A DNA stretch of 64,000 nt from an uncultured Gammaproteobacteria bacterium (GTDB lineage: Bacteria; Patescibacteriota; Microgenomatia; UBA12405), in assembly GCA_964549165.1 (NCBI GenBank), contig CAZJUH010000001.1, positions 863 through 64,862 on the forward strand, given 5' to 3'. The position numbers were made by a program, and so were the translations under genes. This document shows positions 1 to 64,000 of this stretch, in pieces. Each line of letters starts with the position of its first letter. Positions within the stretch are counted from its first letter, which is position 1. The notes under the pieces were generated by a model. That model saw only the letters and a list, made by a program, of their open reading frames with translations. It searched no databases and had not been told where the DNA came from.

Positions 1-28
1 GTCCTATTGTACCAAGAGTAAAGCCCTT

Positions 29-790
29 TTACTCATTTACATAACCCTCAACCACCACACATTGTCCATTTTGGTTAATACATTTCTTGCCCACAGGTAC
101 TACATCTGGACAAGCAAAGCTTTCTTTTTCACTTGCTTCTATGCAAGCTTCTCCACACCAGCTACATTCTATTTCTCTTGGAGCTTGTGTATTTCTTGCC
201 TCTATCCCCACAACCCTATAAATTGCACTACTAATTTTATCCACTTTTAATTCTTGATCCGATCCGGCTTCATTATACCCAGCCACCATATTTCCATAAC
301 TGGTGTCGAGGCTAACCTTGGCCTGTCCATTAGTAATTGCCACAAAATTAAGTTTTACTATGCTGACCACTCCCTTTGGTAAACCTTTTGTTTCCTTCTC
401 TGTATTTGCTCCCACCAAATCATAAATTCCCGCTTCGTCATTAATATTTGACACTATTATTTCTTCCTCTCCCCTAAGCCAAGCATTTGTGACATTTGAC
501 GTGGAAGCTCTATTTCTTGTCACCACTTCTACGCTTTCTAGTTTCAATACTGACTGCTCGTATCTTACTCTTAAATCAGCTCCAGTTAAGAGTCGGTCTT
601 TGGTGTCAATCATTAAAGTAGTTGTTAGTTTTTCGCCCACTTTAAGTGTTTTTTCATTAGGTAGGAATAATGCCTCCACGTTAGCAAAAGAAGCTCCACT
701 TCTTGTCTCTTGATTGTTTTTAACCAAAAAACCAGCTCCAGCCAAAGTGGCTATTAAAATTAGAATTACTAGAATATTCTTTATTCTCAT
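29..790 (-). CDS. Secreted/membrane-anchored protein, beta-rich central region (possible cohesin-like module) and a Cys-rich C-terminus
   Basis: 253-aa ORF with an N-terminal hydrophobic signal/anchor (ILVILILIATLAGAGFLV) and a C-terminal cluster of 8 Cys. It lies directly downstream of the dockerin-bearing gene. The cohesin call is a guess from context only. Confidence 0.4.
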   Translation of the reverse strand: MRIKNILVILILIATLAGAGFLVKNNQETRSGASFANVEALFLPNEKTLKVGEKLTTTLMIDTKDRLLTGADLRVRYEQSVLKLESVEVVTRNRASTSNVTNAWLRGEEEIIVSNINDEAGIYDLVGANTEKETKGLPKGVVSIVKLNFVAITNGQAKVSLDTSYGNMVAGYNEAGSDQELKVDKISSAIYRVVGIEARNTQAPREIECSWCGEACIEASEKESFACPDVVPVGKKCINQNGQCVVVEGYVNE

Positions 791-795
791 ATTTT

Positions 796-3225
796 TTAAT
801 TACTGTCACTAACCGTTAATCTTTTTGTTTCCAAAAAAATCTCTCTCCAGATCTTATAGTCAGTTGTCTCCACCTTTTTATCACAGTTAAAATCAGCTTT
901 ACTTACCAGTCCCTTGGCATATTCATACCTCCAGATTGCATAATCAGCCAGATTAATCTTTCCGTCTCTGTTGGCATCACCTTTACCATTGACACATTCA
1001 CCACTTCTCGAGGTTGGTTTTAAGGTTACACTTTTTGTCGGCACTAATGTTACAGAAATTCTACATTTCTCGTTAAATGCCCTATAAATTGTTTGATCAC
1101 TTTTAGGGTTATCCTCACAAGTTTTATTTTCAAGTCTTTCCCACCAAGTATATTGCAAATTATTTACCTTACTACATCTAGAACATTGTAATGATTTTCT
1201 TGTCTCCATTGGTGCTCTACAGTTTGCATCATAAGTTCGAAGAACCTCTATTGAAGCCAAAGGATCAATAGAACAATCTACTGCTGTCCACACCGTTCTC
1301 ATAAAATCATAAAACTTACTACATCGATTACAATTATTTTCAACTGATGTTGGTTTACTTGTGGGTGTTAAAGTTATGGGTATCTTTTTCGGGGTTGGGG
1401 TTGGTTTATTAATACTCCATGAATAATTCGCATCAACCAGCTGCCAATTTGTGCCTTTATCTTTTGAGACAAGTAAAACTGGATCTTGAGGCACAACTTC
1501 TTTGTATTCACAATACCCTCTTTCTGCAAAACAGTTTGTTTTTATTACCAAGGGTTTTTCTGGCCATTTTTTATTGTAAGCAATAACATTTTCAGGAGTA
1601 AAACGAGTTATTAGTGTTGAATAGTTTAGATATATGTTACCCATATTATCGATAGTCATTTTTTGCTGCCAAGCACCATAATCAGTTCTCCAGGGAGTTA
1701 CCAGTTCTTTATGTTTTAAATTTATAATTCCACTGTTTGGATCTCCGGGATTTTTTAAATTACTAAAAGTTGACCATATTCCATCTTTTTTCATTTGCAT
1801 GTAAACAAGATATCTATATCCACTATATCCACCACCCCGATTACTGTTACGTGCCGCTAGATGCAAGGTATTATCAGCGTCAGAAACAAGACTGATGTAT
1901 GTATATCCAGAAACATCGCTAATTTTTTTAGCTTCCGTCCAAGAAGAATCAGCCGCATAGCTAGTCGGGACCGTATGTTTCGATTTAACATAATAAAAAT
2001 GTCCATTATGTGACCCTATAATAACGTGAAGATAACCATTTGAGTCAAGAGTAATAGCCGGATTTCCATGCGAATCAGGCCCAAGCTGATTAGTAAACTC
2101 ACCCCCAATGGCACAACCAATAAAAACTGGAGTACTTGTAGAATTAGTATTTCTATCATAGGCTACAACATAATTTGGCAAAGAATAATTTGCTCCAGCT
2201 ACTTGTTTACATATTTCTTTAGAATTTTCAGCCTCATAAACAATATATGAAAAAGAACCTTTGGTAACAACATTATTTGATCCACCCGAATGATTAATAC
2301 TTAACAAAGCGTCGATAGCAATAATTTTTGGTTCAGGAATGGTTAAGGTTTTGTCTGAATTGAGAATCGGTTTTGTTATGTATAAATTTTTATTAGTTCT
2401 ATAAGGAGATGGCGAAGAATCAAGTGACCCAGAATTTAAACGGTGAATTAGTATAGTCGGAGGACCAATGATGCGATTATGTCCACTATTAAATTCAAGC
2501 GTCGCCGCCATTCTATTACCATTAGACAGATTTACCACTCCGGGAATTTTGTACGCTTCCCAGTTTTGACCATAATCCTTGGAAAAAAGGAGTAGTCCCA
2601 CCGATTTACTTCCATCTTTAAAAGAAGGTGTGTCGATATAGGTATAAGCGTAGCAGTTGTTATCAAAAACAATTCTATCTTCGTAATTGACACTATCTTT
2701 CATCTTTCCATCCCAAGTACCTATTTCAGGATGTTTTTTTACGTATTCAAAGGCACTTGCGCGCATATCAACAATTTTCCAGGTTCCATTATCATCTAAA
2801 ATTTGAACTTTACCCGTACTATCTTGAATTCTTATATAAGGACGATTATTACAATCAAAACTTACTACCCCAGGTAAAAAATTTGGATTATACCCAAAGT
2901 CTCTTTCGTTTTTTATCTGTGAATTTTCAAATTTTTGAAAAATTGGTATAGTTAGACTTGACTTTGTCGCTGAACACTTTTTTTGTAAACCAAGGGATAA
3001 CAAATTATAATCCACCTTATCAACATTCCCATCATTATTAAAATCGGCAGTTTTTCCACCTGATCCCACACTTTCTTTATTCCAAATAAGTAAATCGAGT
3101 GGATTTATTGTATTATCACAATTTGCATCTCCGCATTTTTTTAATCCACAAGTATCTTCAGCAAAAATAAAATTAGTTTCAAACAAAAAAACAAAAGCCA
3201 AAAAGCACCAAATTATCTTCTTCAT
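796..3225 (-). CDS. Large secreted BNR/Asp-box repeat protein with N- and C-terminal dockerin-like Ca-binding repeat pairs
   Basis: 809-aa ORF with a signal peptide. Dockerin-type motifs DANCDNTINPLDLLIW / DFNNDGNVDKVDYNLL near the N-terminus and DANRDGKINLADYAIW / DFNCDKKVETTDYKIW at the C-terminus. Asp-box motifs (SKDYGQNW, SKDKGTNW) occur in between. Confidence 0.6.
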   Translation of the reverse strand: MKKIIWCFLAFVFLFETNFIFAEDTCGLKKCGDANCDNTINPLDLLIWNKESVGSGGKTADFNNDGNVDKVDYNLLSLGLQKKCSATKSSLTIPIFQKFENSQIKNERDFGYNPNFLPGVVSFDCNNRPYIRIQDSTGKVQILDDNGTWKIVDMRASAFEYVKKHPEIGTWDGKMKDSVNYEDRIVFDNNCYAYTYIDTPSFKDGSKSVGLLLFSKDYGQNWEAYKIPGVVNLSNGNRMAATLEFNSGHNRIIGPPTILIHRLNSGSLDSSPSPYRTNKNLYITKPILNSDKTLTIPEPKIIAIDALLSINHSGGSNNVVTKGSFSYIVYEAENSKEICKQVAGANYSLPNYVVAYDRNTNSTSTPVFIGCAIGGEFTNQLGPDSHGNPAITLDSNGYLHVIIGSHNGHFYYVKSKHTVPTSYAADSSWTEAKKISDVSGYTYISLVSDADNTLHLAARNSNRGGGYSGYRYLVYMQMKKDGIWSTFSNLKNPGDPNSGIINLKHKELVTPWRTDYGAWQQKMTIDNMGNIYLNYSTLITRFTPENVIAYNKKWPEKPLVIKTNCFAERGYCEYKEVVPQDPVLLVSKDKGTNWQLVDANYSWSINKPTPTPKKIPITLTPTSKPTSVENNCNRCSKFYDFMRTVWTAVDCSIDPLASIEVLRTYDANCRAPMETRKSLQCSRCSKVNNLQYTWWERLENKTCEDNPKSDQTIYRAFNEKCRISVTLVPTKSVTLKPTSRSGECVNGKGDANRDGKINLADYAIWRYEYAKGLVSKADFNCDKKVETTDYKIWREIFLETKRLTVSDSN

Positions 3226-3234
3226 AGCATGATA

Positions 3235-4224
3235 CTATACATTTTTATCAATCATTTCAACAATCAATTTAGCCACATTTATTCCCGTCGCTTTTTCAAA
3301 GCCCTGAAACTGGCACTGCCGGTTTACTTCTAAAATATAATTTTCGTAATCTTCTTTATTGTATTTTTTAGAATTTAGATTTTTGGATTTAGGATTTTTC
3401 ATAATATCAACTCCCCCATAATCAAGGCCACACACCCGAGCCACCTTTTCCGCCAAATTTCTCTCTTCTTCGTTTAAATTCCACGCCTCAACCTCTCCCC
3501 CCAGCGAAAAATTACTTCTAAACTCCTCCCCCACTGCTGATCTTTTCATCCCTCCAATTGCCCTTCCATCAACAATCAACGCCCTTATATCCCACCTTGT
3601 CGGTAAATATTTCTGCCAGAGAAACATTCCCAAATTCTTTTCGTTAATTTTATTCACGAATTTTTCCATCTCGTCTCTATTTTCAAACTTTCTCACCGAT
3701 TTTCCTTGATACCCTCTTTCATGTTTGGCAATTACCGGATACCCCCATTCAGAAAAATTGTCGCCACTTAATATTTGTTCCTTTGTATAAAAAATTCTTG
3801 TCGGTACTATCGGAATATCATTTTCCAAAAACACCCCATGCTGAGCTATTTTACCCATTCTCGTCCACCCCAAATAACCCTTTTTATTCACGCAAAATAT
3901 TTTTTCTCCCAAAATTCTTATTACCAAATTTCTCGCCTCGGTGTATTTCCCGCTTTTTGTCCCCGCCACCCTAAACCACAGCCCCAAAGTATTTTCCTCC
4001 ATCAACTCTTCCCCTCGAACATAGACTCTTGCAATATTTTTTTTCTCTCCCTTGTCAAAGGGAGAAGCGGCCAACGGCCGAGAGGGATTGAGATCAAACG
4101 ATAGCTCCCTATAAAGTACTCTGTTTACTTCAATCCCCAAAGCCCTTGCCTCGCTTTCTAATCTGTCCACCTCAAACTGGCTTTGCTTTGGTGACATCGT
4201 AAAAGTTACAATTTTTCTGGTCAT
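3235..4224 (-). CDS. RimK-family ATP-grasp ligase (alpha-L-glutamate ligase-like)
   Basis: 329 aa. ATP-grasp motifs include ...IRALIVDGRAIGGMKR...FRSNFSLGGEVEAW...GLDYGGVDIM. The gene carries in-frame insertions of two repeat elements (RPLAASPFDKGEKK, KNPKSKNLNSKK). Confidence 0.75.
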   Translation of the reverse strand: MTRKIVTFTMSPKQSQFEVDRLESEARALGIEVNRVLYRELSFDLNPSRPLAASPFDKGEKKNIARVYVRGEELMEENTLGLWFRVAGTKSGKYTEARNLVIRILGEKIFCVNKKGYLGWTRMGKIAQHGVFLENDIPIVPTRIFYTKEQILSGDNFSEWGYPVIAKHERGYQGKSVRKFENRDEMEKFVNKINEKNLGMFLWQKYLPTRWDIRALIVDGRAIGGMKRSAVGEEFRSNFSLGGEVEAWNLNEEERNLAEKVARVCGLDYGGVDIMKNPKSKNLNSKKYNKEDYENYILEVNRQCQFQGFEKATGINVAKLIVEMIDKNV

Positions 4225-4337
4225 AATTTTATTTATAAAAAATATTGAAAAATTCGCAATTATCTTTTTTTATTGACGTTGAACGTGGTAACACATTCAC
4301 AGGAAACAAAAAAATGGTAATAAGAATTTTTCATAAA

Positions 4338-5342
4338 CTATTTTTTAAGCGAAACTAAATATTTAACTATTTCCATTGGGACATCAATTCCGGTCGCTTT
4401 CATAAACCCTTTAAATTGAGGTCCTTTGTTTATTTCCCAAATTACCGGCTTTTTCATATCAAAACCTCTAAAGGCCACATCGACTCCGGCCACGGCCAGT
4501 CCGCAAACTTTCGCCGCTTTTACCGCTAGCTCTTTAATTTCCTCCGGCAAATCCGCCACTTCCACTGTCCCTCCGGCACTATAATTATTTCTAAATTCAT
4601 TTTTAGCGGTTCTGGCTCTTTTCATCACCCCCAGTACCTTTTCTCCCAGCACCAAAACTCTAAAATCACCGTCATTTTCAATATATTCCTGGAGCATATA
4701 TCTTTTTCCCTCTTCGGTTTCGCTTTTTCTCAAATCCCGAACCAATTTTTCGAGCTCTTCTATACTATTCGCTTTAAACACCCTCGTCCCCCTGTCTCCC
4801 CCGCTACCTTTTAATATTACAGGGAAACTAAATCGATAATTCGAGGCCAACAATTTTTCCTGACATTGAGCCTGCTTTGCAGACTCGCCGGAAGAAAAAA
4901 TTCGTTGGTGAGAATTATCTTCTCGTGCCATCACCTCATATAAATACCACAAAGATCCATAAACACTTCTCGGAACTTCAATCCCCTCTTCTTTTAATTT
5001 CAGCATTTGCCAAGCCTTACACGCGTAGCTCGGCTTCCCAAATCTTACGAGTGGGTCAACCACAATTGGCCCATGCCCTTCCGAAGCCTTAGGCGAAGGA
5101 GGGTTTATACTATTTATAATAAGATCTACCTCCTCCCAGTGCTTTCCCGTAGTTCTAAAAAATAAAACATCATAATCACTGGCATTTTTTCCTCTCAAAG
5201 AAATTTTTCCTGTTTCCGTTTCAAAACAAACCTGATTATATGACACCAAATCAAGTGACACCCCCATTTTTCTGGCCGCTTCTCTGACAAGGACCAGATG
5301 TTTACTAATTTTTCCTCCAAAAAATACTGCAATCTTAATCAT
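4338..5342 (-). CDS. RimK-family ATP-grasp ligase paralog
   Basis: 334 aa. Motifs FRVLVLGEKVLGVMKR...FRNNYSAGGTVEVADL...GLAVAGVDVAF match RimK / glutathione-synthetase-like ATP-grasp enzymes. Confidence 0.75.
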   Translation of the reverse strand: MIKIAVFFGGKISKHLVLVREAARKMGVSLDLVSYNQVCFETETGKISLRGKNASDYDVLFFRTTGKHWEEVDLIINSINPPSPKASEGHGPIVVDPLVRFGKPSYACKAWQMLKLKEEGIEVPRSVYGSLWYLYEVMAREDNSHQRIFSSGESAKQAQCQEKLLASNYRFSFPVILKGSGGDRGTRVFKANSIEELEKLVRDLRKSETEEGKRYMLQEYIENDGDFRVLVLGEKVLGVMKRARTAKNEFRNNYSAGGTVEVADLPEEIKELAVKAAKVCGLAVAGVDVAFRGFDMKKPVIWEINKGPQFKGFMKATGIDVPMEIVKYLVSLKK

Positions 5343-5343
5343 C

Positions 5344-6846
5344 TTATTTTCTATTCTTTTTTAATAAATAATTTCTCCCCTCCTTGTCAAGGGAGGTGGC
5401 AGGGGTGAGTTTTACTGCGCTCACTAAAAATCCTTCTAAATCTTTCCTTCCGAGTAAAAATTTTGTTCTCAGTTTTTCTCTATCGGCCACATTGACGGCT
5501 GTTACCACTTTTTTTCCTTGCAGCCAAAAACTTACCCCAATTACCGGTCGATTTTTATGTTTACCGAGGCTTGATTTATAATGCCTAAAATATAATATTT
5601 TTTCCGAGGAAAGTAGTCCCAATTTTTCGGCCAGGCTTCTATCAATTGAGCTTCTAAAAGCTCCCGTGTCTACCTTTGCCCGTACTTCAACTACCCGGTG
5701 CTTTCCCTGTTTTATGATTGGGCTTTTTTGTAAATCCGGCTTAAAACCTTTAGGGATTTTCATTCTAATAATTTCGAGGGGCTGAATAGTTTTATCTTTT
5801 TCTTTTTCCGATACCTTATCCGAAAACTTTTCTCCAAATAAATATTTAGCGAGAGCTATTCCATGTTCATCACTTCTTACTGTTATATCGTCAATTTTTT
5901 CGATTCTACTTTTTAGACCTGCTTTATTACAAAGTTGAATAGAAAGTCCCGACCGGGCATTTACTTCGAGTATTTTAGGACCGTCTTCTTTGTCAATCAC
6001 CACATCCACTCCGACAAAGCCGAGACCCGGAATCGCCCCCTGGCATTTTACTGCCGTCTCGAGCACCTCTTTCCAAAAAGGAATTTTTATCCCATTCACT
6101 TTTATCATCTTTTTTTTACCAAAATCATGTATTTTTCTAATTTCGACCCCCTTTCCCTCAATTCCAAAAGTGGTAATTCCACTGGCGAGGTCAATTCCGA
6201 GGCCATAGGCCCCCTGTTGTAAATTAGCTTTTCCCCCGCTCTTTTCGGTGGGAATTCGCAGCATCGCCATCACCGGCACCCGATTGTAAATAATTACCCT
6301 AATATCGGGGGTTCCTGATTTTGTCAAAGTCAAAAACAACGGGTGAATCTTAATTCTCTCTTCCACAATTACCCCATCCGCCGTTCCATGCAAACTATAT
6401 TTTCCCCCAAGTATTTCGAGACAATGTAGTTTAATTTCTTCGAGACTTATTACCTTTCCATTCATCATTAAAAAATTTATATTTTCGCTTTTAGAATTTA
6501 GATTTTTTTTTCTAATTATAAGTATTCCCTCCCCTCCATATCCTGACACCGGCTTAATCACAAAATTTCCTTCAAGTTTGCTCCACTCAAAATTCTCTCC
6601 TTCTTCTCTGTTTTTAAACCTCACAATTAGTTTCGGGACCCCTATTCCCGCTTTTGCTAGTCTTCTCTTTGTTTTATATTTATTATCGGCAATCGCCCTA
6701 CCCTCCGCTGTATTTTTTCTCAAATACACCTTATTTCTCTCATTTTTGGTCAAAAACTGATGATATTGCTTAAAATTTATTCCAAACATATGAAAATCAA
6801 TGACCAATAACCAAATTACAAGAAACAAACAAATTACAATTAACAA
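5344..6846 (-). CDS. ATP-grasp ligase (alpha-L-glutamate ligase-like) fused to a C-terminal retropepsin-like putative Zn-protease (RimB-like) domain; N-terminal TM helix
   Basis: 500 aa. N-terminal TM helix. ATP-grasp core (GYGGEGILII ... ILEVNARSGLSIQ). The C-terminal ~130 aa (HRVVEVRAKVDTGAFRSSID...VSFWLQGKK) resemble the RimK-associated 'ATP-dependent zinc protease' domain family. Two repeat-element insertions are present. Confidence 0.6.
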   Translation of the reverse strand: MLIVICLFLVIWLLVIDFHMFGINFKQYHQFLTKNERNKVYLRKNTAEGRAIADNKYKTKRRLAKAGIGVPKLIVRFKNREEGENFEWSKLEGNFVIKPVSGYGGEGILIIRKKNLNSKSENINFLMMNGKVISLEEIKLHCLEILGGKYSLHGTADGVIVEERIKIHPLFLTLTKSGTPDIRVIIYNRVPVMAMLRIPTEKSGGKANLQQGAYGLGIDLASGITTFGIEGKGVEIRKIHDFGKKKMIKVNGIKIPFWKEVLETAVKCQGAIPGLGFVGVDVVIDKEDGPKILEVNARSGLSIQLCNKAGLKSRIEKIDDITVRSDEHGIALAKYLFGEKFSDKVSEKEKDKTIQPLEIIRMKIPKGFKPDLQKSPIIKQGKHRVVEVRAKVDTGAFRSSIDRSLAEKLGLLSSEKILYFRHYKSSLGKHKNRPVIGVSFWLQGKKVVTAVNVADREKLRTKFLLGRKDLEGFLVSAVKLTPATSLDKEGRNYLLKKNRK

Positions 6847-6933
6847 TAATCAAAAGTACAAACCATTTAGTTATTGTGATTTGAGACATTGGTAATTGTT
6901 TGGAATACTTGGTTATTGTCTCTTGGTTATTAG

Positions 6934-7692
6934 TCATTTTTTTCTAATCGCCCCTTTAAATCTTTTTATCTCTGTCAGCCTTATTCCTCCATATCTTCCG
7001 ACCAGCACATTAATTATTACTACAATTAAAATAACTATTTCTGCCCTTTTTAGCACCATTTCTTCAATTCCCTCTACCCCCATTATCATCGCCCCCACTG
7101 CCGCCAGCACTAGTGTTCCCGTCGTCAGGCTTACCGCCTCTTTTTTACTTTTAATCAGCTGGGTTCTGGCAAATTCTTCGGTTAAAAGTATCATAAACAG
7201 GATTGGGAAAATAGAAATTTTACTCACATCAACCATTTTAATATAAGAAGCTAGAATCATCGCCCCAAAAGTCCCCATACTGACAAAGAGCAGCGTAATT
7301 GATCTGGCCGGCCAAAAATGTAATTTTAATTTTTTAACCAAAAGATTACTCAGTAATGTAATTGCCAGTATTACGACAAACAGTATCAGCCCACTTCCTA
7401 CCCCCGTGGCCAGCAGAGCCACTGCCATCATGGTTGGCATAAAAATTCCATAACCGGAAAACCCGATCACATAGTGAATTACTGAAACGAGAGTTGCCAC
7501 CAGCGGTAGAAGCAGTAGTAAGGCCACCGTATTTTCCGGCACCCCTCTACTCACTGCTTCTGAGATTAAATAGCTGATTCCATTCCAAAACTTAAAAACA
7601 ACCCTTCCGCCTGTCTCCACTCCTTCCTGGGCATTCACTGCTCCCACATTTATAAAAAGCCACGCCAAAAATAAAAGGGCAGTTTTTCTCAT
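6934..7692 (-). CDS. Signal-peptide-bearing 7-TM membrane protein, first gene of the ATP-grasp cluster (7TM module of 7TM/ATP-grasp/protease systems)
   Basis: 252 aa. Signal peptide (FLAWLFINVGAVNAQE), a ~40-aa extracytoplasmic segment, then about 7 hydrophobic helices. Co-directional with and immediately upstream of the three ATP-grasp genes. Confidence 0.5.
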   Translation of the reverse strand: MRKTALLFLAWLFINVGAVNAQEGVETGGRVVFKFWNGISYLISEAVSRGVPENTVALLLLLPLVATLVSVIHYVIGFSGYGIFMPTMMAVALLATGVGSGLILFVVILAITLLSNLLVKKLKLHFWPARSITLLFVSMGTFGAMILASYIKMVDVSKISIFPILFMILLTEEFARTQLIKSKKEAVSLTTGTLVLAAVGAMIMGVEGIEEMVLKRAEIVILIVVIINVLVGRYGGIRLTEIKRFKGAIRKK

Positions 7693-7717
7693 ATTTTATA
7701 GTTTAATTTATAATTAT

Positions 7718-7776
7718 TGTAGATTGATAATTGAAGATTGTAGATTGTAGATTGTCCGCCAGAGGCGGAAAGATTG
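7718..7776. repeat. Heptad (AGATTGN)n array fused to a CCGCCAGAGGCGG hairpin (intergenic, between the 7TM gene and the pilin array)
   Basis: ttgtagattgataattgaagattgtagattgtagattgtCCGCCagaGGCGGaaagattg. Related heptad arrays lie at 19527-19557, 23984-24009, 24992-25034, 25222-25248, 27341-27375, 27487-27520, 29071-29100, 30364-30392, 37307-37340, 39709-39745, 45676-45710, 46657-46677, 54921-54955 and 59521-59544. CDS-embedded relatives lie at 3361-3400, 6488-6511 and 44801-44836. Confidence 0.8.
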
Positions 7777-7838
7777 TTTTCGTGGCGTATTATAACACCC
7801 TTTTATCCTAGTTTATTGTATAATTTGTTTATTAAAAT

Positions 7839-8162
7839 ATGAATAAATTTTTACTGGCTGAAGTCAATATAAGTAGCACCCCCTTAGGTACTGGTAAAAA
7901 TCTCGGGAATGTCTACAAAGATCCCGCCACTTTAGTTACTTTGATAGTCAGAAATAGCCTAACTGTCGCCGGAATTATTCTATTGGTTCTCATAATCGCC
8001 GGTGGTTTTATGATGATTTCTAGTGCTGGTTCCGGAGATCAAAAAAAAGCCGCCTCGGCTAGCGCCATGATTACCGATGCCGCCATTGGCTTCTTGGTAA
8101 TTTTTCTTAGTTACTTTATAATTCAAATCATAGAAGTTATTACCGGATTAACTATTTTATAA
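7839..8162 (+). CDS. TrbC/VirB2-like T4SS pilin-family small membrane protein (paralog 1 of 6)
   Basis: 107 aa. Two hydrophobic helices flank a short charged loop (AGGFMMISSAGSGDQKKAAS ... AIGFLVIFL). The same architecture and motif recur in the next five genes. Confidence 0.5.
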   Translation: MNKFLLAEVNISSTPLGTGKNLGNVYKDPATLVTLIVRNSLTVAGIILLVLIIAGGFMMISSAGSGDQKKAASASAMITDAAIGFLVIFLSYFIIQIIEVITGLTIL

Positions 8163-8165
8163 ATA

Positions 8166-8498
8166 ATGATTGGCATTTTTGGCACTATCACCAACCCCAC
8201 CAATTACGGCACTGCCGGTGACAAGGGCCAGGGACTTTTCACCTTTTTAAGCAACATTTTTAAATTTGCCGCTGTCGCTGGTGGTCTTTACATGATTGTT
8301 CAAATTATTCTAGCTGGCTTTGAATACATCAGTGCCTCAGGTGATACCAAAAAAACCGAAGCCGCTTGGGCCAAAATTTGGCAAAGTATTCTCGGTCTTG
8401 TCATTATTTCTTCTGCTTTTATTATTGCTGGTATCGTTGGTCGCTTCACTGGTATTGATATTCTCAATCCTGTTATAAAAGGCCCCGGTCAACCATAA
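8166..8498 (+). CDS. TrbC/VirB2-like pilin-family paralog 2
   Basis: 110 aa. Motif ILAGFEYISASGDTKKTEAAWAKIWQSILGLVII. Tightly packed with its neighbours (gaps of 1-4 nt). Confidence 0.5.
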   Translation: MIGIFGTITNPTNYGTAGDKGQGLFTFLSNIFKFAAVAGGLYMIVQIILAGFEYISASGDTKKTEAAWAKIWQSILGLVIISSAFIIAGIVGRFTGIDILNPVIKGPGQP

Positions 8499-8499
8499 T

Positions 8500-8841
8500 A
8501 TGAAATTAATTGCCTACACGCTCACAGGTCCCGGTAAAAATCCCACCGGTGGGGTCGAAGCCACCACCATGCTGGAAAAGCTCGCCAGCAATCTAATTGG
8601 CATTCTTACTATTGTTGCTGTCCTCTTTTTTGTCATTCAAATTATTTTTGCTGGTTATAGTTTCATCTCTTCCGGTGGCGACGAAAAAATGATGGAGACT
8701 AGCCGTAAAAAACTTACCAATGGTATTCTTGGTTTAGTTATCGTTATTCTCGCTGTTGGGATTGGCTCACTTATCGCCAAGCTTCTGGGACTTGAAAATA
8801 TTTTTAGTCTCAACGAAATGTTTATTAAAATGGGTTTATAA
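8500..8841 (+). CDS. TrbC/VirB2-like pilin-family paralog 3
   Basis: 113 aa. Motif IFAGYSFISSGGDEKMMETSRKKLTNGILGLVIVIL. Confidence 0.5.
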   Translation: MKLIAYTLTGPGKNPTGGVEATTMLEKLASNLIGILTIVAVLFFVIQIIFAGYSFISSGGDEKMMETSRKKLTNGILGLVIVILAVGIGSLIAKLLGLENIFSLNEMFIKMGL

Positions 8842-8853
8842 AATTAAAAAACT

Positions 8854-9177
8854 ATGCCAATATGCAATCCACTCTTAAAAAATTGTAACAACGTTACTGA
8901 CCCCTTAGGTTACACTAATAACGTTCTCCAGTCGGCATTTTCCATCTTGTTTGTTATTGGTATTATCAATTTTATTTGGAATTTTATGATGGGTGCTTAT
9001 AGTTTAATCAGTCAAGGGGGAGAGAAAGAAAAGGTAGAAACTGCCAAACATAAATTCACTAATGCTTTTCTTGGCCTCGTACTCATGTTTGTCATCTTTG
9101 CCATTCTCAAGCTGGTTGGATATATTACCGGTATCAAGGGTCTTGATACTCTCCAGCTAAGCTGGCCTACCCTTTAA
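8854..9177 (+). CDS. TrbC/VirB2-like pilin-family paralog 4
   Basis: 107 aa. Motif MMGAYSLISQGGEKEKVETAKHKFTNAFLGLVLMFVIF. Confidence 0.5.
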   Translation: MPICNPLLKNCNNVTDPLGYTNNVLQSAFSILFVIGIINFIWNFMMGAYSLISQGGEKEKVETAKHKFTNAFLGLVLMFVIFAILKLVGYITGIKGLDTLQLSWPTL

Positions 9178-9230
9178 AATAATCCATTTCCCTGTTAAAC
9201 TTTATTAATTTATTAAAAATTTAAAAAAAT

Positions 9231-9602
9231 ATGTCTTCAATCAAAAACAAGCTTCAATTTGCCCTCTTAGCCATTCCCGCCTTTGCCGCAGAGACAATTG
9301 ATCTCGCTCCAAAAGATAATTTTGCCGGTTTAGCTGATTTAAGTTTTAGTGGTATTATTTCCGGAGCCGTCTCCCTAATTCTTTTAGTGGTCGCTCTAGT
9401 TTTCTTTTTTATCCTTATCACAGGCGGTTTAAAATGGGTTATGTCCGGTGGTGACCAAAAAAATGTCGAGGCGGCTCGCAATCAAATCACCAACGCTCTT
9501 ATTGGCCTGGCCATTGTCTTTGCTACTTTCGCCATTATGAAATTAATTGAAACCCTTTTTGGCATCACCATCCTCAGTAATCTTACTATCAAGCCTTTTT
9601 AA
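9231..9602 (+). CDS. TrbC/VirB2-like pilin-family paralog 5 (with cleavable signal peptide)
   Basis: 123 aa. Signal peptide LLAIPAFAAE, then LKWVMSGGDQKNVEAARNQITNALIGLAIVFATF. A rho-independent terminator follows. Confidence 0.5.
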   Translation: MSSIKNKLQFALLAIPAFAAETIDLAPKDNFAGLADLSFSGIISGAVSLILLVVALVFFFILITGGLKWVMSGGDQKNVEAARNQITNALIGLAIVFATFAIMKLIETLFGITILSNLTIKPF

Positions 9603-9625
9603 GAAAATTCGAATTAAATCCCAAA

Positions 9626-9653
9626 CCCCCCGAAATAACATCGGGGGGTTTTT
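9626..9653 (+). terminator. Rho-independent terminator after the fifth pilin paralog
   Basis: Stem CCCCCCGA, loop aataaca, stem TCGGGGGG, followed by TTTTT. Confidence 0.7.
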
Positions 9654-9669
9654 AAGTTATAATTAACTC

Positions 9670-10092
9670 ATGAAATCTATTTTCACTTTTTTTCTTTGTC
9701 TCGCCATAGCTTCTTGCATCGGCGTATCCATTCTGTCTTCTCCTGTTTTTGCCCAAACAACCAAGCCCTGGACTGGTCGCTGTGTCCAGACTTTCAACGT
9801 TAACGGAAAAATTATTGATGATGTTGCCACTATTCAGGGCTTTGAATGTCTTTTTTACAATGTTCTCCAGGTTATTGTCACCATCGCTGGTCTAGCTTTT
9901 CTCTTTATGTTTATCAGCGGTGGCTATAAATATCTCTTTAGCGGTAGTGAACCAAAGGCGGTCGCCGCCGCCTCTTCTGCCATCACCAGTGCTTTTATCG
10001 GTCTCATTGGTGTAATCGCTTCTTGGCTTATTATAAAATTAATTCAGGATTTCACCGGCATCAACGTTACCATATTTAAAATTCCCGGCTAA
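9670..10092 (+). CDS. TrbC/VirB2-like pilin-family paralog 6 (signal peptide, extra Cys-containing N-domain)
   Basis: 140 aa. Signal peptide, then FISGGYKYLFSGSEPKAVAAASSAITSAFIGLIGVIASWLII. Confidence 0.45.
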   Translation: MKSIFTFFLCLAIASCIGVSILSSPVFAQTTKPWTGRCVQTFNVNGKIIDDVATIQGFECLFYNVLQVIVTIAGLAFLFMFISGGYKYLFSGSEPKAVAAASSAITSAFIGLIGVIASWLIIKLIQDFTGINVTIFKIPG

Positions 10093-10095
10093 ATA

Positions 10096-11541
10096 GTGAA
10101 AAAAAATAGCTTATTATTATTCTTTTGTTTTTTCTTTTTATCTGTCACCCCTTCTCGTGCCTTCGATCTTCTCAATTTTCTTTTTCCCTCAGTTCAAATG
10201 GAGAACAGTACCCGCTCCGCTCCCGATCCTGCATTAGCGCCAGAAGTTCCGAGCAACAACACCTATTCCAATACCCTAAAAAACGACATCATTATCTGTA
10301 GTGGTAATGGCGCCGCTGGTAATAGTTGGTCAAAAGAGGACCACAAAACTACGGTAACTAAGGTAGATTCGAATGGCAATCCTTATACAGAAAATCTGTA
10401 TCTAGATTACAATGCCGAGAACCTAGGTGGAGAAATTGATTTAAAAAACCTATCTAACGAATATTATCGTAATTTTCAATCTTTTTTTGCTCGTGGCAGC
10501 ATTAAGTGTACCGAAGAAAAGGCAAAAAATAGTTTTCTTTCTCTTGAAATGAATGGCACCAGTGCTTCTCTACGTTCTTTGCCCACCAGCCAAATTAATT
10601 ATTATCGCAGTCTATTTTTAACTGAAGCCGCCCTGTCTCTAAATAACAGTGATCAATTAGATACCGTTACACAGGATTACCAAATCGCCTGGGACTGTCA
10701 GGGCACCTGTATCGAAATGTCTCAAGATAAATCAAAATTAGCTTCTTCCTGCCGTCCTGTCTATCTTAGTGAAATTATTTTCGGTCTCCAAAACGAAGCC
10801 CTTTATTACCGAAATCCCACCTCAGAACCAGAATCTTTTCCCTCGGCGCTCCTCACTCCAATTTTAAGCCATTATAGCGGTAGCTGTGGCACTTATGGTT
10901 GTTATTCAACCAGGTCTAAAGGCAAAAGTTTTGTTCCCCTTGCTAAAGAGGACTATCTTCTTTTTTACAAACAACTAAATTATATTCCCAAAGGAAACGT
11001 CAATAGTCGTGTTACCGTTACCAACTATAAAGGTTTTGATATTAACGGAGATCGTCCTATTGATCCCGTCGAGACAACCGATGATCGTACTTTACCAAAC
11101 GCCGCCGCTGCCTATTCTCCTCACTCCACCACCCTAAGTTTTGTTAATCCAAGCCTTCAAAAACCACTTGAAAATACCGATATGTGTCAAAACAGTGAGG
11201 TCAGCCATTTGACCTCTCGAGATAAGCCTGAATTTAATAATATTCCCACTTTCGTTGAGGGAATAATCGCATTTGTCGAAGCAGCTTTTGATTTTAGTAA
11301 AAGTGTCCCCATTCCCGTCAGTACCACCTACGATAAAAAAATTGTTGATAATGTGAAAGTAAGTGAACAAGCTTTTTTCAACATGATTCCTTCCGAATCT
11401 CTGGAAAAGAAAAAATTATTAGAAGAAAGTTTTTCCAGTAAAACTCCTTCTAACGACGATGCCAATGTTGTTGATCCTGGATACCGTTCTGATCTCCTTT
11501 ATCAAGAAATGCGTTCCCTGCTTCGCCCCTCATCTTGGTAA
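10096..11541 (+). CDS. Secreted Cys-containing protein of unknown function (T4SS-associated candidate: minor pilin or adhesin)
   Basis: 481 aa. Signal peptide (LLLFFCFFFLSVTPSRAFD) and no further TM helix. Sits between the pilin array and the polytopic membrane protein. Confidence 0.45.
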   Translation: MKKNSLLLFFCFFFLSVTPSRAFDLLNFLFPSVQMENSTRSAPDPALAPEVPSNNTYSNTLKNDIIICSGNGAAGNSWSKEDHKTTVTKVDSNGNPYTENLYLDYNAENLGGEIDLKNLSNEYYRNFQSFFARGSIKCTEEKAKNSFLSLEMNGTSASLRSLPTSQINYYRSLFLTEAALSLNNSDQLDTVTQDYQIAWDCQGTCIEMSQDKSKLASSCRPVYLSEIIFGLQNEALYYRNPTSEPESFPSALLTPILSHYSGSCGTYGCYSTRSKGKSFVPLAKEDYLLFYKQLNYIPKGNVNSRVTVTNYKGFDINGDRPIDPVETTDDRTLPNAAAAYSPHSTTLSFVNPSLQKPLENTDMCQNSEVSHLTSRDKPEFNNIPTFVEGIIAFVEAAFDFSKSVPIPVSTTYDKKIVDNVKVSEQAFFNMIPSESLEKKKLLEESFSSKTPSNDDANVVDPGYRSDLLYQEMRSLLRPSSW

Positions 11542-11560
11542 TATTTTGCTACAATAAATT

Positions 11561-13132
11561 ATGGCCAATAATTTTCTAAAGAAAATTTTATTTTTAACCC
11601 TCTTCTTTTCTTTGATAATCCTCCCCTCCAAGGCCTTTGCTCAAGAAGCCCCCACCACCTCAACTAATCTTTTTTCTCAAAAACAAAAGGCCATTAAAAA
11701 TAATACCGGTCTCGAATCCTGGACCAACGAAGCCATGAGCAGCAACATGGTTTCCCTCTTTGTTGGTATAAATGGCACCGTCCCCGAGGAAGTACTCAAT
11801 GACGAAGCCAACTTCGACACTACCTATGTTCCTGGAGGAGCTATAGGTCAACTCAATAATGCTATTGTTGCTCTTCATCAGCCACCGGCCTCAGGAATTG
11901 AATATCTTGCCCAAATGAAAGATGCTTTTCTTGGCAAACCTGCTTATGCCCAGAATGGCACTCTTCAAAAACTGCAGTTCATTTTACCCCTTTGGCGCAT
12001 CTTTAGAAATGTAGTTTACGTTCTTTCTACTATTATGTTTATTGTCATTGGGATGATGATTATGCTCCGAGTAAAAGTTAGTCCCCAAGCTGTCATTACC
12101 GTTCAAAGCGCTATTCCTCGAATTATTACCGTTTTGATTTTGGTTACTTTTTCTTATGCCATTGCCGGACTAGTCTTAGATCTTTGTAACTTTCTCCAGG
12201 CTATTACTATTTCTTTACTTTTTTCCGTCCAAAATAAAGGACTTTCCGAGCAATTGTTTGAAAATACAAATTGGTATTCTACCTTTCTTACCAATCTTGG
12301 AGAATGGATAAAAAATATTTTTAGAACAGATCCAGATTTCGGTTATTTATCGCTTGTCAACATGAACTCAAGAACTTTCAGAAACTTGTCTGCAAGAATC
12401 TCGCCAAATGTCGTTACGGGTAATTATTTAGGGGTATTCATTGGAAGAGTTACTGGTGTTGGTGCCCTACTGGGTGGTGTTGGTGGTGTCTTATTACCCT
12501 TATTAATTTCCATTATGAAATTCTTCTGGTTATTTAAATTGTTTTTTGGTTTACTAAAGTGCTACGCCACTTTGCTTTTAAAGATAATCCTTGCCCCTCT
12601 CGAAATTGCCATGGGAGCTTTTCCAAACTCTAAAATGAATTTTTCTTCTTGGATTACTGATTTTGCCGCCAATGCTCTTGTTTTCCCTGTGGTTGCCATA
12701 TTTTTAGTTATAGTCAACGTCATTATCGACGTTTTTATCGCTGGGACAAGGGGTACCAGCCAAGCATTTTGGATGCCCGGCTTAATCGACGCCACCAGTC
12801 TATTTAAAACTAATCAAGATCAAGCCTATGTTGCCATTGCCACTGGCCTCGGTCTCATCGCCCTCTCTCTTTTAAGTAAACTACCGGAAATGATCCCTGT
12901 TATGATTAAGGAAATGAAAGGTCCCGATTTTGGTAAAGCCATCGGCGAAAGTCTTAAGGGAATAGGTAACAATCCTGTCACTGGATTCGCCAAATCCATT
13001 GGCGGTGAAGCCCTTGAAAAAAGGTTTATTAATTCAGAATTTGGAAAAAGCCTAACTAAAGCGACAACTAGACCGGCTTCTGTAAAAAAAGGTACTGCAA
13101 CTGAACCCACCCAACCAACAACCAAACAGTAA
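11561..13132 (+). CDS. Polytopic membrane protein, VirB6/TrbL-like candidate
   Basis: 523 aa. Signal peptide, a ~100-aa exported segment, then at least 6 hydrophobic helices and a hydrophilic C-terminal tail. Position after the pilins is typical for VirB6. No specific motif was recognised. Confidence 0.4.
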   Translation: MANNFLKKILFLTLFFSLIILPSKAFAQEAPTTSTNLFSQKQKAIKNNTGLESWTNEAMSSNMVSLFVGINGTVPEEVLNDEANFDTTYVPGGAIGQLNNAIVALHQPPASGIEYLAQMKDAFLGKPAYAQNGTLQKLQFILPLWRIFRNVVYVLSTIMFIVIGMMIMLRVKVSPQAVITVQSAIPRIITVLILVTFSYAIAGLVLDLCNFLQAITISLLFSVQNKGLSEQLFENTNWYSTFLTNLGEWIKNIFRTDPDFGYLSLVNMNSRTFRNLSARISPNVVTGNYLGVFIGRVTGVGALLGGVGGVLLPLLISIMKFFWLFKLFFGLLKCYATLLLKIILAPLEIAMGAFPNSKMNFSSWITDFAANALVFPVVAIFLVIVNVIIDVFIAGTRGTSQAFWMPGLIDATSLFKTNQDQAYVAIATGLGLIALSLLSKLPEMIPVMIKEMKGPDFGKAIGESLKGIGNNPVTGFAKSIGGEALEKRFINSEFGKSLTKATTRPASVKKGTATEPTQPTTKQ

Positions 13133-13169
13133 CCCATAACATCTGACTTAACTCACGGTATTCACCTTG

Positions 13170-15656
13170 TTATTTTGTCACCGCTTTTATTACTTGTCTG
13201 GCTACCTCTGCCACAAAATCCTCTTCTTCTGTCTCCATCTCTCTCTTCAGAATCTTTCTTGAGGCAACTGCATCAGAAATACCCTTCTTATATGCCTCAT
13301 ATATATTATTCCACTGGCTTCTTTTCAAGAAACTAGCCTTTATCTCTACACCCTTGTCATCCCTCAACACCATCTCCCTTACCAAAATTGTTCCCAATTG
13401 CCTAAACTGTGTAACACTCATACCAAGTTCTGGACGTGACGCAGATAAATGAGCAATACCCTCAACCACAATTTCTCTTAATCTAAATTCTTTCCTATAT
13501 GCCAAAATCTTTTTCTCGACACTATAAGCCTTCATTGCCTTCTCATACGCGTCCATGGTCGCCCTTGAAGAATTTTTTGGTGGTCTGTCAGGTTTCACAG
13601 GCATTGACATAATTCCTGATCTTGACATGTCAACCGACCCGTCTTGGGACAACAAAACTATGTCTAATATCTCGTTTCCACTACTATCTCTCAACACTGG
13701 TCCAGGTATATCAATAGTAATAGCACTAGAACCGGATCCCAATACCTCTTTTCCGGGAGAAGACCCTCTTTTTGCATCTACAATCACACTTGGATACTTT
13801 GCAACTTTATTTATTTGATCATACAAGCCCTTCCAGAAAGGGTTAGACAAAACTGCTTTCAAATCAACACCCTCCTCCATTACCGTCTGTTGATATGGAA
13901 CCGTCTTTTTCATTAATATTGCCGTATAGTAATAATATTCACTACCTTTTGGTTCTCTCATTTTGTCAAAATCAATTTCCTTACAATGAATCGGACCAAT
14001 AGCATCCTCGTCACTAATTGCCCTCAACCAAGTTGGAGTCAAACTTACCAGTGATTTCATTGCTCTTCTCGAACCGATTGTTTTTCCTTTTGATTTACGA
14101 TCATATATATTTGCTTCAGTCAAAATCAACTCTGCCAAATCATTGTGGCCAGCAAAAGCTGCATTCATAGTTGCATCTTCACCCGTTGCCACAATCAGTT
14201 TATCTGCTAATTCAATACCCTTACTTAGCAAAGACTTATCACCGGCCATTTGCGACACTAAATATTTCCTAACAATCTGTTTACGAACATCATCTGAGTC
14301 ATATTGATAATTACTTTTTTCATTCCTAAAAAACATTGACCCCTCGTTTAACGAATCACTACTTACCTTACCAAATTTTTTTGAAAGATATTCCGTAGGA
14401 TCATCTATTCCGTTCTTTTCCCAAAAACTTGTATCCGCCAACAATTCATTTATAAAAGTTGCATTGCTTGGATTTAAGATATTATCCACTATTTTCTTAT
14501 AACTACCACCATAATTTATGTCCATTAATTCGTCCCAAAAATGTCCAACCTCCATCCCATTCGCCCCATCTCTCAAGAAAAAAGTCATATCGAACATCGA
14601 TAATTCCGACTTATCATCATACGCCCTCTGTAAGGCGTTTGGAATAGAACCCTGTATCTTTGAATCCATGAAACCACCTGCTCCATACATTAAAGGATAA
14701 AGATAATGTAAATGCAGTCTAGCGTTTATTTCACGCTTAACCTCAGGAGACACTATTTCACTTGAAGACAGGTTGATCAACATTGTACTTTCCCTTGAAA
14801 CCAACAAATCTCCAAATCTCAACCCAGAGTCTTCAATATAATCCAAAGCACCTCTAGCTATTTTCAACTGTGATTTCTCATCTTCCGGTATTACCACTCT
14901 TTCAGCGCTCTCTGCCAACTCTTTTGCTCCTCCAGCAATTGACGATAAATAAGTTATTAACATTTTTGCTTCTGATTTTGGTTTACTCTCCCAGTCGTCT
15001 TCTTCAGGCCATTCCCTTATTACCACCCTTACTATCTCCGCAACTTTTTGGCTGTAATAGGCTGGATCATTATCCCTTAAGTTTCCCCCCAATTCCATCT
15101 GAATCATATCCAACACATTAATCAATTTAGAATCGGTTACCCCCGAATCCAACAAACACTGACCTAAACCCCTTAGTTCTGTTTTTAGACCTAAAAAGTT
15201 ATCAACTTTATCCGCAGTAGTCTCCTTGTCCTTCATTAACTCTTTAAATGTTTTATCAACCTTAAAACCGTTTCCCCACATCGAACCAATAGCTACTCCG
15301 TCAACTAAATCTAAATACATTTGCCTCAATCTAAGGTATTCGGACCTAACCATCTCATTAGGAAACTCTCTTCCTAACTCATCTTTTGACATCTCAGGCC
15401 CGCCGGCTGTTCGCTTCAACTCCTCAAAATTTGTAAACTTGAAAAGATGGTCTGGAGAGGTTTCTGGAACAAATAAATCATTTACCAAGCTTCTCTTCTC
15501 ATCAACATCAACATTTGACACAATACCTCGCACCCCTTCAGATATCTTTAATGCCGCCGGAGTTGGATTTAATTCAGTATAATCAATCGGTCCCTTAAGC
15601 TCACGATTTTTATACAAAACAGCTTCTTTCAACACCACTCTCTCGTTCATGCCCAA
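13170..15656 (-). CDS. Large soluble hypothetical protein (828 aa), function unknown
   Basis: Long uninterrupted ORF with normal composition and no TM helix or P-loop. Divergent from the GC-rich gene at 15738. Confidence 0.5.
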   Translation of the reverse strand: MGMNERVVLKEAVLYKNRELKGPIDYTELNPTPAALKISEGVRGIVSNVDVDEKRSLVNDLFVPETSPDHLFKFTNFEELKRTAGGPEMSKDELGREFPNEMVRSEYLRLRQMYLDLVDGVAIGSMWGNGFKVDKTFKELMKDKETTADKVDNFLGLKTELRGLGQCLLDSGVTDSKLINVLDMIQMELGGNLRDNDPAYYSQKVAEIVRVVIREWPEEDDWESKPKSEAKMLITYLSSIAGGAKELAESAERVVIPEDEKSQLKIARGALDYIEDSGLRFGDLLVSRESTMLINLSSSEIVSPEVKREINARLHLHYLYPLMYGAGGFMDSKIQGSIPNALQRAYDDKSELSMFDMTFFLRDGANGMEVGHFWDELMDINYGGSYKKIVDNILNPSNATFINELLADTSFWEKNGIDDPTEYLSKKFGKVSSDSLNEGSMFFRNEKSNYQYDSDDVRKQIVRKYLVSQMAGDKSLLSKGIELADKLIVATGEDATMNAAFAGHNDLAELILTEANIYDRKSKGKTIGSRRAMKSLVSLTPTWLRAISDEDAIGPIHCKEIDFDKMREPKGSEYYYYTAILMKKTVPYQQTVMEEGVDLKAVLSNPFWKGLYDQINKVAKYPSVIVDAKRGSSPGKEVLGSGSSAITIDIPGPVLRDSSGNEILDIVLLSQDGSVDMSRSGIMSMPVKPDRPPKNSSRATMDAYEKAMKAYSVEKKILAYRKEFRLREIVVEGIAHLSASRPELGMSVTQFRQLGTILVREMVLRDDKGVEIKASFLKRSQWNNIYEAYKKGISDAVASRKILKREMETEEEDFVAEVARQVIKAVTK

Positions 15657-15737
15657 ATTATAACATCTCAGAACCTATAATCATACAATTTCATTGTATC
15701 CCTTGTTTATTTTTTCCTACCCATTGATAATTATCTA

Positions 15738-17381
15738 ATGTCCTCCATCGAATCTATCGATCTCCACGTCCGCACCTACCGCTCTGCCCTCAAGAGCAAT
15801 CTCGAAGTAACCATTCACTCTCTCACTGCTTCTTACCTAAAAATCGATTCAATTCTTCACCCTCTTGCCCGTGACCCCACCGCCATCGATCCCTCCGCCA
15901 TCGTCTATTCCCTCCTCCGTCTCCCCAAAATTATCGATCAATGCAAGCTCGTCATCATGGCCCAAAATCCCCAAGTTTTTATCGATTCCGGCTTTCCCGA
16001 TATCACTAAATGGAAAAAAGTCTCCACCACCGCCCGCCGCCGGACACGCTTTTTTGACCCAAAAACCGGCACTTGTGCCTCCTGCATCAGTTCCGTCACC
16101 GACGTTGACGACATCGTCAACCTTCTCATTGCCTATCAAATCGAATGGAACAAATTCCATCAAATCGTCATCGCCACCTACCCCGAATATCCTCTCTTCA
16201 AAAAGGCCCTCGACACCCCTGATTTTTTAAAATTAATTAAAGTTTTACCGGAGGATTGGCAAAATATAAAAACCGCTCTTGGCAAAAATTGGCGCCTTCG
16301 CCTCAAAAGAATCTATCATCGTCCCCAAAATTTTCGCCTCCGTCTTTTGGCCGGTTCCTGGATTGCCTACACCAAAACCACCCAACGTTGGTGGAAAAAC
16401 ATCGCTTTCAACGTCTCCGAAGATTTTCACCTTTCCCATCAGCACATCTATTTTGTCAGCAGCAACTCCCACTCCCTTCTCAATCTTATTACCGGTTTTG
16501 CCCTAAAATCCGAGAAAAAACTCCAAAAAATCGCCCCTAAAAATTGCAACGACCTTTGCCCCTACATCCCGCCCCAGGATCTTCTTTATTACCTCTCTAA
16601 ATTTTTTAACACCGATAAAAAATACCAAAGTGAATGGCAAAAAATCCAGGAACGTTTAGGTATTATTACCGTTCCCTCCGCCAATTATCTCGACATCAAT
16701 ACTCAAATTTTTCCTATCAAATCTTTTTCCAAATCAAAATTTCTCGACCCCCGTCTGAAAATTAGTAAACCTACCAAAATTGCCAAAAGTGACGCCTTAA
16801 TCTTCAATATCGACTACCCTCTCGGTTTTGCCGCTTATCACGTTCTCAGTGGAGTGTTGGAAAACGTCGCTTCCGTCAAAGGTGTCTACATTCTTGGCAA
16901 GGCTGCTGTTCTCAATTCCGAAGTCGGCGACCTTCAAGTTCCCCGTCTCATTTTCGATGAACATTCCAGTAATTCTTACTTTTTTAAAAATTGTTTCAAC
17001 ACCTCTTTCCCTTTTAATAATTCCCAGGGTTCCATTCTTACCAACCAAAAATCAGTCACCGTCTTTGGCACTTTTTTAGAAAATGAAGCCCTCCTAAAAA
17101 AATATTTTCAAAATAACCTCACCGTCATCGAAATGGAAAATGGTCCCTATTTATCTGCCATTTCCGAAGCCACGTACGATCAACAGGCTCCTCGCGGCAC
17201 CATGGTCGATCTAAATTCCGCACCTTTTGATATTGGCATCATCAACTATACCTCCGATACTCCCTATTCCAAGGCAAAAAATCTCGGTGCTGGTTCTCTC
17301 AATCTCGCCGGCGTCGAACCTGTTTATTTAGGCTCACTGGCCATTCTACAACGAATAATAAACTTAGAAGAGGAAAAATAG
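15738..17381 (+). CDS. Hypothetical protein with a C-terminal nucleoside-phosphorylase (PNP/UDP family)-like domain; compositionally atypical
   Basis: 547 aa. The first ~700 nt have visibly higher GC than the surroundings, which produces many spurious overlapping ORFs on both strands. The C-terminal ~200 aa (YPLGFAAYHVLSG...VKGVYILGKAAVLNSEVGDLQVPRLIFDEHS...VTVFGTFLENEALL...IEMENGPYL) resemble the phosphorylase/nucleosidase fold. Confidence 0.4.
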   Translation: MSSIESIDLHVRTYRSALKSNLEVTIHSLTASYLKIDSILHPLARDPTAIDPSAIVYSLLRLPKIIDQCKLVIMAQNPQVFIDSGFPDITKWKKVSTTARRRTRFFDPKTGTCASCISSVTDVDDIVNLLIAYQIEWNKFHQIVIATYPEYPLFKKALDTPDFLKLIKVLPEDWQNIKTALGKNWRLRLKRIYHRPQNFRLRLLAGSWIAYTKTTQRWWKNIAFNVSEDFHLSHQHIYFVSSNSHSLLNLITGFALKSEKKLQKIAPKNCNDLCPYIPPQDLLYYLSKFFNTDKKYQSEWQKIQERLGIITVPSANYLDINTQIFPIKSFSKSKFLDPRLKISKPTKIAKSDALIFNIDYPLGFAAYHVLSGVLENVASVKGVYILGKAAVLNSEVGDLQVPRLIFDEHSSNSYFFKNCFNTSFPFNNSQGSILTNQKSVTVFGTFLENEALLKKYFQNNLTVIEMENGPYLSAISEATYDQQAPRGTMVDLNSAPFDIGIINYTSDTPYSKAKNLGAGSLNLAGVEPVYLGSLAILQRIINLEEEK

Positions 17382-17474
17382 ATTTGCGAAGATATATATT
17401 TTTAGGAGCGGAAGATCTGAGCTTAATAGCGAAGGGTTGAGCACCGCAAAAATATATATCGAGCAATTTAAAAT

Positions 17475-19505
17475 CTATTTTTTCATCAGCTCCTCAAATT
17501 CCTTGTCATCAAGACTCTCTTTCTCAACTAGTACTTTCGCCAGTTCATCAAGTTTATTTCTGTTCTTCTTTAATAGTTCTTCTGCTCGAAGCAGTGCTGT
17601 ATTTACTAGCTTTTTAATTTCTTCATCAACCCTTCCTTGCATTCCATCAGAAATTTTACTCGGCTCCATCCAGGCTTTACCAAAATCATCAGTGTCAATT
17701 TGTGGTCCCCAGTTTATTGGTCCAAGCTCCGACATTCCCCACTCTACCACCATATTTCTAGCTATGTTAGTCACATGGTTGATGTCACTACTGGCACCAG
17801 TCGTAATGTCATTAAAAACCAGCGCCTCGGCCGCTCTCCCCCCCATCGCCATCGCCATTTGTTTAATCAGTCTTGATCTAGTTTCATGAACTCTGTCCAT
17901 CTTTGGTGGAATCAGGGTAAATCCAAGTGCCATTCCCCGTGAAACGATCGAAATCCGATGAACTGGATCAAGGTCCTCAGCAAAGTTTACAATCGCGTGT
18001 CCTGCCTCATGATAAGCCGTCATCAGTTTATCCTCCTCAGTTTGGTCTCGGCGTTTTTCTGAGCCCAGCTTTACTTTCAGAGCCGCTTCTTCAATGTCCA
18101 CCATTTCAATTTCTTTTTTATTTTCTCTAGCTGCCTTTATGGCTGCCTCATTAAGCATGTTTTCAAGATCTGCTCCTGAAAAACCCACCGTTCTCCTCGC
18201 TACCGTTGTCCAATCAACTCCCTTATTATCCTTCTGTTTTGTTTTCTTCCCCTCCTTGTCAAAGGAGGGGTTAGGGGTAGATTGGCCAGCAAAAGGCTTT
18301 CCCTGAGCATGAATTTTAATTATCTCTTCTCTATCCTTAAGATCAGGCATTTCCAGCATCACTCTTCTATCAAAGCGTCCAGGTCTAAGCAGGGCTGGAT
18401 CAAGTAGATCTCCCCGATTAGTAGCCGCGAGTACTACTACAGCTGTATTAGTTTCAAATCCATCCATTTCTACCAGTATTTGATTGAGTGTTTGTTCTCT
18501 TTCGCCGTGGCCTCCGTCCATCCCTCCTCTCATTCGCCCAATCGCATCAATTTCATCAATAAAAATAATGGCCTTACCCGCCTTTTTCGCCGTACCAAAA
18601 AGATCCCTCACTCGGCTCGCCCCCACCCCTACCAGCATTTCCATAAACTCTGATCCTGCCATGCTATAAAAGGGCACATTTGCCTCTCCTGCCACTGCCC
18701 TGGCGAGCAGTGTTTTACCAACTCCTGCCGGTCCCACAAGGAGTACTCCTCTTGGAGCCCTGGCTCCCATTTTGTGATATTTTTCGGGATGTTTCAAAAA
18801 ATCGACCACTTCTTCGAGGTCTCTTTTGGCTTCTTCAACCCCCGCCACGTCTTTAAAAGTAATATTTTGTTTTCCCTTGATAAAAAGCTTCGCTGTTGAT
18901 TTTCCAAAGCCAAACATCCCTCCCCCTTGAGCTCCACTTTGTCGATTAAAAAACCATAGAATAAACAAGATTGGTATCCCAATTCCGAGCAGTGTTCCCA
19001 AAATTTCCCCAATCGCTTTCCAGCCACTTCTATTTTCTACGGTAAAACTTACTGAGGTGATATCAATTCCTTCTTTTTGCATAATGTCCGACATTGACAC
19101 ATTACTTTCTTTTGATGCTACCAGTATTTTTCCTTGTCTCGACGTAGCCTCTGGCGAAGTCGGATCTTTCATGGTTGCCAAAATTTCATTATCCATTACT
19201 GTCATTTCCTTTACCTCATTCTTTTTTATCGCCTCTATTACCGTTGATAGAGGAACTTTTGATACTTTGTCTCCTACAAGACCCGTGATCAGGGCCGAGC
19301 TAATTATGTAAAACAAAAGCAAGGTAACCAGTGTTTTCATTATCTGTCCCGGACCTATTTCAATTCTTTTTATCTTCACTCCTGGTGGCAGCTTATCTAT
19401 TATTTCCTTCGGAATTTCGCCTCGTCTCGCCGAAGCATTTTTTTGTGTAGGCGGATTTTCTTTTTTCTTAAATATTTTTTTTATTCTTTCCCACATGTCT
19501 TCCAT
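17475..19505 (-). CDS. ftsH: ATP-dependent zinc metalloprotease FtsH
   Basis: 676 aa. N-terminal TM helices, Walker [18 protein letters not shown], second region of homology, HEAGHAIV zinc site. A GC-rich hairpin element inserts ~14 aa ([14 protein letters not shown]) in the AAA lid region. Confidence 0.9.
18247..18285. repeat. GC-rich hairpin element, in-frame copy in ftsH
   Basis: CCCCTCCTTGTCAAAGGAGGGGTTAGGGGTAG. Other copies: 4046-4095, 5375-5410, 36829-36868 (diverged), 40674-40715, 46938-46972, 47044-47094, 48234-48270, 50657-50692. Confidence 0.8.
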
Positions 19506-19554
19506 TATATCATCGTAAAGCTTCTCTTTTTTAGACTTTAGGCTTTAGATTTTT

Positions 19555-22479
19555 TTATTTTCCCATCTCTACCCCCATTTTAATATCCTTCTCCAATTTT
19601 TGATTAAAAAGCAGTTTCCCTCCTACGACGCTCGCCACCGGCTCCACCGCGTTTATTTGCCAATTATTAGGTATAGAAATCAAACTCACCATGTTTGTTT
19701 CTCCGTAGCCACTCTGCTTTTGCACATAATTTAGATAAGAAAAGGTTGTTGTTTTACCCAAATCAATCACAGCGCTATATTTAACTTCAACTTCAATTTT
19801 CTTCCCAATGGGTACCATTACCAAAAAACCCACCTCCTTTTTGCTTCCATTCTGGCTAATTTTTAAATTTTCTCCACTAACTATGTTTTTTCCACTATTG
19901 CCACTCTCACTCCAATTTACTTCCTCCACCCGACTTTCTGCTGGTATGTAGACTCTTAGATAATTCTTATAATCACCCGCCGGCCAGTTGGTACTTTTGG
20001 AAGTGTTTTCGTAAACTATTTTCAGCTTATTTTTGATTGTCTTCTCTCCTATTTCTACCTCTCTTTCAATGTTTCGATACAAAAAATAATTTGCCTTATT
20101 TACCCCCATATTTGCCTCAACAAGATACAAATAATCGGCAAAACAACTAACTTGCTCTGAGCTTGTCGAAGAGCATTTTCCTTCATAAATTGACCCGTCC
20201 CACCCCGCCTCCGCCACTACCCTCGCCGCATTACTTTCATTAAAGCTTATTTGCACCTCGTTTCGATCTAAAAGTTCCACAATTGTCATCAGTAGCTTTT
20301 GCCCCACATTGCCTTCGGCCATTTTTATTTCTTCCATTAATTGTCTACTGACCCCGCCCAGAAAGCTCGCTTTTTGTCCCGAACCAGCAAAAAATTTATT
20401 ATCTGAATAAAACTCAGCCTGTTCATATAAGTTATTTTCGCTTACTTTTTCTTTAAAATCGGGCACAAATATTTCTCCCGTTACGCCGAGTACCGCCTTA
20501 ACCGACGCCAAATTTAAACCAATGACCCCATCCACCTTTCTTCCTGTTTCCTTGTCAAGAAACCACTGGACATCTCTAGAAACAAGGGGAAAACTAGCTT
20601 GCCAATTGGCGTCTCTCATATACCAGCCAGCCTCCCCGAGGTATTTTTTAATTTCTTCGGGTGGTTCCACGTGCCCCCTCAGTTGTCCGTCTGCTTCATA
20701 AATATCGCTAATTTGGAAATTTAAAAACCGTCCACTCTCAAAAGCCAAAATCGCAAAAGAACCAATAAAACCACCCGAGGGTCTAATTTCGTTTTCGTTT
20801 TGTAAAAGCACCATATATTCTCTTCTTTTACCGTCAAGACCAATCATTTCCGGTAGTATTTGGAGTATTTCGTTCATTTTTTCCACTGTTTTTCTTTGAG
20901 TTTCCAGTTTTATCTTTATTTTATTAAGATCTGTTCTAAATCGACTTGGCAGCCAGTCCCATTGTCCCGACAATCTACCTTGCAAAATTCCCATTTTTGA
21001 AATAATCGTTTCCGTTCTTTTTGCCATCTCCGAAAGCTCATTTTCCATTTCAACTTCCCCTTCACCAAAAAGGCCTTTACTAATTTTCTCTCCACTTTTC
21101 ACAAGAGCCAGATTTAACTTTAGCAGATCTATTACTTCGCTCTCAATTCGTAAAAGACTTCCTATTTTTCCAACCTCAAAAATTGCCAAATTCTTTTCGT
21201 TGTTTGTTGCCAGAACTTCTATTTTCTTTTCCGCCTCACTATAATTATTTTCTTCAATGAGACTCTGAATTCTCAAGATATTTTTTGGAATCGTCGCTAA
21301 TTTTACAATATTTACCAGTAGTACGACAAAAATCATCAATAAAACTCCAGCTACCACCCACCCCCACCATTTATTATTCTTTATTGTTTTTTCTTTAGTT
21401 TTTTGATTTTCTTCCTTTTTTACCAGGCGGGTGTCAACTTCGGTTGACATAATAGCCTGGCTTTCCTTTTCCTCCATCTTTCTCTCCGGTATCGGACTCG
21501 TTATAAAATTTTCAAATACAATTTCTTTTTCTTCCTTCGCCTCGCCAAAGTCTTCGGCGAAGGCGGGTTTCTCTTCTTCTTCAATCTCTATCTCAATTTC
21601 TTCTTGTGTTTCCTCTTTAGGTTTTTCCGCCAAAGGCGGATCAGCCTCTGGCTGAAGATTTTTTTCTTCTATTTTTCCCTCTTCCTCCTCTATCTCCACC
21701 TCAAACCTTCTCTCTCTCTTTTCTTCTTCTATTTTTGGCCTAAAATCGCTATTTTTTACAACCGCTTTTTTTCTATTATCCGTATCCACCTTCGCTACAA
21801 AATACTGCACCGCCTCTTTTGCCCCTTGTTTAAAAGGTATTTCAGCCTGCCATCTCAACGCTTGCTGGCTTTCTTTAACCATTTTTTCTTTTTCGGAAGA
21901 CTCTTCATTTTTTGACGAAGCTTGAATTACTTTAGTTCTTGTCATCTTTGCCTCATCAATTAGCACCTCCGCCACTATTTTCGAATTCGTTTCTTTCCCC
22001 CCAATATAAAATATTTTTCCTATTGTTCCAGAGAAAAAACAAGATCTGAGTATTGCCTCAACAAAATCATCAACCATCAGAACCCGATAAAACTCCCCAA
22101 GGCTTGGTAAAACCAAGTTTTTGTTTTTGGCCGCCGTTAAAAAAGCCTGCCCCAAAAAGCCCTCTTCCCCCATTCCCTCCCCATACACATTTTCCCCCAC
22201 TACTATCCTCCAGTTCAATTTAGTTTCGATCAGTTTATTTTTCCACTCCTCAGCCCTATCTTCATTATCAGCTACTAAGACCAATTTTTGATTATTTTCT
22301 AGTCTCATCCACCCACTTTCTCTTCCCTCAAAATCAAAAATATAGGCTGCTTTTTTAGGTATTTCTTCAATATCTCCATCAATTATTTTTATTCCCTGTT
22401 CTTTGAGTTTAGAAACGAGTTTTACCGCTACGTAGTTATCTGTCCCAAAAATAATTGCCACCGAGGTTAAGACTTCCAT
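19555..22479 (-). CDS. Membrane protein: N-terminal cytoplasmic Rossmann-like domain, acidic low-complexity linker, one TM helix, large extracytoplasmic DUF4012-like domain
   Basis: 974 aa. Glu/Lys-rich linker containing the repeat-element-encoded peptides LQPEADPPLAEKPKEE and ESQAIMSTEVDTRLVKKE. TM helix WWGWVVAGVLLMIFVVLLVNIV. Adjacent to Wzx-like and O-antigen-ligase-like genes. Confidence 0.5.
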   Translation of the reverse strand: MEVLTSVAIIFGTDNYVAVKLVSKLKEQGIKIIDGDIEEIPKKAAYIFDFEGRESGWMRLENNQKLVLVADNEDRAEEWKNKLIETKLNWRIVVGENVYGEGMGEEGFLGQAFLTAAKNKNLVLPSLGEFYRVLMVDDFVEAILRSCFFSGTIGKIFYIGGKETNSKIVAEVLIDEAKMTRTKVIQASSKNEESSEKEKMVKESQQALRWQAEIPFKQGAKEAVQYFVAKVDTDNRKKAVVKNSDFRPKIEEEKRERRFEVEIEEEEGKIEEKNLQPEADPPLAEKPKEETQEEIEIEIEEEEKPAFAEDFGEAKEEKEIVFENFITSPIPERKMEEKESQAIMSTEVDTRLVKKEENQKTKEKTIKNNKWWGWVVAGVLLMIFVVLLVNIVKLATIPKNILRIQSLIEENNYSEAEKKIEVLATNNEKNLAIFEVGKIGSLLRIESEVIDLLKLNLALVKSGEKISKGLFGEGEVEMENELSEMAKRTETIISKMGILQGRLSGQWDWLPSRFRTDLNKIKIKLETQRKTVEKMNEILQILPEMIGLDGKRREYMVLLQNENEIRPSGGFIGSFAILAFESGRFLNFQISDIYEADGQLRGHVEPPEEIKKYLGEAGWYMRDANWQASFPLVSRDVQWFLDKETGRKVDGVIGLNLASVKAVLGVTGEIFVPDFKEKVSENNLYEQAEFYSDNKFFAGSGQKASFLGGVSRQLMEEIKMAEGNVGQKLLMTIVELLDRNEVQISFNESNAARVVAEAGWDGSIYEGKCSSTSSEQVSCFADYLYLVEANMGVNKANYFLYRNIEREVEIGEKTIKNKLKIVYENTSKSTNWPAGDYKNYLRVYIPAESRVEEVNWSESGNSGKNIVSGENLKISQNGSKKEVGFLVMVPIGKKIEVEVKYSAVIDLGKTTTFSYLNYVQKQSGYGETNMVSLISIPNNWQINAVEPVASVVGGKLLFNQKLEKDIKMGVEMGK
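21625..21660. repeat. Double-hairpin element encoding PEADPPLAE (copy in the DUF4012-like gene)
   Basis: TTCCGCCAAAGGCGGATCAGCCTCTGGCTGAAGATT has hairpins CCGCCaaaGGCGG and CAGCCtctGGCTG. Other copies: 25297-25333 (intergenic), 35284-35319 (virB4), 59493-59544 (trmH-like); a half copy lies at 7755-7776. Confidence 0.85.
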
Positions 22480-22636
22480 GCTTCTATTCTAAAGCATCTT
22501 TATCCTTGCGGTTATATTTCGGTTATTCTGCGGTTATTTTTCTACTAAATCTGTCATAACTTGTCATACACTCTCCACAAAACGTGAAAATCCGTCATTA
22601 TTCTAAATAGGGGAATATCTCAGAAAGTAGTAATTA

Positions 22637-23839
22637 TCAGCGCTTTTTAAGTCTCCAGCTCATTAGTCCCAGCGATATCGCTTCCGTCAATACCGTCACC
22701 GTTGCCGCCCCCATTATTCCATAGCGGGGAATAGCAATTAAATTGCCGGTCAGATTAAAAATCAAAACAATTAAACCCAGTCCCAGCATATCTTTCTGTC
22801 CCTCTTTAGAAATCAGGGTAAATCCCACCAAATGCCCCATATACGCAAAAAGTAAAGCCATAATTAATATTCTTAGTACCCCCACCGATGCCTCAAATTC
22901 GTTTCCAGCCAGTATCGACACTATTGTCGGTGCCATCAACCACACCCCAATTATTATTGCTATCGAAGCCAGTATCAGTATTCCCATCGATAAACTAAAT
23001 ATTTTTTTATTATTATCTTTTTTTGATGATAATATCGGAAAAATACCATTTACCAAAAAATAGGCCGGCTGAATTAAGACACCGTAGATTTTATAGGCGA
23101 GGCCGTACCAGGCTACCTCTCTGGCACCAAAATATCTTTGAATCATCAAGCTGTCGACTGCTCGATCGTAGGCTGAAAATATCAACAAATAGACCCCCAT
23201 CGGCCAGCTTATTTTAAGCAGTTTACTAATTAGTTTCTTATCTATGAGTCGAAAATTAATCGTTCCTCGACCGAGCCACCAGCCCCAGGCCAGGGTAACG
23301 ATTCTCGCCAGCAAATAAGTTCCAAATACCCATTTTAAACTTATATTTCCTCCAAAAAACCACAGACAAAGCAAAAATATCGTGGGGAACATTACCTCAA
23401 CAAGGACCTTTATTTCCATTCGAATTCGTGTTTGCCAAACAATTCCAAGACTACCTACCAGGGAGGTAAACAAAATCATTACCCAGGCCAATATCGCTTC
23501 CACTCGAATTTCTCTAAAATCATTCCAGGAAAAAATAAAAATTATCCCAAGCGTCAGGCTAAATCCCGCCATTATCAGTCTTGAAACCATCGTATTAGAC
23601 CACACTTTAATTTGTTTTTCGCCTTCTTCTCTAGAGGCCTCCCTCACTCCTATAATTGAAGTTCCAAAATCGGCGAGGCTATCAAAAAAGATTAAAATCG
23701 AAGTAATAAAAATATATTGCCCGTAAACCTCAATTCCCAGCTTTCGAGTTAGAATTCCCGTTGTTATCAAAGACATCAGGACCGTGATTGCCTTTCCTAA
23801 AATTTGCACTCCAGTATTAACCGCCAGCCTCTTAAACAT
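22637..23839 (-). CDS. Polysaccharide biosynthesis protein / Wzx-type flippase (MOP superfamily)
   Basis: 400 aa with about 12 TM helices. The N-terminus (QILGKAITVLMSLITTGILTRKLGIEVYGQY) is typical of the polysaccharide-biosynthesis (Wzx) family. Confidence 0.65.
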   Translation of the reverse strand: MFKRLAVNTGVQILGKAITVLMSLITTGILTRKLGIEVYGQYIFITSILIFFDSLADFGTSIIGVREASREEGEKQIKVWSNTMVSRLIMAGFSLTLGIIFIFSWNDFREIRVEAILAWVMILFTSLVGSLGIVWQTRIRMEIKVLVEVMFPTIFLLCLWFFGGNISLKWVFGTYLLARIVTLAWGWWLGRGTINFRLIDKKLISKLLKISWPMGVYLLIFSAYDRAVDSLMIQRYFGAREVAWYGLAYKIYGVLIQPAYFLVNGIFPILSSKKDNNKKIFSLSMGILILASIAIIIGVWLMAPTIVSILAGNEFEASVGVLRILIMALLFAYMGHLVGFTLISKEGQKDMLGLGLIVLIFNLTGNLIAIPRYGIMGAATVTVLTEAISLGLMSWRLKKR

Positions 23840-23853
23840 TATTTGATTTTACC

Positions 23854-25263
23854 TTAAATGAGCCCTAGTATTATCACCAAAAGCCAAGTGTTTTGGGGGA
23901 GTGTTAGCCAGTAATGATCAAAAAATCCCGTTATCCCTACAATCACCCAGATCCACCAAAATCTATTTTTTGATAATTTTATAATTGTAGATTGTAGATT
24001 GTAGATTATTATTGCTATCCCTAGTATCCCTATTTCACTCCAGGCGAGCAATAGAATATTGTGCACCGGCTGCATCCAGTAAAAATTACCCACTTTATAT
24101 TTCGGTAAATTAACCACAAAATTCCCGGCTCCCACTCCAAAAAGTGGATTTCTTTTTATCATTTTTATCGCCGATACCGCCAGCACTTCTCTTTTTTCAA
24201 TACTATTTGTATCCCAGCCGCCTACAAAATCGCTAATTCGATAATTAACGCTAATTACCCCCAAAATTATCAAAACAACCCCTATTCCTAACAGCAATCT
24301 TCCTATCAACAACCTGTACGGAACATCTAATGGTTTGTACGGAACATCTAATGGTTTGTACGGAACAGTCGCGACTGTTCCCTTCATTTTGATTTTTTTA
24401 TCTTTTAGGATTTCTTCAACTATCAGCATCCCTACCGTCAACACCCATACCACCCTACTTCCCGACAGGACAATTCCCATCATCGCACTCCAGTTTACTA
24501 TCCAGTAAAATATTCTATTAAAATACCCCTGTCCGCCATAACTGCGAAGCTGTTGGCGGAACCACCACCACGCCAGCAGTAAAAATCCGGCCAGGGAGTT
24601 TGGGTGGGAAAAAGTCCCGTAAACTCTTATCCACGCCTGATCAAAAACCCTGAATTGAGCTATCCCAATTCCCCCATAAGTGAATCTTCTCTCTCCAAGC
24701 CACCACCAAATTCCATTTAAGCTTCCACCTTTTACAACCTGGGCCAAACCCAAAAAAGCCTCTATTATAATCCACCAAGGGACTATCTTCATTAAATAGT
24801 TAATAATTTCATTTTTATTTTTACCAAGCAGTTTAATCGTCAACCCCCACTGACCAATCCGAAACCATCTGTAAAGTGCCACCCATTTCGCCGTCGCCAA
24901 AATTATATTTATTCCCACAAACATGGTCAGTATTAAGTTTTTGAAATTTAAAATATTTTGGATTTTTAATTTTTTATTCTTAATTGAATACTGTAGATTG
25001 AAGATTGAAGATTGTCGATTGAAGATTGATGATTTATTTATTACCCACAAAAGCCACATCAAATCCGTTAAGTAAAAAATTATTGACAAATAGTCAATTC
25101 TGATTCCTACCACACTACTTTCTTCCAGCCAAAAATGTCTCCCCAGTTGTGTTGGAATCAACAATAACCAAATTAACAGAAAGATATTTTCGATTTTAGT
25201 CTTTTTTTTCTTTTTATTGAAAATTGAAGATTGTCGATTGAAGATTTGTTTAATTCTCTCCAC
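23854..25263 (-). CDS. O-antigen ligase / polymerase-family (Wzy_C) membrane protein
   Basis: 469 aa, polytopic. Contains a family-typical exported loop with the motif FGVGAGNF. Also contains an in-frame 21-bp tandem repeat and heptad-repeat insertions. The true start may lie downstream of 25263. Confidence 0.55.
   Translation of the reverse strand: MERIKQIFNRQSSIFNKKKKKTKIENIFLLIWLLLIPTQLGRHFWLEESSVVGIRIDYLSIIFYLTDLMWLLWVINKSSIFNRQSSIFNLQYSIKNKKLKIQNILNFKNLILTMFVGINIILATAKWVALYRWFRIGQWGLTIKLLGKNKNEIINYLMKIVPWWIIIEAFLGLAQVVKGGSLNGIWWWLGERRFTYGGIGIAQFRVFDQAWIRVYGTFSHPNSLAGFLLLAWWWFRQQLRSYGGQGYFNRIFYWIVNWSAMMGIVLSGSRVVWVLTVGMLIVEEILKDKKIKMKGTVATVPYKPLDVPYKPLDVPYRLLIGRLLLGIGVVLIILGVISVNYRISDFVGGWDTNSIEKREVLAVSAIKMIKRNPLFGVGAGNFVVNLPKYKVGNFYWMQPVHNILLLAWSEIGILGIAIIIYNLQSTIIKLSKNRFWWIWVIVGITGFFDHYWLTLPQNTWLLVIILGLI
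24316..24382. repeat. In-frame 21-bp tandem repeat (2.3 copies) ending in a perfect 20-bp palindrome
   Basis: (GTACGGAACATCTAATGGTTT)x2 then GTACGGAACAGTCGCGACTGTTCC. GGAACAGTCGCGACTGTTCC is a perfect palindrome. The repeat encodes VPYKPLD repeats in the O-antigen-ligase-like protein. Confidence 0.8.
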
Positions 25264-25345
25264 GCCCTATCCTAACACATTTTGTTCTCTTTGGGCTTTT
25301 CCGCCAAAGGCGGATCAGCCTCTGGCTGAAGATTTTAGACTTTTT

Positions 25346-25855
25346 TTATTTTTTCCTTATCACAATATGCCTCTCTTCTCCCTCACCTTCCGAATCACTG
25401 GTAATTCCCCCGATTTCTGTTAGTATCATATGGCAAATTCTTCTTTCATAAGAACTCATGTTTGAGAGGTGTCTTTCTTCTCCTGTTTCTATTGTCTTAT
25501 TCGCCAGTTCTCTGGCCATGCTTTCCAGTCTTTCTTTCTGTTCTCCTCGGTAATTGTTTATATCGAGAAGTACTCTGACCCACTCTCCTAACTCTTTTTT
25601 AACCATCAAAGACAAGATAAGTTGCAAGGCCGCCATATTTCTCCCCCTAAAACCAATTAATCCGCCTGGTTTATTAACAATTACGCTCACGAGTACCTGT
25701 CCTTCTTCACCGACGACATCTTCGACAAAGGCGTTATCGACCTCATAATTGATTTTTAACAGCAATTCGCAGGTCAGATTTAATATAATTTCGTTTCTTT
25801 TTTTATTATCCATGGTGGCCATTTTATCACAACTTTTATCACTATTTTCTGTCAA
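25346..25855 (-). CDS. jag: Jag/SpoIIIJ-associated KH + R3H RNA-binding protein
   Basis: 169 aa. C-terminal R3H-like segment (SYERRICHMILTEIGGITSDSEGEGEERHIVI). Conserved position after yidC. Confidence 0.7.
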   Translation of the reverse strand: MTENSDKSCDKMATMDNKKRNEIILNLTCELLLKINYEVDNAFVEDVVGEEGQVLVSVIVNKPGGLIGFRGRNMAALQLILSLMVKKELGEWVRVLLDINNYRGEQKERLESMARELANKTIETGEERHLSNMSSYERRICHMILTEIGGITSDSEGEGEERHIVIRKK

Positions 25856-26651
25856 TTTTAGTCATTAACATCTGCTGTCCCACCATTACCGCACTGTTCA
25901 CAAACCAGTAAAGCAGTATCCCAATTGAAAAATTAAAACCGATAAAAATTGTCATCAGTGGCATCATATAAGTTGACTGAGTTCTCATCGCCGCCATCAT
26001 CTCGTCTTCCTTACCCGGAGTTGCTTTTGTATATGCCGTATCGTCAACTGCAGGTAAACCTTTCCGAAGCTCCTTCGGAGCGGAGGAGGGCATCATTTTT
26101 TTAGCGCTCCAAAACTGAAGTAAGCCCGATCCTAGCAGTAAAAACAAAGGCAAAACTAAACTATAGTTTAGTCCACTCCCTATAGCCTTGGCAGGAGTCG
26201 TCGACAAATTGGTTCCGAGAAAGGTATCTTTAAACTTAAAGTTTTCACTGGTTTTAAAATTTTGAATTAGTTGCTGATTCACTGTTTCTCTGGTAATTTT
26301 TCCCTCAGCAAAGCCAGACACCATATTAAAAGCTGAAAAGAAAATCATTAGTACTGCAATTTGCAAAATATTTGGTAGACACCCAGACAGGGGATTAACT
26401 CCTTCTTGTTTATAAAATTCCATTTGAGCTTTAGCCAGACCCTCTTTGTCTTTTCCATATTTTTCTTGTAATTTTTTCAGTTTTGGCTGTAGCTCCTGCA
26501 TTTTTTTAGCAGACTTCAAGCTCGGCAACACCAGGGGTATTAAAATTAGTCTAATAATTACTGTTACCGCAATAATCGACCATCCTAGGTTCCCAAATAA
26601 ATAATAAAAACCAAAAAGAGCGTTAACAAAAGGCGCGGTAAATATGTTCAT
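25842..26651 (-). CDS. yidC: Membrane protein insertase YidC (short, Gram-positive-type)
   Basis: 269 aa. Polytopic, with the conserved YidC/Oxa1 core and C-terminal basic tail. Part of the rpmH-rnpA-yidD-yidC operon. Confidence 0.8.
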   Translation of the reverse strand: MNIFTAPFVNALFGFYYLFGNLGWSIIAVTVIIRLILIPLVLPSLKSAKKMQELQPKLKKLQEKYGKDKEGLAKAQMEFYKQEGVNPLSGCLPNILQIAVLMIFFSAFNMVSGFAEGKITRETVNQQLIQNFKTSENFKFKDTFLGTNLSTTPAKAIGSGLNYSLVLPLFLLLGSGLLQFWSAKKMMPSSAPKELRKGLPAVDDTAYTKATPGKEDEMMAAMRTQSTYMMPLMTIFIGFNFSIGILLYWFVNSAVMVGQQMLMTKIDRK

Positions 26652-26656
26652 GGCTT

Positions 26657-26863
26657 CTATTCTATCAAATCCACCCCACCTCTACCACAAGGATTACATC
26701 GGCCAATTCTTTTTATTCCGAGCCACAAACCCTTTGTCACTCCATATTTTTCCACTGCCTGGTAAGTATACTGGCTACAAGTAGGGATAAAACGACAATT
26801 TTCCCCCTTAGATAAGTATTTTTTATAAAATACTAATAATTTTAAAATAATTTTTTTAAACAC
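26657..26863 (-). CDS. yidD: Membrane protein insertion efficiency factor YidD
   Basis: 68 aa with motifs [10 protein letters not shown] and GRCNPCG. Confidence 0.8.
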
Positions 26864-27159
26864 TCTTCTACTTCTCCTTCTTTTTTATTTAAAATATTTT
26901 TCTTCACCAAAAATATTCCCCGAAAACCTTCTGGAAAAATTTCCATATTCAATCTCACCGCCTCCATTAATCTTCTTTTTATTTGGTTTCTTTCCACCGC
27001 CTTTTTTGAAATCTTCTTGGAAATAATGGCACCAAATGCTTTATTTTCTGTTTTTTTGATCCACACTACCGCAAACAATTCCGTCGCCTTCAATTCTCCT
27101 TTATTTTTTATCTCCTGAAACTCAGCCTTACTCGTAATTCTGTTTATTTTTTTCAGCAC
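26842..27159 (-). CDS. rnpA: Ribonuclease P protein component
   Basis: 105 aa basic protein between rpmH and yidD, with RnpA-like basic helices. Confidence 0.75.
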
Positions 27160-27183
27160 ACTCTATTATCCCACACCAAACGT

Positions 27184-27324
27184 TTAGACTGTTAATTTTT
27201 TTCTACCCTTAGTTCTTCTCTTTTTAATTATCTTTCGACCATTGGCCGTTTCCATTCTTTTTAAAAAACCATGAACTTTGGCTCTTTTTTTCTTTTTTGG
27301 TTGAAATGTCCCTTTTTGTTTCAT
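27184..27324 (-). CDS. rpmH: 50S ribosomal protein L34
   Basis: Not in the ORF track (46 aa). The minus-strand translation is [46 protein letters not shown], a canonical L34. Confidence 0.85.
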
Positions 27325-27530
27325 GCGGTAATTCTACCATCTTTTCTCTTATTTTAGATTTTAGAATTTAGATTTTTTCACTTTCTTCAATTTGACCTCT
27401 TTTCAAATGTGGAAAACTACTTTATGATGATGTGGATAACCCAAAAGGATCTCTTGCCTCGAGACCATTTTTTTACCTGTTTTTAGTTATTTTTTGCTTT
27501 TAGTCTTTAGTCTTTAGACTTTTTTCTATT
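27325..27530. promoter_or_regulatory. oriC part 1 / dnaA promoter region (rpmH-dnaA intergenic)
   Basis: Divergent rpmH/dnaA spacer. DnaA box TGTGGATAA at 27431-27439 (reverse complement of TTATCCACA); near-box TGTGGAAAA at 27410-27418; AT-rich heptad-repeat arrays at 27341-27375 and 27487-27520. Confidence 0.6.
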
Positions 27531-28895
27531 ATGGATCTTGATCAACTTTGGAAAAATACTCAAGAGGAACTTCGTGTTGTTCTCGCTCCTGCCGTCTATC
27601 AAACCTTTGTTGTCAAAACCCAGCTTATTTCTCTTCAAAACTCTGAAGCTACTATTGCCTGTTCTAATGCTTATCTTTGTGATTTAAACCAAAAGCGTTA
27701 TTATCCGCTTTTTAAAAACGCCTTTGATAATCAAACCAAAAAAAATAATAGTCTTAAGTTTATTGTTCAGGAAATAATTAAGAGCGATGAAAACAATAAT
27801 CTCGCTTCTTCACCTCTTTTTTCTTATCAGCCCAAAAGCTCCGCCGCCCATTTTACTCAGGCTGGGCTTCACCCAAACTACACTTTCGATCATCTCATTG
27901 TTGGCAATAGCAATAATTTTGCTTATGCCGCCGCCCAAGGGATTATCAAAAACCCCGGTCTTTCCTACAATCCATTTTTTCTTTGGGGTGGAGTCGGAGT
28001 CGGCAAAACCCATTTAATGCAAGCCATTGGCCACGAACTCCTCAAAAACAAACCTGATTTAAAAATTAAATATTTCCCTGCTGAAACTTTTGGTAATGAA
28101 CTCATCAACGCCCTAAAAACCAAGGCCATTAATCAGTTTAAAAATAAATATCGCCAGCTTGATTGTATTTTAGTTGACGATATTCAGTTTTTAGCCGGCA
28201 AAGAATATATTCAGGAAGAGTTTTTTCATACCTTCAACTCCCTTCATTTAGCAGGCAAGCAGATTGTCCTTACTTCTGACCGTAAACCCGGCGATATCAA
28301 AGAGCTTGAAGACCGTCTTGTTTCCCGTTTTATGGGTGGACTCACTGTCGACATTCAACCTCCAGACCTAGAAATGCGTAGCGCCATTATTCAGCAAAAA
28401 GCCCAAAATAAAGGCATCGACCTCACTTTTGAAGCGGTTCAGTATCTCGCCGACAATATTCAGTCAAACATCCGAGATATTGAGGGTAAAATTCAAGAAA
28501 TTGCTGTTGTTTCCTTAGCTCAAAATCACAAACTGGTTGATATTGATTTGGTTCAAAACTATTTCTCTTCTCAAAACGGTTCTCTCAGCTCCACTTTTTC
28601 TTCCTCCTCTCCCAGGCTCAACGCCAGACATCTCCTTTCGGTTTGTGCTAAATATTTTAACCTAAAAACTGGTGATCTCTGTGGATCTTCCCGCAAAAAA
28701 GAATTGGTTATCGCTCGCCATATTACCGCCCATTTACTCTTAACTGAAATTAAACTACCTCTTAAAGAGGTAGGGGAACTACTTGGTGGTCGTGATCACA
28801 CCAGCATTATGCATGCCAGAGACAAGATTGCCGCTGATCTTCTTACTTCTCCACCATTAAAAGAAGTTATCAACCAAATAAAAAAATCTCTCTAA
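27531..28895 (+). CDS. dnaA: Chromosomal replication initiator DnaA
   Basis: 454 aa. AAA+ Walker A GGVGVGKTHLMQAIG, sensor motifs, and a C-terminal DnaA-box-binding domain. Confidence 0.95.
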   Translation: MDLDQLWKNTQEELRVVLAPAVYQTFVVKTQLISLQNSEATIACSNAYLCDLNQKRYYPLFKNAFDNQTKKNNSLKFIVQEIIKSDENNNLASSPLFSYQPKSSAAHFTQAGLHPNYTFDHLIVGNSNNFAYAAAQGIIKNPGLSYNPFFLWGGVGVGKTHLMQAIGHELLKNKPDLKIKYFPAETFGNELINALKTKAINQFKNKYRQLDCILVDDIQFLAGKEYIQEEFFHTFNSLHLAGKQIVLTSDRKPGDIKELEDRLVSRFMGGLTVDIQPPDLEMRSAIIQQKAQNKGIDLTFEAVQYLADNIQSNIRDIEGKIQEIAVVSLAQNHKLVDIDLVQNYFSSQNGSLSSTFSSSSPRLNARHLLSVCAKYFNLKTGDLCGSSRKKELVIARHITAHLLLTEIKLPLKEVGELLGGRDHTSIMHARDKIAADLLTSPPLKEVINQIKKSL

Positions 28896-29177
28896 ACTTA
28901 TCCACATTTTTAAGGAGATTATCCACCTACTTATTCACTTATTTTACTGATTTTTTCCACCGAAACTTTCCCAAATCCCACTCGCTTACTATAAGCCAAA
29001 AAATATTTAATCAAAACCAATTTTAGGTTAAATTCAACTTACAAACACTAATTTATTAAAAAATATTTGGATTTTTAGGCTTTAGGTTTTAGATTTTTTC
29101 TCTTTCTCCACTTTTCCCCCAGCCCTATTAACAATACTACTATTTTCTAAACCCCCTATCTGTTAATATATAGGTCA
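28896..29177. promoter_or_regulatory. oriC part 2 (dnaA-dnaN intergenic) with clustered DnaA boxes
   Basis: TTATCCACA at 28898-28906, TTATCCACC at 28919-28927, TTATTCACT at 28930-28938. An AT-rich tract and a heptad array follow at 29071-29100. Confidence 0.65.
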
Positions 29178-30296
29178 ATGAAGCTTTCCCTTTTACAAGA
29201 AAACATCTCTCTCGCTCTCAACCATACTTCTCGTTTTGTCGCTTCCAAAATTCAACTTCCTATCTTAAACCATATTCTTTTTTCCACCGACAAAGGTCGT
29301 CTAAAATTATCTGCCACCAATTTAGAGCTTGGTATTAATTACTGGCTCGGAGCCAAGATTGAGGATGAGGGTTCTTTTTGCCTTCCCGCCAAAGAAATCA
29401 CGGAATTTGTTTCTTATTTACCTACTGGTCGTCTTGATCTTTTCTTAAAAAACAACAATATTCTGACTCTATCTTCAAATAAAACCGAATCAAACTTTGC
29501 CTGTCTACCTCCGGCTGATTTTCCCGAAATTCCCTCTCTTGATCCCAAAACTGCCTTTGAAATTGATTTACCAATATTGACTGAGGCGATTAATCAAATC
29601 GCTTTTGCTGCTGCTTCCGATGATTCCCGTCCTATTTTGACCGCCATTCTTTGTACTTTTTCTTCAAGTGAACTTAGTTTAGTGGCCACCGATGGCTTTA
29701 GATTATCTTTAAAAAATATAAAATTAACGAGTCCTCTCGATCTTTCAACTGGGACCAAAACTCTTTTAATTCCCGCCAAAAGTTTGCTTGAAATCGTCAA
29801 ACTGGCTAAAAATGCTAAAAAAATCAAAATAGGACTCACAAAAGATTCCAATCAGGTAGTTTTCGTCTTAGAGGATTTGGAGCTTGTTTCCCGGCTTATC
29901 GAGGGTGATTATCCTGACTATCATCGAATTATCCCAAAGGAAGCAATAACTAAAATTTATCTAAATCGCGACGAACTCGTTCAGGCCATCAAGCAAAGCT
30001 CTGTTTTTGCTCGTCAATCTGCCAATGTTGTTAAATTAAGTCTTAAAGCCTCTTCAATTGAGCTTTCTGCCAATGCTCCTCAAATTGGTCAAAATAAAGT
30101 TAGTGTTGATGCCCGTATCGAAGGAGAATCCCTAGAAATTGCCTTTAACTACAAATTTATCTCTGATTTTTTGACTATTTGTCAAGGCGAGGAAATTATT
30201 ATTGAGTTAAACGAAGCTCTTTCTCCTGGTCTTTTCCGTGATCAGTCTGACCCCGCCCTCACTCATATTATTATGCCTGTTAGGATTCAAGATTAG
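29178..30296 (+). CDS. dnaN: DNA polymerase III beta sliding clamp
   Basis: 372 aa with the three-domain clamp architecture, directly after dnaA. Confidence 0.9.
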   Translation: MKLSLLQENISLALNHTSRFVASKIQLPILNHILFSTDKGRLKLSATNLELGINYWLGAKIEDEGSFCLPAKEITEFVSYLPTGRLDLFLKNNNILTLSSNKTESNFACLPPADFPEIPSLDPKTAFEIDLPILTEAINQIAFAAASDDSRPILTAILCTFSSSELSLVATDGFRLSLKNIKLTSPLDLSTGTKTLLIPAKSLLEIVKLAKNAKKIKIGLTKDSNQVVFVLEDLELVSRLIEGDYPDYHRIIPKEAITKIYLNRDELVQAIKQSSVFARQSANVVKLSLKASSIELSANAPQIGQNKVSVDARIEGESLEIAFNYKFISDFLTICQGEEIIIELNEALSPGLFRDQSDPALTHIIMPVRIQD

Positions 30297-30398
30297 CCAT
30301 ATTATTATGTTTACCAAGCCGAAGCTTTAGCGCAGGCTGGCCTGTTAGGATTCAAGATTAGTTTTTTTAGGTTTTAGAATTTAGATTTTTTCTGTTTT

Positions 30399-30758
30399 TT
30401 ATTCTTCTTCAAATATCAGCCTTTGACTTTCTGTCGCGATCTTATTTTCTCTCATCCAGTTGTATATTTCTTGTTTAATTATTTTCTCATCCACCTTTTC
30501 ACTTTTCTTAATCAAAAGAGTATTTGGCTCTGTGTAGCGCTCTACAACATAGCCAACTCCCTTATAAGGTAACTTTTCCCATAATGGATACTCAACACTG
30601 ATTTGAGAGGAAATAGTTGGGCTTGGAGAGATAATTTGGAGCACTTCCTTTTGTTCCCACTTTACATTTCTATATTTAAATTTTACTATCCCCATTGCTG
30701 TCGCAATCACCAGCAGTATGATTATTAATCGGTATTTATATATATCTTTAAAATTCAT
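30399..30758 (-). CDS. Small membrane-anchored protein (T4SS-cluster accessory candidate)
   Basis: 119 aa with an N-terminal TM helix (LIIILLVIATAMGIV). Overlaps the upstream gene by 4 nt and is last in the minus-strand operon with virB4. Confidence 0.4.
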   Translation of the reverse strand: MNFKDIYKYRLIIILLVIATAMGIVKFKYRNVKWEQKEVLQIISPSPTISSQISVEYPLWEKLPYKGVGYVVERYTEPNTLLIKKSEKVDEKIIKQEIYNWMRENKIATESQRLIFEEE

Positions 30759-31681
30759 TTATCTGCTTTTAATAATACTGGAATATTAATCGGTTTATTT
30801 TCTTTTGGAGAAAAAGTATTCCCTTCGAGTATAAAATAAGGCTCGACACTTTCTCTTTTGTTATCGTAAATTTGTACTAGTTGTATTTGATTTGCATTTA
30901 CCTTACCAATTTCATCATAAAGATCATTAACCCCCGCCCTGTAATTATTTATCGGACTTTTTATTGCCTCATCTAGTGTCATTATTTGCCAGTAATCATC
31001 AGTTGTTTTAATTTCTGGTTTTAAATAAATCATTATTTTAACTAAATTTTCCTGACCATCAAAATAAGCCTTTATCGCTTCGCCATGAAAAGTAGTCAAT
31101 CTCATTCCGTCAACCAAATAATCGCCACTAATTTCCAAAAACTGAGCCTCGTTTTGAGTTGTTTCAATCAAATATGGCTGATTGTATTTTCTGTAGCTGT
31201 TGTTTGTCCATTCGACTTCCAAAGCTGTTTCTTTATTTAAATCACTGGCAATTTTTCGCAGCTTGTTTTTTAATTCACCAATTTCCCATTTTGTCGTCAC
31301 GGGCACCTTATCAAGATTGCTTGGCATATTTGTATACTGAATATAGTTTAGCTCTTTTACTACATAGCCATTTTGCTTGTTAATGCCAAAATATTTTATT
31401 ATTTCTCCTTCTATTTTTTCATCAATAATCTTTCTTTTTATGGTTATTTTTTTAAATTCTTCCGGATAATTTTGCTTTATATCTGAATTCCAATTTACTG
31501 CCCCAATTTTTTTTAAGGTTTCAGGAAAAGTCGTCTGCTTATTATCTACCCCCAAAGTTGGAGCTATTCCGGGCACTATCGGTGTCTTGGTTGGTTCTTT
31601 TTTGTCTTTAGGCCATATCAACCAAATAAACAATCCTAAAAATATTATTCCTAATATTATTAATTTATTTTTTTTAATCAT
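30755..31681 (-). CDS. Membrane-anchored extracytoplasmic protein (VirB8-like topology; function unknown)
   Basis: 308 aa. N-terminal TM helix (LIILGIIFLGLFIWLIW), then a soluble domain. Lies immediately downstream of the M23 hydrolase gene. Confidence 0.4.
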   Translation of the reverse strand: MIKKNKLIILGIIFLGLFIWLIWPKDKKEPTKTPIVPGIAPTLGVDNKQTTFPETLKKIGAVNWNSDIKQNYPEEFKKITIKRKIIDEKIEGEIIKYFGINKQNGYVVKELNYIQYTNMPSNLDKVPVTTKWEIGELKNKLRKIASDLNKETALEVEWTNNSYRKYNQPYLIETTQNEAQFLEISGDYLVDGMRLTTFHGEAIKAYFDGQENLVKIMIYLKPEIKTTDDYWQIMTLDEAIKSPINNYRAGVNDLYDEIGKVNANQIQLVQIYDNKRESVEPYFILEGNTFSPKENKPINIPVLLKADK

Positions 31682-31694
31682 ATTTTATTTTAGC

Positions 31695-34600
31695 CTATCG
31701 ACATAGGCTATTGAATTCGTCCTGACTAATTCCAAAATAAGGACCTGCAATATCCCAGTCTATGTTTGCTCCTACCACTTCATAATGTAAATGATTTCCG
31801 CTTGAATACCCAGTATTGTCAACGATTCCAATTTGCTGACCGGCTTGTACTACTTCTCCGTCACCAACTCTGTATCCTCCAGCCGGCATGTGGGCATAGC
31901 GGATAAAAAAATCGTCCCCACCATAACTACTGTGAATGTCGATATAAAATCCATATCCATTTCCTTCACCAAGTCTGGCAATACCAGAAAAAGTTGAGAA
32001 AATTGGTGTGCCAAAATCTGCTCCCCAGTCCATTGCCCAAATTCCATTATGAGAATAAGAACCAAAAGGACACTGTGTTCTGGTGCCGGCAACGGGCGCC
32101 CCGCCGGGATTCATTGTTGATGGTCCACCACCTCCACTTGTACTACAAAGATAGGTTTGACCATCGTCTCCTATAATTTCCTTTGTTGGTCCGGTCAGTG
32201 AAAAAGGCGCCCCTGCCTGTTCACAGTTTTGCCCACCCTTTTCCACATAAATATCCTTTGGTAGGGGTACACCCGCAATCCACGTCCAGGTTTCTTTCAT
32301 TCCGTCATTGGGATTATTCAAATATTTTCTTCCAGTATTTCCGCTTTGTGTCTGTCCGGCGTCTGGATCACATTGTCCCGTTAAAAAATTAGTGGCCCAG
32401 GCCAGCCAGTAATCGCCTCCAATTTTTGGTTCATTAATACACGCTGACGCCGGATCCAGTCTTAAAAACACTTTAATTTGAGCATCAAAATTATTTTCAA
32501 TTGAACTATCGTTAATTCCAAAATCCTGAACCTTTCCATTATCATAATTACTTCCGGCGGTCTCATGCATCCAAACCCAAAGAGCGTACAGAGGATTAAT
32601 TCCGGCACAAAGAGACCTGTTGACTACGTCGTTATAACATTCCTCAACATGACTTTTACCAGCCTGCCAATCTTTTACAACCCTAAAATAATTACTCTTA
32701 CTTATTAAACCCGGCACCTCATTTTCTGGCGCATTCATATCACAGTTAATCTCTCCTTCCGGTAATCCTCCCGGACCACTTCCTCTTTTTAGAATACAAC
32801 CGCTCAAATCTTTTGGAGGAACAATCGATGATACCTGTTGGTGCATTAGCATGTTATACAAAAAACTTCCCGCAAAAAAAACAATAAATATTGGTAATAA
32901 AAAAGATCCAAAATTAACTAATCCCAGCAGTGCTGGTATTCCAACTAAAAAAGTTCCAATATCAAAAACAAACTGAGCCACCCCCCCAACAAACTTTCCC
33001 AGTCCCAAATCTTCGGCAACAAATTTTTTGATTTTGTTTAGACTCGTTCCTAAAATTTTTTCTAAAAATTTTTTAGCCGCATCTATTATAGGTTTAGCTA
33101 CTACTATTACCAAAGCCACAACGGCAATTATTTGTCCCACCACCGGTAGGGCTTGAAAAGCAGCTACTACTCCAGCGAGTGCTCCTCCACTTGCTGCGCC
33201 CCCAGCTGCCGTTACCGCACCTTTACCCGAGATAGATTTTAGAATTAATCCCACCCCTTTTACTGTTCCCTCTTTGGCAATTACTGCGGCTGAGTTTTTA
33301 ACAAAAGCTGCTGTTGCTTGACCTCCGATTTTTTCGATTATTTTTAAACCAGCTTTTTGGACTCCTATTTTTGACAATACATTTCCCGGAAAAACACTTA
33401 TCTTTTGCCAAACACCAACCATTTTTTGAGTTCCGTTCATTAATTTCAACATTTCCGGACTATTTTTAAAAATAGTTGCCATTTTTTCCGTCACTCTAAT
33501 TTCTTTTAATTTTGGCAATTTATCACTCCCTATCTTTTCTCGCAGTCTGTTGTATTTTTGAATTAGATTATTAAACTTTTTCGGTGCCATTACCACGTTA
33601 CTAGCCATAAATCTGGCCTCATCTATCGATCTTTCTATTTCTCCGTCACTTTTATTTTGGTTTTCGTTTTTAACAAAATTATATGTATCGCTCCTATTTT
33701 CCTCAGCCATGGCACTAGCTGGATCATTTATAAAGGCATTAACCACCGTGACATATTCTTTAATTAATTTTTCATTTTTTACTCCACTTTTCCTTAACTC
33801 TTCGCCTATTTCCTTTCCAAGTTCCAGTCTTCGGTAGTTTACAATTGCTTTTATATTTTCGTTTTTATAATTATCGGTTGCTTTTTCTGCTTCGGCAACT
33901 ATTACCCGGGCCTCTTTCATGTTAGACAGATCTTCGGGTACCCGAAGACGATCTCCTTCTTTCCAGGCGATTAATATTTCGTTTTTAATTTTTTCTTTAA
34001 TTTCATTATTAATTGGCAACTTTTCTTCAACCAGTTTTTCGTAGGTAGCTTTAGCAACTTCTTCGGCCCTTTCTTTTACTTTAATTTCTGCTCTAATCTC
34101 TTCAACTTTTTGAATTAAATCATCAACCTTTTCCGAATCTTTAATTCTTTTTTTTAGTTCTTTTTTTAATTCTTTTGTTTTATAATCTTGATCATTTTTA
34201 AGACTATTCTCTTCGAAAATTTCAAACAATCTTTCTTTCTCCTTTTGTTCATCCGAGGTTAAAACTTCAACGATTTTCTCTTTTTTAATTTCTTCCACCT
34301 TGTCAATTCGTGTCCGTCCATCTTCTTCAGCCAGTCTATTCATTGCCAGGTCTTCAACTATCTTTGTTTTGGTTTTAAAATTGAGCCTATTGAGTTTATT
34401 GGCATTTCTTAAAGCAATTTCCTTTTGAACCTCAATAAATCGCTTAACATCTTTTTGACCCGTTCTTTGATAAATTTCTTTTTCTATTTTTTCTCTTTCG
34501 TTATTACTTTTAGCTTTTTCATAATCTTCAAGTAGTTCTTTCAAATCCTGCTTGTTCAAAGATTTTGTTTCTAGTTTTTTTTCTCCAATTTCTAGCTCTT

Positions 34601-34811
34601 CTATTTTTAGTTCTTTTATTTCTGGCGGCAAATCCCTTAGGGTTTTAATTGTTTTTTTTAGATTTCCCGGATCAAAGTTACTTAATATCTTAAGTTTTTC
34701 AAAGACACCTCGACAAGACCAAAACAGGTCATGTTCATCGTTTAATTTTTTTTTGCCAAGCCCTTCAAGTGACACAATTAATTCCGTAATATTATTGGGC
34801 GATTGACTCAT
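31695..34811 (-). CDS. T4SS-associated giant cell-wall hydrolase: coiled-coil N-region, TM segment cluster, C-terminal M23/LytM peptidase domain
   Basis: 1038 aa. Long K/E-rich coiled-coil region, a Gly/Ala-rich hydrophobic block (about 3 TM helices), and a Cys-containing central domain. The C-terminus carries M23 signatures (HMPAGGYRVGDGEVVQAGQQIG...GYSSGNHLHYEV). The architecture resembles PrgK/TcpG-type conjugation hydrolases. Confidence 0.7.
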   Translation of the reverse strand: MSQSPNNITELIVSLEGLGKKKLNDEHDLFWSCRGVFEKLKILSNFDPGNLKKTIKTLRDLPPEIKELKIEELEIGEKKLETKSLNKQDLKELLEDYEKAKSNNEREKIEKEIYQRTGQKDVKRFIEVQKEIALRNANKLNRLNFKTKTKIVEDLAMNRLAEEDGRTRIDKVEEIKKEKIVEVLTSDEQKEKERLFEIFEENSLKNDQDYKTKELKKELKKRIKDSEKVDDLIQKVEEIRAEIKVKERAEEVAKATYEKLVEEKLPINNEIKEKIKNEILIAWKEGDRLRVPEDLSNMKEARVIVAEAEKATDNYKNENIKAIVNYRRLELGKEIGEELRKSGVKNEKLIKEYVTVVNAFINDPASAMAEENRSDTYNFVKNENQNKSDGEIERSIDEARFMASNVVMAPKKFNNLIQKYNRLREKIGSDKLPKLKEIRVTEKMATIFKNSPEMLKLMNGTQKMVGVWQKISVFPGNVLSKIGVQKAGLKIIEKIGGQATAAFVKNSAAVIAKEGTVKGVGLILKSISGKGAVTAAGGAASGGALAGVVAAFQALPVVGQIIAVVALVIVVAKPIIDAAKKFLEKILGTSLNKIKKFVAEDLGLGKFVGGVAQFVFDIGTFLVGIPALLGLVNFGSFLLPIFIVFFAGSFLYNMLMHQQVSSIVPPKDLSGCILKRGSGPGGLPEGEINCDMNAPENEVPGLISKSNYFRVVKDWQAGKSHVEECYNDVVNRSLCAGINPLYALWVWMHETAGSNYDNGKVQDFGINDSSIENNFDAQIKVFLRLDPASACINEPKIGGDYWLAWATNFLTGQCDPDAGQTQSGNTGRKYLNNPNDGMKETWTWIAGVPLPKDIYVEKGGQNCEQAGAPFSLTGPTKEIIGDDGQTYLCSTSGGGGPSTMNPGGAPVAGTRTQCPFGSYSHNGIWAMDWGADFGTPIFSTFSGIARLGEGNGYGFYIDIHSSYGGDDFFIRYAHMPAGGYRVGDGEVVQAGQQIGIVDNTGYSSGNHLHYEVVGANIDWDIAGPYFGISQDEFNSLCR

Positions 34812-34825
34812 TCAAAAATTATACC

Positions 34826-37288
34826 TTAAGTCGCATCATCGTTTCCAAATAGCTTGTCGTATGTCATCTTTGCCTCATCTTTTTTTGCTTCTGCTGTCTT
34901 TATTTCTTCTTTGGGCTTTAGGCTTTCTTCTATTTTTGTCGTAAATTCTGCCTTTGTTTTTTTGGCGAGCTGTGGTGGTTGTGGAATCACTGGCTCTTTT
35001 TGTTGGTTAATAAACAGGGGTTTTGTCGGTGCTTCGAATTTTGGCAGGGGCGGAAGTGGGGGCGTCGATTTAAATAATTCTTGATATTTGGGTAAAGATC
35101 CACCGGTATTTTTATCCTCTTCGCTATTGTTTTTTTCACTACTTACCTCCTTAAGCTCTTCTTCTGTTTTCTTATTTTCTTCTTCTTCCATTTGGGTGAC
35201 TCTTTTTAGAAGCGCCTCTTCCGGTGATTCCTCCACCTCAGACTTAAAGAGCAATGTTGGCTTCTGTTCCTCCTCTTTAGGCTTTTCCACCAAAGGCGGA
35301 TCAGCCTCTGGCTGAAGATTTTCTTCCGGCTTTACCTCAATTAAAACTTCTTTTACTGGTTCTGTCACCACCGTTTTCTCTTCCTCTTTTTCTTCTTTTT
35401 TTACCAGGCTGGTATCGACGTCAGTCGATATAATAGCCTGGCTTTCTTTCTTCACCAGTGCTGCCTGTTTTTCGGCAATTTTTTGCCGAAGTATCTCTTC
35501 TGGATTTGAAGTAATTAATTTATGTTCTTCTTCTGAGGCGATTACCTGAATTGCCACGTGATTTTGTCCGGCAAAAAATATTCCCTCTCCTTTATCTGCT
35601 GACAAGAGCAGTTGTTTTTCCCCTTCAGATAGGTAAAACGTTTCTCCAATTAGGTCGATAGCGGCACTGTGTTGTTTGAGCAGTATTTGAATTGAGCTGT
35701 TTGTCACTATTTCTTTTCCATAAGGAGTGTTTAAAAAGTCGTCAACATCTTGGGTGATTGTTGTTACTCCGAGATAATATTTTCGACCTCTTTTAATAAT
35801 TCCCCTGAGAAATGCCGCCGAATCATCATATTGCATCAAATACCAAGCCTCATCCACCACCAAAATTCTCTTTTTAAGTTCTTTTTTCACAATTGTCCAA
35901 ATGTAGTCAAGTATTATGTGCATTGCCACTGGTCGTAAACTTTCTTCAAGGTTGCGAATTCCAAAAACCACAAAGCTATTATTTAAGTTTACGGTTGTTT
36001 TTTGATTAAAAATTCCCGCAAAGGAACCCTTAATATATTTTTCCAGTCTTGCCGCCAGGCTTTTCGCCTTTTCTTCTTCGGCTCCAATCAGGGCTTTGTA
36101 TAAGTCTTCAATTAGAGGCGCTTCTCGGGTCTGGGTCTCGGGATCTGGTGATATTCCCTTGGCCTTATAGGCCTCCATAATAGACCTATCTAAAATTGAT
36201 TCCTCGATAGGATCCATGGCCCCGAGCATTATTTTAAACATTTTATGTAAGGTTAGGATTTTGTCATTTAAGGCGTTTTCCCCCTCTTCTGTTACCAGCG
36301 ACAAATCAAAAGGATTGATTTTTGAAGCTTCTCCATAGCCAAAGGCAATATATTGGCCTCCCACCGATTCGGCTAGACTCTTATATTCATTCTCTGGGTC
36401 AATAACAATAATGTCGGTTCCGAGCATTAGTGACCTCATTGCTTCGAGTTTGATCATATATGATTTACCGGCACCGGCCGAGGCAAAAACCACCGAGTTG
36501 TAGTTTAGCATCGAAAATCTATCAAAAATTACGAGAGATCCGTTATGTTCATTGATTCCAAACATAATTCCCTTATCATCTGATAGGTCCGACGATACAA
36601 AAGGAAAAGTACTGGCGAGGGAGGTTGTATCCATATTTCTGGTAATGTTTAGTCTATCGGAACATATCGGTAAAGTCGTTATAAAACCCTCCTCCATTTG
36701 TAGACTGGCTTTTTTGGAAATAATCATCAGCGCTCCTAGTCCCGATTCCAAGTTTTTGGTTGAAGTATCAAGTTCTTCTTTGGTTTTTGCCGACAAGGTC
36801 AGATATAGGCCAAACTGGAAAAATCTTTCTTCTCCCTTGACAAGGTCTGCTTGCAAGGTCAGGGCATCTTCAAGTTTTGCCTGAGTTGCGGGGTTTACTA
36901 TTTTACCTCTTTGGATATCGGTACTTAGCTCTGCCTCCATTTCGGCAATTTTTCGCCTTAGATCATCAAGAATTTCTTTCCCGTCGGTTGGATAAATAAA
37001 CATCGAAATTTTTAATGACGCATCAAAATTAATTAATGTTGATAACCAATTAAGTCCCACAAATCTTGGATATCCAGCCACAAAACAGGTTCGGTAATAT
37101 TTGTTATCAATTCTGATGTGGTTAAAATCAACTTCAATTGCCGAGGGGGCAATAATGTCTTTAATTGATACCAGTCCCTCCACAAATTGCTTCGCCTCGC
37201 CAACAGTGGGCTTTGCCTCAATCGTAGGGCTGGAAACCGACTTGTCGGTTTTAATAGCCCTATTTTTTATTAAATCTAATATTTTCAT
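34826..37288 (-). CDS. VirB4/TrbE-family type IV secretion ATPase with an added Pro/Glu/Lys-rich C-terminal tail
   Basis: 820 aa. Walker A VVFASAGAGKSYMIKLE, Walker B region RILVVDEAWYLM, and conserved ...GRKYYLGVTTITQDVDDF. The C-terminal ~230 aa is low-complexity and contains the repeat-encoded ESQAIISTDVDTSLVKKE and NLQPEADPPLVEKPKEE. Confidence 0.75.
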   Translation of the reverse strand: MKILDLIKNRAIKTDKSVSSPTIEAKPTVGEAKQFVEGLVSIKDIIAPSAIEVDFNHIRIDNKYYRTCFVAGYPRFVGLNWLSTLINFDASLKISMFIYPTDGKEILDDLRRKIAEMEAELSTDIQRGKIVNPATQAKLEDALTLQADLVKGEERFFQFGLYLTLSAKTKEELDTSTKNLESGLGALMIISKKASLQMEEGFITTLPICSDRLNITRNMDTTSLASTFPFVSSDLSDDKGIMFGINEHNGSLVIFDRFSMLNYNSVVFASAGAGKSYMIKLEAMRSLMLGTDIIVIDPENEYKSLAESVGGQYIAFGYGEASKINPFDLSLVTEEGENALNDKILTLHKMFKIMLGAMDPIEESILDRSIMEAYKAKGISPDPETQTREAPLIEDLYKALIGAEEEKAKSLAARLEKYIKGSFAGIFNQKTTVNLNNSFVVFGIRNLEESLRPVAMHIILDYIWTIVKKELKKRILVVDEAWYLMQYDDSAAFLRGIIKRGRKYYLGVTTITQDVDDFLNTPYGKEIVTNSSIQILLKQHSAAIDLIGETFYLSEGEKQLLLSADKGEGIFFAGQNHVAIQVIASEEEHKLITSNPEEILRQKIAEKQAALVKKESQAIISTDVDTSLVKKEEKEEEKTVVTEPVKEVLIEVKPEENLQPEADPPLVEKPKEEEQKPTLLFKSEVEESPEEALLKRVTQMEEEENKKTEEELKEVSSEKNNSEEDKNTGGSLPKYQELFKSTPPLPPLPKFEAPTKPLFINQQKEPVIPQPPQLAKKTKAEFTTKIEESLKPKEEIKTAEAKKDEAKMTYDKLFGNDDAT
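35402..35442. repeat. 40-bp nested palindromic element encoding SQAIISTDVDTSLV (copy in virB4)
   Basis: ACCAGGCTGGTATCGACGTCAGTCGATATAATAGCCTGGCT: outer arms CCAGGCT/AGCCTGG, inner ATCGAC/GTCGAT. Other copies: 21422-21462, 38429-38467, 38471-38510, 38522-38561. Confidence 0.85.
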
Positions 37289-37338
37289 TTTATTTTTTAA
37301 TTTATTTAGGTTTTAGACTTTAGATTTTAGTCTTTTTT

Positions 37339-38040
37339 TTACTGTTTCCTCGTTACCGCTGCGGCGGTGTAATCAATGTTTTGTAATCTTTGGTTGTTAG
37401 CGAGATCTTCATTGTAAGTTCTGTAAAATAAATCAATTAATTCTTTGGTATTTAAGGCTTTAATTTCCAGTCCCAGTCTCGAAAAAAGTCTGACGATATG
37501 ATCTTCTTTTGGTTTAAGGGCCGCCTTAGCCTTTTCTAAAATATATTCTTTTGAGTATGGCAGTTCTGCCTTCTTTTTAATTGGATTTAACACCGCAAAA
37601 GCTTGTTTTTGGGCATTTTTTATTCCGAGTTCAAGGCTGGAAAAAGGAACCACCACATAAAAGGTTTTCGACAAAACATCATTTCTTTTTACCGTTTCTT
37701 CCACGAACTTTTTGTATGAAGTAATCCTGTCCTTTAATTTTTGATTTACTTGTTTATTTTTTGCCTCTTCCAAATTGTTTAAGTAATTTCCTACGTCTTT
37801 GGTGGTTGAATTAATGACAATTTGAATCGTAAAATTTAACGAATTTAAAATCCCTCCATAGGCAAAGACTAGAGCTCCCTGTTCTCTTTCTGATAATAAA
37901 TCAAAATTTACTGAGGAGACCTGAAGTACCATTGAGGCTGAGCCGTCTTTTAGAAGCACTATTCCATCAACGATATCTTCAATTGGCAAATTGTCTTGAG
38001 TGCTTCCTTTTATGGCATTTTTTAGAGGATCATTTGACAT
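37339..38040 (-). CDS. Hypothetical soluble protein immediately upstream of virB4
   Basis: 233 aa with no TM helix. Co-oriented with virB4 and separated from it by a 50-nt spacer containing a heptad repeat array. Confidence 0.45.
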   Translation of the reverse strand: MSNDPLKNAIKGSTQDNLPIEDIVDGIVLLKDGSASMVLQVSSVNFDLLSEREQGALVFAYGGILNSLNFTIQIVINSTTKDVGNYLNNLEEAKNKQVNQKLKDRITSYKKFVEETVKRNDVLSKTFYVVVPFSSLELGIKNAQKQAFAVLNPIKKKAELPYSKEYILEKAKAALKPKEDHIVRLFSRLGLEIKALNTKELIDLFYRTYNEDLANNQRLQNIDYTAAAVTRKQ

Positions 38041-38067
38041 GCTATTTAATAATAACCTATTTGTCTA

Positions 38068-38982
38068 TTATTTGGCGAGAATTTTTATTGGTTCAATAAT
38101 TTTTCCGGTTAGGTTTATTTCTACCCGGTCAAATTCTAAATTTTCTTTTTCTGTCACTACCAAATATTTCCCATTACTAAGTTGAGTCAAAGTTTTAAAC
38201 TGTCCCAGCTTGTTTGTTTTCAGCACTCGGCTCGGATTGCCATCTTTATCTTGAATTTCAATAATCGCCCCCTCTACTATTTTGTGATTTAGATCGAGAA
38301 CCATTCCTACTACCAGATTGGGCAAATCAGGAATATCTGGCATGGGAATTTCTCCAAATACCACTGTTCCCGTTGCCCCCAGTTTTTCTGTTTTTAATCC
38401 CAAATTAGCCGCCTTCGCCTCTTCCTTTGCCAGGCTGGTATCGACGTCAATCGGTTTTGTACCCTGGTTTACCAGGCTGGTGTCAACTCCTGTTGACATA
38501 ATAGCCTGGCTTTCTTCTTTTACCAGGCCGGTATCGACGTCAGTCGATTTAATAGCCTGGCTCTCTCTCCCGATTGACGGTAAAGAGTTTATAAACTCTT
38601 TGACTTTTTTGTCCTCTTTAATTGGCACCACCATCTCTTCTTCCTCGTCACTTTTTAATTGTTTGCTCAAATCAATTTCCAGCCAGTTTTCCGGACTTTC
38701 TTTTTTATAAGTAAAAATTGTCGGTGAATAAATTGATTTAATAAAAGCCATCAGCCAGGTTTCTAGTGGTCGATCTTGAAAGGGGACAAAGGCGAGGGCG
38801 AGACCTCCAGCCGCAAAGATAAAAATTAACGGCCATTTAATAAAAAAAACGAGCTTACTTGAATTAATTAACAGGGCAATAATCACTCCCCCGGCTGCTT
38901 TCCCAAATTGTTTTAGGGTCATATCTCCCACGAGTTTAAATTCGTAGGAGGTTATTTGTTGTGGAATCGGGTGTTGTTCCAT
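38068..38982 (-). CDS. Membrane protein with N-terminal TM hairpin (VirB3-like topology), three tandem repeat-element-encoded peptide copies, C-terminal beta-sandwich-like domain
   Basis: 304 aa. Two TM helices near the N-terminus. Three copies of ...SQAI(K/M)ST(D/G)VDT(G/S)LV... are each encoded by a 40-bp palindromic element (38429-38561). Confidence 0.45.
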   Translation of the reverse strand: MEQHPIPQQITSYEFKLVGDMTLKQFGKAAGGVIIALLINSSKLVFFIKWPLIFIFAAGGLALAFVPFQDRPLETWLMAFIKSIYSPTIFTYKKESPENWLEIDLSKQLKSDEEEEMVVPIKEDKKVKEFINSLPSIGRESQAIKSTDVDTGLVKEESQAIMSTGVDTSLVNQGTKPIDVDTSLAKEEAKAANLGLKTEKLGATGTVVFGEIPMPDIPDLPNLVVGMVLDLNHKIVEGAIIEIQDKDGNPSRVLKTNKLGQFKTLTQLSNGKYLVVTEKENLEFDRVEINLTGKIIEPIKILAK

Positions 38983-39030
38983 TACTAAATTCTACCTTAA
39001 AAACTCTTCCAATTCTTTAATTATTATCGA

Positions 39031-39390
39031 TTATATCAATTCCAACCCTTTAATCCTCTCAAAATGTTTTTTGTTTAAAGTCCATAAAACCATTTTGTTT
39101 TCAAGCGCGCTACAAGCAATCAAAAGATCATTATCGGCAATTGGATTATTTTTTAATTTAACCTTAAGTTTCGCATAAAACTTACTTGTTACCATATTTA
39201 TATCAACAACAAAAATATTTTTGCTTTCCAAAAAAATATCAAATTCCTCTAATTTCTTTCCCATATTTTCCAATCCATATGCTAATTCTCCATAAACAAT
39301 TGGATTAATAAAATATTCCATTTCAGAATCTAACCCTATTCTTTTTCTTATTATTTCAATCAATACACAAGAATCAAGCAGTATCTTCAT
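39031..39390 (-). CDS. vapC: PIN-domain ribonuclease toxin VapC
   Basis: 119 aa. PIN acidic residues (ILLDSCVLIE...D...DLLIA...). Overlaps the upstream antitoxin gene by 1 nt. Confidence 0.65.
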   Translation of the reverse strand: MKILLDSCVLIEIIRKRIGLDSEMEYFINPIVYGELAYGLENMGKKLEEFDIFLESKNIFVVDINMVTSKFYAKLKVKLKNNPIADNDLLIACSALENKMVLWTLNKKHFERIKGLELI

Positions 39391-39614
39391 TAGAAATTAA
39401 ATTTAAACGAATCTCTAAATTCCTTCATTCCTTTTTCCAACTTCTCGAATTCGCTAGCCGATAAATTCATTTCAAAATCATTGTAAATTGGAGTTACATA
39501 AACTGCCGGTCTTCCAGCTCTTTTTACTAATATTTTCTTTTTGGTAGAGATTACTCTGTTAATCATTTCTCCAAAATTATTTTTAGCATAAGTTGCTGTT
39601 ACTGTTGTCATCAT
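39390..39614 (-). CDS. Phd/YefM-type antitoxin (VapB partner)
   Basis: 74 aa. The N-terminus (VTATYAKNNFGEMINRV) is typical of Phd/YefM antitoxins. Operon partner of the PIN toxin. Confidence 0.6.
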   Translation of the reverse strand: MMTTVTATYAKNNFGEMINRVISTKKKILVKRAGRPAVYVTPIYNDFEMNLSASEFEKLEKGMKEFRDSFKFNF

Positions 39615-39746
39615 TAGCTATTTTAGCTAAATTAGCCATTTTTGTCAATATAAAAACAATTTAATCCCATTAAACCCCTTGGTCATATATAATCCTCTTA
39701 TATTCATTTTTCTAGAATCTCGAATCTAGAATCTAATCTCTATCCT

Positions 39747-40673
39747 ATGCATTTAGTTATCATCGATGGTCATGCCATTGCCCACCGAGCCTATCATTCC
39801 ATTCCTCCTCTCACTCTCAATGGTCAACCGGTCAATGCTCTCTATGGTTTTTATTCCATGATTTTGTCCTCAATTGATCAGTTAAAACCTGACTATTTAT
39901 TGGTCTGTCTCGATTCCCCAGGCCCTACTTTTCGTAACGAAGAATTTCTTGGTTATCGCGCCAAGCGTCAGCCAGCCGATCGTGATCTAATTTCTCAACT
40001 ACCGCTTTTGTCGGAAACTTTAGACAAAACTGGTATTCCAAATATTTCCATGGGTGGTTTTGAAGCCGATGATTTAATTGGAACTCTCACTAAAAAAGCC
40101 CAAAAGAAAAAATTTATTAATCAAATTACTATCATTACCGGTGATAAAGATTTAATGCAGTTAGTCAACAAAAAAGTCTCCCTTTTTGTTCCAGTTCGTG
40201 GCCTTTCCGAAACCAAAACCTATCACTCCGACGAAGTCAAAGAAAAATTAGGGGTTACCCCCGCTCAAGTTATCGACTTAAAAGCCCTGATGGGGGATAT
40301 GTCCGATTCTTATCCTGGTGTCACTGGTATTGGCCCCAAAACTGCCATCGATCTTCTGGAAAAATATCAAGACTTGGACAATATTTATGCCCACCTTGAT
40401 GAAATCGGCGACAATGTCAGAGAAAAATTAATTAAAGATAAAGATAATGCCTATATGTCGCAAAAATTAGCCACCATTATTTGTAACATTCCTCTAAAAT
40501 TTAAATTTAAAAAAGCTCGTTTGAACAATGATAAATTTCTCGGTCTCCTCTCACTTTTTGAAGAATATAATTTCAAATCCCTTTCAGCTCGTCTTAAAAG
40601 AAAATTAAACTATTCCACCGAAATTAAAGTTTCAAAACCAAAAGTTGATTCAAACCAAACATCTCTTTTCTAA
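39747..40673 (+). CDS. 5'-3' exonuclease (Pol I N-terminal domain-like / flap endonuclease)
   Basis: 308 aa. N-terminus MHLVIIDGHAIAHRAYHSIP...NALYGF, plus the helix-3-turn-helix 53EXO C-region. Confidence 0.8.
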   Translation: MHLVIIDGHAIAHRAYHSIPPLTLNGQPVNALYGFYSMILSSIDQLKPDYLLVCLDSPGPTFRNEEFLGYRAKRQPADRDLISQLPLLSETLDKTGIPNISMGGFEADDLIGTLTKKAQKKKFINQITIITGDKDLMQLVNKKVSLFVPVRGLSETKTYHSDEVKEKLGVTPAQVIDLKALMGDMSDSYPGVTGIGPKTAIDLLEKYQDLDNIYAHLDEIGDNVREKLIKDKDNAYMSQKLATIICNIPLKFKFKKARLNNDKFLGLLSLFEEYNFKSLSARLKRKLNYSTEIKVSKPKVDSNQTSLF

Positions 40674-40675
40674 GC

Positions 40676-40722
40676 CTCCTTTCCTCAAAGGAGGTGGCCC
40701 GCAAGGCCGGTGGGTTTAATTT
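40676..40722 (+). terminator. Tandem-hairpin rho-independent terminator (also a copy of the GC-rich hairpin repeat family)
   Basis: CCTCCTTTcctcAAAGGAGG, then GGCCcgcaaGGCC, then a T-rich tail. Confidence 0.5.
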
Positions 40723-40735
40723 GTTATCATAACTC

Positions 40736-41830
40736 ATGCGCATTGCTCTTGTTCACGATTTTATTAGTGAATTTGGTGGTGCCGAACGGGTTCTTCTCGC
40801 TCTTTCCGAGGCTTATCCAGAGGCTCCAATTTATACTGCTTTTTGTAAACGGGGTTCTCCGGCTTGGGAACGTTTTAAAAATAAAGATCTCCGACCCTCT
40901 TGGGCGCAATATATTCCTTTTTTTAATCGTCTCTACAGCCCTCTCCGTTTTTTAACCCCCCTAATTTGGGGAAGTTTTAATTTCAAAGATTATGATGTTA
41001 TTTTAAGTTCCTCTTCTTGGTTTATTACCAAAGGTTTTCGTAAAGGTCCGAATACTAAAGAAATTTGTTATTGTCACACCCCTCCCCGTTGGCTTTATGG
41101 TTTTAAAACTTCAGTTGAATTACAACGTTACTGGATAGTTAGACTTTATGCCCATGTAGTGGGACATTTCATGCGTCTCTATGATTTTTCCGCCGCTCAA
41201 AAAGTTACCCAATTTATTGCTAATTCTAAAAATGTTGCCGACCGTATTCAAAAATATTATCGTCGCGATTCAATAGTCATTTATCCTCCAGTCTCCTTAC
41301 CTCATGTCGATAATCTTCCTCAAAAACAAGATTATTATTTGATCATTACCCGTATTGTTGGTGCCAAAGGACTCGATCTTGCTGTCCACGCTGCTATGGA
41401 ATTGGGAATTCATTTAAAAATCGCCGGAAAAGCTACTGGTCTTTACACTGAATATAAAAATCTCCAAGAAATTAGTAAAAAAAATGTCGAATTTTTAGGT
41501 TATGTTTCTGATGAAGAGTTAGTTCGTCTCTATGCTGGTGCCAAAGCTTTTTTAGTTCTTTCCATCGACGAGGATTTTGGTATTACTCCGGTTGAGTCAA
41601 TGCTTATGGGAACTCCAGTCATTGCCTACCACGGCGGGGGATATTTAGAAACTGTTATTGAGGGTAAAACAGGTATTTTCTTTAATGAACCAACAGTAGA
41701 TTCTTTAAAAACTGCTATCAAAAAATTTGAAACCATGAAATTTGATCCCCAAAACTGTATCGCTCAAGCCCAAAATTTTTCCAAAGAAAAATTTATTGAG
41801 AAAATCAAAAAACTAGTTTTTTCTTTTTAG
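40736..41830 (+). CDS. Glycosyltransferase family 4 (GT-B, group 1)
   Basis: 364 aa. The C-terminal EX7E-type region (EDFGITPVESMLMGTPVIAYHGGGYLETVIEGKTGIFF) is characteristic of GT4. Confidence 0.8.
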   Translation: MRIALVHDFISEFGGAERVLLALSEAYPEAPIYTAFCKRGSPAWERFKNKDLRPSWAQYIPFFNRLYSPLRFLTPLIWGSFNFKDYDVILSSSSWFITKGFRKGPNTKEICYCHTPPRWLYGFKTSVELQRYWIVRLYAHVVGHFMRLYDFSAAQKVTQFIANSKNVADRIQKYYRRDSIVIYPPVSLPHVDNLPQKQDYYLIITRIVGAKGLDLAVHAAMELGIHLKIAGKATGLYTEYKNLQEISKKNVEFLGYVSDEELVRLYAGAKAFLVLSIDEDFGITPVESMLMGTPVIAYHGGGYLETVIEGKTGIFFNEPTVDSLKTAIKKFETMKFDPQNCIAQAQNFSKEKFIEKIKKLVFSF

Positions 41831-42238
41831 TTTTTCCCATACCATTTCCATATTTTTATCAAAAGTCATTAGTTCAATTTTGTTTTCCAAACAATATTCA
41901 ATCAATTCAGTGTCAACTACTCCAATCTCAGGATATTTTTCAAACATTTTTATTATTTTTTCATCAACTATAATGGGTATTTCTAAAATTTTGTATTTTT
42001 TAGAATTATAAAGTTCTTTTCTAACGATTTTTTCGCCACTTAAACCTCCTCGATATTTAATCAAAGACAATACTTCCAAAAGTACCAAAGGATGGATCAT
42101 TAATATTGCATCTTCTTTTTTCGCCACTTCAACCATCAGTTTCCGAGCTTTATCATATAATCTGTCACTATTTACAAAAATTGCATATAGAACACTAGTA
42201 TCAACGAGATAATTCTTTTCCATTTCTATCAACCCCAT
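41813..42238 (-). CDS. PIN-domain toxin (VapC-like)
   Basis: 141 aa with a PIN-like acidic residue pattern (YLVDTSVL...). Overlaps the upstream antitoxin gene. Confidence 0.6.
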   Translation of the reverse strand: MGLIEMEKNYLVDTSVLYAIFVNSDRLYDKARKLMVEVAKKEDAILMIHPLVLLEVLSLIKYRGGLSGEKIVRKELYNSKKYKILEIPIIVDEKIIKMFEKYPEIGVVDTELIEYCLENKIELMTFDKNMEMVWEKLKRKN

Positions 42239-42506
42239 AAACTATTCTATCAATTTCATTAACCAATTCTTCTGCATTTTTTGCTTCAGTTTTTAAATTT
42301 ATCTGTCGTCTTACTTTATCCATTGATTCTAAAATATTAGTAGCCATATTTTTTCTATTAATAGTTTTTTCAATAGTGTTAGGCACAAACCATCCCACAA
42401 TCTTTTTCCCTTTAGTTACACCTATTTGCTTCTGTTTCTTTGTTGCCAAATCAATATAGTTAAAAATATCATTTCTAAAATTAGACACCGACACATTATT
42501 CAACAT
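42201..42506 (-). CDS. Phd/YefM-like antitoxin
   Basis: 101 aa with N-terminal SVSNFRNDIFNYIDLA. Overlaps the PIN gene by 38 nt. Confidence 0.5.
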   Translation of the reverse strand: MLNNVSVSNFRNDIFNYIDLATKKQKQIGVTKGKKIVGWFVPNTIEKTINRKNMATNILESMDKVRRQINLKTEAKNAEELVNEIDRIVYGVDRNGKELSR

Positions 42507-42560
42507 AAATATATTTTATGACCAGATGTACATCATGTCAATACCATGTACAGTAGTTTT

Positions 42561-44372
42561 CTAATCCTTATACCCCTTCGCCTGAGCATTAAACATTTTT
42601 GAGTATTTACCATTATTTTTTATCAACTCTTGGTGACTTCCATGTTCCACCACTTTTCCCCCATCGATTACATAAATTTGATTAGCATTTCTCACTGTTG
42701 AAAAACGATGTGATACCAAAACCAAAGTTTTATTTCTATAAATTTTTTGTAAGTTAGCAAATATTTCCATCTCCGCCTCCGCATCAATGGCACTAGTCGG
42801 TTCATCTAAAATTAAAAGGGGAGCTTGTTCATAAAATGCCCGAGCTATGGCCAATTTTTGCCATTGTCCTCCGGATATTTCTTCACCATCATCAAATTCT
42901 CTTCCCAATATTTGATCATATTTATCAGGAAATTTTTCAATAAAACTTGCCGCTCCAGCTTGTGTTGCCGCCAACTTCATTTTTTCTTCATCGTCTAAGT
43001 TGGGGTCGCCCATCACTATATTTTCTTTGACTGTAAAGTGGAATTGGGCAAAACTTTGAAATAACGTTCCCATTAAACTATATAAATCTTTTTTAGAAAT
43101 ATCCTTAACATTAATACCATTAATTAATATTTCCCCCTCATCAACATCGTAAAATCGGCATAAAAGTTTAATTAGAGTTGATTTGCCAGCTCCATTTATT
43201 CCCACCAACGCCACGTTTGTTCCTGCTTCAATTACAATATTAATTTTATTCAATATCATCACTTCTGTTCCTGGGTATTTAAAGTTGACGCCCTTAAACT
43301 CAACCCGAGGCGCTTTCTTAATGTCAATTTTAGTTGTCTCCAGCTTTTCCTTTACCAAGTCTGGCAATTCCATTACCTGTCTAAAATCATTTATATACAA
43401 ATTATTTGCAAACACCTCACCTAAATTTATAGCTGTATTTACGACATTACTTTGTAAATTCAAAACCATATCTATAAATAACACCAAAGATCCTATTGTA
43501 ATTGCTCCCGATGTTACCCCAGAGATTTGTAAATAAACCAAAGTCAAACCAAATAAAACTTCCCAGGAGTTAAGTCCGAACCAAATTATCAAATATTTAT
43601 CTAAGGGTTTTTTAAACATCTCATACAACTCACCTTGAATATTTTTCATTTTATTCATCAAGTATTCAGCTGATTGAAACACCCTTATTTCTTTTAAAAT
43701 ATTTGGTTCCGTAAAAATCCATTCAAAGTACCATAATCTTCTTGCTTTTGGTGCTCCACCTCCATAAATAGACCATTGAATTGTTCCCAATTTTGTCTGT
43801 GACCACAGTCTTGGTAAACAAGCAATTATTACTAAAATCGGCCACCACCATCCAAAAGTGCCCAATACTATTCCTGCTGAAATCAATATCGTTATTGATC
43901 TGGTGGTGTATGAGAGGGTTCTTAGCTCTTCAGTTAGTTTCCAGGTTTTGGTATCTCTTGTTTTGGTAATTAAATTTTGTGCCTTAGGGTCTTCAAAATA
44001 AGCCGCGTCCATTGTTGTCATTTTTTGATTAAAATGGTAGTTAATTGCATTTTGCATTTTCGATCTCAATAAATAGTCCAAATAAGAAGTATTACCTATC
44101 CAATAAATCACTCCTTCAAACCAAATCATGACAAAACGTAAACCAATTAAAAACATTATCATTCCCACAGCATTCGATAAATTTAACTGATTTTTATTTA
44201 AAAAATCGATTAAATATTTTGTTACCACTCCTACACCCACTGGCATTAATGATCCCATCATTGCCGTCAGATAATACGCCGCCACTAATTTTCTATCCGT
44301 ATCCCAGGCCAACTTTAACAGGAATTTTATATTTTTCCCTGCGTTCAATAATATTTGTAACTTTTTATTCAC
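42561..44372 (-). CDS. ABC exporter, fused permease + ATP-binding protein (MsbA/MdlB-like)
   Basis: 603 aa. Six TM helices, then an NBD with Walker A GINGAGKSTL, signature SGGQWQKLAIARA, and Walker B LLILDEPTSAID. Confidence 0.85.
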   Translation of the reverse strand: MNKKLQILLNAGKNIKFLLKLAWDTDRKLVAAYYLTAMMGSLMPVGVGVVTKYLIDFLNKNQLNLSNAVGMIMFLIGLRFVMIWFEGVIYWIGNTSYLDYLLRSKMQNAINYHFNQKMTTMDAAYFEDPKAQNLITKTRDTKTWKLTEELRTLSYTTRSITILISAGIVLGTFGWWWPILVIIACLPRLWSQTKLGTIQWSIYGGGAPKARRLWYFEWIFTEPNILKEIRVFQSAEYLMNKMKNIQGELYEMFKKPLDKYLIIWFGLNSWEVLFGLTLVYLQISGVTSGAITIGSLVLFIDMVLNLQSNVVNTAINLGEVFANNLYINDFRQVMELPDLVKEKLETTKIDIKKAPRVEFKGVNFKYPGTEVMILNKINIVIEAGTNVALVGINGAGKSTLIKLLCRFYDVDEGEILINGINVKDISKKDLYSLMGTLFQSFAQFHFTVKENIVMGDPNLDDEEKMKLAATQAGAASFIEKFPDKYDQILGREFDDGEEISGGQWQKLAIARAFYEQAPLLILDEPTSAIDAEAEMEIFANLQKIYRNKTLVLVSHRFSTVRNANQIYVIDGGKVVEHGSHQELIKNNGKYSKMFNAQAKGYKD

Positions 44373-44500
44373 AATTCAAATTATAAACCAAAACCCAATA
44401 GTTACGTCATTTTACCTGTCCCTACACCTATTACTAATAAACTAATTAAAATTATTTTTTTCATTTTTTTTACTATTTATCTATTAATCTATTCAACTAA

Positions 44501-45463
44501 TTATCTGTTATTAAGCCATCTTTCTACATCAATCGCCGCTTTAGCCCCGGATCCGGCCGCCACAATTGCCTGTCGGTAACTTTCATCCATACAGTCCCCC
44601 GCGGCAAAAATTCCTTCAACTGAAGTCATTGACGGATACTCAATATTTTTACTAACCACTACATATCCATTTTCTTTTAATTCAATTAGATTCTTCGCAA
44701 AACCTGTCGCTGGAATTCTTCCAATTGCCACAAACAACCCATCAATTTCCAGAGTTTTTTCTTCTCCTGTCTTCAAATTTTTTACTCTAATATTTTGTAA
44801 TTTGTCATTAGTAATTGGTAATTGGTAATTGATTTCCGTCACCACTGTATCCCAAATTATTTCTATAGCCTTATTTTCCATCACTCTTTTAGCTTCTATT
44901 GGGCTGGCCCGCAATTCGCACCGACGGTGAAACATATAAACTTTTTTACAAATTTTTGCTAAATAATGAGCTTCTTCACAGGCGACATTACCGCCTCCCA
45001 CCACCGCCACTGTTTTATCTTTAAAAAATAACCCATCGCAGGTGGCACAACCCGAAACTCCTCTGCCAATTAATTCCTTCTCTTTAGGTAAATCCAGCCA
45101 CTTTGCTCCCGCCCCGGTAGCCACAATAACCGCCCTAGTTTTCAATATTTCTCCATTATCCAATTTTATTTCAAATCTAGAATCTTGTTTCTCGTCTCTA
45201 GAATCTATTTTTGTGACATTGCCATATTTAATCTCTACCCCTAAATTTTTTACCTGTTGCTGCATATCCATCATTAATTTCAAACCGCCAACGCCATTGG
45301 GAAAACCGGGATAATTCTCCACTACTGTCGTTACTGTCAATTGTCCACCTGGAATATTACCCGAAATTACCACTGTTTTTAAAAACGCTCTCACATTATA
45401 AATTGCCGCCGTCAGTCCCGCTGGTCCTGAACCAATGATAATCGTATCGTATATCTGTTCCAT
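44501..45463 (-). CDS. trxB: Thioredoxin-disulfide reductase
   Basis: 320 aa. FAD motif GSGPAG, redox CATCDG, NADPH-binding GGGNVA. Contains an in-frame (CAATTAC)3 heptad insertion. The 5' end is duplicated upstream. Confidence 0.9.
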   Translation of the reverse strand: MEQIYDTIIIGSGPAGLTAAIYNVRAFLKTVVISGNIPGGQLTVTTVVENYPGFPNGVGGLKLMMDMQQQVKNLGVEIKYGNVTKIDSRDEKQDSRFEIKLDNGEILKTRAVIVATGAGAKWLDLPKEKELIGRGVSGCATCDGLFFKDKTVAVVGGGNVACEEAHYLAKICKKVYMFHRRCELRASPIEAKRVMENKAIEIIWDTVVTEINYQLPITNDKLQNIRVKNLKTGEEKTLEIDGLFVAIGRIPATGFAKNLIELKENGYVVVSKNIEYPSMTSVEGIFAAGDCMDESYRQAIVAAGSGAKAAIDVERWLNNR

Positions 45464-45711
45464 ATTTATAATTCGATGCTAAATAATAAGGCTGGTTTAC
45501 CCGTCCGAAGCTCAATAGCGAAGGAGGGTCCTGAACCAATGATAATCGTATCGTAAATATTTTTATTTTCGTCCATGTTCCTATTTTACAGTAAAAGTCA
45601 AATATGTTTAAAAACTTATTTCTTCTCTTTAGTTTTTATAATTTAGAATTTTTTGTTTTTTTTATTAGTTACTCATTGATAATTGAAGATTGTCAATTGA
45701 TAATTGAATAG

Positions 45712-46632
45712 ATGTCCCACGAAACTCGCAAAGTTTTTAAATTTGTTTTGAAAATTATTTCCAATCGTACCGGCTTTTTTTTCTGGACCTTTGTTCGTTT
45801 TATTTCCGCCATTCTTCCTTTAATTACTATCTATTTATATTCTTTAGTTATTAAACAATTAGAAACAAATTTATCCTTATCTGCAGTTGTTTTAACCATA
45901 ATTCTTACCTTTATCATTCGAATTATCGATAATTATACCCGTCTTATTTCTATAACCCGTCTCGAGGATGTTATCAGTAATATTGGTTTTGATATTCACA
46001 ATTATTTTTTATCCGATCTGGCTTCTAAAAGTAAGGAAGATCGTCATGCTGCTGTCCAAGCCGTTCGTAATTTTTCCGATGCTAGCAGTGTGACTTTAAA
46101 TTTAATCAAACAACCAGGAATAGACAGTGTTGTTTCTTTTTTATTTATTCCTTTTATTCTACTTTCCCAAGATTTTCCCTCTTTTATTATTACCATTGCC
46201 TACATTGTCATTTATGAGGTTATCGATTTATACACCACTCAACGTTATTTCCAACTTAAGGATATTCAAAATTCTAAAACCGAAGCTTATTATGCCAAAC
46301 TTCAGGATAGTAACGATTTTGATTTGGAACAAACTTCTTATAATCGCCACTTCAATCGTCTCTGCAAATGGGGTTTTACTGAATGGTTTGCTCTCCAAAA
46401 TTCTGCTGTCTTTTTTTATTGTCTAAATTTATTCTATTTGGTTTATCAGGTTTCTACTAATCAAAAAGATATCTCTGATTTAGTTTTAATTATGGGTTAC
46501 GTTACCCAAACTCAAACTTTTCTCAATTCTTTTTCTCAAATCAAAGATTCCCTTACCGACATGAATGTTGGTCTCAAACATTTGGCTAAAAATGAAGCTA
46601 TCTCCGCCATCGATCTAGAAGATTTAATCTAA
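45712..46632 (+). CDS. ABC-exporter transmembrane-domain-like protein lacking a nucleotide-binding domain (possible truncated gene)
   Basis: 306 aa with about 6 TM helices and an ABC-TMD-like N-terminus. The ORF stops where an NBD would begin. Confidence 0.4.
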   Translation: MSHETRKVFKFVLKIISNRTGFFFWTFVRFISAILPLITIYLYSLVIKQLETNLSLSAVVLTIILTFIIRIIDNYTRLISITRLEDVISNIGFDIHNYFLSDLASKSKEDRHAAVQAVRNFSDASSVTLNLIKQPGIDSVVSFLFIPFILLSQDFPSFIITIAYIVIYEVIDLYTTQRYFQLKDIQNSKTEAYYAKLQDSNDFDLEQTSYNRHFNRLCKWGFTEWFALQNSAVFFYCLNLFYLVYQVSTNQKDISDLVLIMGYVTQTQTFLNSFSQIKDSLTDMNVGLKHLAKNEAISAIDLEDLI

Positions 46633-46684
46633 TGTAAAATAGTCTAATTATTATTTTTTTAGTCTTTAGATTTTTTCTTTCTCT

Positions 46685-47611
46685 ATGCCCGAACTCCCCG
46701 AAGTTGAGGTAGTTAAACTCTTTTTGGAACAAAAACTACTTCATAAAACCATTACCGATTTGGAGATTTTAAATAAAAAACCTGCCCGCCATGGTGGGTC
46801 TTTTATTGGCGATCCAAAAAAAGTTATTAATCAAGAAATAGTTAAGTTTTCTCGGATTGGTAAACAACTTTCTATCTACTTATCTAATCAACTAATCCTC
46901 TTAGTTCACCTTAAAATGACTGGCCAGCTAGTTTTCTGTCCCCCTTCATCAAGGGGGATTAAGGGGGTTTTGCTTGGTCATCCCACTAAAAATGCTTTAG
47001 ATAAATTACCCAACAAATCCACTCGTCTGATTTTCCATTTTAGCCCCCCTTCATCCCTGTCCGCCTTTGGTGGAAAGGGGGATACGGGGGTTTTGTATTT
47101 TAACGATCAGCGTAAATTTGGTTGGATAAAATTATTGTCCCCAGAAGAACTAATTGAATCTCAAAAAAATCTTGGTCTCGACATTTTTGACCCCCAATTT
47201 TCTCCAAAATATATTTTTAACCAGCTTCAAAAATCCCATCGTCCGGTCAAAATTGTGCTTTTAGACCAAAATTTCTTTGCTGGTATTGGCAATATTTATG
47301 CTAATGATGCCTTATTTTTAGCTGGTATTCATCCCAAAACTCCATCTAATAAAATTACCTTAAAACAGGCTAAATTAATCCATAAATTTTTAATTGACAT
47401 TATGAAACAGTCGGTCTTAGCCGGTGGTTCCACCGCTCGTGACAATAAATATGTCCGGCCTGACGGTACCTTTGGTCAAAATCAATTCTTTTTTCGGGTT
47501 TACGAGCGAAAAGGAGAGCCTTGCCTCAAGTGTGGCACCAAGATTGAATATTTTAAACTCGGTGGCCGCGGCACCTTCTTCTGCCCCTACTGTCAATCAT
47601 CTAAAATCTAG
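46685..47611 (+). CDS. mutM: Formamidopyrimidine-DNA glycosylase (Fpg/MutM)
   Basis: 308 aa. N-terminal catalytic MPELPEVE, H2TH, and C-terminal zinc finger CLKCGTKIEYFKLGGRGTFFCPYCQ. Two GC-rich hairpin element insertions lie in the N-domain. Confidence 0.85.
   Translation: MPELPEVEVVKLFLEQKLLHKTITDLEILNKKPARHGGSFIGDPKKVINQEIVKFSRIGKQLSIYLSNQLILLVHLKMTGQLVFCPPSSRGIKGVLLGHPTKNALDKLPNKSTRLIFHFSPPSSLSAFGGKGDTGVLYFNDQRKFGWIKLLSPEELIESQKNLGLDIFDPQFSPKYIFNQLQKSHRPVKIVLLDQNFFAGIGNIYANDALFLAGIHPKTPSNKITLKQAKLIHKFLIDIMKQSVLAGGSTARDNKYVRPDGTFGQNQFFFRVYERKGEPCLKCGTKIEYFKLGGRGTFFCPYCQSSKI
46938..47094. repeat. Two GC-rich hairpin elements inserted in-frame in mutM
   Basis: CCCCCTTCATCAAGGGGGATTAAGGGGG (46938-46972) and CCCCCCTTCATCCCTGTCCGCCTTTGGTGGAAAGGGGGATACGGGGG (47044-47094). 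The second embeds a CCGCCTTTGGTGG hairpin. Confidence 0.75.
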
Positions 47612-47628
47612 TTTCTATTGTCTAATCT

Positions 47629-48222
47629 CTATTTAATAAGCCCTACCGGCATATACCAGGTAAAAGGTTTTTTACAGAGTGGGCAAGTCACCGGTGGTTT
47701 CTTTCCAAAAAAAGTATAGCCGCAGTTAACACACTTCCATTCCATTTCTGTTTCGCTGTCATACAGAGTTTTATCGTCCATCTTTCGGGCAATAATAATA
47801 TATCTTTCTTCATGTAATTTCTCCACTTCTTTTAATTTTCCAAACAATCTTTCTGCTTCGGCCGCCATAGCTTTAGCGTCGGCGGCGCTCGCTGATTCCT
47901 TTTCCTCTCTCGCCATTTTTTCAAAATCAGGGTACATTGTGGTCCACTCATATTTTTCGCCCTCGGCAGCCATTTTTAAATTCTCTACAGTACTGGTTGA
48001 AAATGGTGCAATTCCTAATTCACCAGTAGTTGTTACTGGTCCGGTAATTAGTTCAAATTCCTCTCCGGCGTGAACTCTCTCATTTTCCGCCGTTTCTTCA
48101 AACACCCTGGCTATCCATTCCAAGTTTTCTTTTCTGGCCATTTTAGCAAACTGAGTGTATTTATTTCTGGCTTGTGACTCACCAGCGAAAGCTTTTAGGA
48201 GGTTTTGTTGTGTTTGACTCAT
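47629..48222 (-). CDS. Rubrerythrin (ferritin-like diiron domain + C-terminal rubredoxin-like CxxC...CxxC)
   Basis: 197 aa. E...ExxH diiron motifs and C-terminal CVNCGYTFFG...CPLCKKP. Confidence 0.8.
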   Translation of the reverse strand: MSQTQQNLLKAFAGESQARNKYTQFAKMARKENLEWIARVFEETAENERVHAGEEFELITGPVTTTGELGIAPFSTSTVENLKMAAEGEKYEWTTMYPDFEKMAREEKESASAADAKAMAAEAERLFGKLKEVEKLHEERYIIIARKMDDKTLYDSETEMEWKCVNCGYTFFGKKPPVTCPLCKKPFTWYMPVGLIK

Positions 48223-48292
48223 ACTTAATTCTACACCCCTCTTGTTAAAGAGGGGGTTGGGGGAGATTGAGAATTTGTACTATAATTATTTT

Positions 48293-48601
48293 ATGAAAGG
48301 TTTTCTTAATTTTATCCGTGAGCAAGGTGTTGTCGGTCTAGCCGTCGGTTTTATTTTCGGTGGTGCTGTGGCTAAATTTGTCACTGCCTTTATTACCGAC
48401 CTAATTAGCCCTATTTTAGGCGTAATTTTAGGTTTAGCTGGTGGTTTAAAAGATGCTTCTCTTAACATTGGTCCGGTTAAATTATTTTATGGCGACTTTA
48501 TTTCTTCGTTTATCGACTTTTTAGTTATCGCCTTTGTAGTTTATTTTGGGGTCAAACTACTCCGTCTCGATCGTTTAGATAAGCCAAAATCTTCTAAATA
48601 A
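48293..48601 (+). CDS. mscL: Large-conductance mechanosensitive channel MscL (start reassigned to internal Met)
   Basis: MKGFLNFIREQGVVGLAVGFIFGGAVAKFV matches the MscL N-terminus. The track ORF's 5' extension (48242-48292) is a repeat-element copy and is probably not coding. Confidence 0.75.
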   Translation: MKGFLNFIREQGVVGLAVGFIFGGAVAKFVTAFITDLISPILGVILGLAGGLKDASLNIGPVKLFYGDFISSFIDFLVIAFVVYFGVKLLRLDRLDKPKSSK

Positions 48602-48659
48602 AAAATGTTAAAATTCAAACCATATGAATTGTAATTGTAATTGTAACGGCAAATGTAAA

Positions 48660-48980
48660 ATGTTGGGTGGCTTAGAACAAAAAGTTATGGAAGCTCTTTG
48701 GTCAAGTGATACCCCACTTAAACCTTCCGAGGTTTTAGTTAAAGTCAATGGTGATCACGCTTACACCACTATCATGACCGTTTTAAAAAGGATAACCGAT
48801 AAAAAAATTGTCAAAAGAGAATTAAAAAACCGAGTTTACTACTATCAGGCCACGGTCGACAAGTGTACTTTTGCCGCCGATTCTTTAGAAGATCTTTTTG
48901 AGCGTCTTTTTTCTTCTTATGGGGACCACACCGTCACCGCCTTCCAAAAAACCGCCAAAAAGCACGGCATTAAACTCTAA
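48660..48980 (+). CDS. BlaI/MecI/CopY-family transcriptional repressor (likely copper-responsive CopY-like)
   Basis: MLGGLEQKVMEALW...PLKPSEVL...AYTTIMTVLKRITDKKIV is a winged-helix of the penicillinase-repressor family. The upstream (aattgt)3 MNCNCN extension is probably untranslated. The neighbouring genes carry cop boxes. Confidence 0.6.
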   Translation: MLGGLEQKVMEALWSSDTPLKPSEVLVKVNGDHAYTTIMTVLKRITDKKIVKRELKNRVYYYQATVDKCTFAADSLEDLFERLFSSYGDHTVTAFQKTAKKHGIKL

Positions 48981-49690
48981 TATTTTGGATATTTTTCCCC
49001 ACTCAAAGTTGTCTCCATAAATTTTTCCGGATCAAAATTAATTTCAAATACTTCTTTTAACACAATTTTAGCGATATAAGCATTTCCTAATTGGTTTGGA
49101 TGTCCCGGATCAGTTTCTCGTCCAATGTTTTTATATTCACTTGTTTTTAGCGTATATATCTTTTCCAAATCATACTTTTTATATTCTGAAAAAGCATCAT
49201 AAACTCTCTGATTTTCTTCCTTTTCTATCGACAATGTTGTTTTATTGTAATCTTCATATTTTGTATTTCTATCTTCTCTCATTTCCGTTAAACTGGTCAT
49301 CCAAAAAACTTCTATTCCTTTAAATTTACTCATCAGATTTTCAATATTACTTTTTGTTTCCTCAACTTTAATCCCTAATGTTGGGTCATTTCCACCCATG
49401 AGGCTAATAATTAAATCAGGTTTAATTTCCAAAATTTCATCTGTTTTTTTCAAAATATCTCTGGTTGTCGACCCATCAAATCCAAAATTAAAACATCTAA
49501 TTCCCCAGGAGGGAATTTTCCAATCTTCAAATTTATTTTCCAATTCTTGTTTTAATACATATTCCACAATTTCTCGCCAATTCGGGTGTATCCACTCACA
49601 ACTAGTTAAAGAATCTCCCACAAAAACAATATTAAATTTATTATCTTTGATTAATTTTTTCTTAACTTCTTTTAAATAACTCATCACCAA
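48977..49690 (-). CDS. SGNH/GDSL-family hydrolase
   Basis: 237 aa. Block I FVGDSLT, block III GGND, block V near the C-terminus. Confidence 0.7.
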   Translation of the reverse strand: MVMSYLKEVKKKLIKDNKFNIVFVGDSLTSCEWIHPNWREIVEYVLKQELENKFEDWKIPSWGIRCFNFGFDGSTTRDILKKTDEILEIKPDLIISLMGGNDPTLGIKVEETKSNIENLMSKFKGIEVFWMTSLTEMREDRNTKYEDYNKTTLSIEKEENQRVYDAFSEYKKYDLEKIYTLKTSEYKNIGRETDPGHPNQLGNAYIAKIVLKEVFEINFDPEKFMETTLSGEKYPKY

Positions 49691-49726
49691 ATTTTACCAT
49701 TTATAAATATTGTAATATTATTAACT

Positions 49727-50086
49727 ATGAAAGATGACCAAAATTGGAAAATTGTTTATTATCACGACTCTCAAGGTCAAGAACCAGTCTATGAATTTAT
49801 CGAGTCATTGGATTCAAATGTTCAAGCCAAACTTTCCAATACTTTCGATCTATTGATCCAGTTCGGTATTAAACTCGGATTACCACACGTTAAAAAAGTA
49901 ACTAATACTGATCTTTGGGAATTAAGAATTTTGGGAGTTGATAATATTCGTATTTTTTATATTGCCTCAACTGGTCGTCAATTTTTATTACTTCACGGAT
50001 ATATTAAAAAATCTCAAAAGACAGATAAGAAAAATTTAAAGATAGCGATCTCTCGGCTAAAAGAATTCAAACAACATAGTTCTTGA
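49727..50086 (+). CDS. RelE/ParE-superfamily toxin (HigB / Gp49-like)
   Basis: 119 aa (WKIVYY...LWELRI...IRIFYI...QFLLLHGYIKKSQKT). Followed by an HTH antitoxin. Confidence 0.55.
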   Translation: MKDDQNWKIVYYHDSQGQEPVYEFIESLDSNVQAKLSNTFDLLIQFGIKLGLPHVKKVTNTDLWELRILGVDNIRIFYIASTGRQFLLLHGYIKKSQKTDKKNLKIAISRLKEFKQHSS

Positions 50087-50117
50087 TATATCACAAAATT
50101 GTGATATTATATAAAAC

Positions 50118-50387
50118 ATGGATTGGGAAACACATAAAAAACAATTATTAAAAAAAACTGAATTTAAAAAGGCCCTTAAAGATTCTGAATTAGAATTTCA
50201 GATTGCTAAATCAGTTATCGAGGCTAGGTTAAAAAAGGGTTTAACTCAAAAACAACTAGCTAAAAAGTTAAACACTAAACAATCGGTTATTTCTCGATTA
50301 GAAAACATTAAAACCACCCCCTCACTCTCTTTTCTTAAAAAATTAGCAGTTGCCACCGGTAGTAAACTAACCGTTACTTTTCAGTAA
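50118..50387 (+). CDS. XRE-family HTH antitoxin (HigA-like)
   Basis: 89 aa with HTH LTQKQLAKKLNTKQSVISRLEN. Confidence 0.6.
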   Translation: MDWETHKKQLLKKTEFKKALKDSELEFQIAKSVIEARLKKGLTQKQLAKKLNTKQSVISRLENIKTTPSLSFLKKLAVATGSKLTVTFQ

Positions 50388-50406
50388 TTGACAATCACCA
50401 CTTCTA

Positions 50407-50422
50407 TACTACACTTGTAGTA
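50407..50422 (+). promoter_or_regulatory. cop box operator (TACAnnTGTA) upstream of the HMA/DsbD-like gene
   Basis: TACTACACTTGTAGTA is a perfect 16-bp palindrome containing TACACTTGTA, 5 nt before the ATG at 50428. Confidence 0.6.
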
Positions 50423-50427
50423 TTCAA

Positions 50428-51753
50428 ATGGCTAAAAAAACAAAATCCACCACTTATTCCGTTGCCGGCACTCATTGTCGTTCCTGTGAACTTTTAATTG
50501 AAAATGAAGTCAAAAAACTCTCCGGTGTCAAAAACGTCTCTGCATCTTCCACCGATGGTACCGTTAAAATCGAATATCAAAAATCCAAACCCGACCTAAA
50601 CACCCTTAATAAAATATTTAAAGAAAATAATTATGTATTTACAACAGAATTAAATCACCCCTCCTTGTCAAGGGAGGGGTTGGGGGTGGGTTTAGATAAA
50701 AAAGGGGGCTTATTTTTTTCTATTTTTATCGTTGCCCTCCTTTGTCTAATTTATTTTTTTCTCCTAAAATCCGATCTTTTACCAAAATTTAATGTTTCCG
50801 TCACTTCCTATCCACCGGCTTTTTTTATATTTGGTCTCCTTGCCGGTTTCTCCACTTGTGCTGCTTTGGTTGGTGGCTTAGTTTTATCTCTGTCTCAATC
50901 CTGGTCTCAATATAAATTAGTTCCCGTCATTTCTTTTAATTTAGGCCGTTTAATTATTTTTGCTATTTTAGGCGGTATTTTGGGATATTTTGGTAGTTTT
51001 TTTCGTCTCTCTATTACTTTAAATATCATCATTACAGTTCTAGTTTCTCTCTTGATGCTTATTTTGGGCCTTCAAATGTTAGGGATTAAGGCCTTTCAAA
51101 AATTTTCTTTGGCCCTTCCCAAATCTTTTACCAGTAAATTTTCTTCCGCTGATAAATTCCAAGGCAAATATTTACCTTTTATTTTAGGTGGTCTGACTTT
51201 TTTTCTACCCTGTGGTTTTACCCTAACTACTCAAAGTTTAGCTTTAGCTTCGGGATCTCCTGTAACCGGTGCTCTTATCATGGGCTTTTTTGCCCTTGGT
51301 ACTTTTATCCCTCTATTTTTAATTGGCTTAACTGGTACCAAAATTACCGGTAATAAAACTGTTTCCCAAATCGCCGGCCTTTTACTTTTAATTTTTGCTT
51401 TTTTTAATCTCAAAAGTCAATTTAATCTTTTAGATTTTAATCATTCTTTTTCAAATCAAAATATTTCTCAGTCTAGTGAAACCGTTATTTTAAAAATGTC
51501 TGCTTCCGCCACCGGCTACACCCCAAATAATTTTAAAGTTAAGGCTGGTCAAAAGGTCCGTTGGGAAATTACCGATACCGGCACTAGTGGTTGTACCAAT
51601 GGGGTTGTTGCTCGCTCTCTGTTCCAGGGAGTCATCAACTTAGTTCCTGGGACCACCTCCATCAAAGAATTTACTGCTCCCACCACCCCGGGCACCTATC
51701 GTTTTTCCTGTTGGATGGGTATGATTAGCGGCACTATCGAAGTGATAAACTAA
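50428..51753 (+). CDS. Fusion protein: N-terminal heavy-metal-associated (HMA) domain, DsbD/CcdA-like thiol-disulfide TM core, C-terminal cupredoxin-like domain
   Basis: 441 aa. HMA fold with CRSC; TM1 FSTCAAL and TM4 FFLPCGF paired Cys as in CcdA/DsbD; C-terminal beta domain ending GTYRFSCWMGMISGTIEV. A GC hairpin element is inserted between HMA and the TM domain. Confidence 0.55.
   Translation: MAKKTKSTTYSVAGTHCRSCELLIENEVKKLSGVKNVSASSTDGTVKIEYQKSKPDLNTLNKIFKENNYVFTTELNHPSLSREGLGVGLDKKGGLFFSIFIVALLCLIYFFLLKSDLLPKFNVSVTSYPPAFFIFGLLAGFSTCAALVGGLVLSLSQSWSQYKLVPVISFNLGRLIIFAILGGILGYFGSFFRLSITLNIIITVLVSLLMLILGLQMLGIKAFQKFSLALPKSFTSKFSSADKFQGKYLPFILGGLTFFLPCGFTLTTQSLALASGSPVTGALIMGFFALGTFIPLFLIGLTGTKITGNKTVSQIAGLLLLIFAFFNLKSQFNLLDFNHSFSNQNISQSSETVILKMSASATGYTPNNFKVKAGQKVRWEITDTGTSGCTNGVVARSLFQGVINLVPGTTSIKEFTAPTTPGTYRFSCWMGMISGTIEVIN
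50657..50692. repeat. GC-rich hairpin element, in-frame copy in the HMA/DsbD-like gene
   Basis: CACCCCTCCTTGTCAAGGGAGGGGTTGGGGGTGGG is the near-consensus copy. Confidence 0.8.
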
Positions 51754-51791
51754 AATCTTGACACTTCGGGTTATATTCGGTAATATTTAGT

Positions 51792-52613
51792 ATGGAAAAT
51801 GACAAATTAGCTCTCTTTGAAGGCAAACAAGTTCGAAAAACTTTTTATAAAAATGATTGGTGGTTTTCTATCATTGATGTAATTTTTGTTTTAACCGATT
51901 CTGACCGACCCAGAAAATATTGGAGTGATTTAAAAACTAAAATTAATAATGAAGGTTATGGTCAGTTGTCCGAAAATATCGGACAACTGAAATTAATTGC
52001 CTCTGATGGAAAAAAATATCTTTCAGATTGTGCAAATACTCAAACTTTACTTCGTATTATCCAAACCATTCCTTCTCCTAAGGCCGAACCATTTAAACAA
52101 TGGCTGGCTCAAGTTGGCCACGAACGCATTCAAGAAATTGAAAATCCAGAATTGGCCATGGATCGAATGAAAGCTATTTATGAAAAGAAAGGCTACCCCT
52201 CTGAGTGGATTGATAAACGTGCCCGGGGTATTGCTGTCCGGCACACTTTAACCGATGAGTGGAAAAATAGGGGAGTCAAACGTGGCCTAGATTTTGCCAT
52301 TCTCACTAACGAAATTATGGAAAGTGGATTTGGATTAACAGTTTCAGAATATAAAAAATTAAAAGGTTTAAAACGCGAAAATTTACGTGACCATATGGAT
52401 GATATTGAATTAATTTTGACCATGCTTGGTGAGGCTTCAACCACCAAATTTACCCAAGACCGCGATACCAAAGATATCCCTAATCTCAAAATAGACGCCC
52501 AAGATGGTGGTCATGTTGTCAAAGTCGCCCGTAACGAAATTGAATCAAAATCGCCAAAACCAGTCATTTCCTCAAAAAATAATCTCAATATTACTCAAAA
52601 ACCTATTAAATAG
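51792..52613 (+). CDS. Bro-N domain protein (DinD / antirepressor-like)
   Basis: 273 aa. The N-terminus (LALFEGKQVRKTFYKNDWWFSIIDVIFVL) follows the Bro-N pattern. Confidence 0.4.
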   Translation: MENDKLALFEGKQVRKTFYKNDWWFSIIDVIFVLTDSDRPRKYWSDLKTKINNEGYGQLSENIGQLKLIASDGKKYLSDCANTQTLLRIIQTIPSPKAEPFKQWLAQVGHERIQEIENPELAMDRMKAIYEKKGYPSEWIDKRARGIAVRHTLTDEWKNRGVKRGLDFAILTNEIMESGFGLTVSEYKKLKGLKRENLRDHMDDIELILTMLGEASTTKFTQDRDTKDIPNLKIDAQDGGHVVKVARNEIESKSPKPVISSKNNLNITQKPIK

Positions 52614-52890
52614 TTCTGTTTTCTTTACGAACTTTTTCCGCTAACCACACCTTCATTAATGATTGATATGGTATGTCTCTTTTATTGGCTAACCTTTTTA
52701 AATCTGATAATAGAGACAATGGTAATCGTAAAGTAATTGGTTTTGAGGTTGGTTTCAGTTCTGAAAAATCAAATTCAACTTTATTTGACATATCAAAATA
52801 TTCAGTTGTATCGTGGGTTGACCAAAACTCGCGTTCTTGATCTTCATTTTTAAATTTTGGTATTGGTTTAATTTTGTTTTTCATTATCAA
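52606..52890 (-). CDS. BrnA-like / CopG-family type II antitoxin (orphan: no BrnT partner recognised)
   Basis: 94 aa. IKPIPKFKNEDQEREFWSTHDTTEYF ... LRLPLSLLSDLKRLANKRDIPYQSLMKVWL is typical of BrnA. Confidence 0.5.
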   Translation of the reverse strand: MIMKNKIKPIPKFKNEDQEREFWSTHDTTEYFDMSNKVEFDFSELKPTSKPITLRLPLSLLSDLKRLANKRDIPYQSLMKVWLAEKVRKENRTI

Positions 52891-52913
52891 TTATATCTTG
52901 ATAAACTAGTTTT

Positions 52914-53519
52914 ATGATTAAAGCGGTAACTTTTGACCTTGATGGTGTTTATTTTACCCAGGATTCTATCGACGCTTTTATTAAAAATTTTCCCAAAAAA
53001 ATCACTGACCCGGAACGTATGCTTTATGTTCTTGCCAAATCCGACGAGATGGCCAAGTTTAAAAAGGGGACTCTGACAGAGGTCGATTATTGGTCCTATG
53101 TCCAAAAAGAATTTAGTATCGAAATTTCTTTAGATGAAATCACTCAATTATTTATGGATTCCTATAAAGTAGACCCCAATGTTGTTGAAGTAGTCAAAAA
53201 AGTCCGTAAATTAGGTATAAAAACCTGTATTTGCACCAATAATTATTCCACCCGTATCAATGCTTTAAATAAAAAATTTAATTTTTTAAACGATTTTGAT
53301 GTCCAAGTTTTTTCCTATCAAGTTGCTGCCATGAAACCGGATCTAAAAATTTTTCAATCCTTAATTGAAAAGTCTGAATGTCAACCAAATGAAATTGTTT
53401 TTGCCGATGATAAACAATCCAATGTCGACGCCGCTCTTTCCCTTGGCATCAATGCTTTTCTTTATAATGGTTTTGAAGATTTCCTTTCTCATTTAAAACA
53501 GCAGGGTATTGCATTCTGA
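52914..53519 (+). CDS. HAD-superfamily hydrolase
   Basis: 201 aa. Motif I FDLDGV, motif II T, motif III/IV ...ADDKQSNVDAA. Confidence 0.75.
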   Translation: MIKAVTFDLDGVYFTQDSIDAFIKNFPKKITDPERMLYVLAKSDEMAKFKKGTLTEVDYWSYVQKEFSIEISLDEITQLFMDSYKVDPNVVEVVKKVRKLGIKTCICTNNYSTRINALNKKFNFLNDFDVQVFSYQVAAMKPDLKIFQSLIEKSECQPNEIVFADDKQSNVDAALSLGINAFLYNGFEDFLSHLKQQGIAF

Positions 53520-53528
53520 ATACCACTC

Positions 53529-53544
53529 TACTACACTTGTAGTA
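53529..53544 (+). promoter_or_regulatory. cop box operator overlapping the copA start
   Basis: The identical palindrome TACTACACTTGTAGTA. Its last A is the A of the copA ATG. Confidence 0.6.
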
Positions 53545-55676
53545 TGTCATCTCAAAGCAAGGTGGAAACTCTGAATATTGCCGGCATGCATTGCGCTTCC
53601 TGCGCCCTGCTTATCAAAAAATCTCTGGAATCTGTCAAAGGTGTCGAAACTGCCTCGGTTAACTATGCTTCCCAAAAAGCCGTTATTAAATATGATTCAA
53701 ATCAAACTGATATCCGAGATCTGACATCTGCAATCACCAAAAGTGGCTACCGGGTTGTTGCTCAAAAGGTCGATGAAGCCGCCGAAAGCCGCATTTATCG
53801 CACCCGCTTTTTTCTTTCTTTATTCCTAACTCTCCCTCTGTTCCTTTTTATGTTTTTTCCTTTTCCTCTCGAATCTAGAATCTCGTTTCTAGTCTCTCTT
53901 TTCTTAACTACTCTCAACGTTTTCATTATTGGTCGCAATTTTTATCTTGGTTTTTGGGCGGCCTTGAAACTAAAAACCTCAACTATGGATTCTCTTATCG
54001 CCATTGGCACTTTTTCTGCCTATCTTTTTAGTCTCGTAACTCACACCCACCATTATTTTGAAGTCGCTGCTTCCCTCGTCACTTTTGTGACCTTAGGTAA
54101 ATGGCTCGAGTCCCTGGCGAAGGCCAAAACTTCAGCCGCTCTCAGTAAATTAGTCGACTTATCTCCAAAATTCGCTCATTTAAAAAATGGTAAAGAGTTT
54201 AAGGATATTCCCGTAAATACGGTAAAAATAAACGATATTCTTTTAGTAAAATCCGGTGAAATTATTCCTCTGGATGCTACTGTTGTCACCGGTTCTTCTT
54301 CAGTCGATCAATCCTCATTAACCGGTGAAAGTATCCCTGTCGATTTAGTTGCTGGCGACAAAGTTTTTGCCGGCACTCAAAATTTAACTGGTGTTTTAGA
54401 AATAAAAGTAACTTTTGATTCAAACAATTCTCTGCTATCTAGAATTATCAAAATGGTTGACGAGGCTCAAAGTACTCGGGCTCCCATTCAAAATTTCGCC
54501 GACAAAATTTCTTCCATTTTTGTTCCTACTGTTTTAATAATTGCCACCATAACTTTTATTTTTTGGTTTTTTATTCTTCGTTCGACTTTAGAATTTAGTC
54601 TCTTGACCTTTATTTCGGTCATTGTCATTGCCTGTCCCTGTGCTCTGGGTCTCGCCACTCCCACCGCCGTCATGGTGGCTACTGGACTTGCCGCCAAGTT
54701 CGGAATACTAATCAAGGGCGGGGAAGCTCTTCAAAATGCGGTTGATATCAATGCCATTGCCTTTGACAAAACTGGCACCCTCACCACTGGCACTCCAGTT
54801 GTAACTGGCTTTAAAAATATCAGCCAAATTTCTGACTCAAAAATATTAGAAATAGCCCATGCTCTTGAAATAAATTCAACCCATCCTTTGGCAAAGGCAA
54901 TTATCAATTTTTGTAAATCAAAAGGGATTGAAGATTGTAGTCTGAAGATTGAAAATTTCAAAACTCTTCCGGGCTTTGGTCTTAGTGGTGAAATTGGTAA
55001 AGATAAATATTTTCTAGGCAAAACTAAATCTTCCCAAATCGAACTCACCAAAAATAATAAATCTTTGGCGACTTTTATTATCAAGGACACGGTTAAACCA
55101 GAATCAATTTTGGCCATTAAAAAACTGCAACAAAATAATTATCACGTTTATTTAGTTTCTGGTGATAGTCGTGCCAATTCTATCGCTATTGCCTCTGAGT
55201 TATCTATTCCTTCTGATCATGTTTTTGCTGATGTTTTACCCGATCAAAAGGCCGAAATTATTAAAAATCTGCAAAATTCCGTCATTGCGAGCGAAGCGAA
55301 GCAATCTTTACATATCGCCTTTGTTGGCGATGGTATCAACGACTCTGTTGCTCTGACTCAATCAGATCTGGGTATTGTCATGGGTTCTGGTTCTGATATT
55401 GCCATCGAGTCGGGCAATGTCGTTATTATGAACAACAATCTCCAAAGCCTTATTACTCTTTTTGATATTTCCAAAACTTCTCTCAAAAAGATAAAGCAAA
55501 ATCTTTTCTATGCCCTCATTTATAATCTCATTGGCATTCCCATCGCCGCCGGTCTTTTAAATCCTCTTGGCGTCACCCTCCGTCCTGAGTTTGCCGCTCT
55601 GGCCATGTCATTGTCTAGTGTCAGTGTGGTTTTAAATTCTTTATCTCTTAATCGTTACCGCTTTAAGGTAAAATAA
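53544..55676 (+). CDS. copA: Copper-translocating P1B-type ATPase
   Basis: 710 aa. N-terminal HMA with GMHCASC, TM CPC motif (IACPCALGLATP), DKTGTLT, GDGINDS. Contains a heptad-repeat insertion (EDCSLKIENF). Confidence 0.9.
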   Translation: MSSQSKVETLNIAGMHCASCALLIKKSLESVKGVETASVNYASQKAVIKYDSNQTDIRDLTSAITKSGYRVVAQKVDEAAESRIYRTRFFLSLFLTLPLFLFMFFPFPLESRISFLVSLFLTTLNVFIIGRNFYLGFWAALKLKTSTMDSLIAIGTFSAYLFSLVTHTHHYFEVAASLVTFVTLGKWLESLAKAKTSAALSKLVDLSPKFAHLKNGKEFKDIPVNTVKINDILLVKSGEIIPLDATVVTGSSSVDQSSLTGESIPVDLVAGDKVFAGTQNLTGVLEIKVTFDSNNSLLSRIIKMVDEAQSTRAPIQNFADKISSIFVPTVLIIATITFIFWFFILRSTLEFSLLTFISVIVIACPCALGLATPTAVMVATGLAAKFGILIKGGEALQNAVDINAIAFDKTGTLTTGTPVVTGFKNISQISDSKILEIAHALEINSTHPLAKAIINFCKSKGIEDCSLKIENFKTLPGFGLSGEIGKDKYFLGKTKSSQIELTKNNKSLATFIIKDTVKPESILAIKKLQQNNYHVYLVSGDSRANSIAIASELSIPSDHVFADVLPDQKAEIIKNLQNSVIASEAKQSLHIAFVGDGINDSVALTQSDLGIVMGSGSDIAIESGNVVIMNNNLQSLITLFDISKTSLKKIKQNLFYALIYNLIGIPIAAGLLNPLGVTLRPEFAALAMSLSSVSVVLNSLSLNRYRFKVK

Positions 55677-55680
55677 CTCT

Positions 55681-56184
55681 ATGCTTTCTTTTATTCTTTG
55701 CCTCGCTGTAGCCTTTAGCGTCAGCGGGTTTATCGCCTCTACAGCCTATGCTCAGTGTCCCATCTGTATTGTTACTGTTGGTGGAGGGATGCTGATTGCC
55801 AAAAAACTTGGTATCGATGATTTTTTAGTTTCTATTTGGATTTCTGCCTTAAATACGGCCATTGCTTTTTGGTTGGCCCCAAAAATAAAAATTAAATTGC
55901 TTAATAATGGACACATCCTTGCTCTTCTGTTGCTCGCCACCACCCTTTTGTATTTTCAATTTACCGATCAAATTGGCTCGGCCACCAATCGACTCTTAGG
56001 TCTCGACAAAATTGTTTTTGGCCAGATTGTTGGTCTAATTGCCATGACTCTCGGTAGCCACTTATATTTATTTTTGAAAAAACGCAACGGTGGTAAAACT
56101 ATTTTCCCCTATGCTCGGGTTGTTTTCCCCGTTTCTCTAGTTCTTTTGGCCACCTTGATCTTTAAACTCATTTTTAAATTATAA
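55681..56184 (+). CDS. Small polytopic membrane protein, unknown function
   Basis: 167 aa. Signal-like N-terminus and 4 hydrophobic segments. Co-directional with copA, separated by 4 nt. Confidence 0.4.
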   Translation: MLSFILCLAVAFSVSGFIASTAYAQCPICIVTVGGGMLIAKKLGIDDFLVSIWISALNTAIAFWLAPKIKIKLLNNGHILALLLLATTLLYFQFTDQIGSATNRLLGLDKIVFGQIVGLIAMTLGSHLYLFLKKRNGGKTIFPYARVVFPVSLVLLATLIFKLIFKL

Positions 56185-56223
56185 AATCTTTCCTAAGCCG
56201 AGAGGGATTTAGTACAATATAGT

Positions 56224-56757
56224 ATGACCAACAATCTTGACCTAGAAAAATTCATGGATAAAATCAAAAAAGCTGAAGCTGGAAATAAGCTTGATCTCTC
56301 TTCTGATGAAGACCTGTCTATCGCCATCATGAATTTGATCAGTATCGAAGAGCATCTATTTTTTACGGCAAATAAAACCGGCAAAACCAAATATTTTGAT
56401 CTTCTTAATGAAACCAGGGAAATGCGCAAGGAACTGCTTAAACTCATTGTCAAAAATCCAGAAGGGGAGATTTGGTGTACCAGTAAACATCTTCTAGCCG
56501 CCTCAATGCGTCTTTTTGAAGTCGGTACCAAGGCTCAGACCAAGGGTGATCAAAAAAGTGCTTTCAGCTTCTTTGAAAAATCCTACCATCTCTACAATTT
56601 ATTCTGGGGAATTAATCTTGGTTTGGTTGATAATATAGGGGCTCAATTTATTGAGCCCAAGAAAAACAAAGACACCCCCCTCTCCTACAAAAAATCAGAT
56701 TTTCTTGGTAAGGTCAGTGGTGTTATCGGCAAAATCCTCGACTGTTGCCGCGAGTAA
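56224..56757 (+). CDS. Hypothetical soluble protein
   Basis: 177-aa ORF with normal composition. Confidence 0.4.
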   Translation: MTNNLDLEKFMDKIKKAEAGNKLDLSSDEDLSIAIMNLISIEEHLFFTANKTGKTKYFDLLNETREMRKELLKLIVKNPEGEIWCTSKHLLAASMRLFEVGTKAQTKGDQKSAFSFFEKSYHLYNLFWGINLGLVDNIGAQFIEPKKNKDTPLSYKKSDFLGKVSGVIGKILDCCRE

Positions 56758-56758
56758 T

Positions 56759-57409
56759 TTACTCGTACCCCAATAGTTTTTTCAGTTCTTTTATCTCCAT
56801 TACCACAATCTGTCTCTTGTCATTATCAATCACCTTATTCTTTTCTAGTTTTAGCATTTGGAGTGTCACCGTTTCTCTGGTCAGTCCGGTCAGAGTGGCA
56901 ATTTGTTTGTGAGTAATTTTTACTTTTATACTTACTTCTTTTCCCCTGCTTACCCCATATTCTCTGGCCATTGAGTAAATTAATCCCGCCACCTTTAGAT
57001 AAGCATTTCCGGAAATAAGCTGCGATACATAAGTAGTCAAATCCAAAAATTTTTCCATAACCAGATTGTTTAATTCACTTTCTAGTTTTGGATTTTCTTT
57101 TAAAAATTTTTCAAATTCTTCTGCTGGTGCCATCCAGGCTTCAACTGGTGTCATTGTTTCCACAAAATGACGACTTTTAAGCCCTGTTTTGGCGCCGATT
57201 AGGGACAAATAAAACCAGGGGTTAAAAACTTGGATTCCACTTTCTTTTTCTTCAGCTCTGACATCGTAGACTCGCAGATACCCACTCTTGACATAATAAA
57301 CGCCCTTAAAATTTTCATTGCTTTCCACTACTATTTGCCCTTTTTTATATTTTTTTAGGGGATATTTAGTAAAAAATTCAACGAGCTTTTTCTTTGTTTC
57401 TTCTTTCAT
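56759..57409 (-). CDS. Crp/Fnr-family transcriptional regulator
   Basis: 216 aa. cNMP-binding beta-roll and C-terminal HTH (KQIATLTGLTRETVTLQMLKLEKNKVI). Confidence 0.75.
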   Translation of the reverse strand: MKEETKKKLVEFFTKYPLKKYKKGQIVVESNENFKGVYYVKSGYLRVYDVRAEEKESGIQVFNPWFYLSLIGAKTGLKSRHFVETMTPVEAWMAPAEEFEKFLKENPKLESELNNLVMEKFLDLTTYVSQLISGNAYLKVAGLIYSMAREYGVSRGKEVSIKVKITHKQIATLTGLTRETVTLQMLKLEKNKVIDNDKRQIVVMEIKELKKLLGYE

Positions 57410-57459
57410 ATGTTTAATGGCAGTACTACTTAACTAGTACTACATCTGTAACAATTCTA

Positions 57460-59217
57460 TCACAATTTTTCCAGTTCGTTTTGCCACTCTTCAATCGTCT
57501 TAAAACTCTTTTGCCAAAACTTAGGCGAGCCAATATCAACTCCAGCTCTTTTTAAGACTATTTGCGGATCCTCACTCCCACCGCTCTCCAAAATATTTTC
57601 TATTATTTTTATCCATTTCTTAGGTTCTTTTTTGTAGTTGGCAAAGAGAGCATATGACACCAGTTCGCCAAAATTATAGGCGTAGCAGTAAAAAGGACTT
57701 TCAAAAATATGGGAAATATAGCTCCATTCATATTTAAACAAGGGGTCAATCTGAACACTGCCTCCAAACTGTTCTTTTAAAGTTTTTAAGTAGAGTTTTG
57801 ACAAGTTTTCACTACTTATCCCTTTTTCAATCTCCTCGTGGGCTTCGATTTCAAATTTAATAAAATAATTTTGTCGACAAATCGTAGCGTAGGCATCGGC
57901 CATTTTATCTGACAGCCATGCCCTTTTTATTTCTTTGTCTTGTTCGCTCTTCATCATTTTTTCAAATAAAATAAGTTCTGAGAGGGTGGAGGCTGTTTCC
58001 GCCAGGGGTAAATTTGCTTGTTGGCTTGAAGGGTAGTGTTTGTTGGCGTAGAGTGAATGAATTCCGTGTCCCAGCTCATGAGCCAGAGTACTAATATCTC
58101 GAGATTTACCGGTAAAATTTAAAAGTATGTATGGTGTAATTTTCGGGGCCACGGTGGCACAAAAGGCTCCGCCTCTCTTGTTTTTGCCGGGCATCACATC
58201 AATATGATTTTCTTCAATAATTTTTTTGGCTTTACTTTCAAAATCCGGTGAAAATTCTTTTAGAGTACTCAGTACTTGCCTCTTTGCTTCTTCATAAGTT
58301 ATCTTTTTATCTTTACTTTGGAGTGGGGCGTAAATATCAAAGCGCCTAAGCTTTTTCAGTCCGAGCTCCTTTGCCTTCCACTTAAAATATCTTTGAAAAA
58401 TATCAATATTATTACTACAGACCTTTAGTAGGCTCTCTACCGCCGCGTCAGGAACATGGTTAGCCCAGTTTCTTACTGAGAAAGGGGACCTGTGGCCTCG
58501 TAGTCTGGCTTCGTAGCCCCAGTCTTTGACGATTCCCTGATAAATTGCAAAGAATTTATCTAAATGATCCTTCTGTTTTTTTAATAATGTCTTATAAGCT
58601 CCCTCTCTAATTTTAGCTTTTGGATTATAAACCAAAGCCAAAAGTTCCGACTGAGATTTAATATGTTTAATTTTATTACCTACTTTAAGGTCATATTCAA
58701 ATTCGGTTTCAATCATTTCTCTCAACTCTCCGAGTACCCCCACTCCATTGACATCTTTGTGGTCAATTATCTGTTCTTCTCTTTCGTTGAGGCTGTACCT
58801 TGCCCCTTCACGGCTTCTTTTAAGGCCATATTCGAGATCAGGTATAGTCGAAAAAAGTCTTTTTGCGTTTGTATCGTCGAGCAATGGTTCTCTTTTTCCT
58901 TGTAACCACAAACCCAGTTTTGTGGCAATATCGCTAATTTTTAAACCGAGATTATCAATCCGGCTTTTCATTAGCTTTGCTTTTTGATTTTTTTGATCGA
59001 CTGCCTCTATTAGTTCCGGAAGATAGGCCAGTTTAGCCACTTTTACTCCCATTTTTTCGTTGAATTCTAGCATCTCTCCAAATTCCTTCTGGCTCATCGC
59101 CGGCTTCACTCTTTCAACCCATTTCTCCAGTGTTTTAATTTCGCTCTCAATCTCATTATATAAATCATCAAATTTATCTATTGGCATTATGTCGTCAAGA
59201 TTCCATTTCATGTCCAT
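57460..59217 (-). CDS. pepF: Oligoendopeptidase F (M3B)
   Basis: 585 aa. HELGHGIHS zinc site plus a downstream E. Confidence 0.85.
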   Translation of the reverse strand: MDMKWNLDDIMPIDKFDDLYNEIESEIKTLEKWVERVKPAMSQKEFGEMLEFNEKMGVKVAKLAYLPELIEAVDQKNQKAKLMKSRIDNLGLKISDIATKLGLWLQGKREPLLDDTNAKRLFSTIPDLEYGLKRSREGARYSLNEREEQIIDHKDVNGVGVLGELREMIETEFEYDLKVGNKIKHIKSQSELLALVYNPKAKIREGAYKTLLKKQKDHLDKFFAIYQGIVKDWGYEARLRGHRSPFSVRNWANHVPDAAVESLLKVCSNNIDIFQRYFKWKAKELGLKKLRRFDIYAPLQSKDKKITYEEAKRQVLSTLKEFSPDFESKAKKIIEENHIDVMPGKNKRGGAFCATVAPKITPYILLNFTGKSRDISTLAHELGHGIHSLYANKHYPSSQQANLPLAETASTLSELILFEKMMKSEQDKEIKRAWLSDKMADAYATICRQNYFIKFEIEAHEEIEKGISSENLSKLYLKTLKEQFGGSVQIDPLFKYEWSYISHIFESPFYCYAYNFGELVSYALFANYKKEPKKWIKIIENILESGGSEDPQIVLKRAGVDIGSPKFWQKSFKTIEEWQNELEKL

Positions 59218-59225
59218 ATTTTACT

Positions 59226-59888
59226 CTATCTCAGCCGAGCAAATTCTTCTATTAGTTTTTCTTTTTCACTTTTAGTTAATTTAAAATCGCCCTTCGTCTC
59301 GCCGTAGCTTTTTGCGGAGGCGGACCTTTGTCTATCAATTTCATACATCACTATCCCAGCAGTTACTGATATATTTAGACTCTGCACCATTCCCTTCATT
59401 GGGATATAAATTTTTTCGTCGGCTCCTTTTATGGCTTCTTCAGAAAGTCCTCGATGCTCGTTCCCTAGTACTATGGCAATTTTTTGAAGTTTGTCCGCCA
59501 AAGGCGGATCCGCCTCTGGCGGAAAGATTGTAGATTGAAGATTGATAGTCTCTTTGTCGAGAACTGTGGCATAAATTTTGTATCCGTTTTTTCGAAGCTG
59601 CCCATAGCATTCGTCAATATTTTTAAATATTTTAAAGCTCAGCCATTTGTTGGCGCTGGCCGAGGAGGCCTTGCCAATTTTTTTTGGATTAATGGCTTTT
59701 TCTTTTGAATAAACTAGATATATTTTTTGAAAGCCAAAGGCATCGGCGCTTCGCCACACCGCCGCCGCGTTATGCGGATCGGCAATATTTTCCAGTACTA
59801 TCACCCCTTCCTGTCGATTTTCAATCATTCTTTTAATTTTTCTTTGCCTCGCCGTAGCTTCAGCGTAGGCAGGTCCATTTTTTATCAT
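59226..59888 (-). CDS. SpoU/TrmH-family RNA 2'-O-methyltransferase
   Basis: 220 aa. Motifs IVLGNEHRGLS and SLNISVTAGIVMYE. Carries three repeat-element insertions (ETINLQSTIFPPEADPPLAD; PAYAEATAR; SASAKSYGET). Confidence 0.75.
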   Translation of the reverse strand: MIKNGPAYAEATARQRKIKRMIENRQEGVIVLENIADPHNAAAVWRSADAFGFQKIYLVYSKEKAINPKKIGKASSASANKWLSFKIFKNIDECYGQLRKNGYKIYATVLDKETINLQSTIFPPEADPPLADKLQKIAIVLGNEHRGLSEEAIKGADEKIYIPMKGMVQSLNISVTAGIVMYEIDRQRSASAKSYGETKGDFKLTKSEKEKLIEEFARLR

Positions 59889-61186
59889 TTCTTTTCCTCC
59901 GTGCTTTTTTCGAGTTCATAAAACACAATTTTTTCACTTAATTTTTCCCGTCTATTAACTTTAAATTTTCCAAGAGAACTAACTTCCCAAACTCTTTCCG
60001 TTTCTGGAGCTCTGTTTTCTGGTGCCACCAAAAATAATTTTTCCGCTTTGGGATATTCTTCCACCCCCATTGGATTACAATTCCTAATTTTTAATAAATA
60101 TCGGATATCATATGCTCTGGTATCTCCCTGAACTGTTGCCGCCACATTAAAGTTTTTTGGACAACCATCTTTAATTATTAAATCGGCTACTTTTTGTTGT
60201 TCTGTATAATTCCACCCTTCTATCACATCAAGCGGTGCATAACTAGAAATAAATTTAGTCTGAAGGCACCACGTTGCTCCTAAAATTACAACCAAAGCTA
60301 GACTTGCGACTTTATTGTTTTTTATTTTATTAATAAAAATTAATAAACTATATAGTCCAAAAATTAACAACGGAAAAACAAAATAATGAGGTGTTAACCC
60401 ATTTCCAGCTGACGAATTTATAAAGACTAAGAGGATTGTTTTTATATTATAAAAACCGTGTCGAATTTCAAAAACAAAAAAGGGTAAATTTCCCAGGATA
60501 AAACCGAAAAAAATGATTAAATAAGCTTTAACTTTTAGATACTGTTTTGATTTAACTAAAAGGTAAATAAAAAATATTCCCCAAAACACCGCGCTATAGT
60601 GGCAAGCAAAACCAAAACCCCAACAAAACGCTGTTAAAAATAAATACCCAAATCGTTTTTTTAATAAATATTTATCTCCAAAATATAAAACGAGTATTGA
60701 TAGGGGTACCAACAAATGTGGATTCCAATAAAATCGGCTGTGAGTAATCAAATAAGGGGATACTGATATCAACAAAAAAACTAAAAGTGCCCAAAAATAA
60801 TTAAATTTCTGTTTTAGAAAAAAGATAAAAAGCAAATAAAAACCAAGTTCTAAAAAAATAAAAATAATCGTAATTCTCAATGGGTTCCATTGTCCGATTA
60901 ATCCAATAATTCCCAAAACATAATAATAATTAGCCCCAATAAAAAACTGTCTCCCCATAAAAGTTTTTGAAGTTACCAAGGGTCCCACCAAGCTTATTTT
61001 TTTAGTGTCAAAAATTATTTTCGTTTCGAGCAAATGAATTCCTTGATCCAGTCGAAAGCCAATCAAATCATTTAATCGGTAAAGCCTCGCAAAAAGGTAT
61101 ACAAACGAAATTAGAATTAATCCGACAATAAAAACAATTTTTATCTTATTTATTTTCACTATTTTCTCTTCACTCTTATTGTGCAC
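59885..61186 (-). CDS. Polytopic membrane protein, possible GT-C (ArnT/PMT-like) glycosyltransferase
   Basis: 433 aa. About 11 TM helices, then a C-terminal ~100-aa soluble domain. Confidence 0.4.
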   Translation of the reverse strand: MHNKSEEKIVKINKIKIVFIVGLILISFVYLFARLYRLNDLIGFRLDQGIHLLETKIIFDTKKISLVGPLVTSKTFMGRQFFIGANYYYVLGIIGLIGQWNPLRITIIFIFLELGFYLLFIFFLKQKFNYFWALLVFLLISVSPYLITHSRFYWNPHLLVPLSILVLYFGDKYLLKKRFGYLFLTAFCWGFGFACHYSAVFWGIFFIYLLVKSKQYLKVKAYLIIFFGFILGNLPFFVFEIRHGFYNIKTILLVFINSSAGNGLTPHYFVFPLLIFGLYSLLIFINKIKNNKVASLALVVILGATWCLQTKFISSYAPLDVIEGWNYTEQQKVADLIIKDGCPKNFNVAATVQGDTRAYDIRYLLKIRNCNPMGVEEYPKAEKLFLVAPENRAPETERVWEVSSLGKFKVNRREKLSEKIVFYELEKSTEEKK

Positions 61187-61422
61187 TCGGTCAGTAGGGC
61201 GGCGATGGCGCCGACAGCCGCCAAGGTGGGGAGTAAAGCCGCTCCAATTACTCCTGCGGTCAGAGGGAAGACCATAATGGTTTTTCCTTCTTTATTTTCT
61301 ATCGTAATTTCCCTGACATTGCCTTCTTTAATCAATTCCTTAATCTTTTTCAGCAGTTCCTCACCACTAACCCTAAATGAATCCTCACTTGCCTTAGTTT
61401 TTTTAGTTGCTTTTGTCGCCAT
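61159..61422 (-). CDS. Small DUF4342-like protein
   Basis: 87 aa. Basic N-terminus and a Gly/Ala-rich hydrophobic C-terminus. Confidence 0.4.
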   Translation of the reverse strand: MATKATKKTKASEDSFRVSGEELLKKIKELIKEGNVREITIENKEGKTIMVFPLTAGVIGAALLPTLAAVGAIAALLTECTIRVKRK

Positions 61423-61712
61423 ATCTTATTATAGTCTATAATTCTCTCATGAAGAAAAATAAAGATTATTTAGTCTGGGGGATAACAGCGACTATTTCAT
61501 TTTTAATTCTGGCCGCTCTGGCTTATTGGAAAATTTCTCCCGCCACTTTCCGTGAATTTGACACTACCTGTCAGCATTTTAATTACCAAGATTGTATGCG
61601 CTGGTTTTATAATACGAAGCCTTATTTTCAAAAAGTTACTATCGGTAGTCTAATTCTCGCCTTTTTCTCCCTTATTACCACTTTTGTTTTCTATTTTAGG
61701 AAAAACAATTAA
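61407..61712 (+). CDS. Small membrane protein, unknown
   Basis: 101 aa with 2 TM helices. Confidence 0.3.
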   Translation: MLLSPYLIIVYNSLMKKNKDYLVWGITATISFLILAALAYWKISPATFREFDTTCQHFNYQDCMRWFYNTKPYFQKVTIGSLILAFFSLITTFVFYFRKNN

Positions 61713-61912
61713 AATCAATATATTACCGATAAATAGGCAAAGAAAAAAAAGTTAAACAACTTTGCAGTCAGTAAATCGAGCATCACTTTTTGGAATTTCC
61801 GGATACATGGGGTATTTTATACTCAAATATCGATAATAGCAAAAAAGTTATTTTGAAATTATGCTTATAAAATTATCTGCATACAGGTCTCAACTTTTCT
61901 ATTTCATTAATT

Positions 61913-62965
61913 CTAAAACTCAACAATAATTGTTTTATTTATTGAGTCGATATTCATCTTTTTACCAACAGGTAGGGCAATTTGTGGAGCCGTATGGCCG
62001 ATGTCAATGTTTTGAACAATAGGAATATTTTGATTATATTTTCGAACTGTTTCCAAAAACATTTTTCTTTGTCCCTGCTTATGTTTTTCTTTTTGTTCAT
62101 CAGTATTTGGTTTATCAAATTCCCAAGCTTTTGGTCGACCGACTAATAGCCCTTTAATATTTTTCAAAATTCCTCTTTCCCCTAATGCTCTTAATACTCG
62201 ACGAACATAATCATGATCGGGAATTTCTTCTGATGTTTCTATAAACAGAATTATATTTTCAAAATCTTGAAGAGTCGGGATTGCAGTACCATGACGCAAT
62301 AATTCATCAATTGATTCAAGGCAGCCACCCCAGGTAATCCCTTCAACGTTAGTTAATCCGTTCCAATGCCAACCATCATTATCTTGATACTTTCTTTTTT
62401 GAGTTAAGAGGGTGGGGTCATTCCAGTCTAAGCCAATGTCATTGAAAACAGGACTGGAGTCTAGATTAAATATTCCACTTTCAAATAAGGCACACCTTAG
62501 ATATTTTATTGTAAATTCATCCATTTCATTTTGCATGGCAAACTCGGTAAAGAGATGTCCACCATAAAATGAAGGAATGCCCGAGAGCCACAAAAAGTTA
62601 ATAAAATGAGTATTGTCGCTATAGCCAAAAAACGGTTTTGGATTATTTATAAATGGCTCCTTTGGTAGATTCTTTATGTAAGTTATTTGATCATCACCCC
62701 CAATTGAAGCAATGACAGCTTTAATTTCTTTGTTTTCAAAAGCGTCAATTAAATCTTTTGATCTTTCTTCTGTAGTGGCTCCAAGTTTTTTGGTAGCAGG
62801 AAACTCGACCGGTTCTAGACCAAAAACATCACGTAAACGCTGACAACCAAGTTCGTAAACATTAGGCCATTTCCCCGGTGCCGCAAATGATGGTGAAAGA
62901 ATGGCTACTTTGTCATCTCTTTTTAATTTTGGAAGCGTTACAAAATTCATATTATAGTTTATCAC
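61913..62965 (-). CDS. S66-family LD-carboxypeptidase / MccF-like serine peptidase
   Basis: 350 aa. DKVAILSPSFAAP ... IKAVIASIGGDD ... FFGYSDNTHF matches S66. Confidence 0.7.
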   Translation of the reverse strand: MINYNMNFVTLPKLKRDDKVAILSPSFAAPGKWPNVYELGCQRLRDVFGLEPVEFPATKKLGATTEERSKDLIDAFENKEIKAVIASIGGDDQITYIKNLPKEPFINNPKPFFGYSDNTHFINFLWLSGIPSFYGGHLFTEFAMQNEMDEFTIKYLRCALFESGIFNLDSSPVFNDIGLDWNDPTLLTQKRKYQDNDGWHWNGLTNVEGITWGGCLESIDELLRHGTAIPTLQDFENIILFIETSEEIPDHDYVRRVLRALGERGILKNIKGLLVGRPKAWEFDKPNTDEQKEKHKQGQRKMFLETVRKYNQNIPIVQNIDIGHTAPQIALPVGKKMNIDSINKTIIVEF

Positions 62966-63390
62966 TTTACCTTATTTTCAATTAAATCTCGATAGTTTGA
63001 TAATGTAATTCTGGTTCCAGGAGAAAGCTTATTAGCCAATGCCTCATCTATAGTAAACCAGCCGATTTCCTGACCTTCGCCCTGACCCAGAACAAATTTT
63101 GCTTCTTCATCTTTTTCAACAAAAGCGACATACACCCAAACATCCTCACCCATTGATCCGGTGATTTTATTTATTAATTTATATTCTTTGAGATCATAAC
63201 TAGCCTCTTCTTTGACTTCACGAAGCAGGCCCTGCTCCGGCGTCTCGTCTTTTTCAATCCCTCCACCGACCAGCTGCCAACAATCAGGAAAGGGGATGGT
63301 GGGAATGTCGTCTCGGTGAAAAAGCAATATTTTATCCTGGCTAAAGATAATAACTTTCGCCCCGTTTTTGGGTTTAATAATTGATTTCAT
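62962..63390 (-). CDS. NUDIX hydrolase
   Basis: 142 aa with Nudix box GGGIEKDETPEQGLLREVKEEASY. Confidence 0.75.
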   Translation of the reverse strand: MKSIIKPKNGAKVIIFSQDKILLFHRDDIPTIPFPDCWQLVGGGIEKDETPEQGLLREVKEEASYDLKEYKLINKITGSMGEDVWVYVAFVEKDEEAKFVLGQGEGQEIGWFTIDEALANKLSPGTRITLSNYRDLIENKVK

Positions 63391-63393
63391 TTT

Positions 63394-63807
63394 TTATTTT
63401 TCTGCGATTTCCTCAGAAAATCGTAACAGATATCCATCCGGATCTAAGACTAAAATTTCTCGGCATCCATATGATTTGTTTCCCGCCTTGTACCAGCTAT
63501 CTTTTATCCCTCTTTTAAGGGGATAATTATTTTTTGCCAGAGAATCAATAATTGAATGCACGTTTTTGGTCTCAATCTGAAAATTAATCCCTTTTTCAAA
63601 CGGATACTCTAGTTTTTCCAACTCTTTTTCTCCTGGTCTTAATTCTTGAATCATTATTTGACTACAGTTGTAGGACAAAAAAGCAAAGCTTGGGTTTTCT
63701 CTTTGATATTCGATCTTAAATCCGATTATATCAACGTAAAAATTTATACTTTTAGCAAAATCAGTAATCGAAAACTCGGTCAGTATTGGTAAAAATTTCA
63801 TAAACAA
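63394..63807 (-). CDS. VOC-family (glyoxalase/bleomycin-resistance) protein
   Basis: 137 aa with a beta-alpha-beta-beta-beta module (FAKSINFYVDIIGFKI). Confidence 0.7.
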   Translation of the reverse strand: MFMKFLPILTEFSITDFAKSINFYVDIIGFKIEYQRENPSFAFLSYNCSQIMIQELRPGEKELEKLEYPFEKGINFQIETKNVHSIIDSLAKNNYPLKRGIKDSWYKAGNKSYGCREILVLDPDGYLLRFSEEIAEK

Positions 63808-63813
63808 TTATAA

Positions 63814-64000
63814 CTAATTTATCTCAACTCCAAACTCTCTCAGCAAAATCTCCATCTCTTGCATTTGGTTTGGAAATACAAGGTAATTTGAAAGCTCTTT
63901 TGGCAAAACCCACTTTATCTTTCTAATTTCTTCTGGCTCTGGCTTTAAATCTCCTTCTTCACCCAAAAATTTAACCAAAAATTGAGTTATTTCTTGTCCG
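63814..64000 (-). CDS. Partial CDS (C-terminal end only, start beyond the window edge), unknown function
   Basis: Minus-strand translation ...GQEITQFLVKFLGEEGDLKPEPEEIRKIKWVLPKELSNYLVFPNQMQEMEILLREFGVEIN* ending at the TAG at 63814-63816. This C-terminal fragment contains no Nudix box, so no family can be assigned. Confidence 0.4.
   Translation of the reverse strand, partial: GQEITQFLVKFLGEEGDLKPEPEEIRKIKWVLPKELSNYLVFPNQMQEMEILLREFGVEIN

What the first reader, a model, noticed from the sequence alone, without database searches (positions are those of the whole stretch)
21422..38561. Two further palindromic element families that encode recurring peptides (PEADPPLAE and SQAIxSTDVDTSLV) in unrelated proteins
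Family A is a ~36-bp double hairpin (CCGCCaaaGGCGG + CAGCCtctGGCTG). It occurs in the DUF4012-like protein, virB4, the trmH-like gene and once intergenically (25297-25333). Wherever it lies in a CDS, it is read as (L)QPEADPPLAE. Family B is a 40-bp nested palindrome (CCAGGCTGGTATCGACGTCAGTCGATATAATAGCCTGG). It is read as ESQAI(I/M)ST(D/E)VDT(S/R)LVKKE in the DUF4012-like protein, in virB4, and three times in tandem in the 304-aa membrane protein (38429-38561). The two families co-occur, in swapped order, in the acidic tails of the 974-aa protein and of VirB4. This looks like element-driven growth of low-complexity linker regions. Because both families are palindromic, they would give the same peptide class in either insertion orientation only by coincidence. 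The strict peptide conservation therefore suggests orientation-specific insertion or selection.
Basis: seen in the sequence. Interest (0 to 1): 0.8.

Follow-up and report, generated by a model that had tools for sequence, protein, structure and literature searches.

The report
Tiny hairpin repeats inside protein genes
Two families of short DNA hairpin repeats sit inside and between genes of a Candidatus Shapirobacteria (CPR) genome, where they are translated as recurring peptides; one of them is a 30-base double hairpin that also turns up in at least a dozen bacterial phyla and inside essential genes, and I could not find it described anywhere.

Summary
In detail: 4 copies of family A and 5 of family B lie at the stated places, where chance predicts about 0.

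Both families are nucleic-acid hairpin elements, not protein motifs.

**Family A**
- It is a 30-nt unit, T-CNGCC-NNN-GGCNG-A + T-CNGCC-NNN-GGCNG-A, an inverted dimer of a 15-nt hairpin. One monomer lies at 7755-7769.
- Orthologous alleles differ by exactly these 30 nt, with no target duplication. The unit occurs in both orientations.
Hosts include rpoC, clpB, uvrA, carB, purH and T9SS sorting domains.
- It is read in six orientation/frame combinations. The two-hairpin fold is supported by compensatory changes.

**Family B**
- It is a 38-nt nested hairpin restricted to a Shapirobacteria subclade.
- Orthologous copies keep the hairpin through compensatory changes while the peptide drifts.

- "Strict peptide conservation" is a small-sample effect. 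The CAGCC/GGCTG variant makes TGA in frame 1 of both orientations.
- Element-driven linker growth is supported. Orientation-specific insertion is not.

**Closest known:** REP dimers and intragenic REPs/RPEs. The GTAG/CGTC tags are absent and the mobilising enzyme is unknown. No match was found in Rfam, phage or plasmid collections, or the literature.

The parts
21626..21655 (-). Family A unit A1 (30 nt: T + CAGCC-AGA-GGCTG + AT + CCGCC-TTT-GGCGG + A) in the 974-aa DUF4012 protein, read QPEADPPLAE
25300..25329 (-). Family A unit A2, intergenic, 17 nt downstream of the stop of the 169-aa KhpB/R3H gene; core identical to A1
35286..35315 (-). Family A unit A3 in the VirB4-like tail, read QPEADPPLVE (hairpin 2 has a G-T wobble); absent from the orthologue in L122
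59494..59523 (-). Family A unit A4 (CCGCC/GGCGG variant in both hairpins) in the SpoU methylase loop, read PPEADPPLAD; an exact 30-nt indel relative to orthologue P0007
7755..7769 (+). Family A monomer: a single 15-nt hairpin, T-CCGCC-AGA-GGCGG-A, inside a (GATTGTA)n heptad array, intergenic
21613..21676 (-). Composite around A1. Removing the 30-nt unit restores a heptad array AAAATCT|AAAACCTAAAG. The same holds for 25287-25350 and 35273-35336.
   Evidence: (family D10)
21423..21460 (-). Family B copy B1 (inner stem TGTCAAC/GTTGACA) in the 974-aa protein, read SQAIMSTEVDTRLV
35404..35441 (-). Family B copy B2 (inner stem TATCGAC/GTCGATA) in the VirB4-like tail, read SQAIISTDVDTSLV; RNA fold -22.3 kcal/mol, z -7.3
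38430..38560 (-). Three tandem family B copies (B3 at 38430-38467, degenerate; B4 at 38472-38509; B5 at 38523-38560) in the disordered linker of the 304-aa PrgI-like protein
19555..22479 (-). Host gene: 974-aa DUF4012 protein
34826..37288 (-). Host gene: 820-aa VirB4/TraG-type ATPase
38068..38982 (-). Host gene: 304-aa PrgI + CarboxypepD_reg-like protein
59226..59888 (-). Host gene: 220-aa SpoU/TrmH-type RNA methyltransferase

Best explanation
Both families are REP/RPE-like palindromic repeat elements. Their conserved feature is a DNA or RNA hairpin, and the recurring peptides are by-products of translating them.

**Family A.** It is a 30-nt inverted dimer of a 15-nt GC-rich stem-loop, T-CNGCC-NNN-GGCNG-A. 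It is gained or lost as an exact 30-nt unit without target-site duplication. It occurs in either orientation at Y-T-T|A-R-A sites. These sites are typically unit boundaries of heptanucleotide arrays, loops of other hairpin elements, and protein loops or linkers. Because 15 and 30 are multiples of three, every insertion keeps the reading frame. Purifying selection then removes copies that create stop codons or harmful peptides. That leaves a few recurring peptides, concentrated in disordered segments. The family is very widespread among CPR and other mostly uncultivated phyla. I infer that it is mobilised in trans by an unidentified enzyme that recognises the hairpins.

**Family B.** It is a lineage-restricted 38-nt nested hairpin (7 + 7 bp) inside a ~51-nt unit. 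It is old in the PrgI-like linker. In this lineage it has been amplified in tandem and copied into the VirB4 tail and the DUF4012 protein.

**Shown:** repetition, hairpin covariation, the exact 30-nt indel, both orientations, multiple frames, presence/absence among orthologues, and the taxonomic spread.

**Inferred:** the direction of events (insertion versus precise loss), the existence and nature of the mobilising enzyme, and selfishness versus a cis function.
For: **Repetition beyond chance.**

**Exact 30-nt indel with no duplication.** The empty SpoU allele reads CAATCTT|CAGTCTT. The filled allele reads CAATCTT[TCTGCCAGAGGCGGATCAGCCTTTGGCTGA]CAATCTT. The same pattern is seen in the intergenic region next to dnaN, window versus L127. 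Removing the unit from A1-A3 restores a heptad array.

**Both orientations.**

**Six orientation/frame readings** among 125 copies.

**Covariation, family A.** In 43 distinct sequences collected by mismatch count alone, the two-hairpin fold is 95.8% paired. Six pairs show compensatory change, and 0/500 shuffles reach the observed values. The alternative single long hairpin is not supported.

**Covariation, family B.** Seven pairs show compensatory change, with 0/500 shuffles. One example is CCAGGCT/AGCCTGG changing to CCAGGTC/GACCTGG while the peptide changes from QAIMSTEVDTSLV to QVIMSSKDDTDLV.

**Flank logo (n = 124).** Position -1 is T in 122 copies, +1 is A in 121, and -3 is almost never a purine.

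**Inserts in real conserved genes.** Pfam/NCBIfam confirm PurH, RpoC, CarB, ClpB, UvrA, an M1 peptidase and T9SS sorting domains. Deleting the 10 aa in silico raises the TIGR04183 score from 49.3 to 55.5 bits and from 26.4 to 35.9 bits.

**Host range.** Host GC content runs from 30% to 65% across more than 12 lineages. Hosts include a cultured isolate and long-read MAGs.

**Insert sites are predicted disordered**.

**The B peptide has no detectable relatives** among 1.84 billion representative proteins.
Against: - No transposase or other mobilising gene was identified. The parts of the window scanned against Pfam hold none, and whole genomes could not be examined.
- No element was found in IMG/VR, GenBank phages or plasmids, so no vector for cross-phylum spread is known.
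- Noncoding copies show no orientation bias relative to GC skew (21 of 39). This does not favour an IS200/IS605-type single-strand mechanism.
- The first B copy sits at the same position of the PrgI-like linker in orthologues of 66-88% identity and keeps its hairpin. Long-term retention of this kind fits a cis function or concerted evolution better than a decaying selfish insertion.
- The cross-phylum 'identity' is partly ascertainment. The scan required 25 fixed bases, and bystander copies in the same loci are much more variable in loops and spacer.
Confidence: 0.7

Rival explanations
1. The hairpins are functional cis-acting signals kept by selection at each site. Candidates are mRNA stabilisers or processing sites, translation pause sites between protein domains, binding sites for a conserved nucleoid or repair protein, or DNA-uptake signals. 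On this view their spread reflects usefulness rather than selfish mobility.
For: - Compensatory evolution keeps the hairpin at an orthologous PrgI-linker position across 66-88%-identical orthologues.
- Family A keeps its stem sequence (CNGCC) in hosts of 30-65% GC.
- Several copies lie 20-60 nt from tRNA or tmRNA genes.
- Uptake sequences are also found in both orientations and in tolerated reading frames (established knowledge of Haemophilus USS and Neisseria DUS).
- The element is absent from phage and plasmid collections.
Against: - Presence and absence differ between close relatives at the same site.
- Copies sit in arbitrary, unrelated genes and in both orientations.
- The hairpin is followed by A-runs, not T-runs, so it is not an intrinsic terminator.
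- Density is only about 1 per 13-16 kb in the window, far below uptake-sequence densities.
- No Rfam family matches.
Confidence: 0.2
2. Family B, and the window's A composites, are ordinary coding tandem repeats or linker modules. They were spread by unequal crossing-over, gene conversion or ectopic recombination between Lys/Glu-rich linkers. On this view the hairpin is incidental and no transposition is involved.
For: - B copies share about 62-70 nt including GAAAG...TAAAAGAAGAA flanks, and form a 51-nt tandem array.
- All 12 known B copies are in coding sequence, in one orientation and one frame.
- B is rare: a single hit in the metagenome collection, and that hit is an orthologue.
Against: - Seven stem pairs change on both sides while the peptide drifts. 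That is not expected if only the peptide or simple duplication mattered.
- For A, the unit is inverted relative to the same heptad context in L127, which duplication of a composite cannot produce.
Confidence: 0.08
3. The peptides (PEADPPLAE, SQAIxSTDVDTSLV) are selected short protein motifs or an old domain, and the DNA palindromy is secondary.
For: Within the window all coding copies use one frame and one orientation.
Against: - The same DNA is read in six ways elsewhere.
- An intergenic copy and an intergenic monomer exist.
- The B peptide diverges while its hairpin is kept.
- phmmer of the triple B segment finds nothing in 1.84 billion representatives.
- The inserts are predicted disordered.
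Confidence: 0.02

Closest known systems
REP elements and their inverted dimers (REPINs; GTAG- and CGTC-tagged superfamilies, Di Nocera et al. 2013, PMC3733652)
   Same: - Short GC-rich stem-loops that occur as singletons and as closely spaced inverted dimers.
- Often nested inside other palindromes.
- Found in several phyla.
- Some copies lie inside genes, including uvrA and other repair genes.
- Thought to be non-autonomous elements mobilised in trans.
   Different: - There is no GTAG or CGTC tag; the flanks are YTT...ARA.
- The stems are only 5 bp with 3-nt loops, the monomer is 15 nt and the dimer exactly 30 nt.
- About two thirds of the sampled copies lie in long open frames, against a small minority for REPs.
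- No RAYT association is known.
- The hosts are mainly CPR and other uncultivated phyla.
Rickettsia palindromic elements (RPEs; Ogata et al. 2000, from my own knowledge; RPE-4/6 equated with CGTC REPs in PMC3733652)
   Same: - Palindromic repeats inserted in frame into unrelated protein-coding genes of a small-genome bacterium.
- They add peptide segments that are tolerated at surface or linker positions.
- They are also found intergenically.
   Different: - RPE-1 is about 100-150 bp and restricted to one genus.
- Family A is 30 nt and spans many phyla.
- There is no sequence similarity and no CGTC tag.
[quoted passage not shown]
   Same: - Coding repeats whose DNA has dyad symmetry.
- Tandem arrays of variable number in membrane-associated proteins.
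- Patchy distribution attributed to horizontal transfer and intragenomic shuffling. This resembles family B in the PrgI-like protein.
   Different: - PARCELs are 25-residue amphipathic domains defined by a protein HMM.
- B is a 17-residue unit in a disordered acidic linker. Its peptide is not conserved while its hairpin is.
DNA uptake sequences (USS/DUS)
   Same: - Short motifs in both orientations.
- Often found as inverted pairs.
- Common in coding regions in tolerated frames.
   Different: - Uptake sequences arise by point mutation at about 1 per kb and are family-specific.
- Family A is a discrete 30-nt indel at about 1 per 15 kb and is shared across phyla.

Membership tests
REP superfamilies (GTAG / CGTC) | Short (20-40 bp) GC-rich imperfect palindrome repeated many times | tested here: met
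   13-nt stem-loops and 28-nt dimers; 158 copies in 1.04 Mb of fetched loci; covariation supports the stems
REP superfamilies (GTAG / CGTC) | Conserved GTAG or CGTC tetranucleotide at one end | tested here: not met
   Flank logo of 124 copies: 5' Y-(T/C/G)-T and 3' A-R-A; no GTAG, CTAC, CGTC or GACG
REP superfamilies (GTAG / CGTC) | Occurs as singletons and inverted dimers | tested here: met
   Monomer at 7755-7769; dimers with a 2-nt spacer elsewhere
REP superfamilies (GTAG / CGTC) | Predominantly extragenic, downstream of genes | tested here: not met
   83 of 125 copies lie in open frames of at least 360 nt. Ten were checked, and nine of them lie inside Pfam/NCBIfam-confirmed proteins
REP superfamilies (GTAG / CGTC) | Associated RAYT (HUH/Y1) transposase gene in the genome | not testable with these tools
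   Only a 64-kb window and 8-kb loci are available. No transposase appeared among the 30 window ORFs scanned
Rickettsia palindromic elements | In-frame insertion of a palindromic repeat into unrelated protein-coding genes | tested here: met
   SpoU 10-aa indel; PurH, RpoC, CarB, ClpB, UvrA, T9SS domains
Rickettsia palindromic elements | Element length about 100-150 bp (RPE-1), or CGTC-tagged REP (RPE-4/6); Rickettsia lineage | tested here: not met
   30-nt unit with no CGTC tag; hosts are CPR and other phyla
MITE | Terminal inverted repeats plus a target-site duplication | tested here: not met
   Comparison of empty and filled sites shows no duplicated bases
IS200/IS605-type (HUH) non-autonomous derivatives (PATE/REP-like) | Hairpin ends, no target duplication, insertion 3' of a fixed tetra- or pentanucleotide, strand bias relative to replication | tested here: inconclusive
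   Hairpins and the lack of duplication are met. The 5' flank is only Y-T-T. Noncoding copies show no GC-skew bias, 21 of 39
PARCEL | 25-residue amphipathic tandem repeat detected by a protein HMM | tested here: not met
   The B period is 51 or 42 nt (17 or 14 aa). The segment is predicted disordered. There are no protein-level relatives. The PARCEL HMM itself was not run.
Intrinsic terminator | GC-rich hairpin followed by a T-run on the transcribed strand | tested here: not met
   Units are preceded by T and followed by A on both strands
Any Rfam family | Score at or above the gathering threshold | tested here: not met
   No hit in the whole window at gathering thresholds, and only chance-level hits around A2
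DNA uptake sequence | About 1 copy per kb, lineage-specific motif that accumulates by point mutation | tested here: not met
   4 dimers and 1 monomer in 64 kb; discrete 30-nt indels; shared across phyla

The most novel reading that the evidence does not exclude
Family A may be the visible tip of an undescribed, pan-bacterial superfamily of 15-nt hairpin monomers and 30-nt dimers. These insert precisely, without target duplication and always in multiples of three. They enter intergenic heptad arrays, other hairpins and essential genes (rpoC, clpB, uvrA, carB, purH, T9SS sorting domains) in CPR, Omnitrophota, Elusimicrobiota, Ignavibacteriota, Planctomycetota, Chloroflexota, Bdellovibrionota and others. 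They would be mobilised by a machinery that is not a known transposase, possibly a conserved host enzyme, and would spread without phage or plasmid carriers.
Probability: 0.35. Interest if true: 0.85.

Novelty: new variant of a known kind. Interest (0 to 1): 0.66.

Why it matters
If this holds, a 30-base element smaller than any described bacterial mobile element is shaping proteins across a large part of the uncultivated bacterial world.

- It adds 10-residue segments to core enzymes.
- It builds the disordered linkers of CPR surface and secretion proteins.
- It produces spurious 'conserved peptides' in protein databases.

The precise, duplication-free, frame-preserving indel and the strict hairpin covariation define a clear biochemical target: which enzyme recognises T-CNGCC-NNN-GGCNG-A? 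They also give a simple marker for strain-level variation in CPR genomes.

For annotation, recognising these units would prevent mis-clustering of proteins. It would also explain length variation among orthologues.

Tried and rejected
1. **Rfam.** The whole window at gathering thresholds and the A2 region at E ≤ 10 gave nothing meaningful.
2. **Hammerhead-like reading** of CUGAU-hairpin-AAA. I rejected it by inspection: the GA and G of the catalytic core are missing, and the CUGA is absent in the CCGCC variant.
3. **Xer/dif-like 11-6-11 architecture or a dimeric protein site.** Covariation links positions 2-12, not 2-27. The single-long-hairpin/dyad model is not supported.
4. **Terminator.** The flanks are the wrong way round.
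5. **Sequencing or assembly artefact, or mis-binned CPR contigs.** Copies occur in a cultured isolate, a SAG, a 1.65-Mb long-read contig, GC-rich contigs and T9SS contexts.
6. **Phage or plasmid carriage.** There were 0 hits in IMG/VR and none in GenBank phages. Plasmids gave only E ~0.9 matches.
7. **Replication-strand bias.** None was seen for noncoding copies.
8. **Protein-level distribution of B.** A word-indexed search with concatenated B peptides returned nothing, which is uninformative. phmmer of the 55-aa triple repeat gave 0 hits.
9. **Literature.** Searches for the DNA strings, the peptides and the concept in CPR found no description.
10. **Possible insertion in a tRNA D-loop (L096).** ARAGORN calls no tRNA there. 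I did not pursue it.

Full report
**Observation.** The window is a chromosomal stretch of a Candidatus Shapirobacteria (Microgenomates, CPR) genome. It holds rnpA-yidC-jag next to dnaA-dnaN and a CPR-type T4SS-like cluster of PrgI-like, TraC-like, VirB4 and M23 peptidase genes.

Family A has four copies, with cores at 21627-21654, 25301-25328, 35287-35314 and 59495-59522. Family B has five copies, at 21423-21460, 35404-35441, 38430-38467, 38472-38509 and 38523-38560. Shuffles give about 0.01 and 0.00 expected matches.

All copies share one orientation. The coding A copies are in frame 0 and read (Q/P)PEADPPL(A/V)(E/D). The B copies are in frame 2 and read SQAIxSTxVDTxLV.

**Anatomy of family A.** In these copies the two N of hairpin 1 covary: C-G 62, A-T 48, G-C 6 and T-A 4, with only 4 exceptions. 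The base before the core is T in 122 of 124 copies, and the base after it is A in 121 of 124.

A search by mismatch count alone (up to 6 substitutions, no structural information) in the 1.04 Mb of fetched DNA found 158 copies and 43 distinct sequences. The differences are loop and spacer changes or double, compensatory stem changes. Examples are CAGCC/GGCTG, GCGCC/GGCGC and CCGGC/GCCGG, in either hairpin.

On that alignment the two-hairpin fold is 95.8% paired. Six of its ten pairs change on both sides, and 0/500 shuffles reach the observed values. The alternative single long hairpin (dyad) model does not stand out from its controls.

A single hairpin, T-CCGCCAGAGGCGG-A, lies at 7755-7769. The unit is therefore an inverted dimer of a 15-nt monomer: T-stem-loop-stem-A plus T-stem-loop-stem-A, 30 nt in all.

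**Family A is gained or lost as an exact 30-nt unit.** The SpoU methylase orthologues differ in length at three hot spots. At the nucleotide level the allele P0007 reads CAATCTT|CAGTCTT. Its near-twin P0002 reads CAATCTT[TCTGCCAGAGGCGGATCAGCCTTTGGCTGA]CAATCTT. The window and P0004 carry other variants of the unit at the same site. There is no target-site duplication.

Three further comparisons agree.
- Deleting the 30 nt from A1-A3 restores a heptanucleotide array, AAAATCT|AAAGCCTAAAG. The window holds at least 12 'empty' copies of this kind of array. A4 sits between (CAATCTT)n units.
- The intergenic region between the 119-aa gene and dnaN is empty in the window and filled in L127.
- L127 carries the same variant in opposite orientations within the same heptad context, once in the PrgI-like linker and once in that intergenic region. 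The 30-mer, not the surrounding composite, is therefore the unit of change.

Other relatives add more cases.
- The L126 VirB4 tail holds an antisense copy (FPPKADQPMAE) nested in a CCTCCC...GGGAGG hairpin.
- The L127 Fpg has an antisense copy (RPKADPPLAE) nested in a CCCCCTTT...AAAGGGGG stem, in a loop that is empty in L124.
- L122, a close VirB4 orthologue, lacks A3. It carries other palindromes there, plus a diverged antisense A near the C-terminus.

**Frames and peptides.** Across 125 copies the unit lies in long open frames in 83 cases. It is read as follows:

| Peptide | Orientation, frame | Copies |
|---|---|---|
| SAKGGSASGG | antisense, frame 1 | 49 |
| SARGGSAFGG | sense, frame 1 | 11 |
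| PPKADQPLAE | antisense, frame 0 | 11 |
| QPEADPPLAE | sense, frame 0 | 6 |
| frame-2 peptides | both orientations | 3 + 3 |

Ten of the long frames were checked against Pfam or NCBIfam. Nine are real proteins with the unit inside the protein:
- PurH, with the insert inside the MGS domain, in a 65%-GC Dehalococcoidia contig.
- RpoC, CarB, ClpB (just after the AAA lid), UvrA, an M1 peptidase and a subtilase.
- T9SS sorting domains of Ignavibacteria, including the cultured Stygiobacter electus. There the unit splits the NPF|NP motif in either orientation.

In the tenth (L115, AcrB) the unit lies at aa 11-20 of the open frame, ahead of the first Pfam-matched residue (aa 29). It may therefore be upstream of the true start.

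Removing the 10 residues in silico raises the TIGR04183 score in two of the three cases tested.

The CAGCC/GGCTG variant creates TGA in frame 1 of both orientations, which can be read directly from the sequence. It is mostly noncoding (29 noncoding, 16 coding). CCGCC/GGCGG is mostly coding (55 coding, 7 noncoding). This explains why the window's CAGCC copies can only be in frame 0 or 2, and why they all read QPEADPPLAE. Because the unit is nearly its own reverse complement, the other orientation would have read PPKADQPLAE.

**Family B.** B is a 7 + 7 bp nested hairpin with a fold energy of -22.3 kcal/mol and z = -7.3. It is rare. The metagenome scan found one hit, the VirB4 orthologue of a close relative, and there were none in the other loci.

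In the PrgI-like protein the segment between SLPSxGRE and NLxLKxEKLGATG is hypervariable among orthologues. It spans 0 to about 75 residues and holds 0-3 B copies, sometimes an A unit, and sometimes other palindrome-derived peptides.

The first B copy sits at the same place in orthologues of 66-88% identity and keeps the hairpin through compensatory changes:
- outer stem CCAGGCT/AGCCTGG changes to CCAGGTC/GACCTGG;
- inner stem TATCGAC/GTCGATA changes to TGTCAAC/GTTGACA and to TGTCATC/GATGACA;
- a second L126 copy has a different, longer inner stem.

Meanwhile the peptide changes from QAIMSTEVDTSLV to QVIMSSKDDTDLV. Seven of the 14 pairs change on both sides, with 0/500 shuffles reaching the observed values.

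The copy in the VirB4 tail is seen only in the window and L122. No orthologue of the DUF4012 protein was sampled, so the age of that copy is untested. The VirB4 copy at least looks recent. phmmer of the triple repeat finds no relative among 1.84 billion representative proteins, so B is not an old protein domain.

**Structure context.** AlphaFold models built on the orthologue alignments give pLDDT below 50 for SpoU residues 124-132 (the A4 insert) and for PrgI-like residues 138-209 (the B array). The elements therefore occupy a surface loop and a disordered linker.

**What it is.** Both families behave like REP/RPE-type palindromic repeats. REPs form inverted dimers, are nested in other palindromes and are sometimes intragenic, including in uvrA (PMC3733652). 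RPEs are the classic in-frame case.

Family A fails the defining tags of the two REP superfamilies, since it has neither GTAG nor CGTC. It has no target duplication, so it is not a MITE. It shows no replication-strand bias, and it is much smaller than RPE-1. I therefore file it as a new variant of a known kind rather than as a member of any named family.

The mobilising activity is unknown. No transposase lies in the scanned parts of the window. No copies occur in IMG/VR, GenBank phages or plasmids. Nothing matches in Rfam or in the searchable literature.

**Caveats.**
- The genome scan demanded 25 fixed bases and was capped. The taxonomic tally is 67 CPR and 53 non-CPR loci from at least 12 other lineages (my hand count). 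It is a sample, not a census, and the cross-phylum 'identity' is partly ascertainment.
- The coding/noncoding call uses a crude criterion, an open frame of at least 360 nt spanning the unit.
- Insertion cannot be told from precise excision.
- The long retention of the first B copy with an intact hairpin leaves real room for a cis function or for concerted evolution.

Noticed in passing
window 3375-3408, 6484-6517, 19531-19564, 27354-27387, 27501-27530, 29075-29108, 30367-30400, 37306-37339, 45629-45662, 46657-46684, 54581-54614, 60299-60328: Arrays of heptanucleotide repeats, read on the minus strand as AAAATCT/AAAGCCT/AAAGTCT. Most are intergenic, and one abuts the dnaA start codon. In coding sequence they are read as (S)LKPKEE. 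Every family A dimer in the window sits exactly at a heptad boundary. Other phyla have their own heptads around the same unit (GGATTTC in L049, GACTTTT in L056, TGCTGTT in L103).
   Followed up: partly
window 7710-7753, 23978-24007, 24977-25027, 25217-25246, 45676-45705, 54928-54957, 59524-59545: A second heptad family, (CAATCTT/CAATCTA)n on the minus strand. It is translated as QSSIFNRQSSIFN in the N-terminus of the 469-aa Wzy-like protein and as NLQSTIF in the SpoU loop.
   Followed up: partly
window 5367-5412, 18239-18284, 48236-48263, 50648-50693: A hairpin family, CCCCTCC-TTGTCAA-GGGAGGGG followed by TTGGGGGTG. In relatives and in other phyla the family A unit is often nested in the loop of this kind of hairpin (L015, L041, L080, L105, L114, the L126 VirB4 tail). 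It is read as PPTPSL..KGGE-type peptides.
   Followed up: partly
window 9679-9710, 55681-55712, 59827-59858, 19397-19441, 59269-59313, about 21540-21575: A repeat family, CTTTGCCTCGCCGTAGC. It is read as ATARQ at the SpoU N-terminus, SYGETK at its C-terminus and PAFAEDFGEAK in the 974-aa protein. SpoU orthologues show presence/absence at all three hot spots.
   Followed up: partly
window 26842-30296: rnpA-yidC-jag lies divergent from dnaA-dnaN, which marks the probable replication origin. Even so, GC skew stays negative across the whole 64 kb, with no switch.
   Followed up: no
window 8166-10092: Five tandem paralogues of small T4SS_pilin (PF18895) proteins, upstream of three large proteins with no Pfam match (10096-15656).
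   Followed up: no
L096 about 584-611 (minus strand): In an Omnitrophota contig the family A unit interrupts a tRNA-like 5' fragment, GGGTGTAGCTCAGTT[unit]GGTTAGA. ARAGORN calls no tRNA there.
   Followed up: partly
L017, L020, L022, L068, L073, L110, L111: Family A copies lie within about 20-60 nt of tRNA or tmRNA genes in several phyla.
   Followed up: partly
L124 15750-16751 (Fpg) and L070 1-912: Other palindrome-derived inserts lie in the same proteins. Examples are NTSLREGTPTKQS in Fpg and a 35-residue insert in the Stygiobacter T9SS domain. This suggests many more such element families across phyla.
   Followed up: no
window 39031-39390 and upstream; L001 51-631: A PhdYeFM antitoxin/PIN toxin pair lies immediately upstream of the PrgI-like gene. 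It is conserved in L126 but absent in L127 and L128.
   Followed up: no

Follow-up and report, generated by a model that had tools for sequence, protein, structure and literature searches.

Hairpin repeats linked to duplicated gene ends at dnaN and trxB in a Shapirobacteria genome

Introduction

What kind of event places a second copy of a gene end next to an essential gene, with a short insert between the copies, and leaves the gene in working order? The question is raised by two loci, dnaN and trxB, in a 64-kb window (the whole stretch of DNA that was analysed) from a member of the Shapirobacteria. They belong to the CPR bacteria (candidate phyla radiation, Patescibacteria), whose genomes are generally regarded as streamlined and as containing little mobile DNA. 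A first-pass annotation of the window tentatively interpreted the arrangement as a site-specific integration scar, with the duplicated gene ends being target duplications that flank an element. Here, both loci are described, the inserts are assigned to a family of hairpin repeats, and occupied sites are compared with empty ones in relatives.

Results

The intact dnaN gene (DNA polymerase III beta clamp; 29178-30296, plus strand) is an ORF of 372 aa with 84-90% identity to Shapirobacteria DnaN and with the Pfam domains PF00712, PF02767 and PF02768. The downstream repetition of its 3' end, already noticed in the first-pass annotation, is real, and the exact repeat of GCCTGTTAGGATTCAAGATTAG measures 22 nt (30275-30296 and 30340-30361). 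Overlooked at that stage was CATATTATTATG, which precedes the first GCCTGTTAGGATTCAAGATTAG copy (30264-30275) and is found again at 30298-30309 with 12/12 positions identical. Because CATATTATTATG also recurs, the second copy is a 33-nt gene end split by a 31-nt core (30310-30340). Read along the plus strand, the locus thus consists of the live terminus (30264-30296), defined by the sequence repeats as A' (CATATTATTATG) and B (CCTGTTAGGATTCAAGATTAG, TAG stop included); a junction base C followed by the second A' (30297-30309), both read directly from the sequence; the hairpin core TTTACCAAGCCGAAGCTTTAGCGCAGGCTGG, which interrupts the dead copy at ATG^CCT (30310-30340; covariance-model match 30311-30343, 38.3 bits, E = 3.7e-9); and the dead second copy of the last seven dnaN codons (B, 30341-30361), an exact repeat that is missing from 11 related dnaN loci and is followed by the original T-rich downstream sequence. 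The last G of the core is common to core and repeat, and the predicted fold agrees with the family structure described below. In the live copy, dnaN retains its own last seven codons and stop. Stop-codon readthrough into the second copy was dropped as a candidate, since that copy is out of frame.

At trxB (thioredoxin reductase), encoded on the minus strand, it is the 5' end that is duplicated. The live gene, starting MEQIYDTIIIGSGPAG, occupies 44501-45463; its ORF has homologues, and the exact protein is present in an independent assembly. The 5' end GGTCCTGAACCAATGATAATCGTATCGTA occurs in two exact copies of 29 nt, a match that can be extended to 37 nt at 92% identity; the repeat had been reported before with its first coordinate off by one base (45423-45451, not 45424). 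Copy R1 (45423-45451, minus strand) lies within the live gene (codons YDTIIIGSGP) and copy R2 (45527-45555, minus strand) is part of the dead original N-terminus. Between them, sequence comparison delimits a spacer (45452-45490, minus strand) with the new start codon (45461-45463), a uORF stop TAA (45466-45468) and an AT-rich, promoter-like stretch similar to the native upstream region. The spacer is followed by GCTGG (45491-45495, minus strand), the reverse complement of CCAGC and a short duplicate (A') of the Pro-Ala codons after the insertion point, as seen from occupied versus empty sites GG(A/G)CCAGCGGG, and by the hairpin core TTTACCCGTCCGAAGCTCAATAGCGAAGGAG (45496-45526, plus strand, antisense to trxB), which is identified by its fold and a covariance-model match (45497-45531, 38.9 bits, E = 2.4e-9) and overlaps the following repeat by GG.

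The dead alternative N-terminus of trxB that had been postulated does exist and heads a leftover ORF of 36 codons (MDENKNIYDTIIIGSGPSFAIELRTGKPALLFSIEL; 45466-45576, minus strand). It runs from the original trxB start (ATG 45574-45576) through the hairpin to a TAA stop 2 nt ahead of the live ATG (45463-45461; MEQ...), and was called as a 36-aa gene in the independent assembly L001. In a representative protein library it retrieved only itself and spurious repeat proteins, and a concatenated leftover-ORF query against large protein collections returned nothing. Judging from this layout, the live trxB start is likely reached through reinitiation after the 36-codon ORF at the original promoter and ATG. 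Programmed translational bypass as in T4 gene 60 or mitochondrial byps was rejected: in the old trxB ORF, 19 codons of the insert precede the stop, bypass is unnecessary at trxB because the new ATG is conserved, and at dnaN the second copy lies beyond the stop codon.

AT-rich sequence favours short repeats, and chance similarity or an assembly artefact might be invoked for both loci. Such an explanation is practically negligible in view of exact repeats of 22 and 29 nt, covariance-model E-values as low as 1e-11 and a homologous architecture in six other metagenomic lineages. The trxB site reads identically in assembly L001 (Logan SRR13007705), which excludes an assembly artefact there.

The two loci share their architecture. 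Both repeat pairs bracket an insert with the same 31-nt core, TTTACC-N3-CC-GNA-GC-loop-GC-GNA-GG, which represents a 3'-truncated family copy situated inside the redundant terminal segment, at a distance of 5-12 nt from the point where the duplicates meet; where hairpin and dead copy adjoin, 1-3 nt are shared (G, GG, GGG). The copy joined to the gene body is intact and therefore the essential gene still works. Direct repeats of at least 18 nt within 400 nt of each other are limited to a handful in the 64-kb window. The DNA between the repeats amounts to 44-75 nt and is not a random remnant, because the same short stretch recurs in six lineages. Neither an ORF nor a tRNA or Rfam family was found in or near the inserts: Rfam searches, run at gathering thresholds on the whole window and as permissive E-value scans of both sites, yielded nothing meaningful, with Rfam holding no DNA repeats of such a kind, and a tRNA and tmRNA search for integration targets retrieved none. 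These data do not support an integration scar: nothing is coded between the repeats, their content is conserved, and the core belongs to a mostly intragenic palindrome family. The two loci make most sense as gene termini duplicated in tandem, each with a hairpin in the dead copy, which describes the repeats better than target duplications flanking an element.

The family consists of GC-rich imperfect palindromes of ~35 nt with the full form TTT[AG]CC-N3-CC-GNA-GC-loop-GC-GNA-GG-N3-GG[CT]AAA. The earlier suggestion that the two inserts are related members of a repeated family was borne out by their common core and by further copies found with the covariance model. In the window it gave 10 matches (E = 1e-11 to 1.5e-4), 10/10 on the plus strand, and in 57 related loci (707 kb) another 28, with the strand uniform within each locus. 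All copies (38/38) lie on the locally C-rich, GNA-bearing strand, at least three of them sense and in-frame in genes; 27 of the 38 fall within long ORFs and dimers were not seen. In the consensus structure 97.9% of the cells are paired, a value reached by none of 500 shuffles. Covariation is found at pair 9-33 (UA 13, GC 9, AU 1, GU 1) and pair 5-36 (CG 13, UA 6), a signal that is in part inflated by copies picked with a filter requiring outer pairing. GNAG is conserved twice within the stem, giving a symmetric GNA/GNA internal loop, and a conserved terminal tag is missing. The uniform strand bias suggests that the hairpins arise or spread via a replication-coupled, single-strand process.

Besides dnaN and trxB, plus-strand copies in the window are located in a minus-strand gene at 4338-5342 (5073-5107, 46.6 bits, E = 1.1e-11), twice in ftsH (17475-19505, minus strand), namely at 19134-19167 (34.7 bits) and in the N-terminal region, where the copy codes for 13 aa (19422-19458, 33.9 bits), and as an in-frame insertion (KPAFAEDFGEAK) in a DUF4012-like gene (21537-21570, 23.2 bits; missing from L004, L005 and L007). 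A weaker copy has sense orientation in the plus-strand gene 55681-56184 (55698-55732, 25.2 bits). The motif copies noted before at both ends of the trmH-like gene correspond to strong plus-strand matches: one at 59294-59327 (40 bits) is a ~9-aa in-frame insertion near the C-terminus and is missing from L094, L096, L097, L104 and L107, and one at 59844-59877 (40.3 bits) lies at the N-terminus, which is variable among relatives. In-frame insertions of 7-10 aa in the trmH-like C-terminus and the DUF4012-like gene thus have orthologues that do without them, and most family copies are in-frame within genes and have no long flanking repeats. A family-like sequence in the yidC linker (26056-26093, plus strand, 32.1 bits) was rejected as an insertion, the linker having the same length in L002, L005 and L007. 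For the convergent spacer at 17405-17450, where a motif copy within a 13-bp inverted repeat had been described, the inverted repeat was confirmed and the motif copy was not, being degenerate and not recovered by the covariance model at E<=10. The 13-bp arms enclose this degenerate relative of the core in a long hairpin between convergent genes (17391-17461, no strand assigned; -27.7 kcal/mol, z = -5.4), which its predicted fold marks as probably a bidirectional terminator. The window has at least three families of small GC-rich palindromic repeats. In relatives, the hairpin family is also present in type-IV-secretion-like genes.

The comparison with relatives, which had been proposed as a means to define empty sites, revealed clean ones at both genes. 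The dnaN site is empty in 11 loci (L002-L008, L027, L033, L034, L037), and the nearest dnaN relatives of the window (85-90% identity) are empty. It is occupied in L021 at the same ATG^CC position as in the window, with a dead copy that is ~29% diverged and has features of its own clade (CTC, TAA). The trxB site is empty in L009, L012-L017 and L133-L135; it is occupied at the same nucleotide in L011 and L132 and, in a reduced form, in L129, L130, L131 and L136. The repeats of L011 are identical over 38 nt, and L133 and L134, both empty, differ from L011 by only ~1% in the flanking 500 nt. L132 has diverged repeats whose old and new copies differ chiefly at synonymous sites, a pattern that import of one copy from another lineage would fit better than local duplication and decay. 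Identity profiles for a mosaic or imported trxB tract in L132, the window and L011 were uninformative, all lineages being ~75-80% identical. In the reduced form the old N-terminal trxB codons are gone and the hairpin, spacer and ATGGAACAA are kept; the spacer is retained in L011, L132, L129, L131 and L136. The repeat pairs are hence found identical (window, L011), diverged (L132, L021) and half-deleted (L129, L130, L131, L136). The old trxB N-terminus of the window (MDENKN) agrees with its nearest empty relative L135, and the MEQ-type N-terminus is scattered across the TrxB tree. P0161 (MFDT start) was rejected as an occupied allele, since it is an empty site with an alternative start call. 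With some lineages occupied at exactly the same nucleotide and others cleanly empty, the arrangement is a gain/loss polymorphism that rebuilds the gene end, and not an ancestral simple tandem duplication.

Could this polymorphism go back to a single old event in each gene, in an early ancestor of the Shapirobacteria, followed by vertical inheritance and, in most lineages, by loss through precise deletion between the repeats, with gene conversion having homogenised those repeats that are identical today? All trxB alleles share junctions and a homologous spacer, cassette subtypes roughly track host clades (a CAG subtype shared by the window and L011; the reduced form shared by L129, L130, L131 and L136), and loss via repeat-mediated deletion would be easy. 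However, the two halves of the window's dead dnaN copy (12 + 21 nt, with the hairpin between them) are 100% identical to the live copy while its nearest relatives are empty, and conversion across the hairpin would erase the hairpin. Moreover, the dead copy in L021 has substitutions typical of its own clade and not of the window's clade, so that both dnaN duplications arose from the local sequence and postdate the split of the clades, and the old trxB copy of L011 has a lineage-specific Phe codon, as in its empty relatives. We consider an ancient origin unlikely.

Insertion at the same nucleotide into independent lineages, with repeats made from local sequence (dnaN in the window and L021; trxB in the window and L011), is also what active site-specific homing or integration would produce. 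The hairpin and a target in dnaN or trxB would be recognised by an enzyme encoded in trans, be it a tyrosine or serine recombinase, an HUH single-strand transposase, a Cas1-like integrase or a reverse transcriptase. Its staggered cut would let in a small cassette and give rise to the duplications of 21-38 nt. The conserved cassette content (hairpin, spacer, ATGGAACA) between lineage-specific repeats fits this idea, as do the absolute strand bias of the family, reminiscent of replication-coupled single-strand transposition, and the conserved non-Watson-Crick G.A positions in the hairpin, which suggest specific recognition of one strand. On the other hand, repeat lengths vary (21-22, 29, 38 nt), the other intragenic copies lack long flanking repeats, and the dnaN insert includes a 12-nt copy from the other side of the insertion point that a simple staggered cut would not yield. 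Apart from the palindrome itself, terminal inverted repeats are missing from both inserts (44 and 75 nt), a TTAC-type site as used by IS608-like elements is missing from the dnaN target, and no integrase or transposase was recognisable by eye among the 60 ORFs of the window. Homing or integration is a possible but doubtful source of the alleles.

A selected regulatory module was weighed as well. Here, the hairpin and leftover ORF would tune trxB translation (uORF, reinitiation), the dnaN hairpin would act as RNA stabiliser or terminator, and the duplications would be by-products. Window and L011 have leftover ORFs of the same length (36 codons) with equal stop-restart spacing (TAAATATG), hairpin and spacer are kept even after deletion of the old codons, and the structures persist in small genomes. 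Yet most relatives manage without the arrangement, and in the reduced form a 12-codon ORF ends more than 20 nt ahead of the start, so tight stop-start coupling is not conserved. The favoured GNA strand is antisense to trxB, and no T-run directly adjoins the dnaN hairpin on its 3' side. A regulatory origin appears quite improbable.

We favour a reading, to which we give a probability of roughly one half, that treats the dnaN and trxB loci of these Shapirobacteria as alleles of a 'hairpin plus terminal duplication' type. Their gain and loss would proceed at the repeats, through recombination or template switching, with no element-encoded enzyme involved. The structure can be written L-A'-B-j-A'-H-B-R, where H is the hairpin core, A' and B are the gene sequences flanking the insertion point, j is the junction base or bases, and L and R are the flanks. 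It would result if an empty gene and a segment H-B-j-A' underwent a single crossover, or ends-in recombination with gap repair, in B; multi-step replication template switching at the hairpin could lead to the same structure. This explanation takes a first A'-H-B beside an intact A'-B as given. Conversely, the insert would be removed precisely if the two B copies recombined or slipped against each other, which would account for the patchy distribution of occupied sites. Precise loss would leave ...ATTATG joined to a single CCTGTTAGG...TAG-TTTTTTT at dnaN, and the old start joined directly to GGACCAGCGGG at trxB; alleles would fossilise once the repeats had diverged or the old copy had been deleted.

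Several observations fit this favoured reading less comfortably, among them the chiefly synonymous differences between the L132 copies. That the arrangement recurs at exactly one nucleotide in each of the two genes might reflect a trans-acting enzyme with sequence specificity, and the fact that a streamlined genome keeps 65-113 nt of DNA with no apparent use, despite deletion-prone identical repeats, may indicate a function or drive outside the favoured explanation. A more speculative and rather unlikely reading is an undescribed CPR mini mobile element, a non-coding hairpin cassette of 45-75 nt that would enter the terminal codons of essential genes and leave a working gene end plus a dead copy of 20-40 nt. 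It would be moved by a new replication-tied, trans-acting single-strand enzyme or be enzyme-free; in the latter case, a junction-spanning DNA fragment would serve as substrate for ends-in recombination in naturally transformable cells.

Discussion

The hairpin family decorates essential genes (ftsH, trmH-like, dnaN, trxB) under an absolute strand rule, and the dnaN and trxB alleles illustrate how an essential gene can put up with an insertion at a coding end, namely by having a second copy of it. The allele states, from empty through fresh and diverged to fossilised, form a natural series in which birth, spread and decay of insertions are testable in metagenomes. Such alleles also mislead annotation, as they create small ORFs that are spurious and displace the start codon (MEQ... 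versus M.ENNQ...). A description of the hairpin family, or of hairpin-linked gene-end duplication in CPR bacteria, was not found in a literature search.

Several known systems were rejected as identities. The inserts are not MITEs, having no terminal inverted repeats and flanking repeats of 22, 29 and 38 nt instead of a fixed 2-10 bp. An XerCD dif-like site was dropped as well: TTATGTTTAC looks like an XerD arm, though only at dnaN and with no accompanying XerC arm, and trxB has no such sequence. An IS608-type TTAC target was dismissed because TTTACC belongs to the insert and is missing from the empty sites, and an integron attC or core site and a template/variable repeat pair of a diversity-generating retroelement were set aside after inspection of the sequence.

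For CRISPR- or casposon-type (Cas1) integration the signs are mixed: the 21-38-nt duplications recall repeat duplication, but the inserted DNA is a conserved cassette, not a spacer, and no cas genes were seen in the ORF list of the window.

Closer parallels exist among hairpin repeats. REPs (repetitive extragenic palindromes), which are associated with RAYT (Y1 HUH) transposases, are palindromic repeats of 20-40 nt with an unpaired GTAG or CGTC tag at one stem end, and some are in-frame in genes, notably those of replication and repair (PMC3733652). Like them, the window family is made of short GC-rich repeats with a conserved imperfect stem (~35 positions, 10 matches in 64 kb and 28 in 707 kb); dozens of hairpin copies per genome are likely, and single-strand mobilisation in trans is plausible. 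In contrast to REPs, it has no end tag and carries GNAG twice in a symmetric internal loop, is mostly intragenic, forms no head-to-head dimers and keeps to one chromosome strand. As to a RAYT, inspection of the ORFs listed for the 64-kb window turned up none that resembled a transposase. To our knowledge, REPs have not been reported with duplicated gene termini.

Rickettsia palindromic elements (RPEs) are palindromic, sit in-frame in tolerant loops and termini of protein-coding genes of a small AT-rich genome, and are patchy among relatives (PMC3733652). The window family is likewise in-frame in genes and absent from orthologues. Its unit of ~35 nt differs from RPE-1, which spans ~100-150 bp, and RPEs belong to a different phylum; we know of no RPE case with a 20-40-nt duplication that rebuilds a gene end. 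The GC42 clusters of yeast mitochondria and the double-hairpin elements of Allomyces, both from AT-rich genomes, are also short, GC-rich hairpins, with stems constrained by structure, loops that vary and a presence/absence polymorphism (PMC4478555). All these traits recur in the window family, whereas the mobile GC clusters are organellar and mostly intergenic, and neither the strand rule nor gene-terminus duplication is described for them.

Rebuilding of a gene end is familiar from integrative elements at att sites in tRNA or protein genes, where the gene body continues into an intact copy and the dead copy is displaced to the far side of the insert, and free-standing homing-endonuclease genes of fungal mitochondria can carry a replacement gene C-terminus. 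Such elements are kilobases long and have their own integrase or endonuclease. The direct repeats at dnaN and trxB also include the gene terminus and rebuild the gene, but they bracket only 44-75 nt, which hold a hairpin repeat and some gene-like sequence and no integrase gene, cargo or recognisable decayed remnant. Campbell-type (ends-in) integration offers an analogy of mechanism, not of family: L-A'-B-j-A'-H-B-R has the exact topology of a single crossover in B, and the reverse restores the empty gene. It differs in that the integrating segment is only 65-113 nt, for which we know of no vector-like molecule. The arrangement has the look of a small element that comes and goes while leaving essential genes intact, and it is probably a REP/RPE-like hairpin repeat coupled to gene-end duplication by a mechanism that we infer, rather than a classical integration scar.

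Gene-end duplications at dnaN and trxB

At the 3' end of dnaN, the 22-nt sequence GCCTGTTAGGATTCAAGATTAG (30275-30296) recurs exactly at 30340-30361, and the 12 nt ahead of the first repeat, CATATTATTATG (30264-30275), are present again at 30298-30309. The locus therefore holds the whole 33-nt gene end twice: an intact terminus (HIIMPVRIQD*), then C, then the same 33 nt split at ATG^CCT by a 31-nt core, TTTACCAAGCCGAAGCTTTAGCGCAGGCTGG. It is a tandem duplication with a hairpin in the distal, spare (dead) copy, not an element flanked by target duplications. Duplication and core are both absent from 11 related dnaN loci (L002-L008, L027, L033, L034 and L037). The architecture recurs at the identical ATG^CC position in L021, a distant relative with 64% identity in the DnaN C-terminus; there the stop codon is followed by ATTC, CTTGATTATG, the core TTTACTATTCCGAAGCTTTAGCGAAGGATAG and CCAATTTGACTCCAAAACTAA. 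The L021 dead copy differs at 6/21 plus 3/10 positions from the live copy joined to the gene body and carries codons (CTC, TAA) of its own clade, unlike those of the window's clade; the two duplications were therefore made separately from local sequence in different lineages, one long ago and one recently. A single ancient event per gene followed by gene conversion is disfavoured and doubtful, since the dead copies are lineage-specific and the window's split copy is identical to its live copy.

At trxB, 29 nt of the 5' end, GGTCCTGAACCAATGATAATCGTATCGTA (45423-45451), are found again at 45527-45555, the match extending to 37 nt at 92%, and the insert core, TTTACCCGTCCGAAGCTCAATAGCGAAGGAGG, is of the same type as that at dnaN; an independent Logan assembly (L001, SRR13007705) is identical to the window at this site. 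In gene orientation, the original promoter and ATG (45576-45574) lead into the codons MDENKNIYDTIIIGSGP and then the core in reverse complement. Next come CCAGC, which repeats 5 nt of the codons that follow, and a spacer, AT-rich and resembling the native -10/start region; after it stand TAA, AT, a new ATG GAA CAG ATA, the duplicated YDTIIIGSGP codons and the remainder of the gene. The old start heads a 36-codon ORF whose stop lies 2 nt ahead of the live start, which suggests that the latter may be used by termination-reinitiation. When each locus is read along its core, the topology is common to both: the gene body with the live copy comes first, followed by a junction, a 5-12-nt stretch of gene sequence (A'), the core and the dead copy.

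Most relatives carry an empty trxB, starting M.ENNQIYDT...GSGPAG, and the window shares its old N-terminus, MDENKN, with L135, the closest of its empty relatives. L011 has the full architecture, its two 38-nt repeats being identical and made of sequence specific to its lineage. Divergence between L011 and the empty loci L133 and L134 is ~5% overall but falls to ~1% over the 500 nt surrounding the site. L132 has the architecture with repeats differing at 6/32 positions, mostly synonymous. Four reduced loci (L129, L130, L131 and L136) have lost the old codons (ATG joined to TCCTCCTTCGC...) and kept the hairpin, spacer and ATGGAACAA. The MEQIYDT-type start, a marker of the cassette (hairpin, spacer and new start), is scattered in the tree among empty types (120 TrxB homologue clusters). 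A purely regulatory role of the structure is most improbable given its absence from most relatives. Separately, L011 (1715-1822) and L134, genomes otherwise 95-99% identical, differ at ~50 positions in a ~110-nt trxB patch, 210-320 nt into the gene in a region hypervariable among all lineages; a loop replacement or a further small insertion might account for this.

The first-pass annotation had described duplicated dnaN and trxB ends with related inserts, and the exact repeats, the common core and the identical L001 assembly at trxB bear this out, its coordinates being off by one base. Empty sites, which it proposed to look for in related genomes, exist at the 11 dnaN loci and in most trxB relatives. 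Its interpretation as a classical site-specific integration scar is unlikely because nothing is encoded between the repeats and their short content is conserved.

A hairpin repeat family bound to one chromosome strand

The family hairpin, defined by regex scans, a 24-copy alignment and RNAalifold, is built, from the outside in, of a 4-8-bp stem that often contains a one-base bulge, CC/GG, a symmetric GNA/GNA internal loop, GC/GC, and a loop of 4-6 nt that may sit on an apical extension. No variation occurs in the GC/GC pairs or in the G and A of either GNA triplet. Positions around them covary (column pair 9-33: UA 13, GC 9, AU 1, GU 1; 5-36: CG 13, UA 6) and 97.9% of cells are paired, a value reached in 0/500 shuffles, some copies having been picked by a filter requiring outer pairing. 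At full length the repeat is a perfect palindrome, as in TTTGCCCACCGAAGCTTTAGCGAAGGTGGGCAAA (L026; z = -5.5). The dnaN and trxB cores have the 5' TTTACC arm, lack its 3' GGTAAA partner and end at the dead gene copy, with 1-3 G residues common to both.

A covariance model finds 10 copies in the window, all 10 on the + strand. Related loci totalling 707 kb yield 28 more, and within any one locus they share a strand; the locally C-rich strand carries 38/38. Of the motif copies in the first-pass annotation, that at 17405-17450 is weak. Hairpins are antisense to a long ORF in 22/38 cases; since sense in-frame copies exist (at least three: L026 fpg, L013 5'-3' exonuclease and window 55698), the bias tracks the chromosome strand rather than the way in which genes are transcribed. 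In-frame insertions without counterpart in orthologues occur at the trmH-like C-terminus and in the DUF4012-like gene; the yidC copy was rejected as an insertion by comparison with relatives. Long flanking repeats were found at none of these three.

Strand bias, reuse of the same exact site and conservation of the hairpin's non-canonical positions would suit a trans-acting site-specific enzyme (HUH single-strand transposase, recombinase, Cas1-like integrase or reverse transcriptase), but none was recognised by eye among the window's 60 ORFs, repeat lengths differ, and a simple staggered cut would not leave the additional 12-nt copy seen at dnaN; we consider such an enzyme unlikely.

Host genome and neighbouring repeats

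The window (36% GC) is a Candidatus Shapirobacteria-like genome segment (candidate phyla radiation, CPR), its DnaN being 84-90% identical to Shapirobacteria proteins. Long ORFs lie on the minus strand in 35/60 cases; no tRNA and, at gathering score, no Rfam family occurs in the window. GC skew is negative throughout (1-64000), with no sign change at the rpmH-rnpA-yidC / dnaA-dnaN junction (~27.2-27.5 kb); therefore either the replication origin lies elsewhere or gene orientation dominates the skew. A type-IV-secretion or competence-like cluster (31695-38982; VirB4/TraG-like ATPase, TraC-like, PrgI-like, M23 peptidase) adjoins dnaN and is conserved in the syntenic L002-L008 and L131-L133. Large genes of this cluster contain hairpins in L131 (three matches, 17545, 18555 and 18711, and a fourth pattern match at 17831-17849), L005 and L007 (one each).

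A third, unrelated GC-rich repeat of ~45 nt (...TTTTCCGCCAAAGGCGGATCAGCCTCTGGCTGAAGATTTT) is strand-biased too: + at 21610-21660, 25285-25335, 35270-35320 and 59478-59526, and partial on the minus strand at 47060-47070 and 7755-7764. The trmH-like gene carries it as an in-frame insertion, PPEADPPLADKLQ, missing from orthologues. Another hairpin family, TCTCCCTTGTCAAAGGGAGAAGC-stem-GAGAGGGATTG, occurs at 4045-4095, 5378-5393 (-) and 50655-50682, in L002 (6755-6805), and upstream of trxB in L012 and L131; it lies directly 3' of the dnaN stop in L002, L003 and L004, the spot of the window's duplication, and replaces the main hairpin at the trmH-like C-terminal hot spot in L090, L091 and L093. Arrays of the heptamer ATTG[AT]AG (ATTGAAGATTGTAGATTG...), all on the + strand (7709-7753, 23984-23997, 24983-25041, 25216-25246, 54927-54940, 59527-59545), often adjoin GC-rich repeats. 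The minus-strand gene 23854-25263 contains an exact 21-nt tandem duplication, TGTACGGAACATCTAATGGTT x2 (24315-24356), seven codons in frame without a hairpin. The PrgI-like gene (38068-38982) has three diverged ~45-nt repeats (38420-38560), each with an internal palindrome; they carry TTT[AG]CCAGGC[TC]GG, resembling the main hairpin's 5' arm and flank.

A proposed recombination model for the occupied alleles

On sequence comparison, chance and simple vertical decay of one duplication are excluded, since the trxB cassette is homologous in all occupied lineages while its repeats can be local and identical. With H the hairpin core, A' and B the gene sequence either side of the insertion point, j the junction base(s) and L and R the flanks, the occupied topology L-A'-B-j-A'-H-B-R is the exact expected product of a single crossover, as would arise if an empty gene recombined within B with a segment H-B-j-A'. 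An ends-in event with gap repair within B would give the same product, and the empty gene would return if the two B copies recombined or slipped against each other. As H-B-j-A' is present in every occupied allele, spread by transfer and recombination is possible: transfer between related cells with RecA-type recombination in the most conserved stretch (the GSGPAG-coding region at trxB, the MPVRIQD-coding region at dnaN) would leave both repeats recipient-like. The insert may then be locked in once the repeats diverge (L132, L021) or the old copy disappears (L129, L130, L131, L136). Multi-step template switching at a stalled fork could also yield this product; microhomologies at the junctions, a hairpin cut short and an A' tract of only 5-12 nt would all fit it.

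Comparison with known systems

The hairpin with duplication at dnaN and trxB is real and reproducible, and comparison with relatives supports it. We put the probability that the cassette is a mini-element of a new kind, or reflects a new mechanism of insertion, at roughly one in five. For CPR bacteria, our literature search returned no description of this family or of gene ends duplicated together with a hairpin. Islands targeting tRNA genes rebuild the gene end, and fungal mitochondrial endonuclease genes bring a replacement C-terminus. The rebuilt gene end is alike here, but the dnaN and trxB inserts contain no gene. An integrative element is also at odds with the lack of an integrase, by eye, among the window's 60 ORFs, and a MITE with the lack of terminal inverted repeats with a short fixed duplication. 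As in REP elements (PMC3733652), a short palindrome occurs in many copies, with in-frame intragenic units, some in replication/repair genes; unlike REPs, the family lacks a GTAG or CGTC tag and does not lie predominantly outside genes, and no RAYT was noticed in the window's ORF list. Rickettsia palindromic elements likewise are short palindromes in many copies with in-frame intragenic units, and the mobile GC-rich hairpins of AT-rich mitochondria (PMC4478555) behave similarly. As small palindromic repeats go, the family has an unusual, testable gene-end-duplication signature and follows an absolute strand rule.

Follow-up and report, generated by a model that had tools for sequence, protein, structure and literature searches.

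The T4SSs that lie beside the replication origin of the ultrasmall CPR/Patescibacteria were described between 2023 and 2025, and a survey of 3035 genomes gives TrsD, PrgI, VirB2 arrays and dnaA proximity as their features (PMC12102498). In Southlakia epibionticum, the T4SS and its pilins are essential for epibiotic growth (PMC10633639). The Patescibacteria T4SS has its origin in the MPF-FATA conjugation machinery of Gram-positive bacteria, for which the Prg/Pcf system of the Enterococcus faecalis plasmid pCF10 (PrgI, PrgJ, PrgK, PrgL and PrgH), the Trs system of pGO1 (TrsC, TrsD and TrsE) and the CD1110-family VirB4 of the Clostridioides CTn elements are used here for comparison. The window analyzed (the whole stretch of DNA, 64 kb) comes from a Shapirobacteria-like member of the Microgenomatia. 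Its minus-strand locus at 30399–38982 is, with a probability of roughly 0.8, the membrane and motor half of a chromosomal, non-conjugative Patescibacteria T4SS beside the replication origin, a figure that covers the identity of the T4SS module, the accessory roles, transport direction and tail function being graded less certain. The system is of a known type, that of the published Patescibacteria T4SS, and its additions are lineage-specific. It shares with the clade system (S. epibionticum SEML1_0006-0019; PMC12102498) a monoderm MPF-FATA-type VirB4 with adjacent PrgI/VirB3 and TrsD, six divergent VirB2-like paralogues in an array, genes of peptidase and (here probable) lysozyme type right after virB4, and a dnaA/dnaN-adjacent position with no relaxase nearby.

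A sequence-only reading of this DNA had proposed a six-gene minus-strand operon centered on VirB4, and all six ORFs were found at the positions it had given. The intergenic gaps are, in order, 27, 50, 14, 13 and −4 nt, and the packing of the six ORFs is therefore operon-like. The end of dnaN lies 102 nt from the last operon gene, and the only perfect DnaA boxes are those on either side of dnaA. Patescibacteria VirB4 proteins form a monophyletic clade nested in MPF-FATA, to which this VirB4 would belong. Among the 120 best VirB4 homologues, those that bear a source name are all from CPR except for one MAG labelled Methanoperedens; with the same exception, the named close homologues of the locus belong to Shapirobacteria, Woesebacteria or Patescibacteria.

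The VirB4 ORF (820 aa; 34826–37288, minus strand) is composed of an ATPase core (residues 1–598; 35495–37288) and a C-terminal tail. The best-scoring profile models for this protein are MPF-FATA families: with NCBIfam conju_CD1110 it scores 387.4 bits, above the curated threshold of 325 (model positions 180–734), a likeness to the Clostridioides CTn elements, and it matches Pfam P-loop_TraG at E 1.9e-28 (99.7 bits against a cut-off of 25.8). Both Walker motifs are intact, as had been claimed, with Walker A (ASAGAGKS) at residues 269–276 (36461–36484) and Walker B (ILVVDE) at residues 475–480 (35849–35866). Column conservation in the core, calculated across 120 homologues, ranges from 0.8 to 0.97, and the Walker motifs reach 0.91–0.95. 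Topology analysis identified no signal peptide or TM segment in VirB4. The 820-aa protein also shows a weak match to Pfam DUF87, the HerA central domain (E 6.5e-7), which would fit a HerA/FtsK-type ATPase of non-T4SS function in an operon that is not a secretion system; the VirB4-specific models score far above DUF87, one of them beyond its curated cut-off, and PrgI, TrsD and VirB2 partners accompany the protein. These profile scores rule out a HerA/FtsK identity, to which we assign almost no probability. The sequence-only reading had named an FtsK/HerA ATPase lacking pilin partners as the counter-case to its T4SS assignment; what was found is a protein that passes the CD1110 cut-off and pilins that are detected by profile.

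The gene preceding virB4 (37339–38040, minus strand), previously left as a plain 233-aa protein, encodes a TrsD-like protein, and a TrsD-like protein ahead of VirB4 is also the arrangement of the pGO1 Trs system. The match to NCBIfam TrsD (E 9e-9) scores 35 bits, far under the curated 200-bit cut-off, and further matches are to conju_CD1110 positions 2–123 and VirB4_plasma positions 99–233; the TrsD-like protein and VirB4 cover consecutive, non-overlapping stretches of two VirB4 models. Pfam TraC_F_IV is matched by 9 of 29 TrsD-like orthologues (best E 2e-5). Since the match of the 233-aa protein falls at the N-terminal end of VirB4's own family model, the two proteins can be read as a VirB4 split in two, the TrsD-like protein being homologous to the module at the extreme N-terminus of MPF-FATA VirB4, here detached. 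The TrsD-like segment forms part of one polypeptide in the CD1110 model, whereas it is a separate gene here; it is fused to VirB4 in three loci (L025, L036 and L042), with re-fusion in some Amesbacteria loci.

The first gene of the operon (38068–38982, minus strand) encodes a 304-aa PrgI/VirB3-like protein composed of a PrgI domain (~38719–38970), a hypervariable K/E-rich linker (~38368–38685) and a conserved C-terminal domain (~38071–38367). Pfam PrgI is matched with 28.8 bits (cut-off 27), and two neighboring hydrophobic segments at residues 30–62 bear out the N-terminal TM hairpin described earlier. An alignment of 69 full-length orthologues shows conservation in both terminal domains and variability in the linker between them. 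Profiles, topology and synteny show this protein to be a VirB3-type membrane anchor, and a PrgI-family VirB3 together with a VirB4-type ATPase is also found in pCF10. The beta-sandwich fold suggested for the C-terminal domain is putative, the relevant Pfam match (CarboxypepD_reg, residues 224–282, E 1.4e-4) being weak and under the cut-off.

Downstream of virB4 lies the gene for a giant membrane-anchored cell-wall hydrolase of 1038 aa (31695–34811, minus strand), identified by a Pfam M23 match, TM segments and positional analogues. It comprises a cytoplasmic K/E-rich N-terminal part of ~530 aa (33195–34811), for which a coiled-coil is putative from composition, a TM cluster at residues 540–657 (32841–33194), a Cys-rich, probably lysozyme-like mid domain (32097–32831) and an M23 endopeptidase domain (31773–32036). 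The extracellular part contains 10 Cys and the N-terminal part 1. The M23 domain and HxH motif of the sequence-only reading are borne out by the match to Pfam Peptidase_M23 (residues 926–1013, E 1.4e-13) and by a conserved HLH at residues 1007–1009; the Asp (D928) is also conserved, and the first His is displaced (H921-x6-D928 as against HxxxD). An AF2 model of the mid domain (pLDDT 73) gave GH73 glucosaminidase, SltB1 and Slt35 as top Foldseek matches, all weak (E 0.06–0.6); no Pfam or PDB sequence match was obtained for this domain. It contains an invariant E750 and ES, DFGI and ATN-x-L-x-G motifs, which we take to be spaced as in SLT. The weak structural matches and this motif resemblance suggest that the mid domain is probably a lysozyme-like glycosidase.

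Only 46 homologues of the giant hydrolase were found, their C-terminal domain being M23, C39_2 or CHAP. At 24 of the 25 related loci compared, the gene that follows virB4 codes for a large protein built of a cytoplasmic N-terminal part, a cluster of TM segments and a C-terminal part, with genes for small anchored proteins next in line. A peptidoglycan-hydrolase domain (M23, CHAP, amidase or C39) is present in ~18 of these 24 large proteins. The giant protein is thus predicted, from sequence, to be a membrane-anchored, operon-encoded T4SS peptidoglycan hydrolase of the VirB1 type (PrgK/TraG/Orf14 classes). A LytM domain is known from T4SS hydrolases of Gram-positive bacteria, PrgK among them (PMC12857230), and together with the positional analogues this contradicts the earlier view of the M23 enzyme as unusual. 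PrgK, too, is a multidomain hydrolase anchored in the membrane; it combines an intracellular part, a LytM (M23-type) domain and a glycosidase domain, the counterpart of the probable glycosidase here. It has an additional CHAP domain, and the PrgK muramidase structure was not matched by the mid domain in Foldseek. Relative to the clade system, what stands out is a single giant hydrolase with its ~530-aa cytoplasmic part.

The last two genes encode small bitopic proteins, each with one N-terminal hydrophobic anchor, consistent with the TM anchoring claimed for them, and both are clade-specific in comparison with the published Patescibacteria system. The 308-aa protein (30755–31681, minus strand; 22 homologues only) has an extracytoplasmic alpha/beta region, and its gene occupies a VirB8/TcpC-like position. 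Its AF2 model is of low confidence (pLDDT 60); Foldseek ranks YycI first for this model (E 7e-4), and VirB8, TcpC and PrgL were not recovered with it, in contrast to pCF10 with its PrgL. The 119-aa gene (30399–30758, minus strand) starts within the last 4 nt of the 308-aa gene, and homologues of the 119-aa protein are present at the same position in 7 loci.

The pilin block lies apart from the VirB4 block, as had been recognized. It begins on the plus strand with a tandem array of six genes for VirB2-like T4SS pilins (7839–10092; PF18895), each with two hydrophobic helices; the paralogues are divergent, and 5 of the 6 score above the PF18895 gathering score. The array is followed by a secreted Cys-rich protein of 481 aa (10096–11541, plus strand) with a signal-like N-terminus and 9 Cys, which gave no Pfam or NCBIfam match and no tblastn match in related loci; that it is a pilus-associated adhesin is a guess. 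Next is a 523-aa polytopic protein (11561–13132, plus strand) with a signal peptide and ~6 TM segments, for which no Pfam or NCBIfam match was obtained. Its family counts 3099 representative clusters, and in 29 loci the gene separates the pilins from PrgI. Topology and conserved synteny make it a candidate VirB6-type channel subunit; a TrbL/VirB6 match was seen in only 1 of 56 relatives and is weak (E 0.0019). Adjoining the T4SS block is a putative further member, an 828-aa cytoplasmic protein (13170–15656, minus strand) in which no TM segment, P-loop or family match was detected. Profiles, topology and synteny show that the operon has partners in the six VirB2-like pilins, the secreted protein and the polytopic VirB6 candidate.

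Gene order in 80 Microgenomatia loci connects the two blocks. The order PrgI–TrsD–VirB4–large hydrolase–small anchored proteins–dnaN–dnaA recurs in the great majority of those loci long enough to show it, and PrgI/TrsD adjacency to virB4 is kept in more than 70. Across many species (VirB4 identity 53–86%), the T4SS has a 5'-3' exonuclease gene on one side and dnaN/dnaA on the other. This recurrence of a dnaN/dnaA-linked order, described also in PMC12102498, agrees with the proposal of an ancient chromosomal system. Of the related loci, 13 (L044, for example) have pilin genes in the 10-kb flank 5' of PrgI, and in Woesebacteria-type loci the pilins and the 523-aa protein gene are directly upstream of PrgI, with the 828-aa protein gene also present between the latter two in two loci only (L019 and L023). 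In the window, the block of pilins and 523-aa protein is 20 kb from the operon because one inversion across dnaA/oriC split a contiguous locus: starting from the Woesebacteria-type order, a single origin-spanning inversion (~15.7–39.7 kb) accounts for the window order. The synteny check thus upholds the suggested split by rearrangement at the origin, which also sets this locus apart from the clade system.

By analogy with characterized T4SSs and with S. epibionticum Tn-seq, PrgI and TrsD would tether VirB4 hexamers to the membrane, and VirB4 would power extraction of pilins from the membrane as well as pilus/channel assembly via the polytopic subunit. The giant hydrolase would locally open the cell's own peptidoglycan through its probable glycosidase and its peptidase. 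The pilus would join the epibiont to its host cell for protein export or host-macromolecule uptake and would have no conjugation role. The function of this Microgenomatia T4SS is extrapolated from one Saccharibacteria species.

Two other functions have been weighed against this reading. The locus could be the transfer apparatus, or its remnant, of an integrated conjugative element that moves DNA to other cells, given that the closest profile families of VirB4 are conjugation ATPases (CD1110, Mbov_0397 ICE and TraC) and that PrgI and TrsD are conjugation proteins of pCF10 and pGO1 (PMC12102498). Unlike this locus, the conjugative plasmid pCF10 encodes a relaxase and a coupling protein and no pilins; a scan of the ORFs of at least 100 aa in the 64-kb window turned up neither of these two proteins, nor an integrase or a repeat-bounded island. 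A coupling protein gene could lie elsewhere in the genome, beyond the window. The same exonuclease–dnaN/dnaA position is held across many species, the GC content of the locus is that of its surroundings, and the survey of 3035 genomes recorded relaxases in no more than 103 of them, seldom close to virB4 (PMC12102498). With neither relaxase nor coupling protein among the scanned ORFs, a conjugative element is largely ruled out for the window and is very improbable as an account of the locus. The same machine could instead be mainly an importer in the style of archaeal Ced or Helicobacter ComB, taking up host DNA, RNA or other macromolecules via the pilus, which we consider possible though on the unlikely side. 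Patescibacteria lack nucleotide synthesis, host-RNA feeding and tubular interface structures are reported for a cultivated relative (2026 preprint 10.64898/2026.06.21.733656), and a FEMS review raises uptake as a possibility. VirB4 has a sub-threshold CedB match (E 3.4e-16), but its score is far under the cut-off (59 against 700 bits), and transport direction is not a property that sequence can reveal. Loss of comEC in S. epibionticum abolished competence and left viability intact; DNA uptake by transformation is therefore not the essential role there.

The non-conjugative T4SS of the window further differs from the clade system in the ~220-aa VirB4 tail with conserved motifs, of which PMC12102498 makes no mention. 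The tail (residues 599–820; 34826–35494, minus strand) was delimited by composition, conservation profile and clade distribution. Its 222 aa (E 19%, K 16%, P 9.5%) form a hypervariable E/K/P-rich linker followed by conserved islands, namely FKxEVEESPEEAL, LPKYxELF and a terminal M-T-Y-D-K-L-F-G. The earlier claim that VirB4 had acquired a tail holds in that the tail is real, with the restriction that it is confined to Shapirobacteria-type orthologues, being absent or short in other Microgenomatia. The VirB4 C-terminus is cytoplasmic in characterized T4SSs, and Patescibacteria are monoderm; being cytoplasmic, in a VirB4 with neither signal peptide nor TM segment, the tail cannot span a periplasm as had been imagined. 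It is a cytoplasmic disordered arm with conserved short motifs and most probably docks a partner or substrate.

Repeat units of the SQAI..VDTSLV type, encoded by an in-frame two-tier DNA hairpin element (38-nt core, 51–58 nt with flanks), are present as six copies in three genes of the window, all on the minus strand. Three tandem copies lie in the PrgI-like linker (38419–38569), where the three claimed by the sequence-only reading are indeed present, two of them intact (38472–38509 and 38523–38560) and one degenerate (~38430–38460). The VirB4 tail contains a copy at 35404–35441 (DNA fold z −6.4) that encodes SQAIISTDVDTSLV, and the variable VirB4 N-terminus contains another at 37225–37262 (z −5.5) that encodes RAIKTDKSVSSP. 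The sixth (21423–21460, z −4.7) is positioned just N-terminal of the TM segment of a 974-aa DUF4012 protein. The units in the tail and the PrgI-like linker derive from a palindromic DNA element specific to this genome, which keeps the reading frame and is tolerated where the protein is disordered and rich in K/E.

Tentatively, and at somewhat less than even odds, we suggest that the tail and linker have been colonized by lineage-specific palindromic mini-elements with possible short target duplications, RPE-like selfish DNA in CPR genomes. All copies fold into the same two-tier form (z −3.4 to −6.4) with co-varying stems, and the VirB4 N-terminal copy keeps this architecture with different stem sequences and peptide. 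The VirB4-tail site is empty in orthologues 82–86% identical, the PrgI-like linker of L001 (83%) has no unit, and the unit is almost absent from public data and restricted to one lineage. These observations, and the presence of a copy in the unrelated DUF4012 protein, argue against a role for the units as selected peptide motifs that bind a common partner of the linker and the tail rather than as a DNA-level element. That role, which we regard as distinctly unlikely, is favored by the reading frame and peptide being kept in all SQAI..VDTSLV copies and by the finding that in each genome one unit is common to both T4SS proteins (SQAI..VDTSLV here; close relatives have E(E/N)SLKPKEE). The palindromic elements of Rickettsia (RPE) and the PARCEL repeats (PMC2996958) are likewise short in-frame palindromic units that add peptide segments, with dyad symmetry and a patchy distribution, an analogy that applies to the repeat units only; the unit here is much shorter, with six copies in the window and in one lineage, and any mobility or transposase is putative. 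If the selfish-DNA reading is correct, such mini-elements would make the cytoplasmic arms of a secretion machine diversify quickly and in concert, with different unit families in sister genomes.

A sequence-only reading had proposed a VirB4-centred operon of six minus-strand ORFs at 30399-38982, and all six are borne out, with intergenic gaps along the operon of 27, 50, 14, 13 and −4 nt. The features it assigned to the individual products are also present: two adjacent hydrophobic segments and a 42-51-nt unit repeated three times in tandem in the 304-aa protein, the Walker A and B motifs of VirB4 (ASAGAGKS, residues 269-276; ILVVDE, 475-480) with a 222-aa E/K/P-rich tail, an M23 domain in the 1038-aa protein (residues 926-1013, HLH at 1007-1009), and an N-terminal anchor in each of the 308-aa and 119-aa proteins. 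Whether the 820-aa protein might instead be an ATPase unrelated to type IV secretion systems (T4SSs) was decided for a T4SS by the CD1110-type VirB4 model (387 bits against a cut-off of 325). What the same reading had called remarkable fared less well, as each major feature is known for Patescibacteria (PMC12102498) or is normal in Gram-positive T4SSs (PrgK). Among these features are the VirB4 operon with PrgI and the second gene, the peptidase gene that follows virB4, a pilin array located elsewhere and the closeness to the origin. Our additions are incremental and do not alter what the system is understood to be. They comprise a split-VirB4 reading with fused forms, a three-part hydrolase that is nearly universal and swaps domains, a candidate family for VirB6, a clade-specific tail with conserved motifs, an inversion and a hairpin element. 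In a very large bacterial radiation, most of it uncultivated, the patescibacterial T4SS is regarded as the main machine for interacting with the host, which gives a well-dissected example some value. No relaxase, coupling protein or integrase was found among the window ORFs scanned, and an Rfam search gave no match.

The first gene product matches Pfam PrgI just over the cut-off; PrgI is the VirB3 family of Gram-positive systems. Alignment of 69 full-length orthologues shows a conserved N-terminal PrgI domain and a conserved C-terminal domain of ~100 aa joined by a hypervariable linker. The second, 233-aa product is TrsD-like (NCBIfam E 9e-9) and covers positions 2-123 of the CD1110-type VirB4 model, with positions 180-734 covered by the 820-aa protein; the Mycoplasma ICE VirB4 model gives the same consecutive pattern. 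The TraC N-terminal Pfam family is matched by 9 of 29 TrsD-like orthologues. In three of 80 loci from other Microgenomatia species (L001-L080), fetched with VirB4 as a synteny sample, TrsD and VirB4 form one continuous ORF (L025, L036 and L042; 814-834 aa), for which sequencing or assembly error is possible. Together, the consecutive model matches, the TraC matches and the fused ORFs argue that TrsD and VirB4 behave as a split VirB4, fused again in some lineages. A local hhalign comparison of the TrsD family with the VirB4 N-terminus gave a probability of 0.4%, and searching PDB with a TrsD profile gave no match; the relationship is settled by the NCBIfam matches and by Pfam matches in orthologues. 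Further joined ORFs, for which the same errors are possible, are a PrgI-TrsD fusion in L069 (611 aa) and an apparent PrgI-TrsD-VirB4 triple fusion in L077 (8648-13402, 1584 aa); VirB3-VirB4 fusions are not reported in the published survey. The virB4 genes of L074, L075, L077, L078 and L080 carry an insertion of ~530-565 aa right at Walker A (GAGKS), with a '..VYDL.V.N..F.A..G' stretch near its C-terminal junction that resembles intein end blocks; the insertion in these Amesbacteria, Woesebacteria and Collierbacteria genes is probably an intein.

The 1038-aa protein has only 46 homologues, which share an N-terminal part, a TM cluster and a Cys-rich mid domain, and end in an M23, C39-like peptidase or CHAP domain. 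Neither Pfam nor PDB yields a sequence match for the mid domain; its model (pLDDT 73) gave GH73 glucosaminidase and two lytic transglycosylases as best Foldseek matches, all weak, and only weak lysozyme-type matches among viral structures. It contains an invariant Glu (E750) within an 'ES ... DFGI ... ATNxLxG' pattern, whose spacing we take to be like that of SLT motifs, and is probably a lysozyme-type glycosidase. A large-protein gene (780-2012 aa) follows virB4 in 24 of the 25 loci inspected, encoding in each a long TM-free N-terminal part, a TM cluster and a C-terminal part, with one to three small anchored proteins downstream; an M23, CHAP, amidase or C39 domain is found in ~18 of the 24. 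A profile of the giant protein's N-terminal part picks up Shapirobacteria-type relatives only, and the protein's link to the wider family is by architecture, position and single-linkage phmmer, the last possibly inflated by K/E-rich composition. The Microgenomatia gene after virB4 almost always encodes a large protein of three parts whose peptidoglycan-hydrolase domain can be swapped, and which supplies the VirB1 function that profile surveys rarely find near virB4.

The 308-aa and 119-aa genes at the end of the operon come from small families restricted to the clade. The 308-aa protein gave a poor model (pLDDT 60) that is more like YycI than VirB8, and no structure match supported a VirB8 assignment. 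Elsewhere in the window, six tandem VirB2-like pilin genes (7839-10092) precede genes for a secreted protein of 481 aa and a polytopic one of 523 aa, and then an opposite-strand gene for an 828-aa protein. The 523-aa protein represents a widespread polytopic family and is the best candidate for VirB6, which is reported to be scarce in this T4SS class; as a VirB6 it finds no support in Pfam, NCBIfam or PDB beyond one weak TrbL match. The 481-aa protein (10096-11541, plus strand), directly after the pilin array, contains nine cysteines; because no homologue is detectable in any of the 80 related loci, it is a candidate fast-evolving pilus-associated or host-contact protein. A minus-strand cluster at 3235-7692 encodes a 7TM_transglut membrane protein and three ATP-grasp proteins, two RimK-like and one of sugar-transfer type fused to an aspartyl-protease-like domain, and adjoins dockerin/BNR and cohesin-like surface proteins at 29-3225.

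Alongside the observed parts list, topology and conserved linkage, a mechanism can be proposed in which PrgI and TrsD would hold VirB4 hexamers at the membrane, and VirB4 would supply the energy for extracting pilins and assembling them through a polytopic subunit, with the 523-aa protein as the leading candidate for it. Local opening of the wall would fall to the giant hydrolase, the small anchored proteins may scaffold the wall-spanning part, and the pilus would contact the host. The homologous cluster and its pilins are essential for growth of S. epibionticum on its host (PMC10633639), with neither a coupling protein nor a relaxase recognisable there. Reviews propose effector export or host-molecule uptake, and transport may run in either direction.

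Among 120 close VirB4 homologues the C-terminal tail has a median length of ~240 aa. Residues 605-675 are hypervariable and are followed by the islands FKxEVEESPEEAL and LPKYxELF and a terminal MTYDKLFG. Distant Microgenomatia VirB4 proteins are ~600-675 aa long and lack these motifs, so the tail is a gain specific to the Shapirobacteria-type clade. The tail is cytoplasmic, because VirB4 has no export signal. DNA encoding the SQAI..VDTSLV unit forms a 38-nt two-tier hairpin (outer stem 7-8 bp, inner stem 7 bp, loop 4 nt). Its six copies, five intact and one degenerate, all keep the reading frame: the PrgI-like linker has three (38419-38569), VirB4 two (35404-35441 and 37225-37262), one of these with different stems and peptide, and a DUF4012 protein one (21423-21460). 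The copies all fold alike (z-scores −3.4 to −6.4) and their inner stems co-vary. The unit is missing at the same sites from VirB4 orthologues 82-86% identical and from the closest PrgI-like orthologue (83%), and close orthologues carry other units, again common to the PrgI-like linker and the VirB4 tail. Since none of the 80 loci contains the hairpin and metagenomes yielded one match, a widespread mobile element is ruled out. Hairpin density is 1.7 per kb in tails against 1.1 in cores, no clear difference. We read the hairpin as a palindromic insertion, restricted to one lineage, that disordered K/E-rich segments can tolerate; it is comparable to the Rickettsia palindromic elements and PARCELs (PMC2996958). 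A selected peptide motif is a possible alternative.

Between the pilin block and the operon lie genes for DUF6909, ftsH, the DUF4012 protein, two polysaccharide genes, jag, yidC, rnpA, dnaA and dnaN. Within the window, perfect DnaA boxes occur only on the two sides of dnaA; GC skew keeps its sign throughout, so oriC is supported by the DnaA boxes alone. Across the 80 loci, wherever the contig is long enough, dnaN and dnaA lie on the opposite strand 0-7.7 kb downstream of PrgI-TrsD-VirB4, and rnpA, yidC and jag come next. Woesebacteria-type loci, including the complete genome L044, have the pilin array and 523-aa homologue directly upstream of PrgI, and in L019 and L023 an 828-aa homologue on the opposite strand lies between the 523-aa homologue/pilins and PrgI; the window and Shapirobacteria-type loci instead have a 5'-3' exonuclease and a glycosyltransferase upstream of PrgI. 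Inverting the segment from DUF6909 to a Phd/PIN gene pair (~15.7-39.7 kb) converts one gene order into the other, so a single origin-spanning inversion, common to the Shapirobacteria-type clade, explains the split of pilin block and operon. No repeats remain at the inversion junctions, with no inverted repeats at either of the two.

One junction holds a full-length DUF6909 protein (15738-17381, plus strand; E 8e-153). At the other, just upstream of the T4SS operon, a Phd/YefM-like ORF of 74 aa and a PIN-domain gene share 1 nt in a toxin-antitoxin-like arrangement (39031-39614, minus strand). Terminator and promoter scans were at chance level except for one 11/12 promoter-like site upstream of this pair, the region's best (39648-39620). 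A perfect 22-nt direct repeat, GCCTGTTAGGATTCAAGATTAG, has one copy at the dnaN 3' end and the other in the 102 nt that separate dnaN from the convergent 119-aa gene (30275-30296 and 30340-30361). A 43-nt AT-rich direct repeat that contains TTTAGA/TTTAGAC units, with 81% identity, lies just past the operon 3' end (30358-30400) and in the TrsD-VirB4 spacer (37297-37339), and heptamer repeats of the ATTGTAG/ATTGAAG type occur elsewhere, for example at 7716, 23984, 24983 and 25216.
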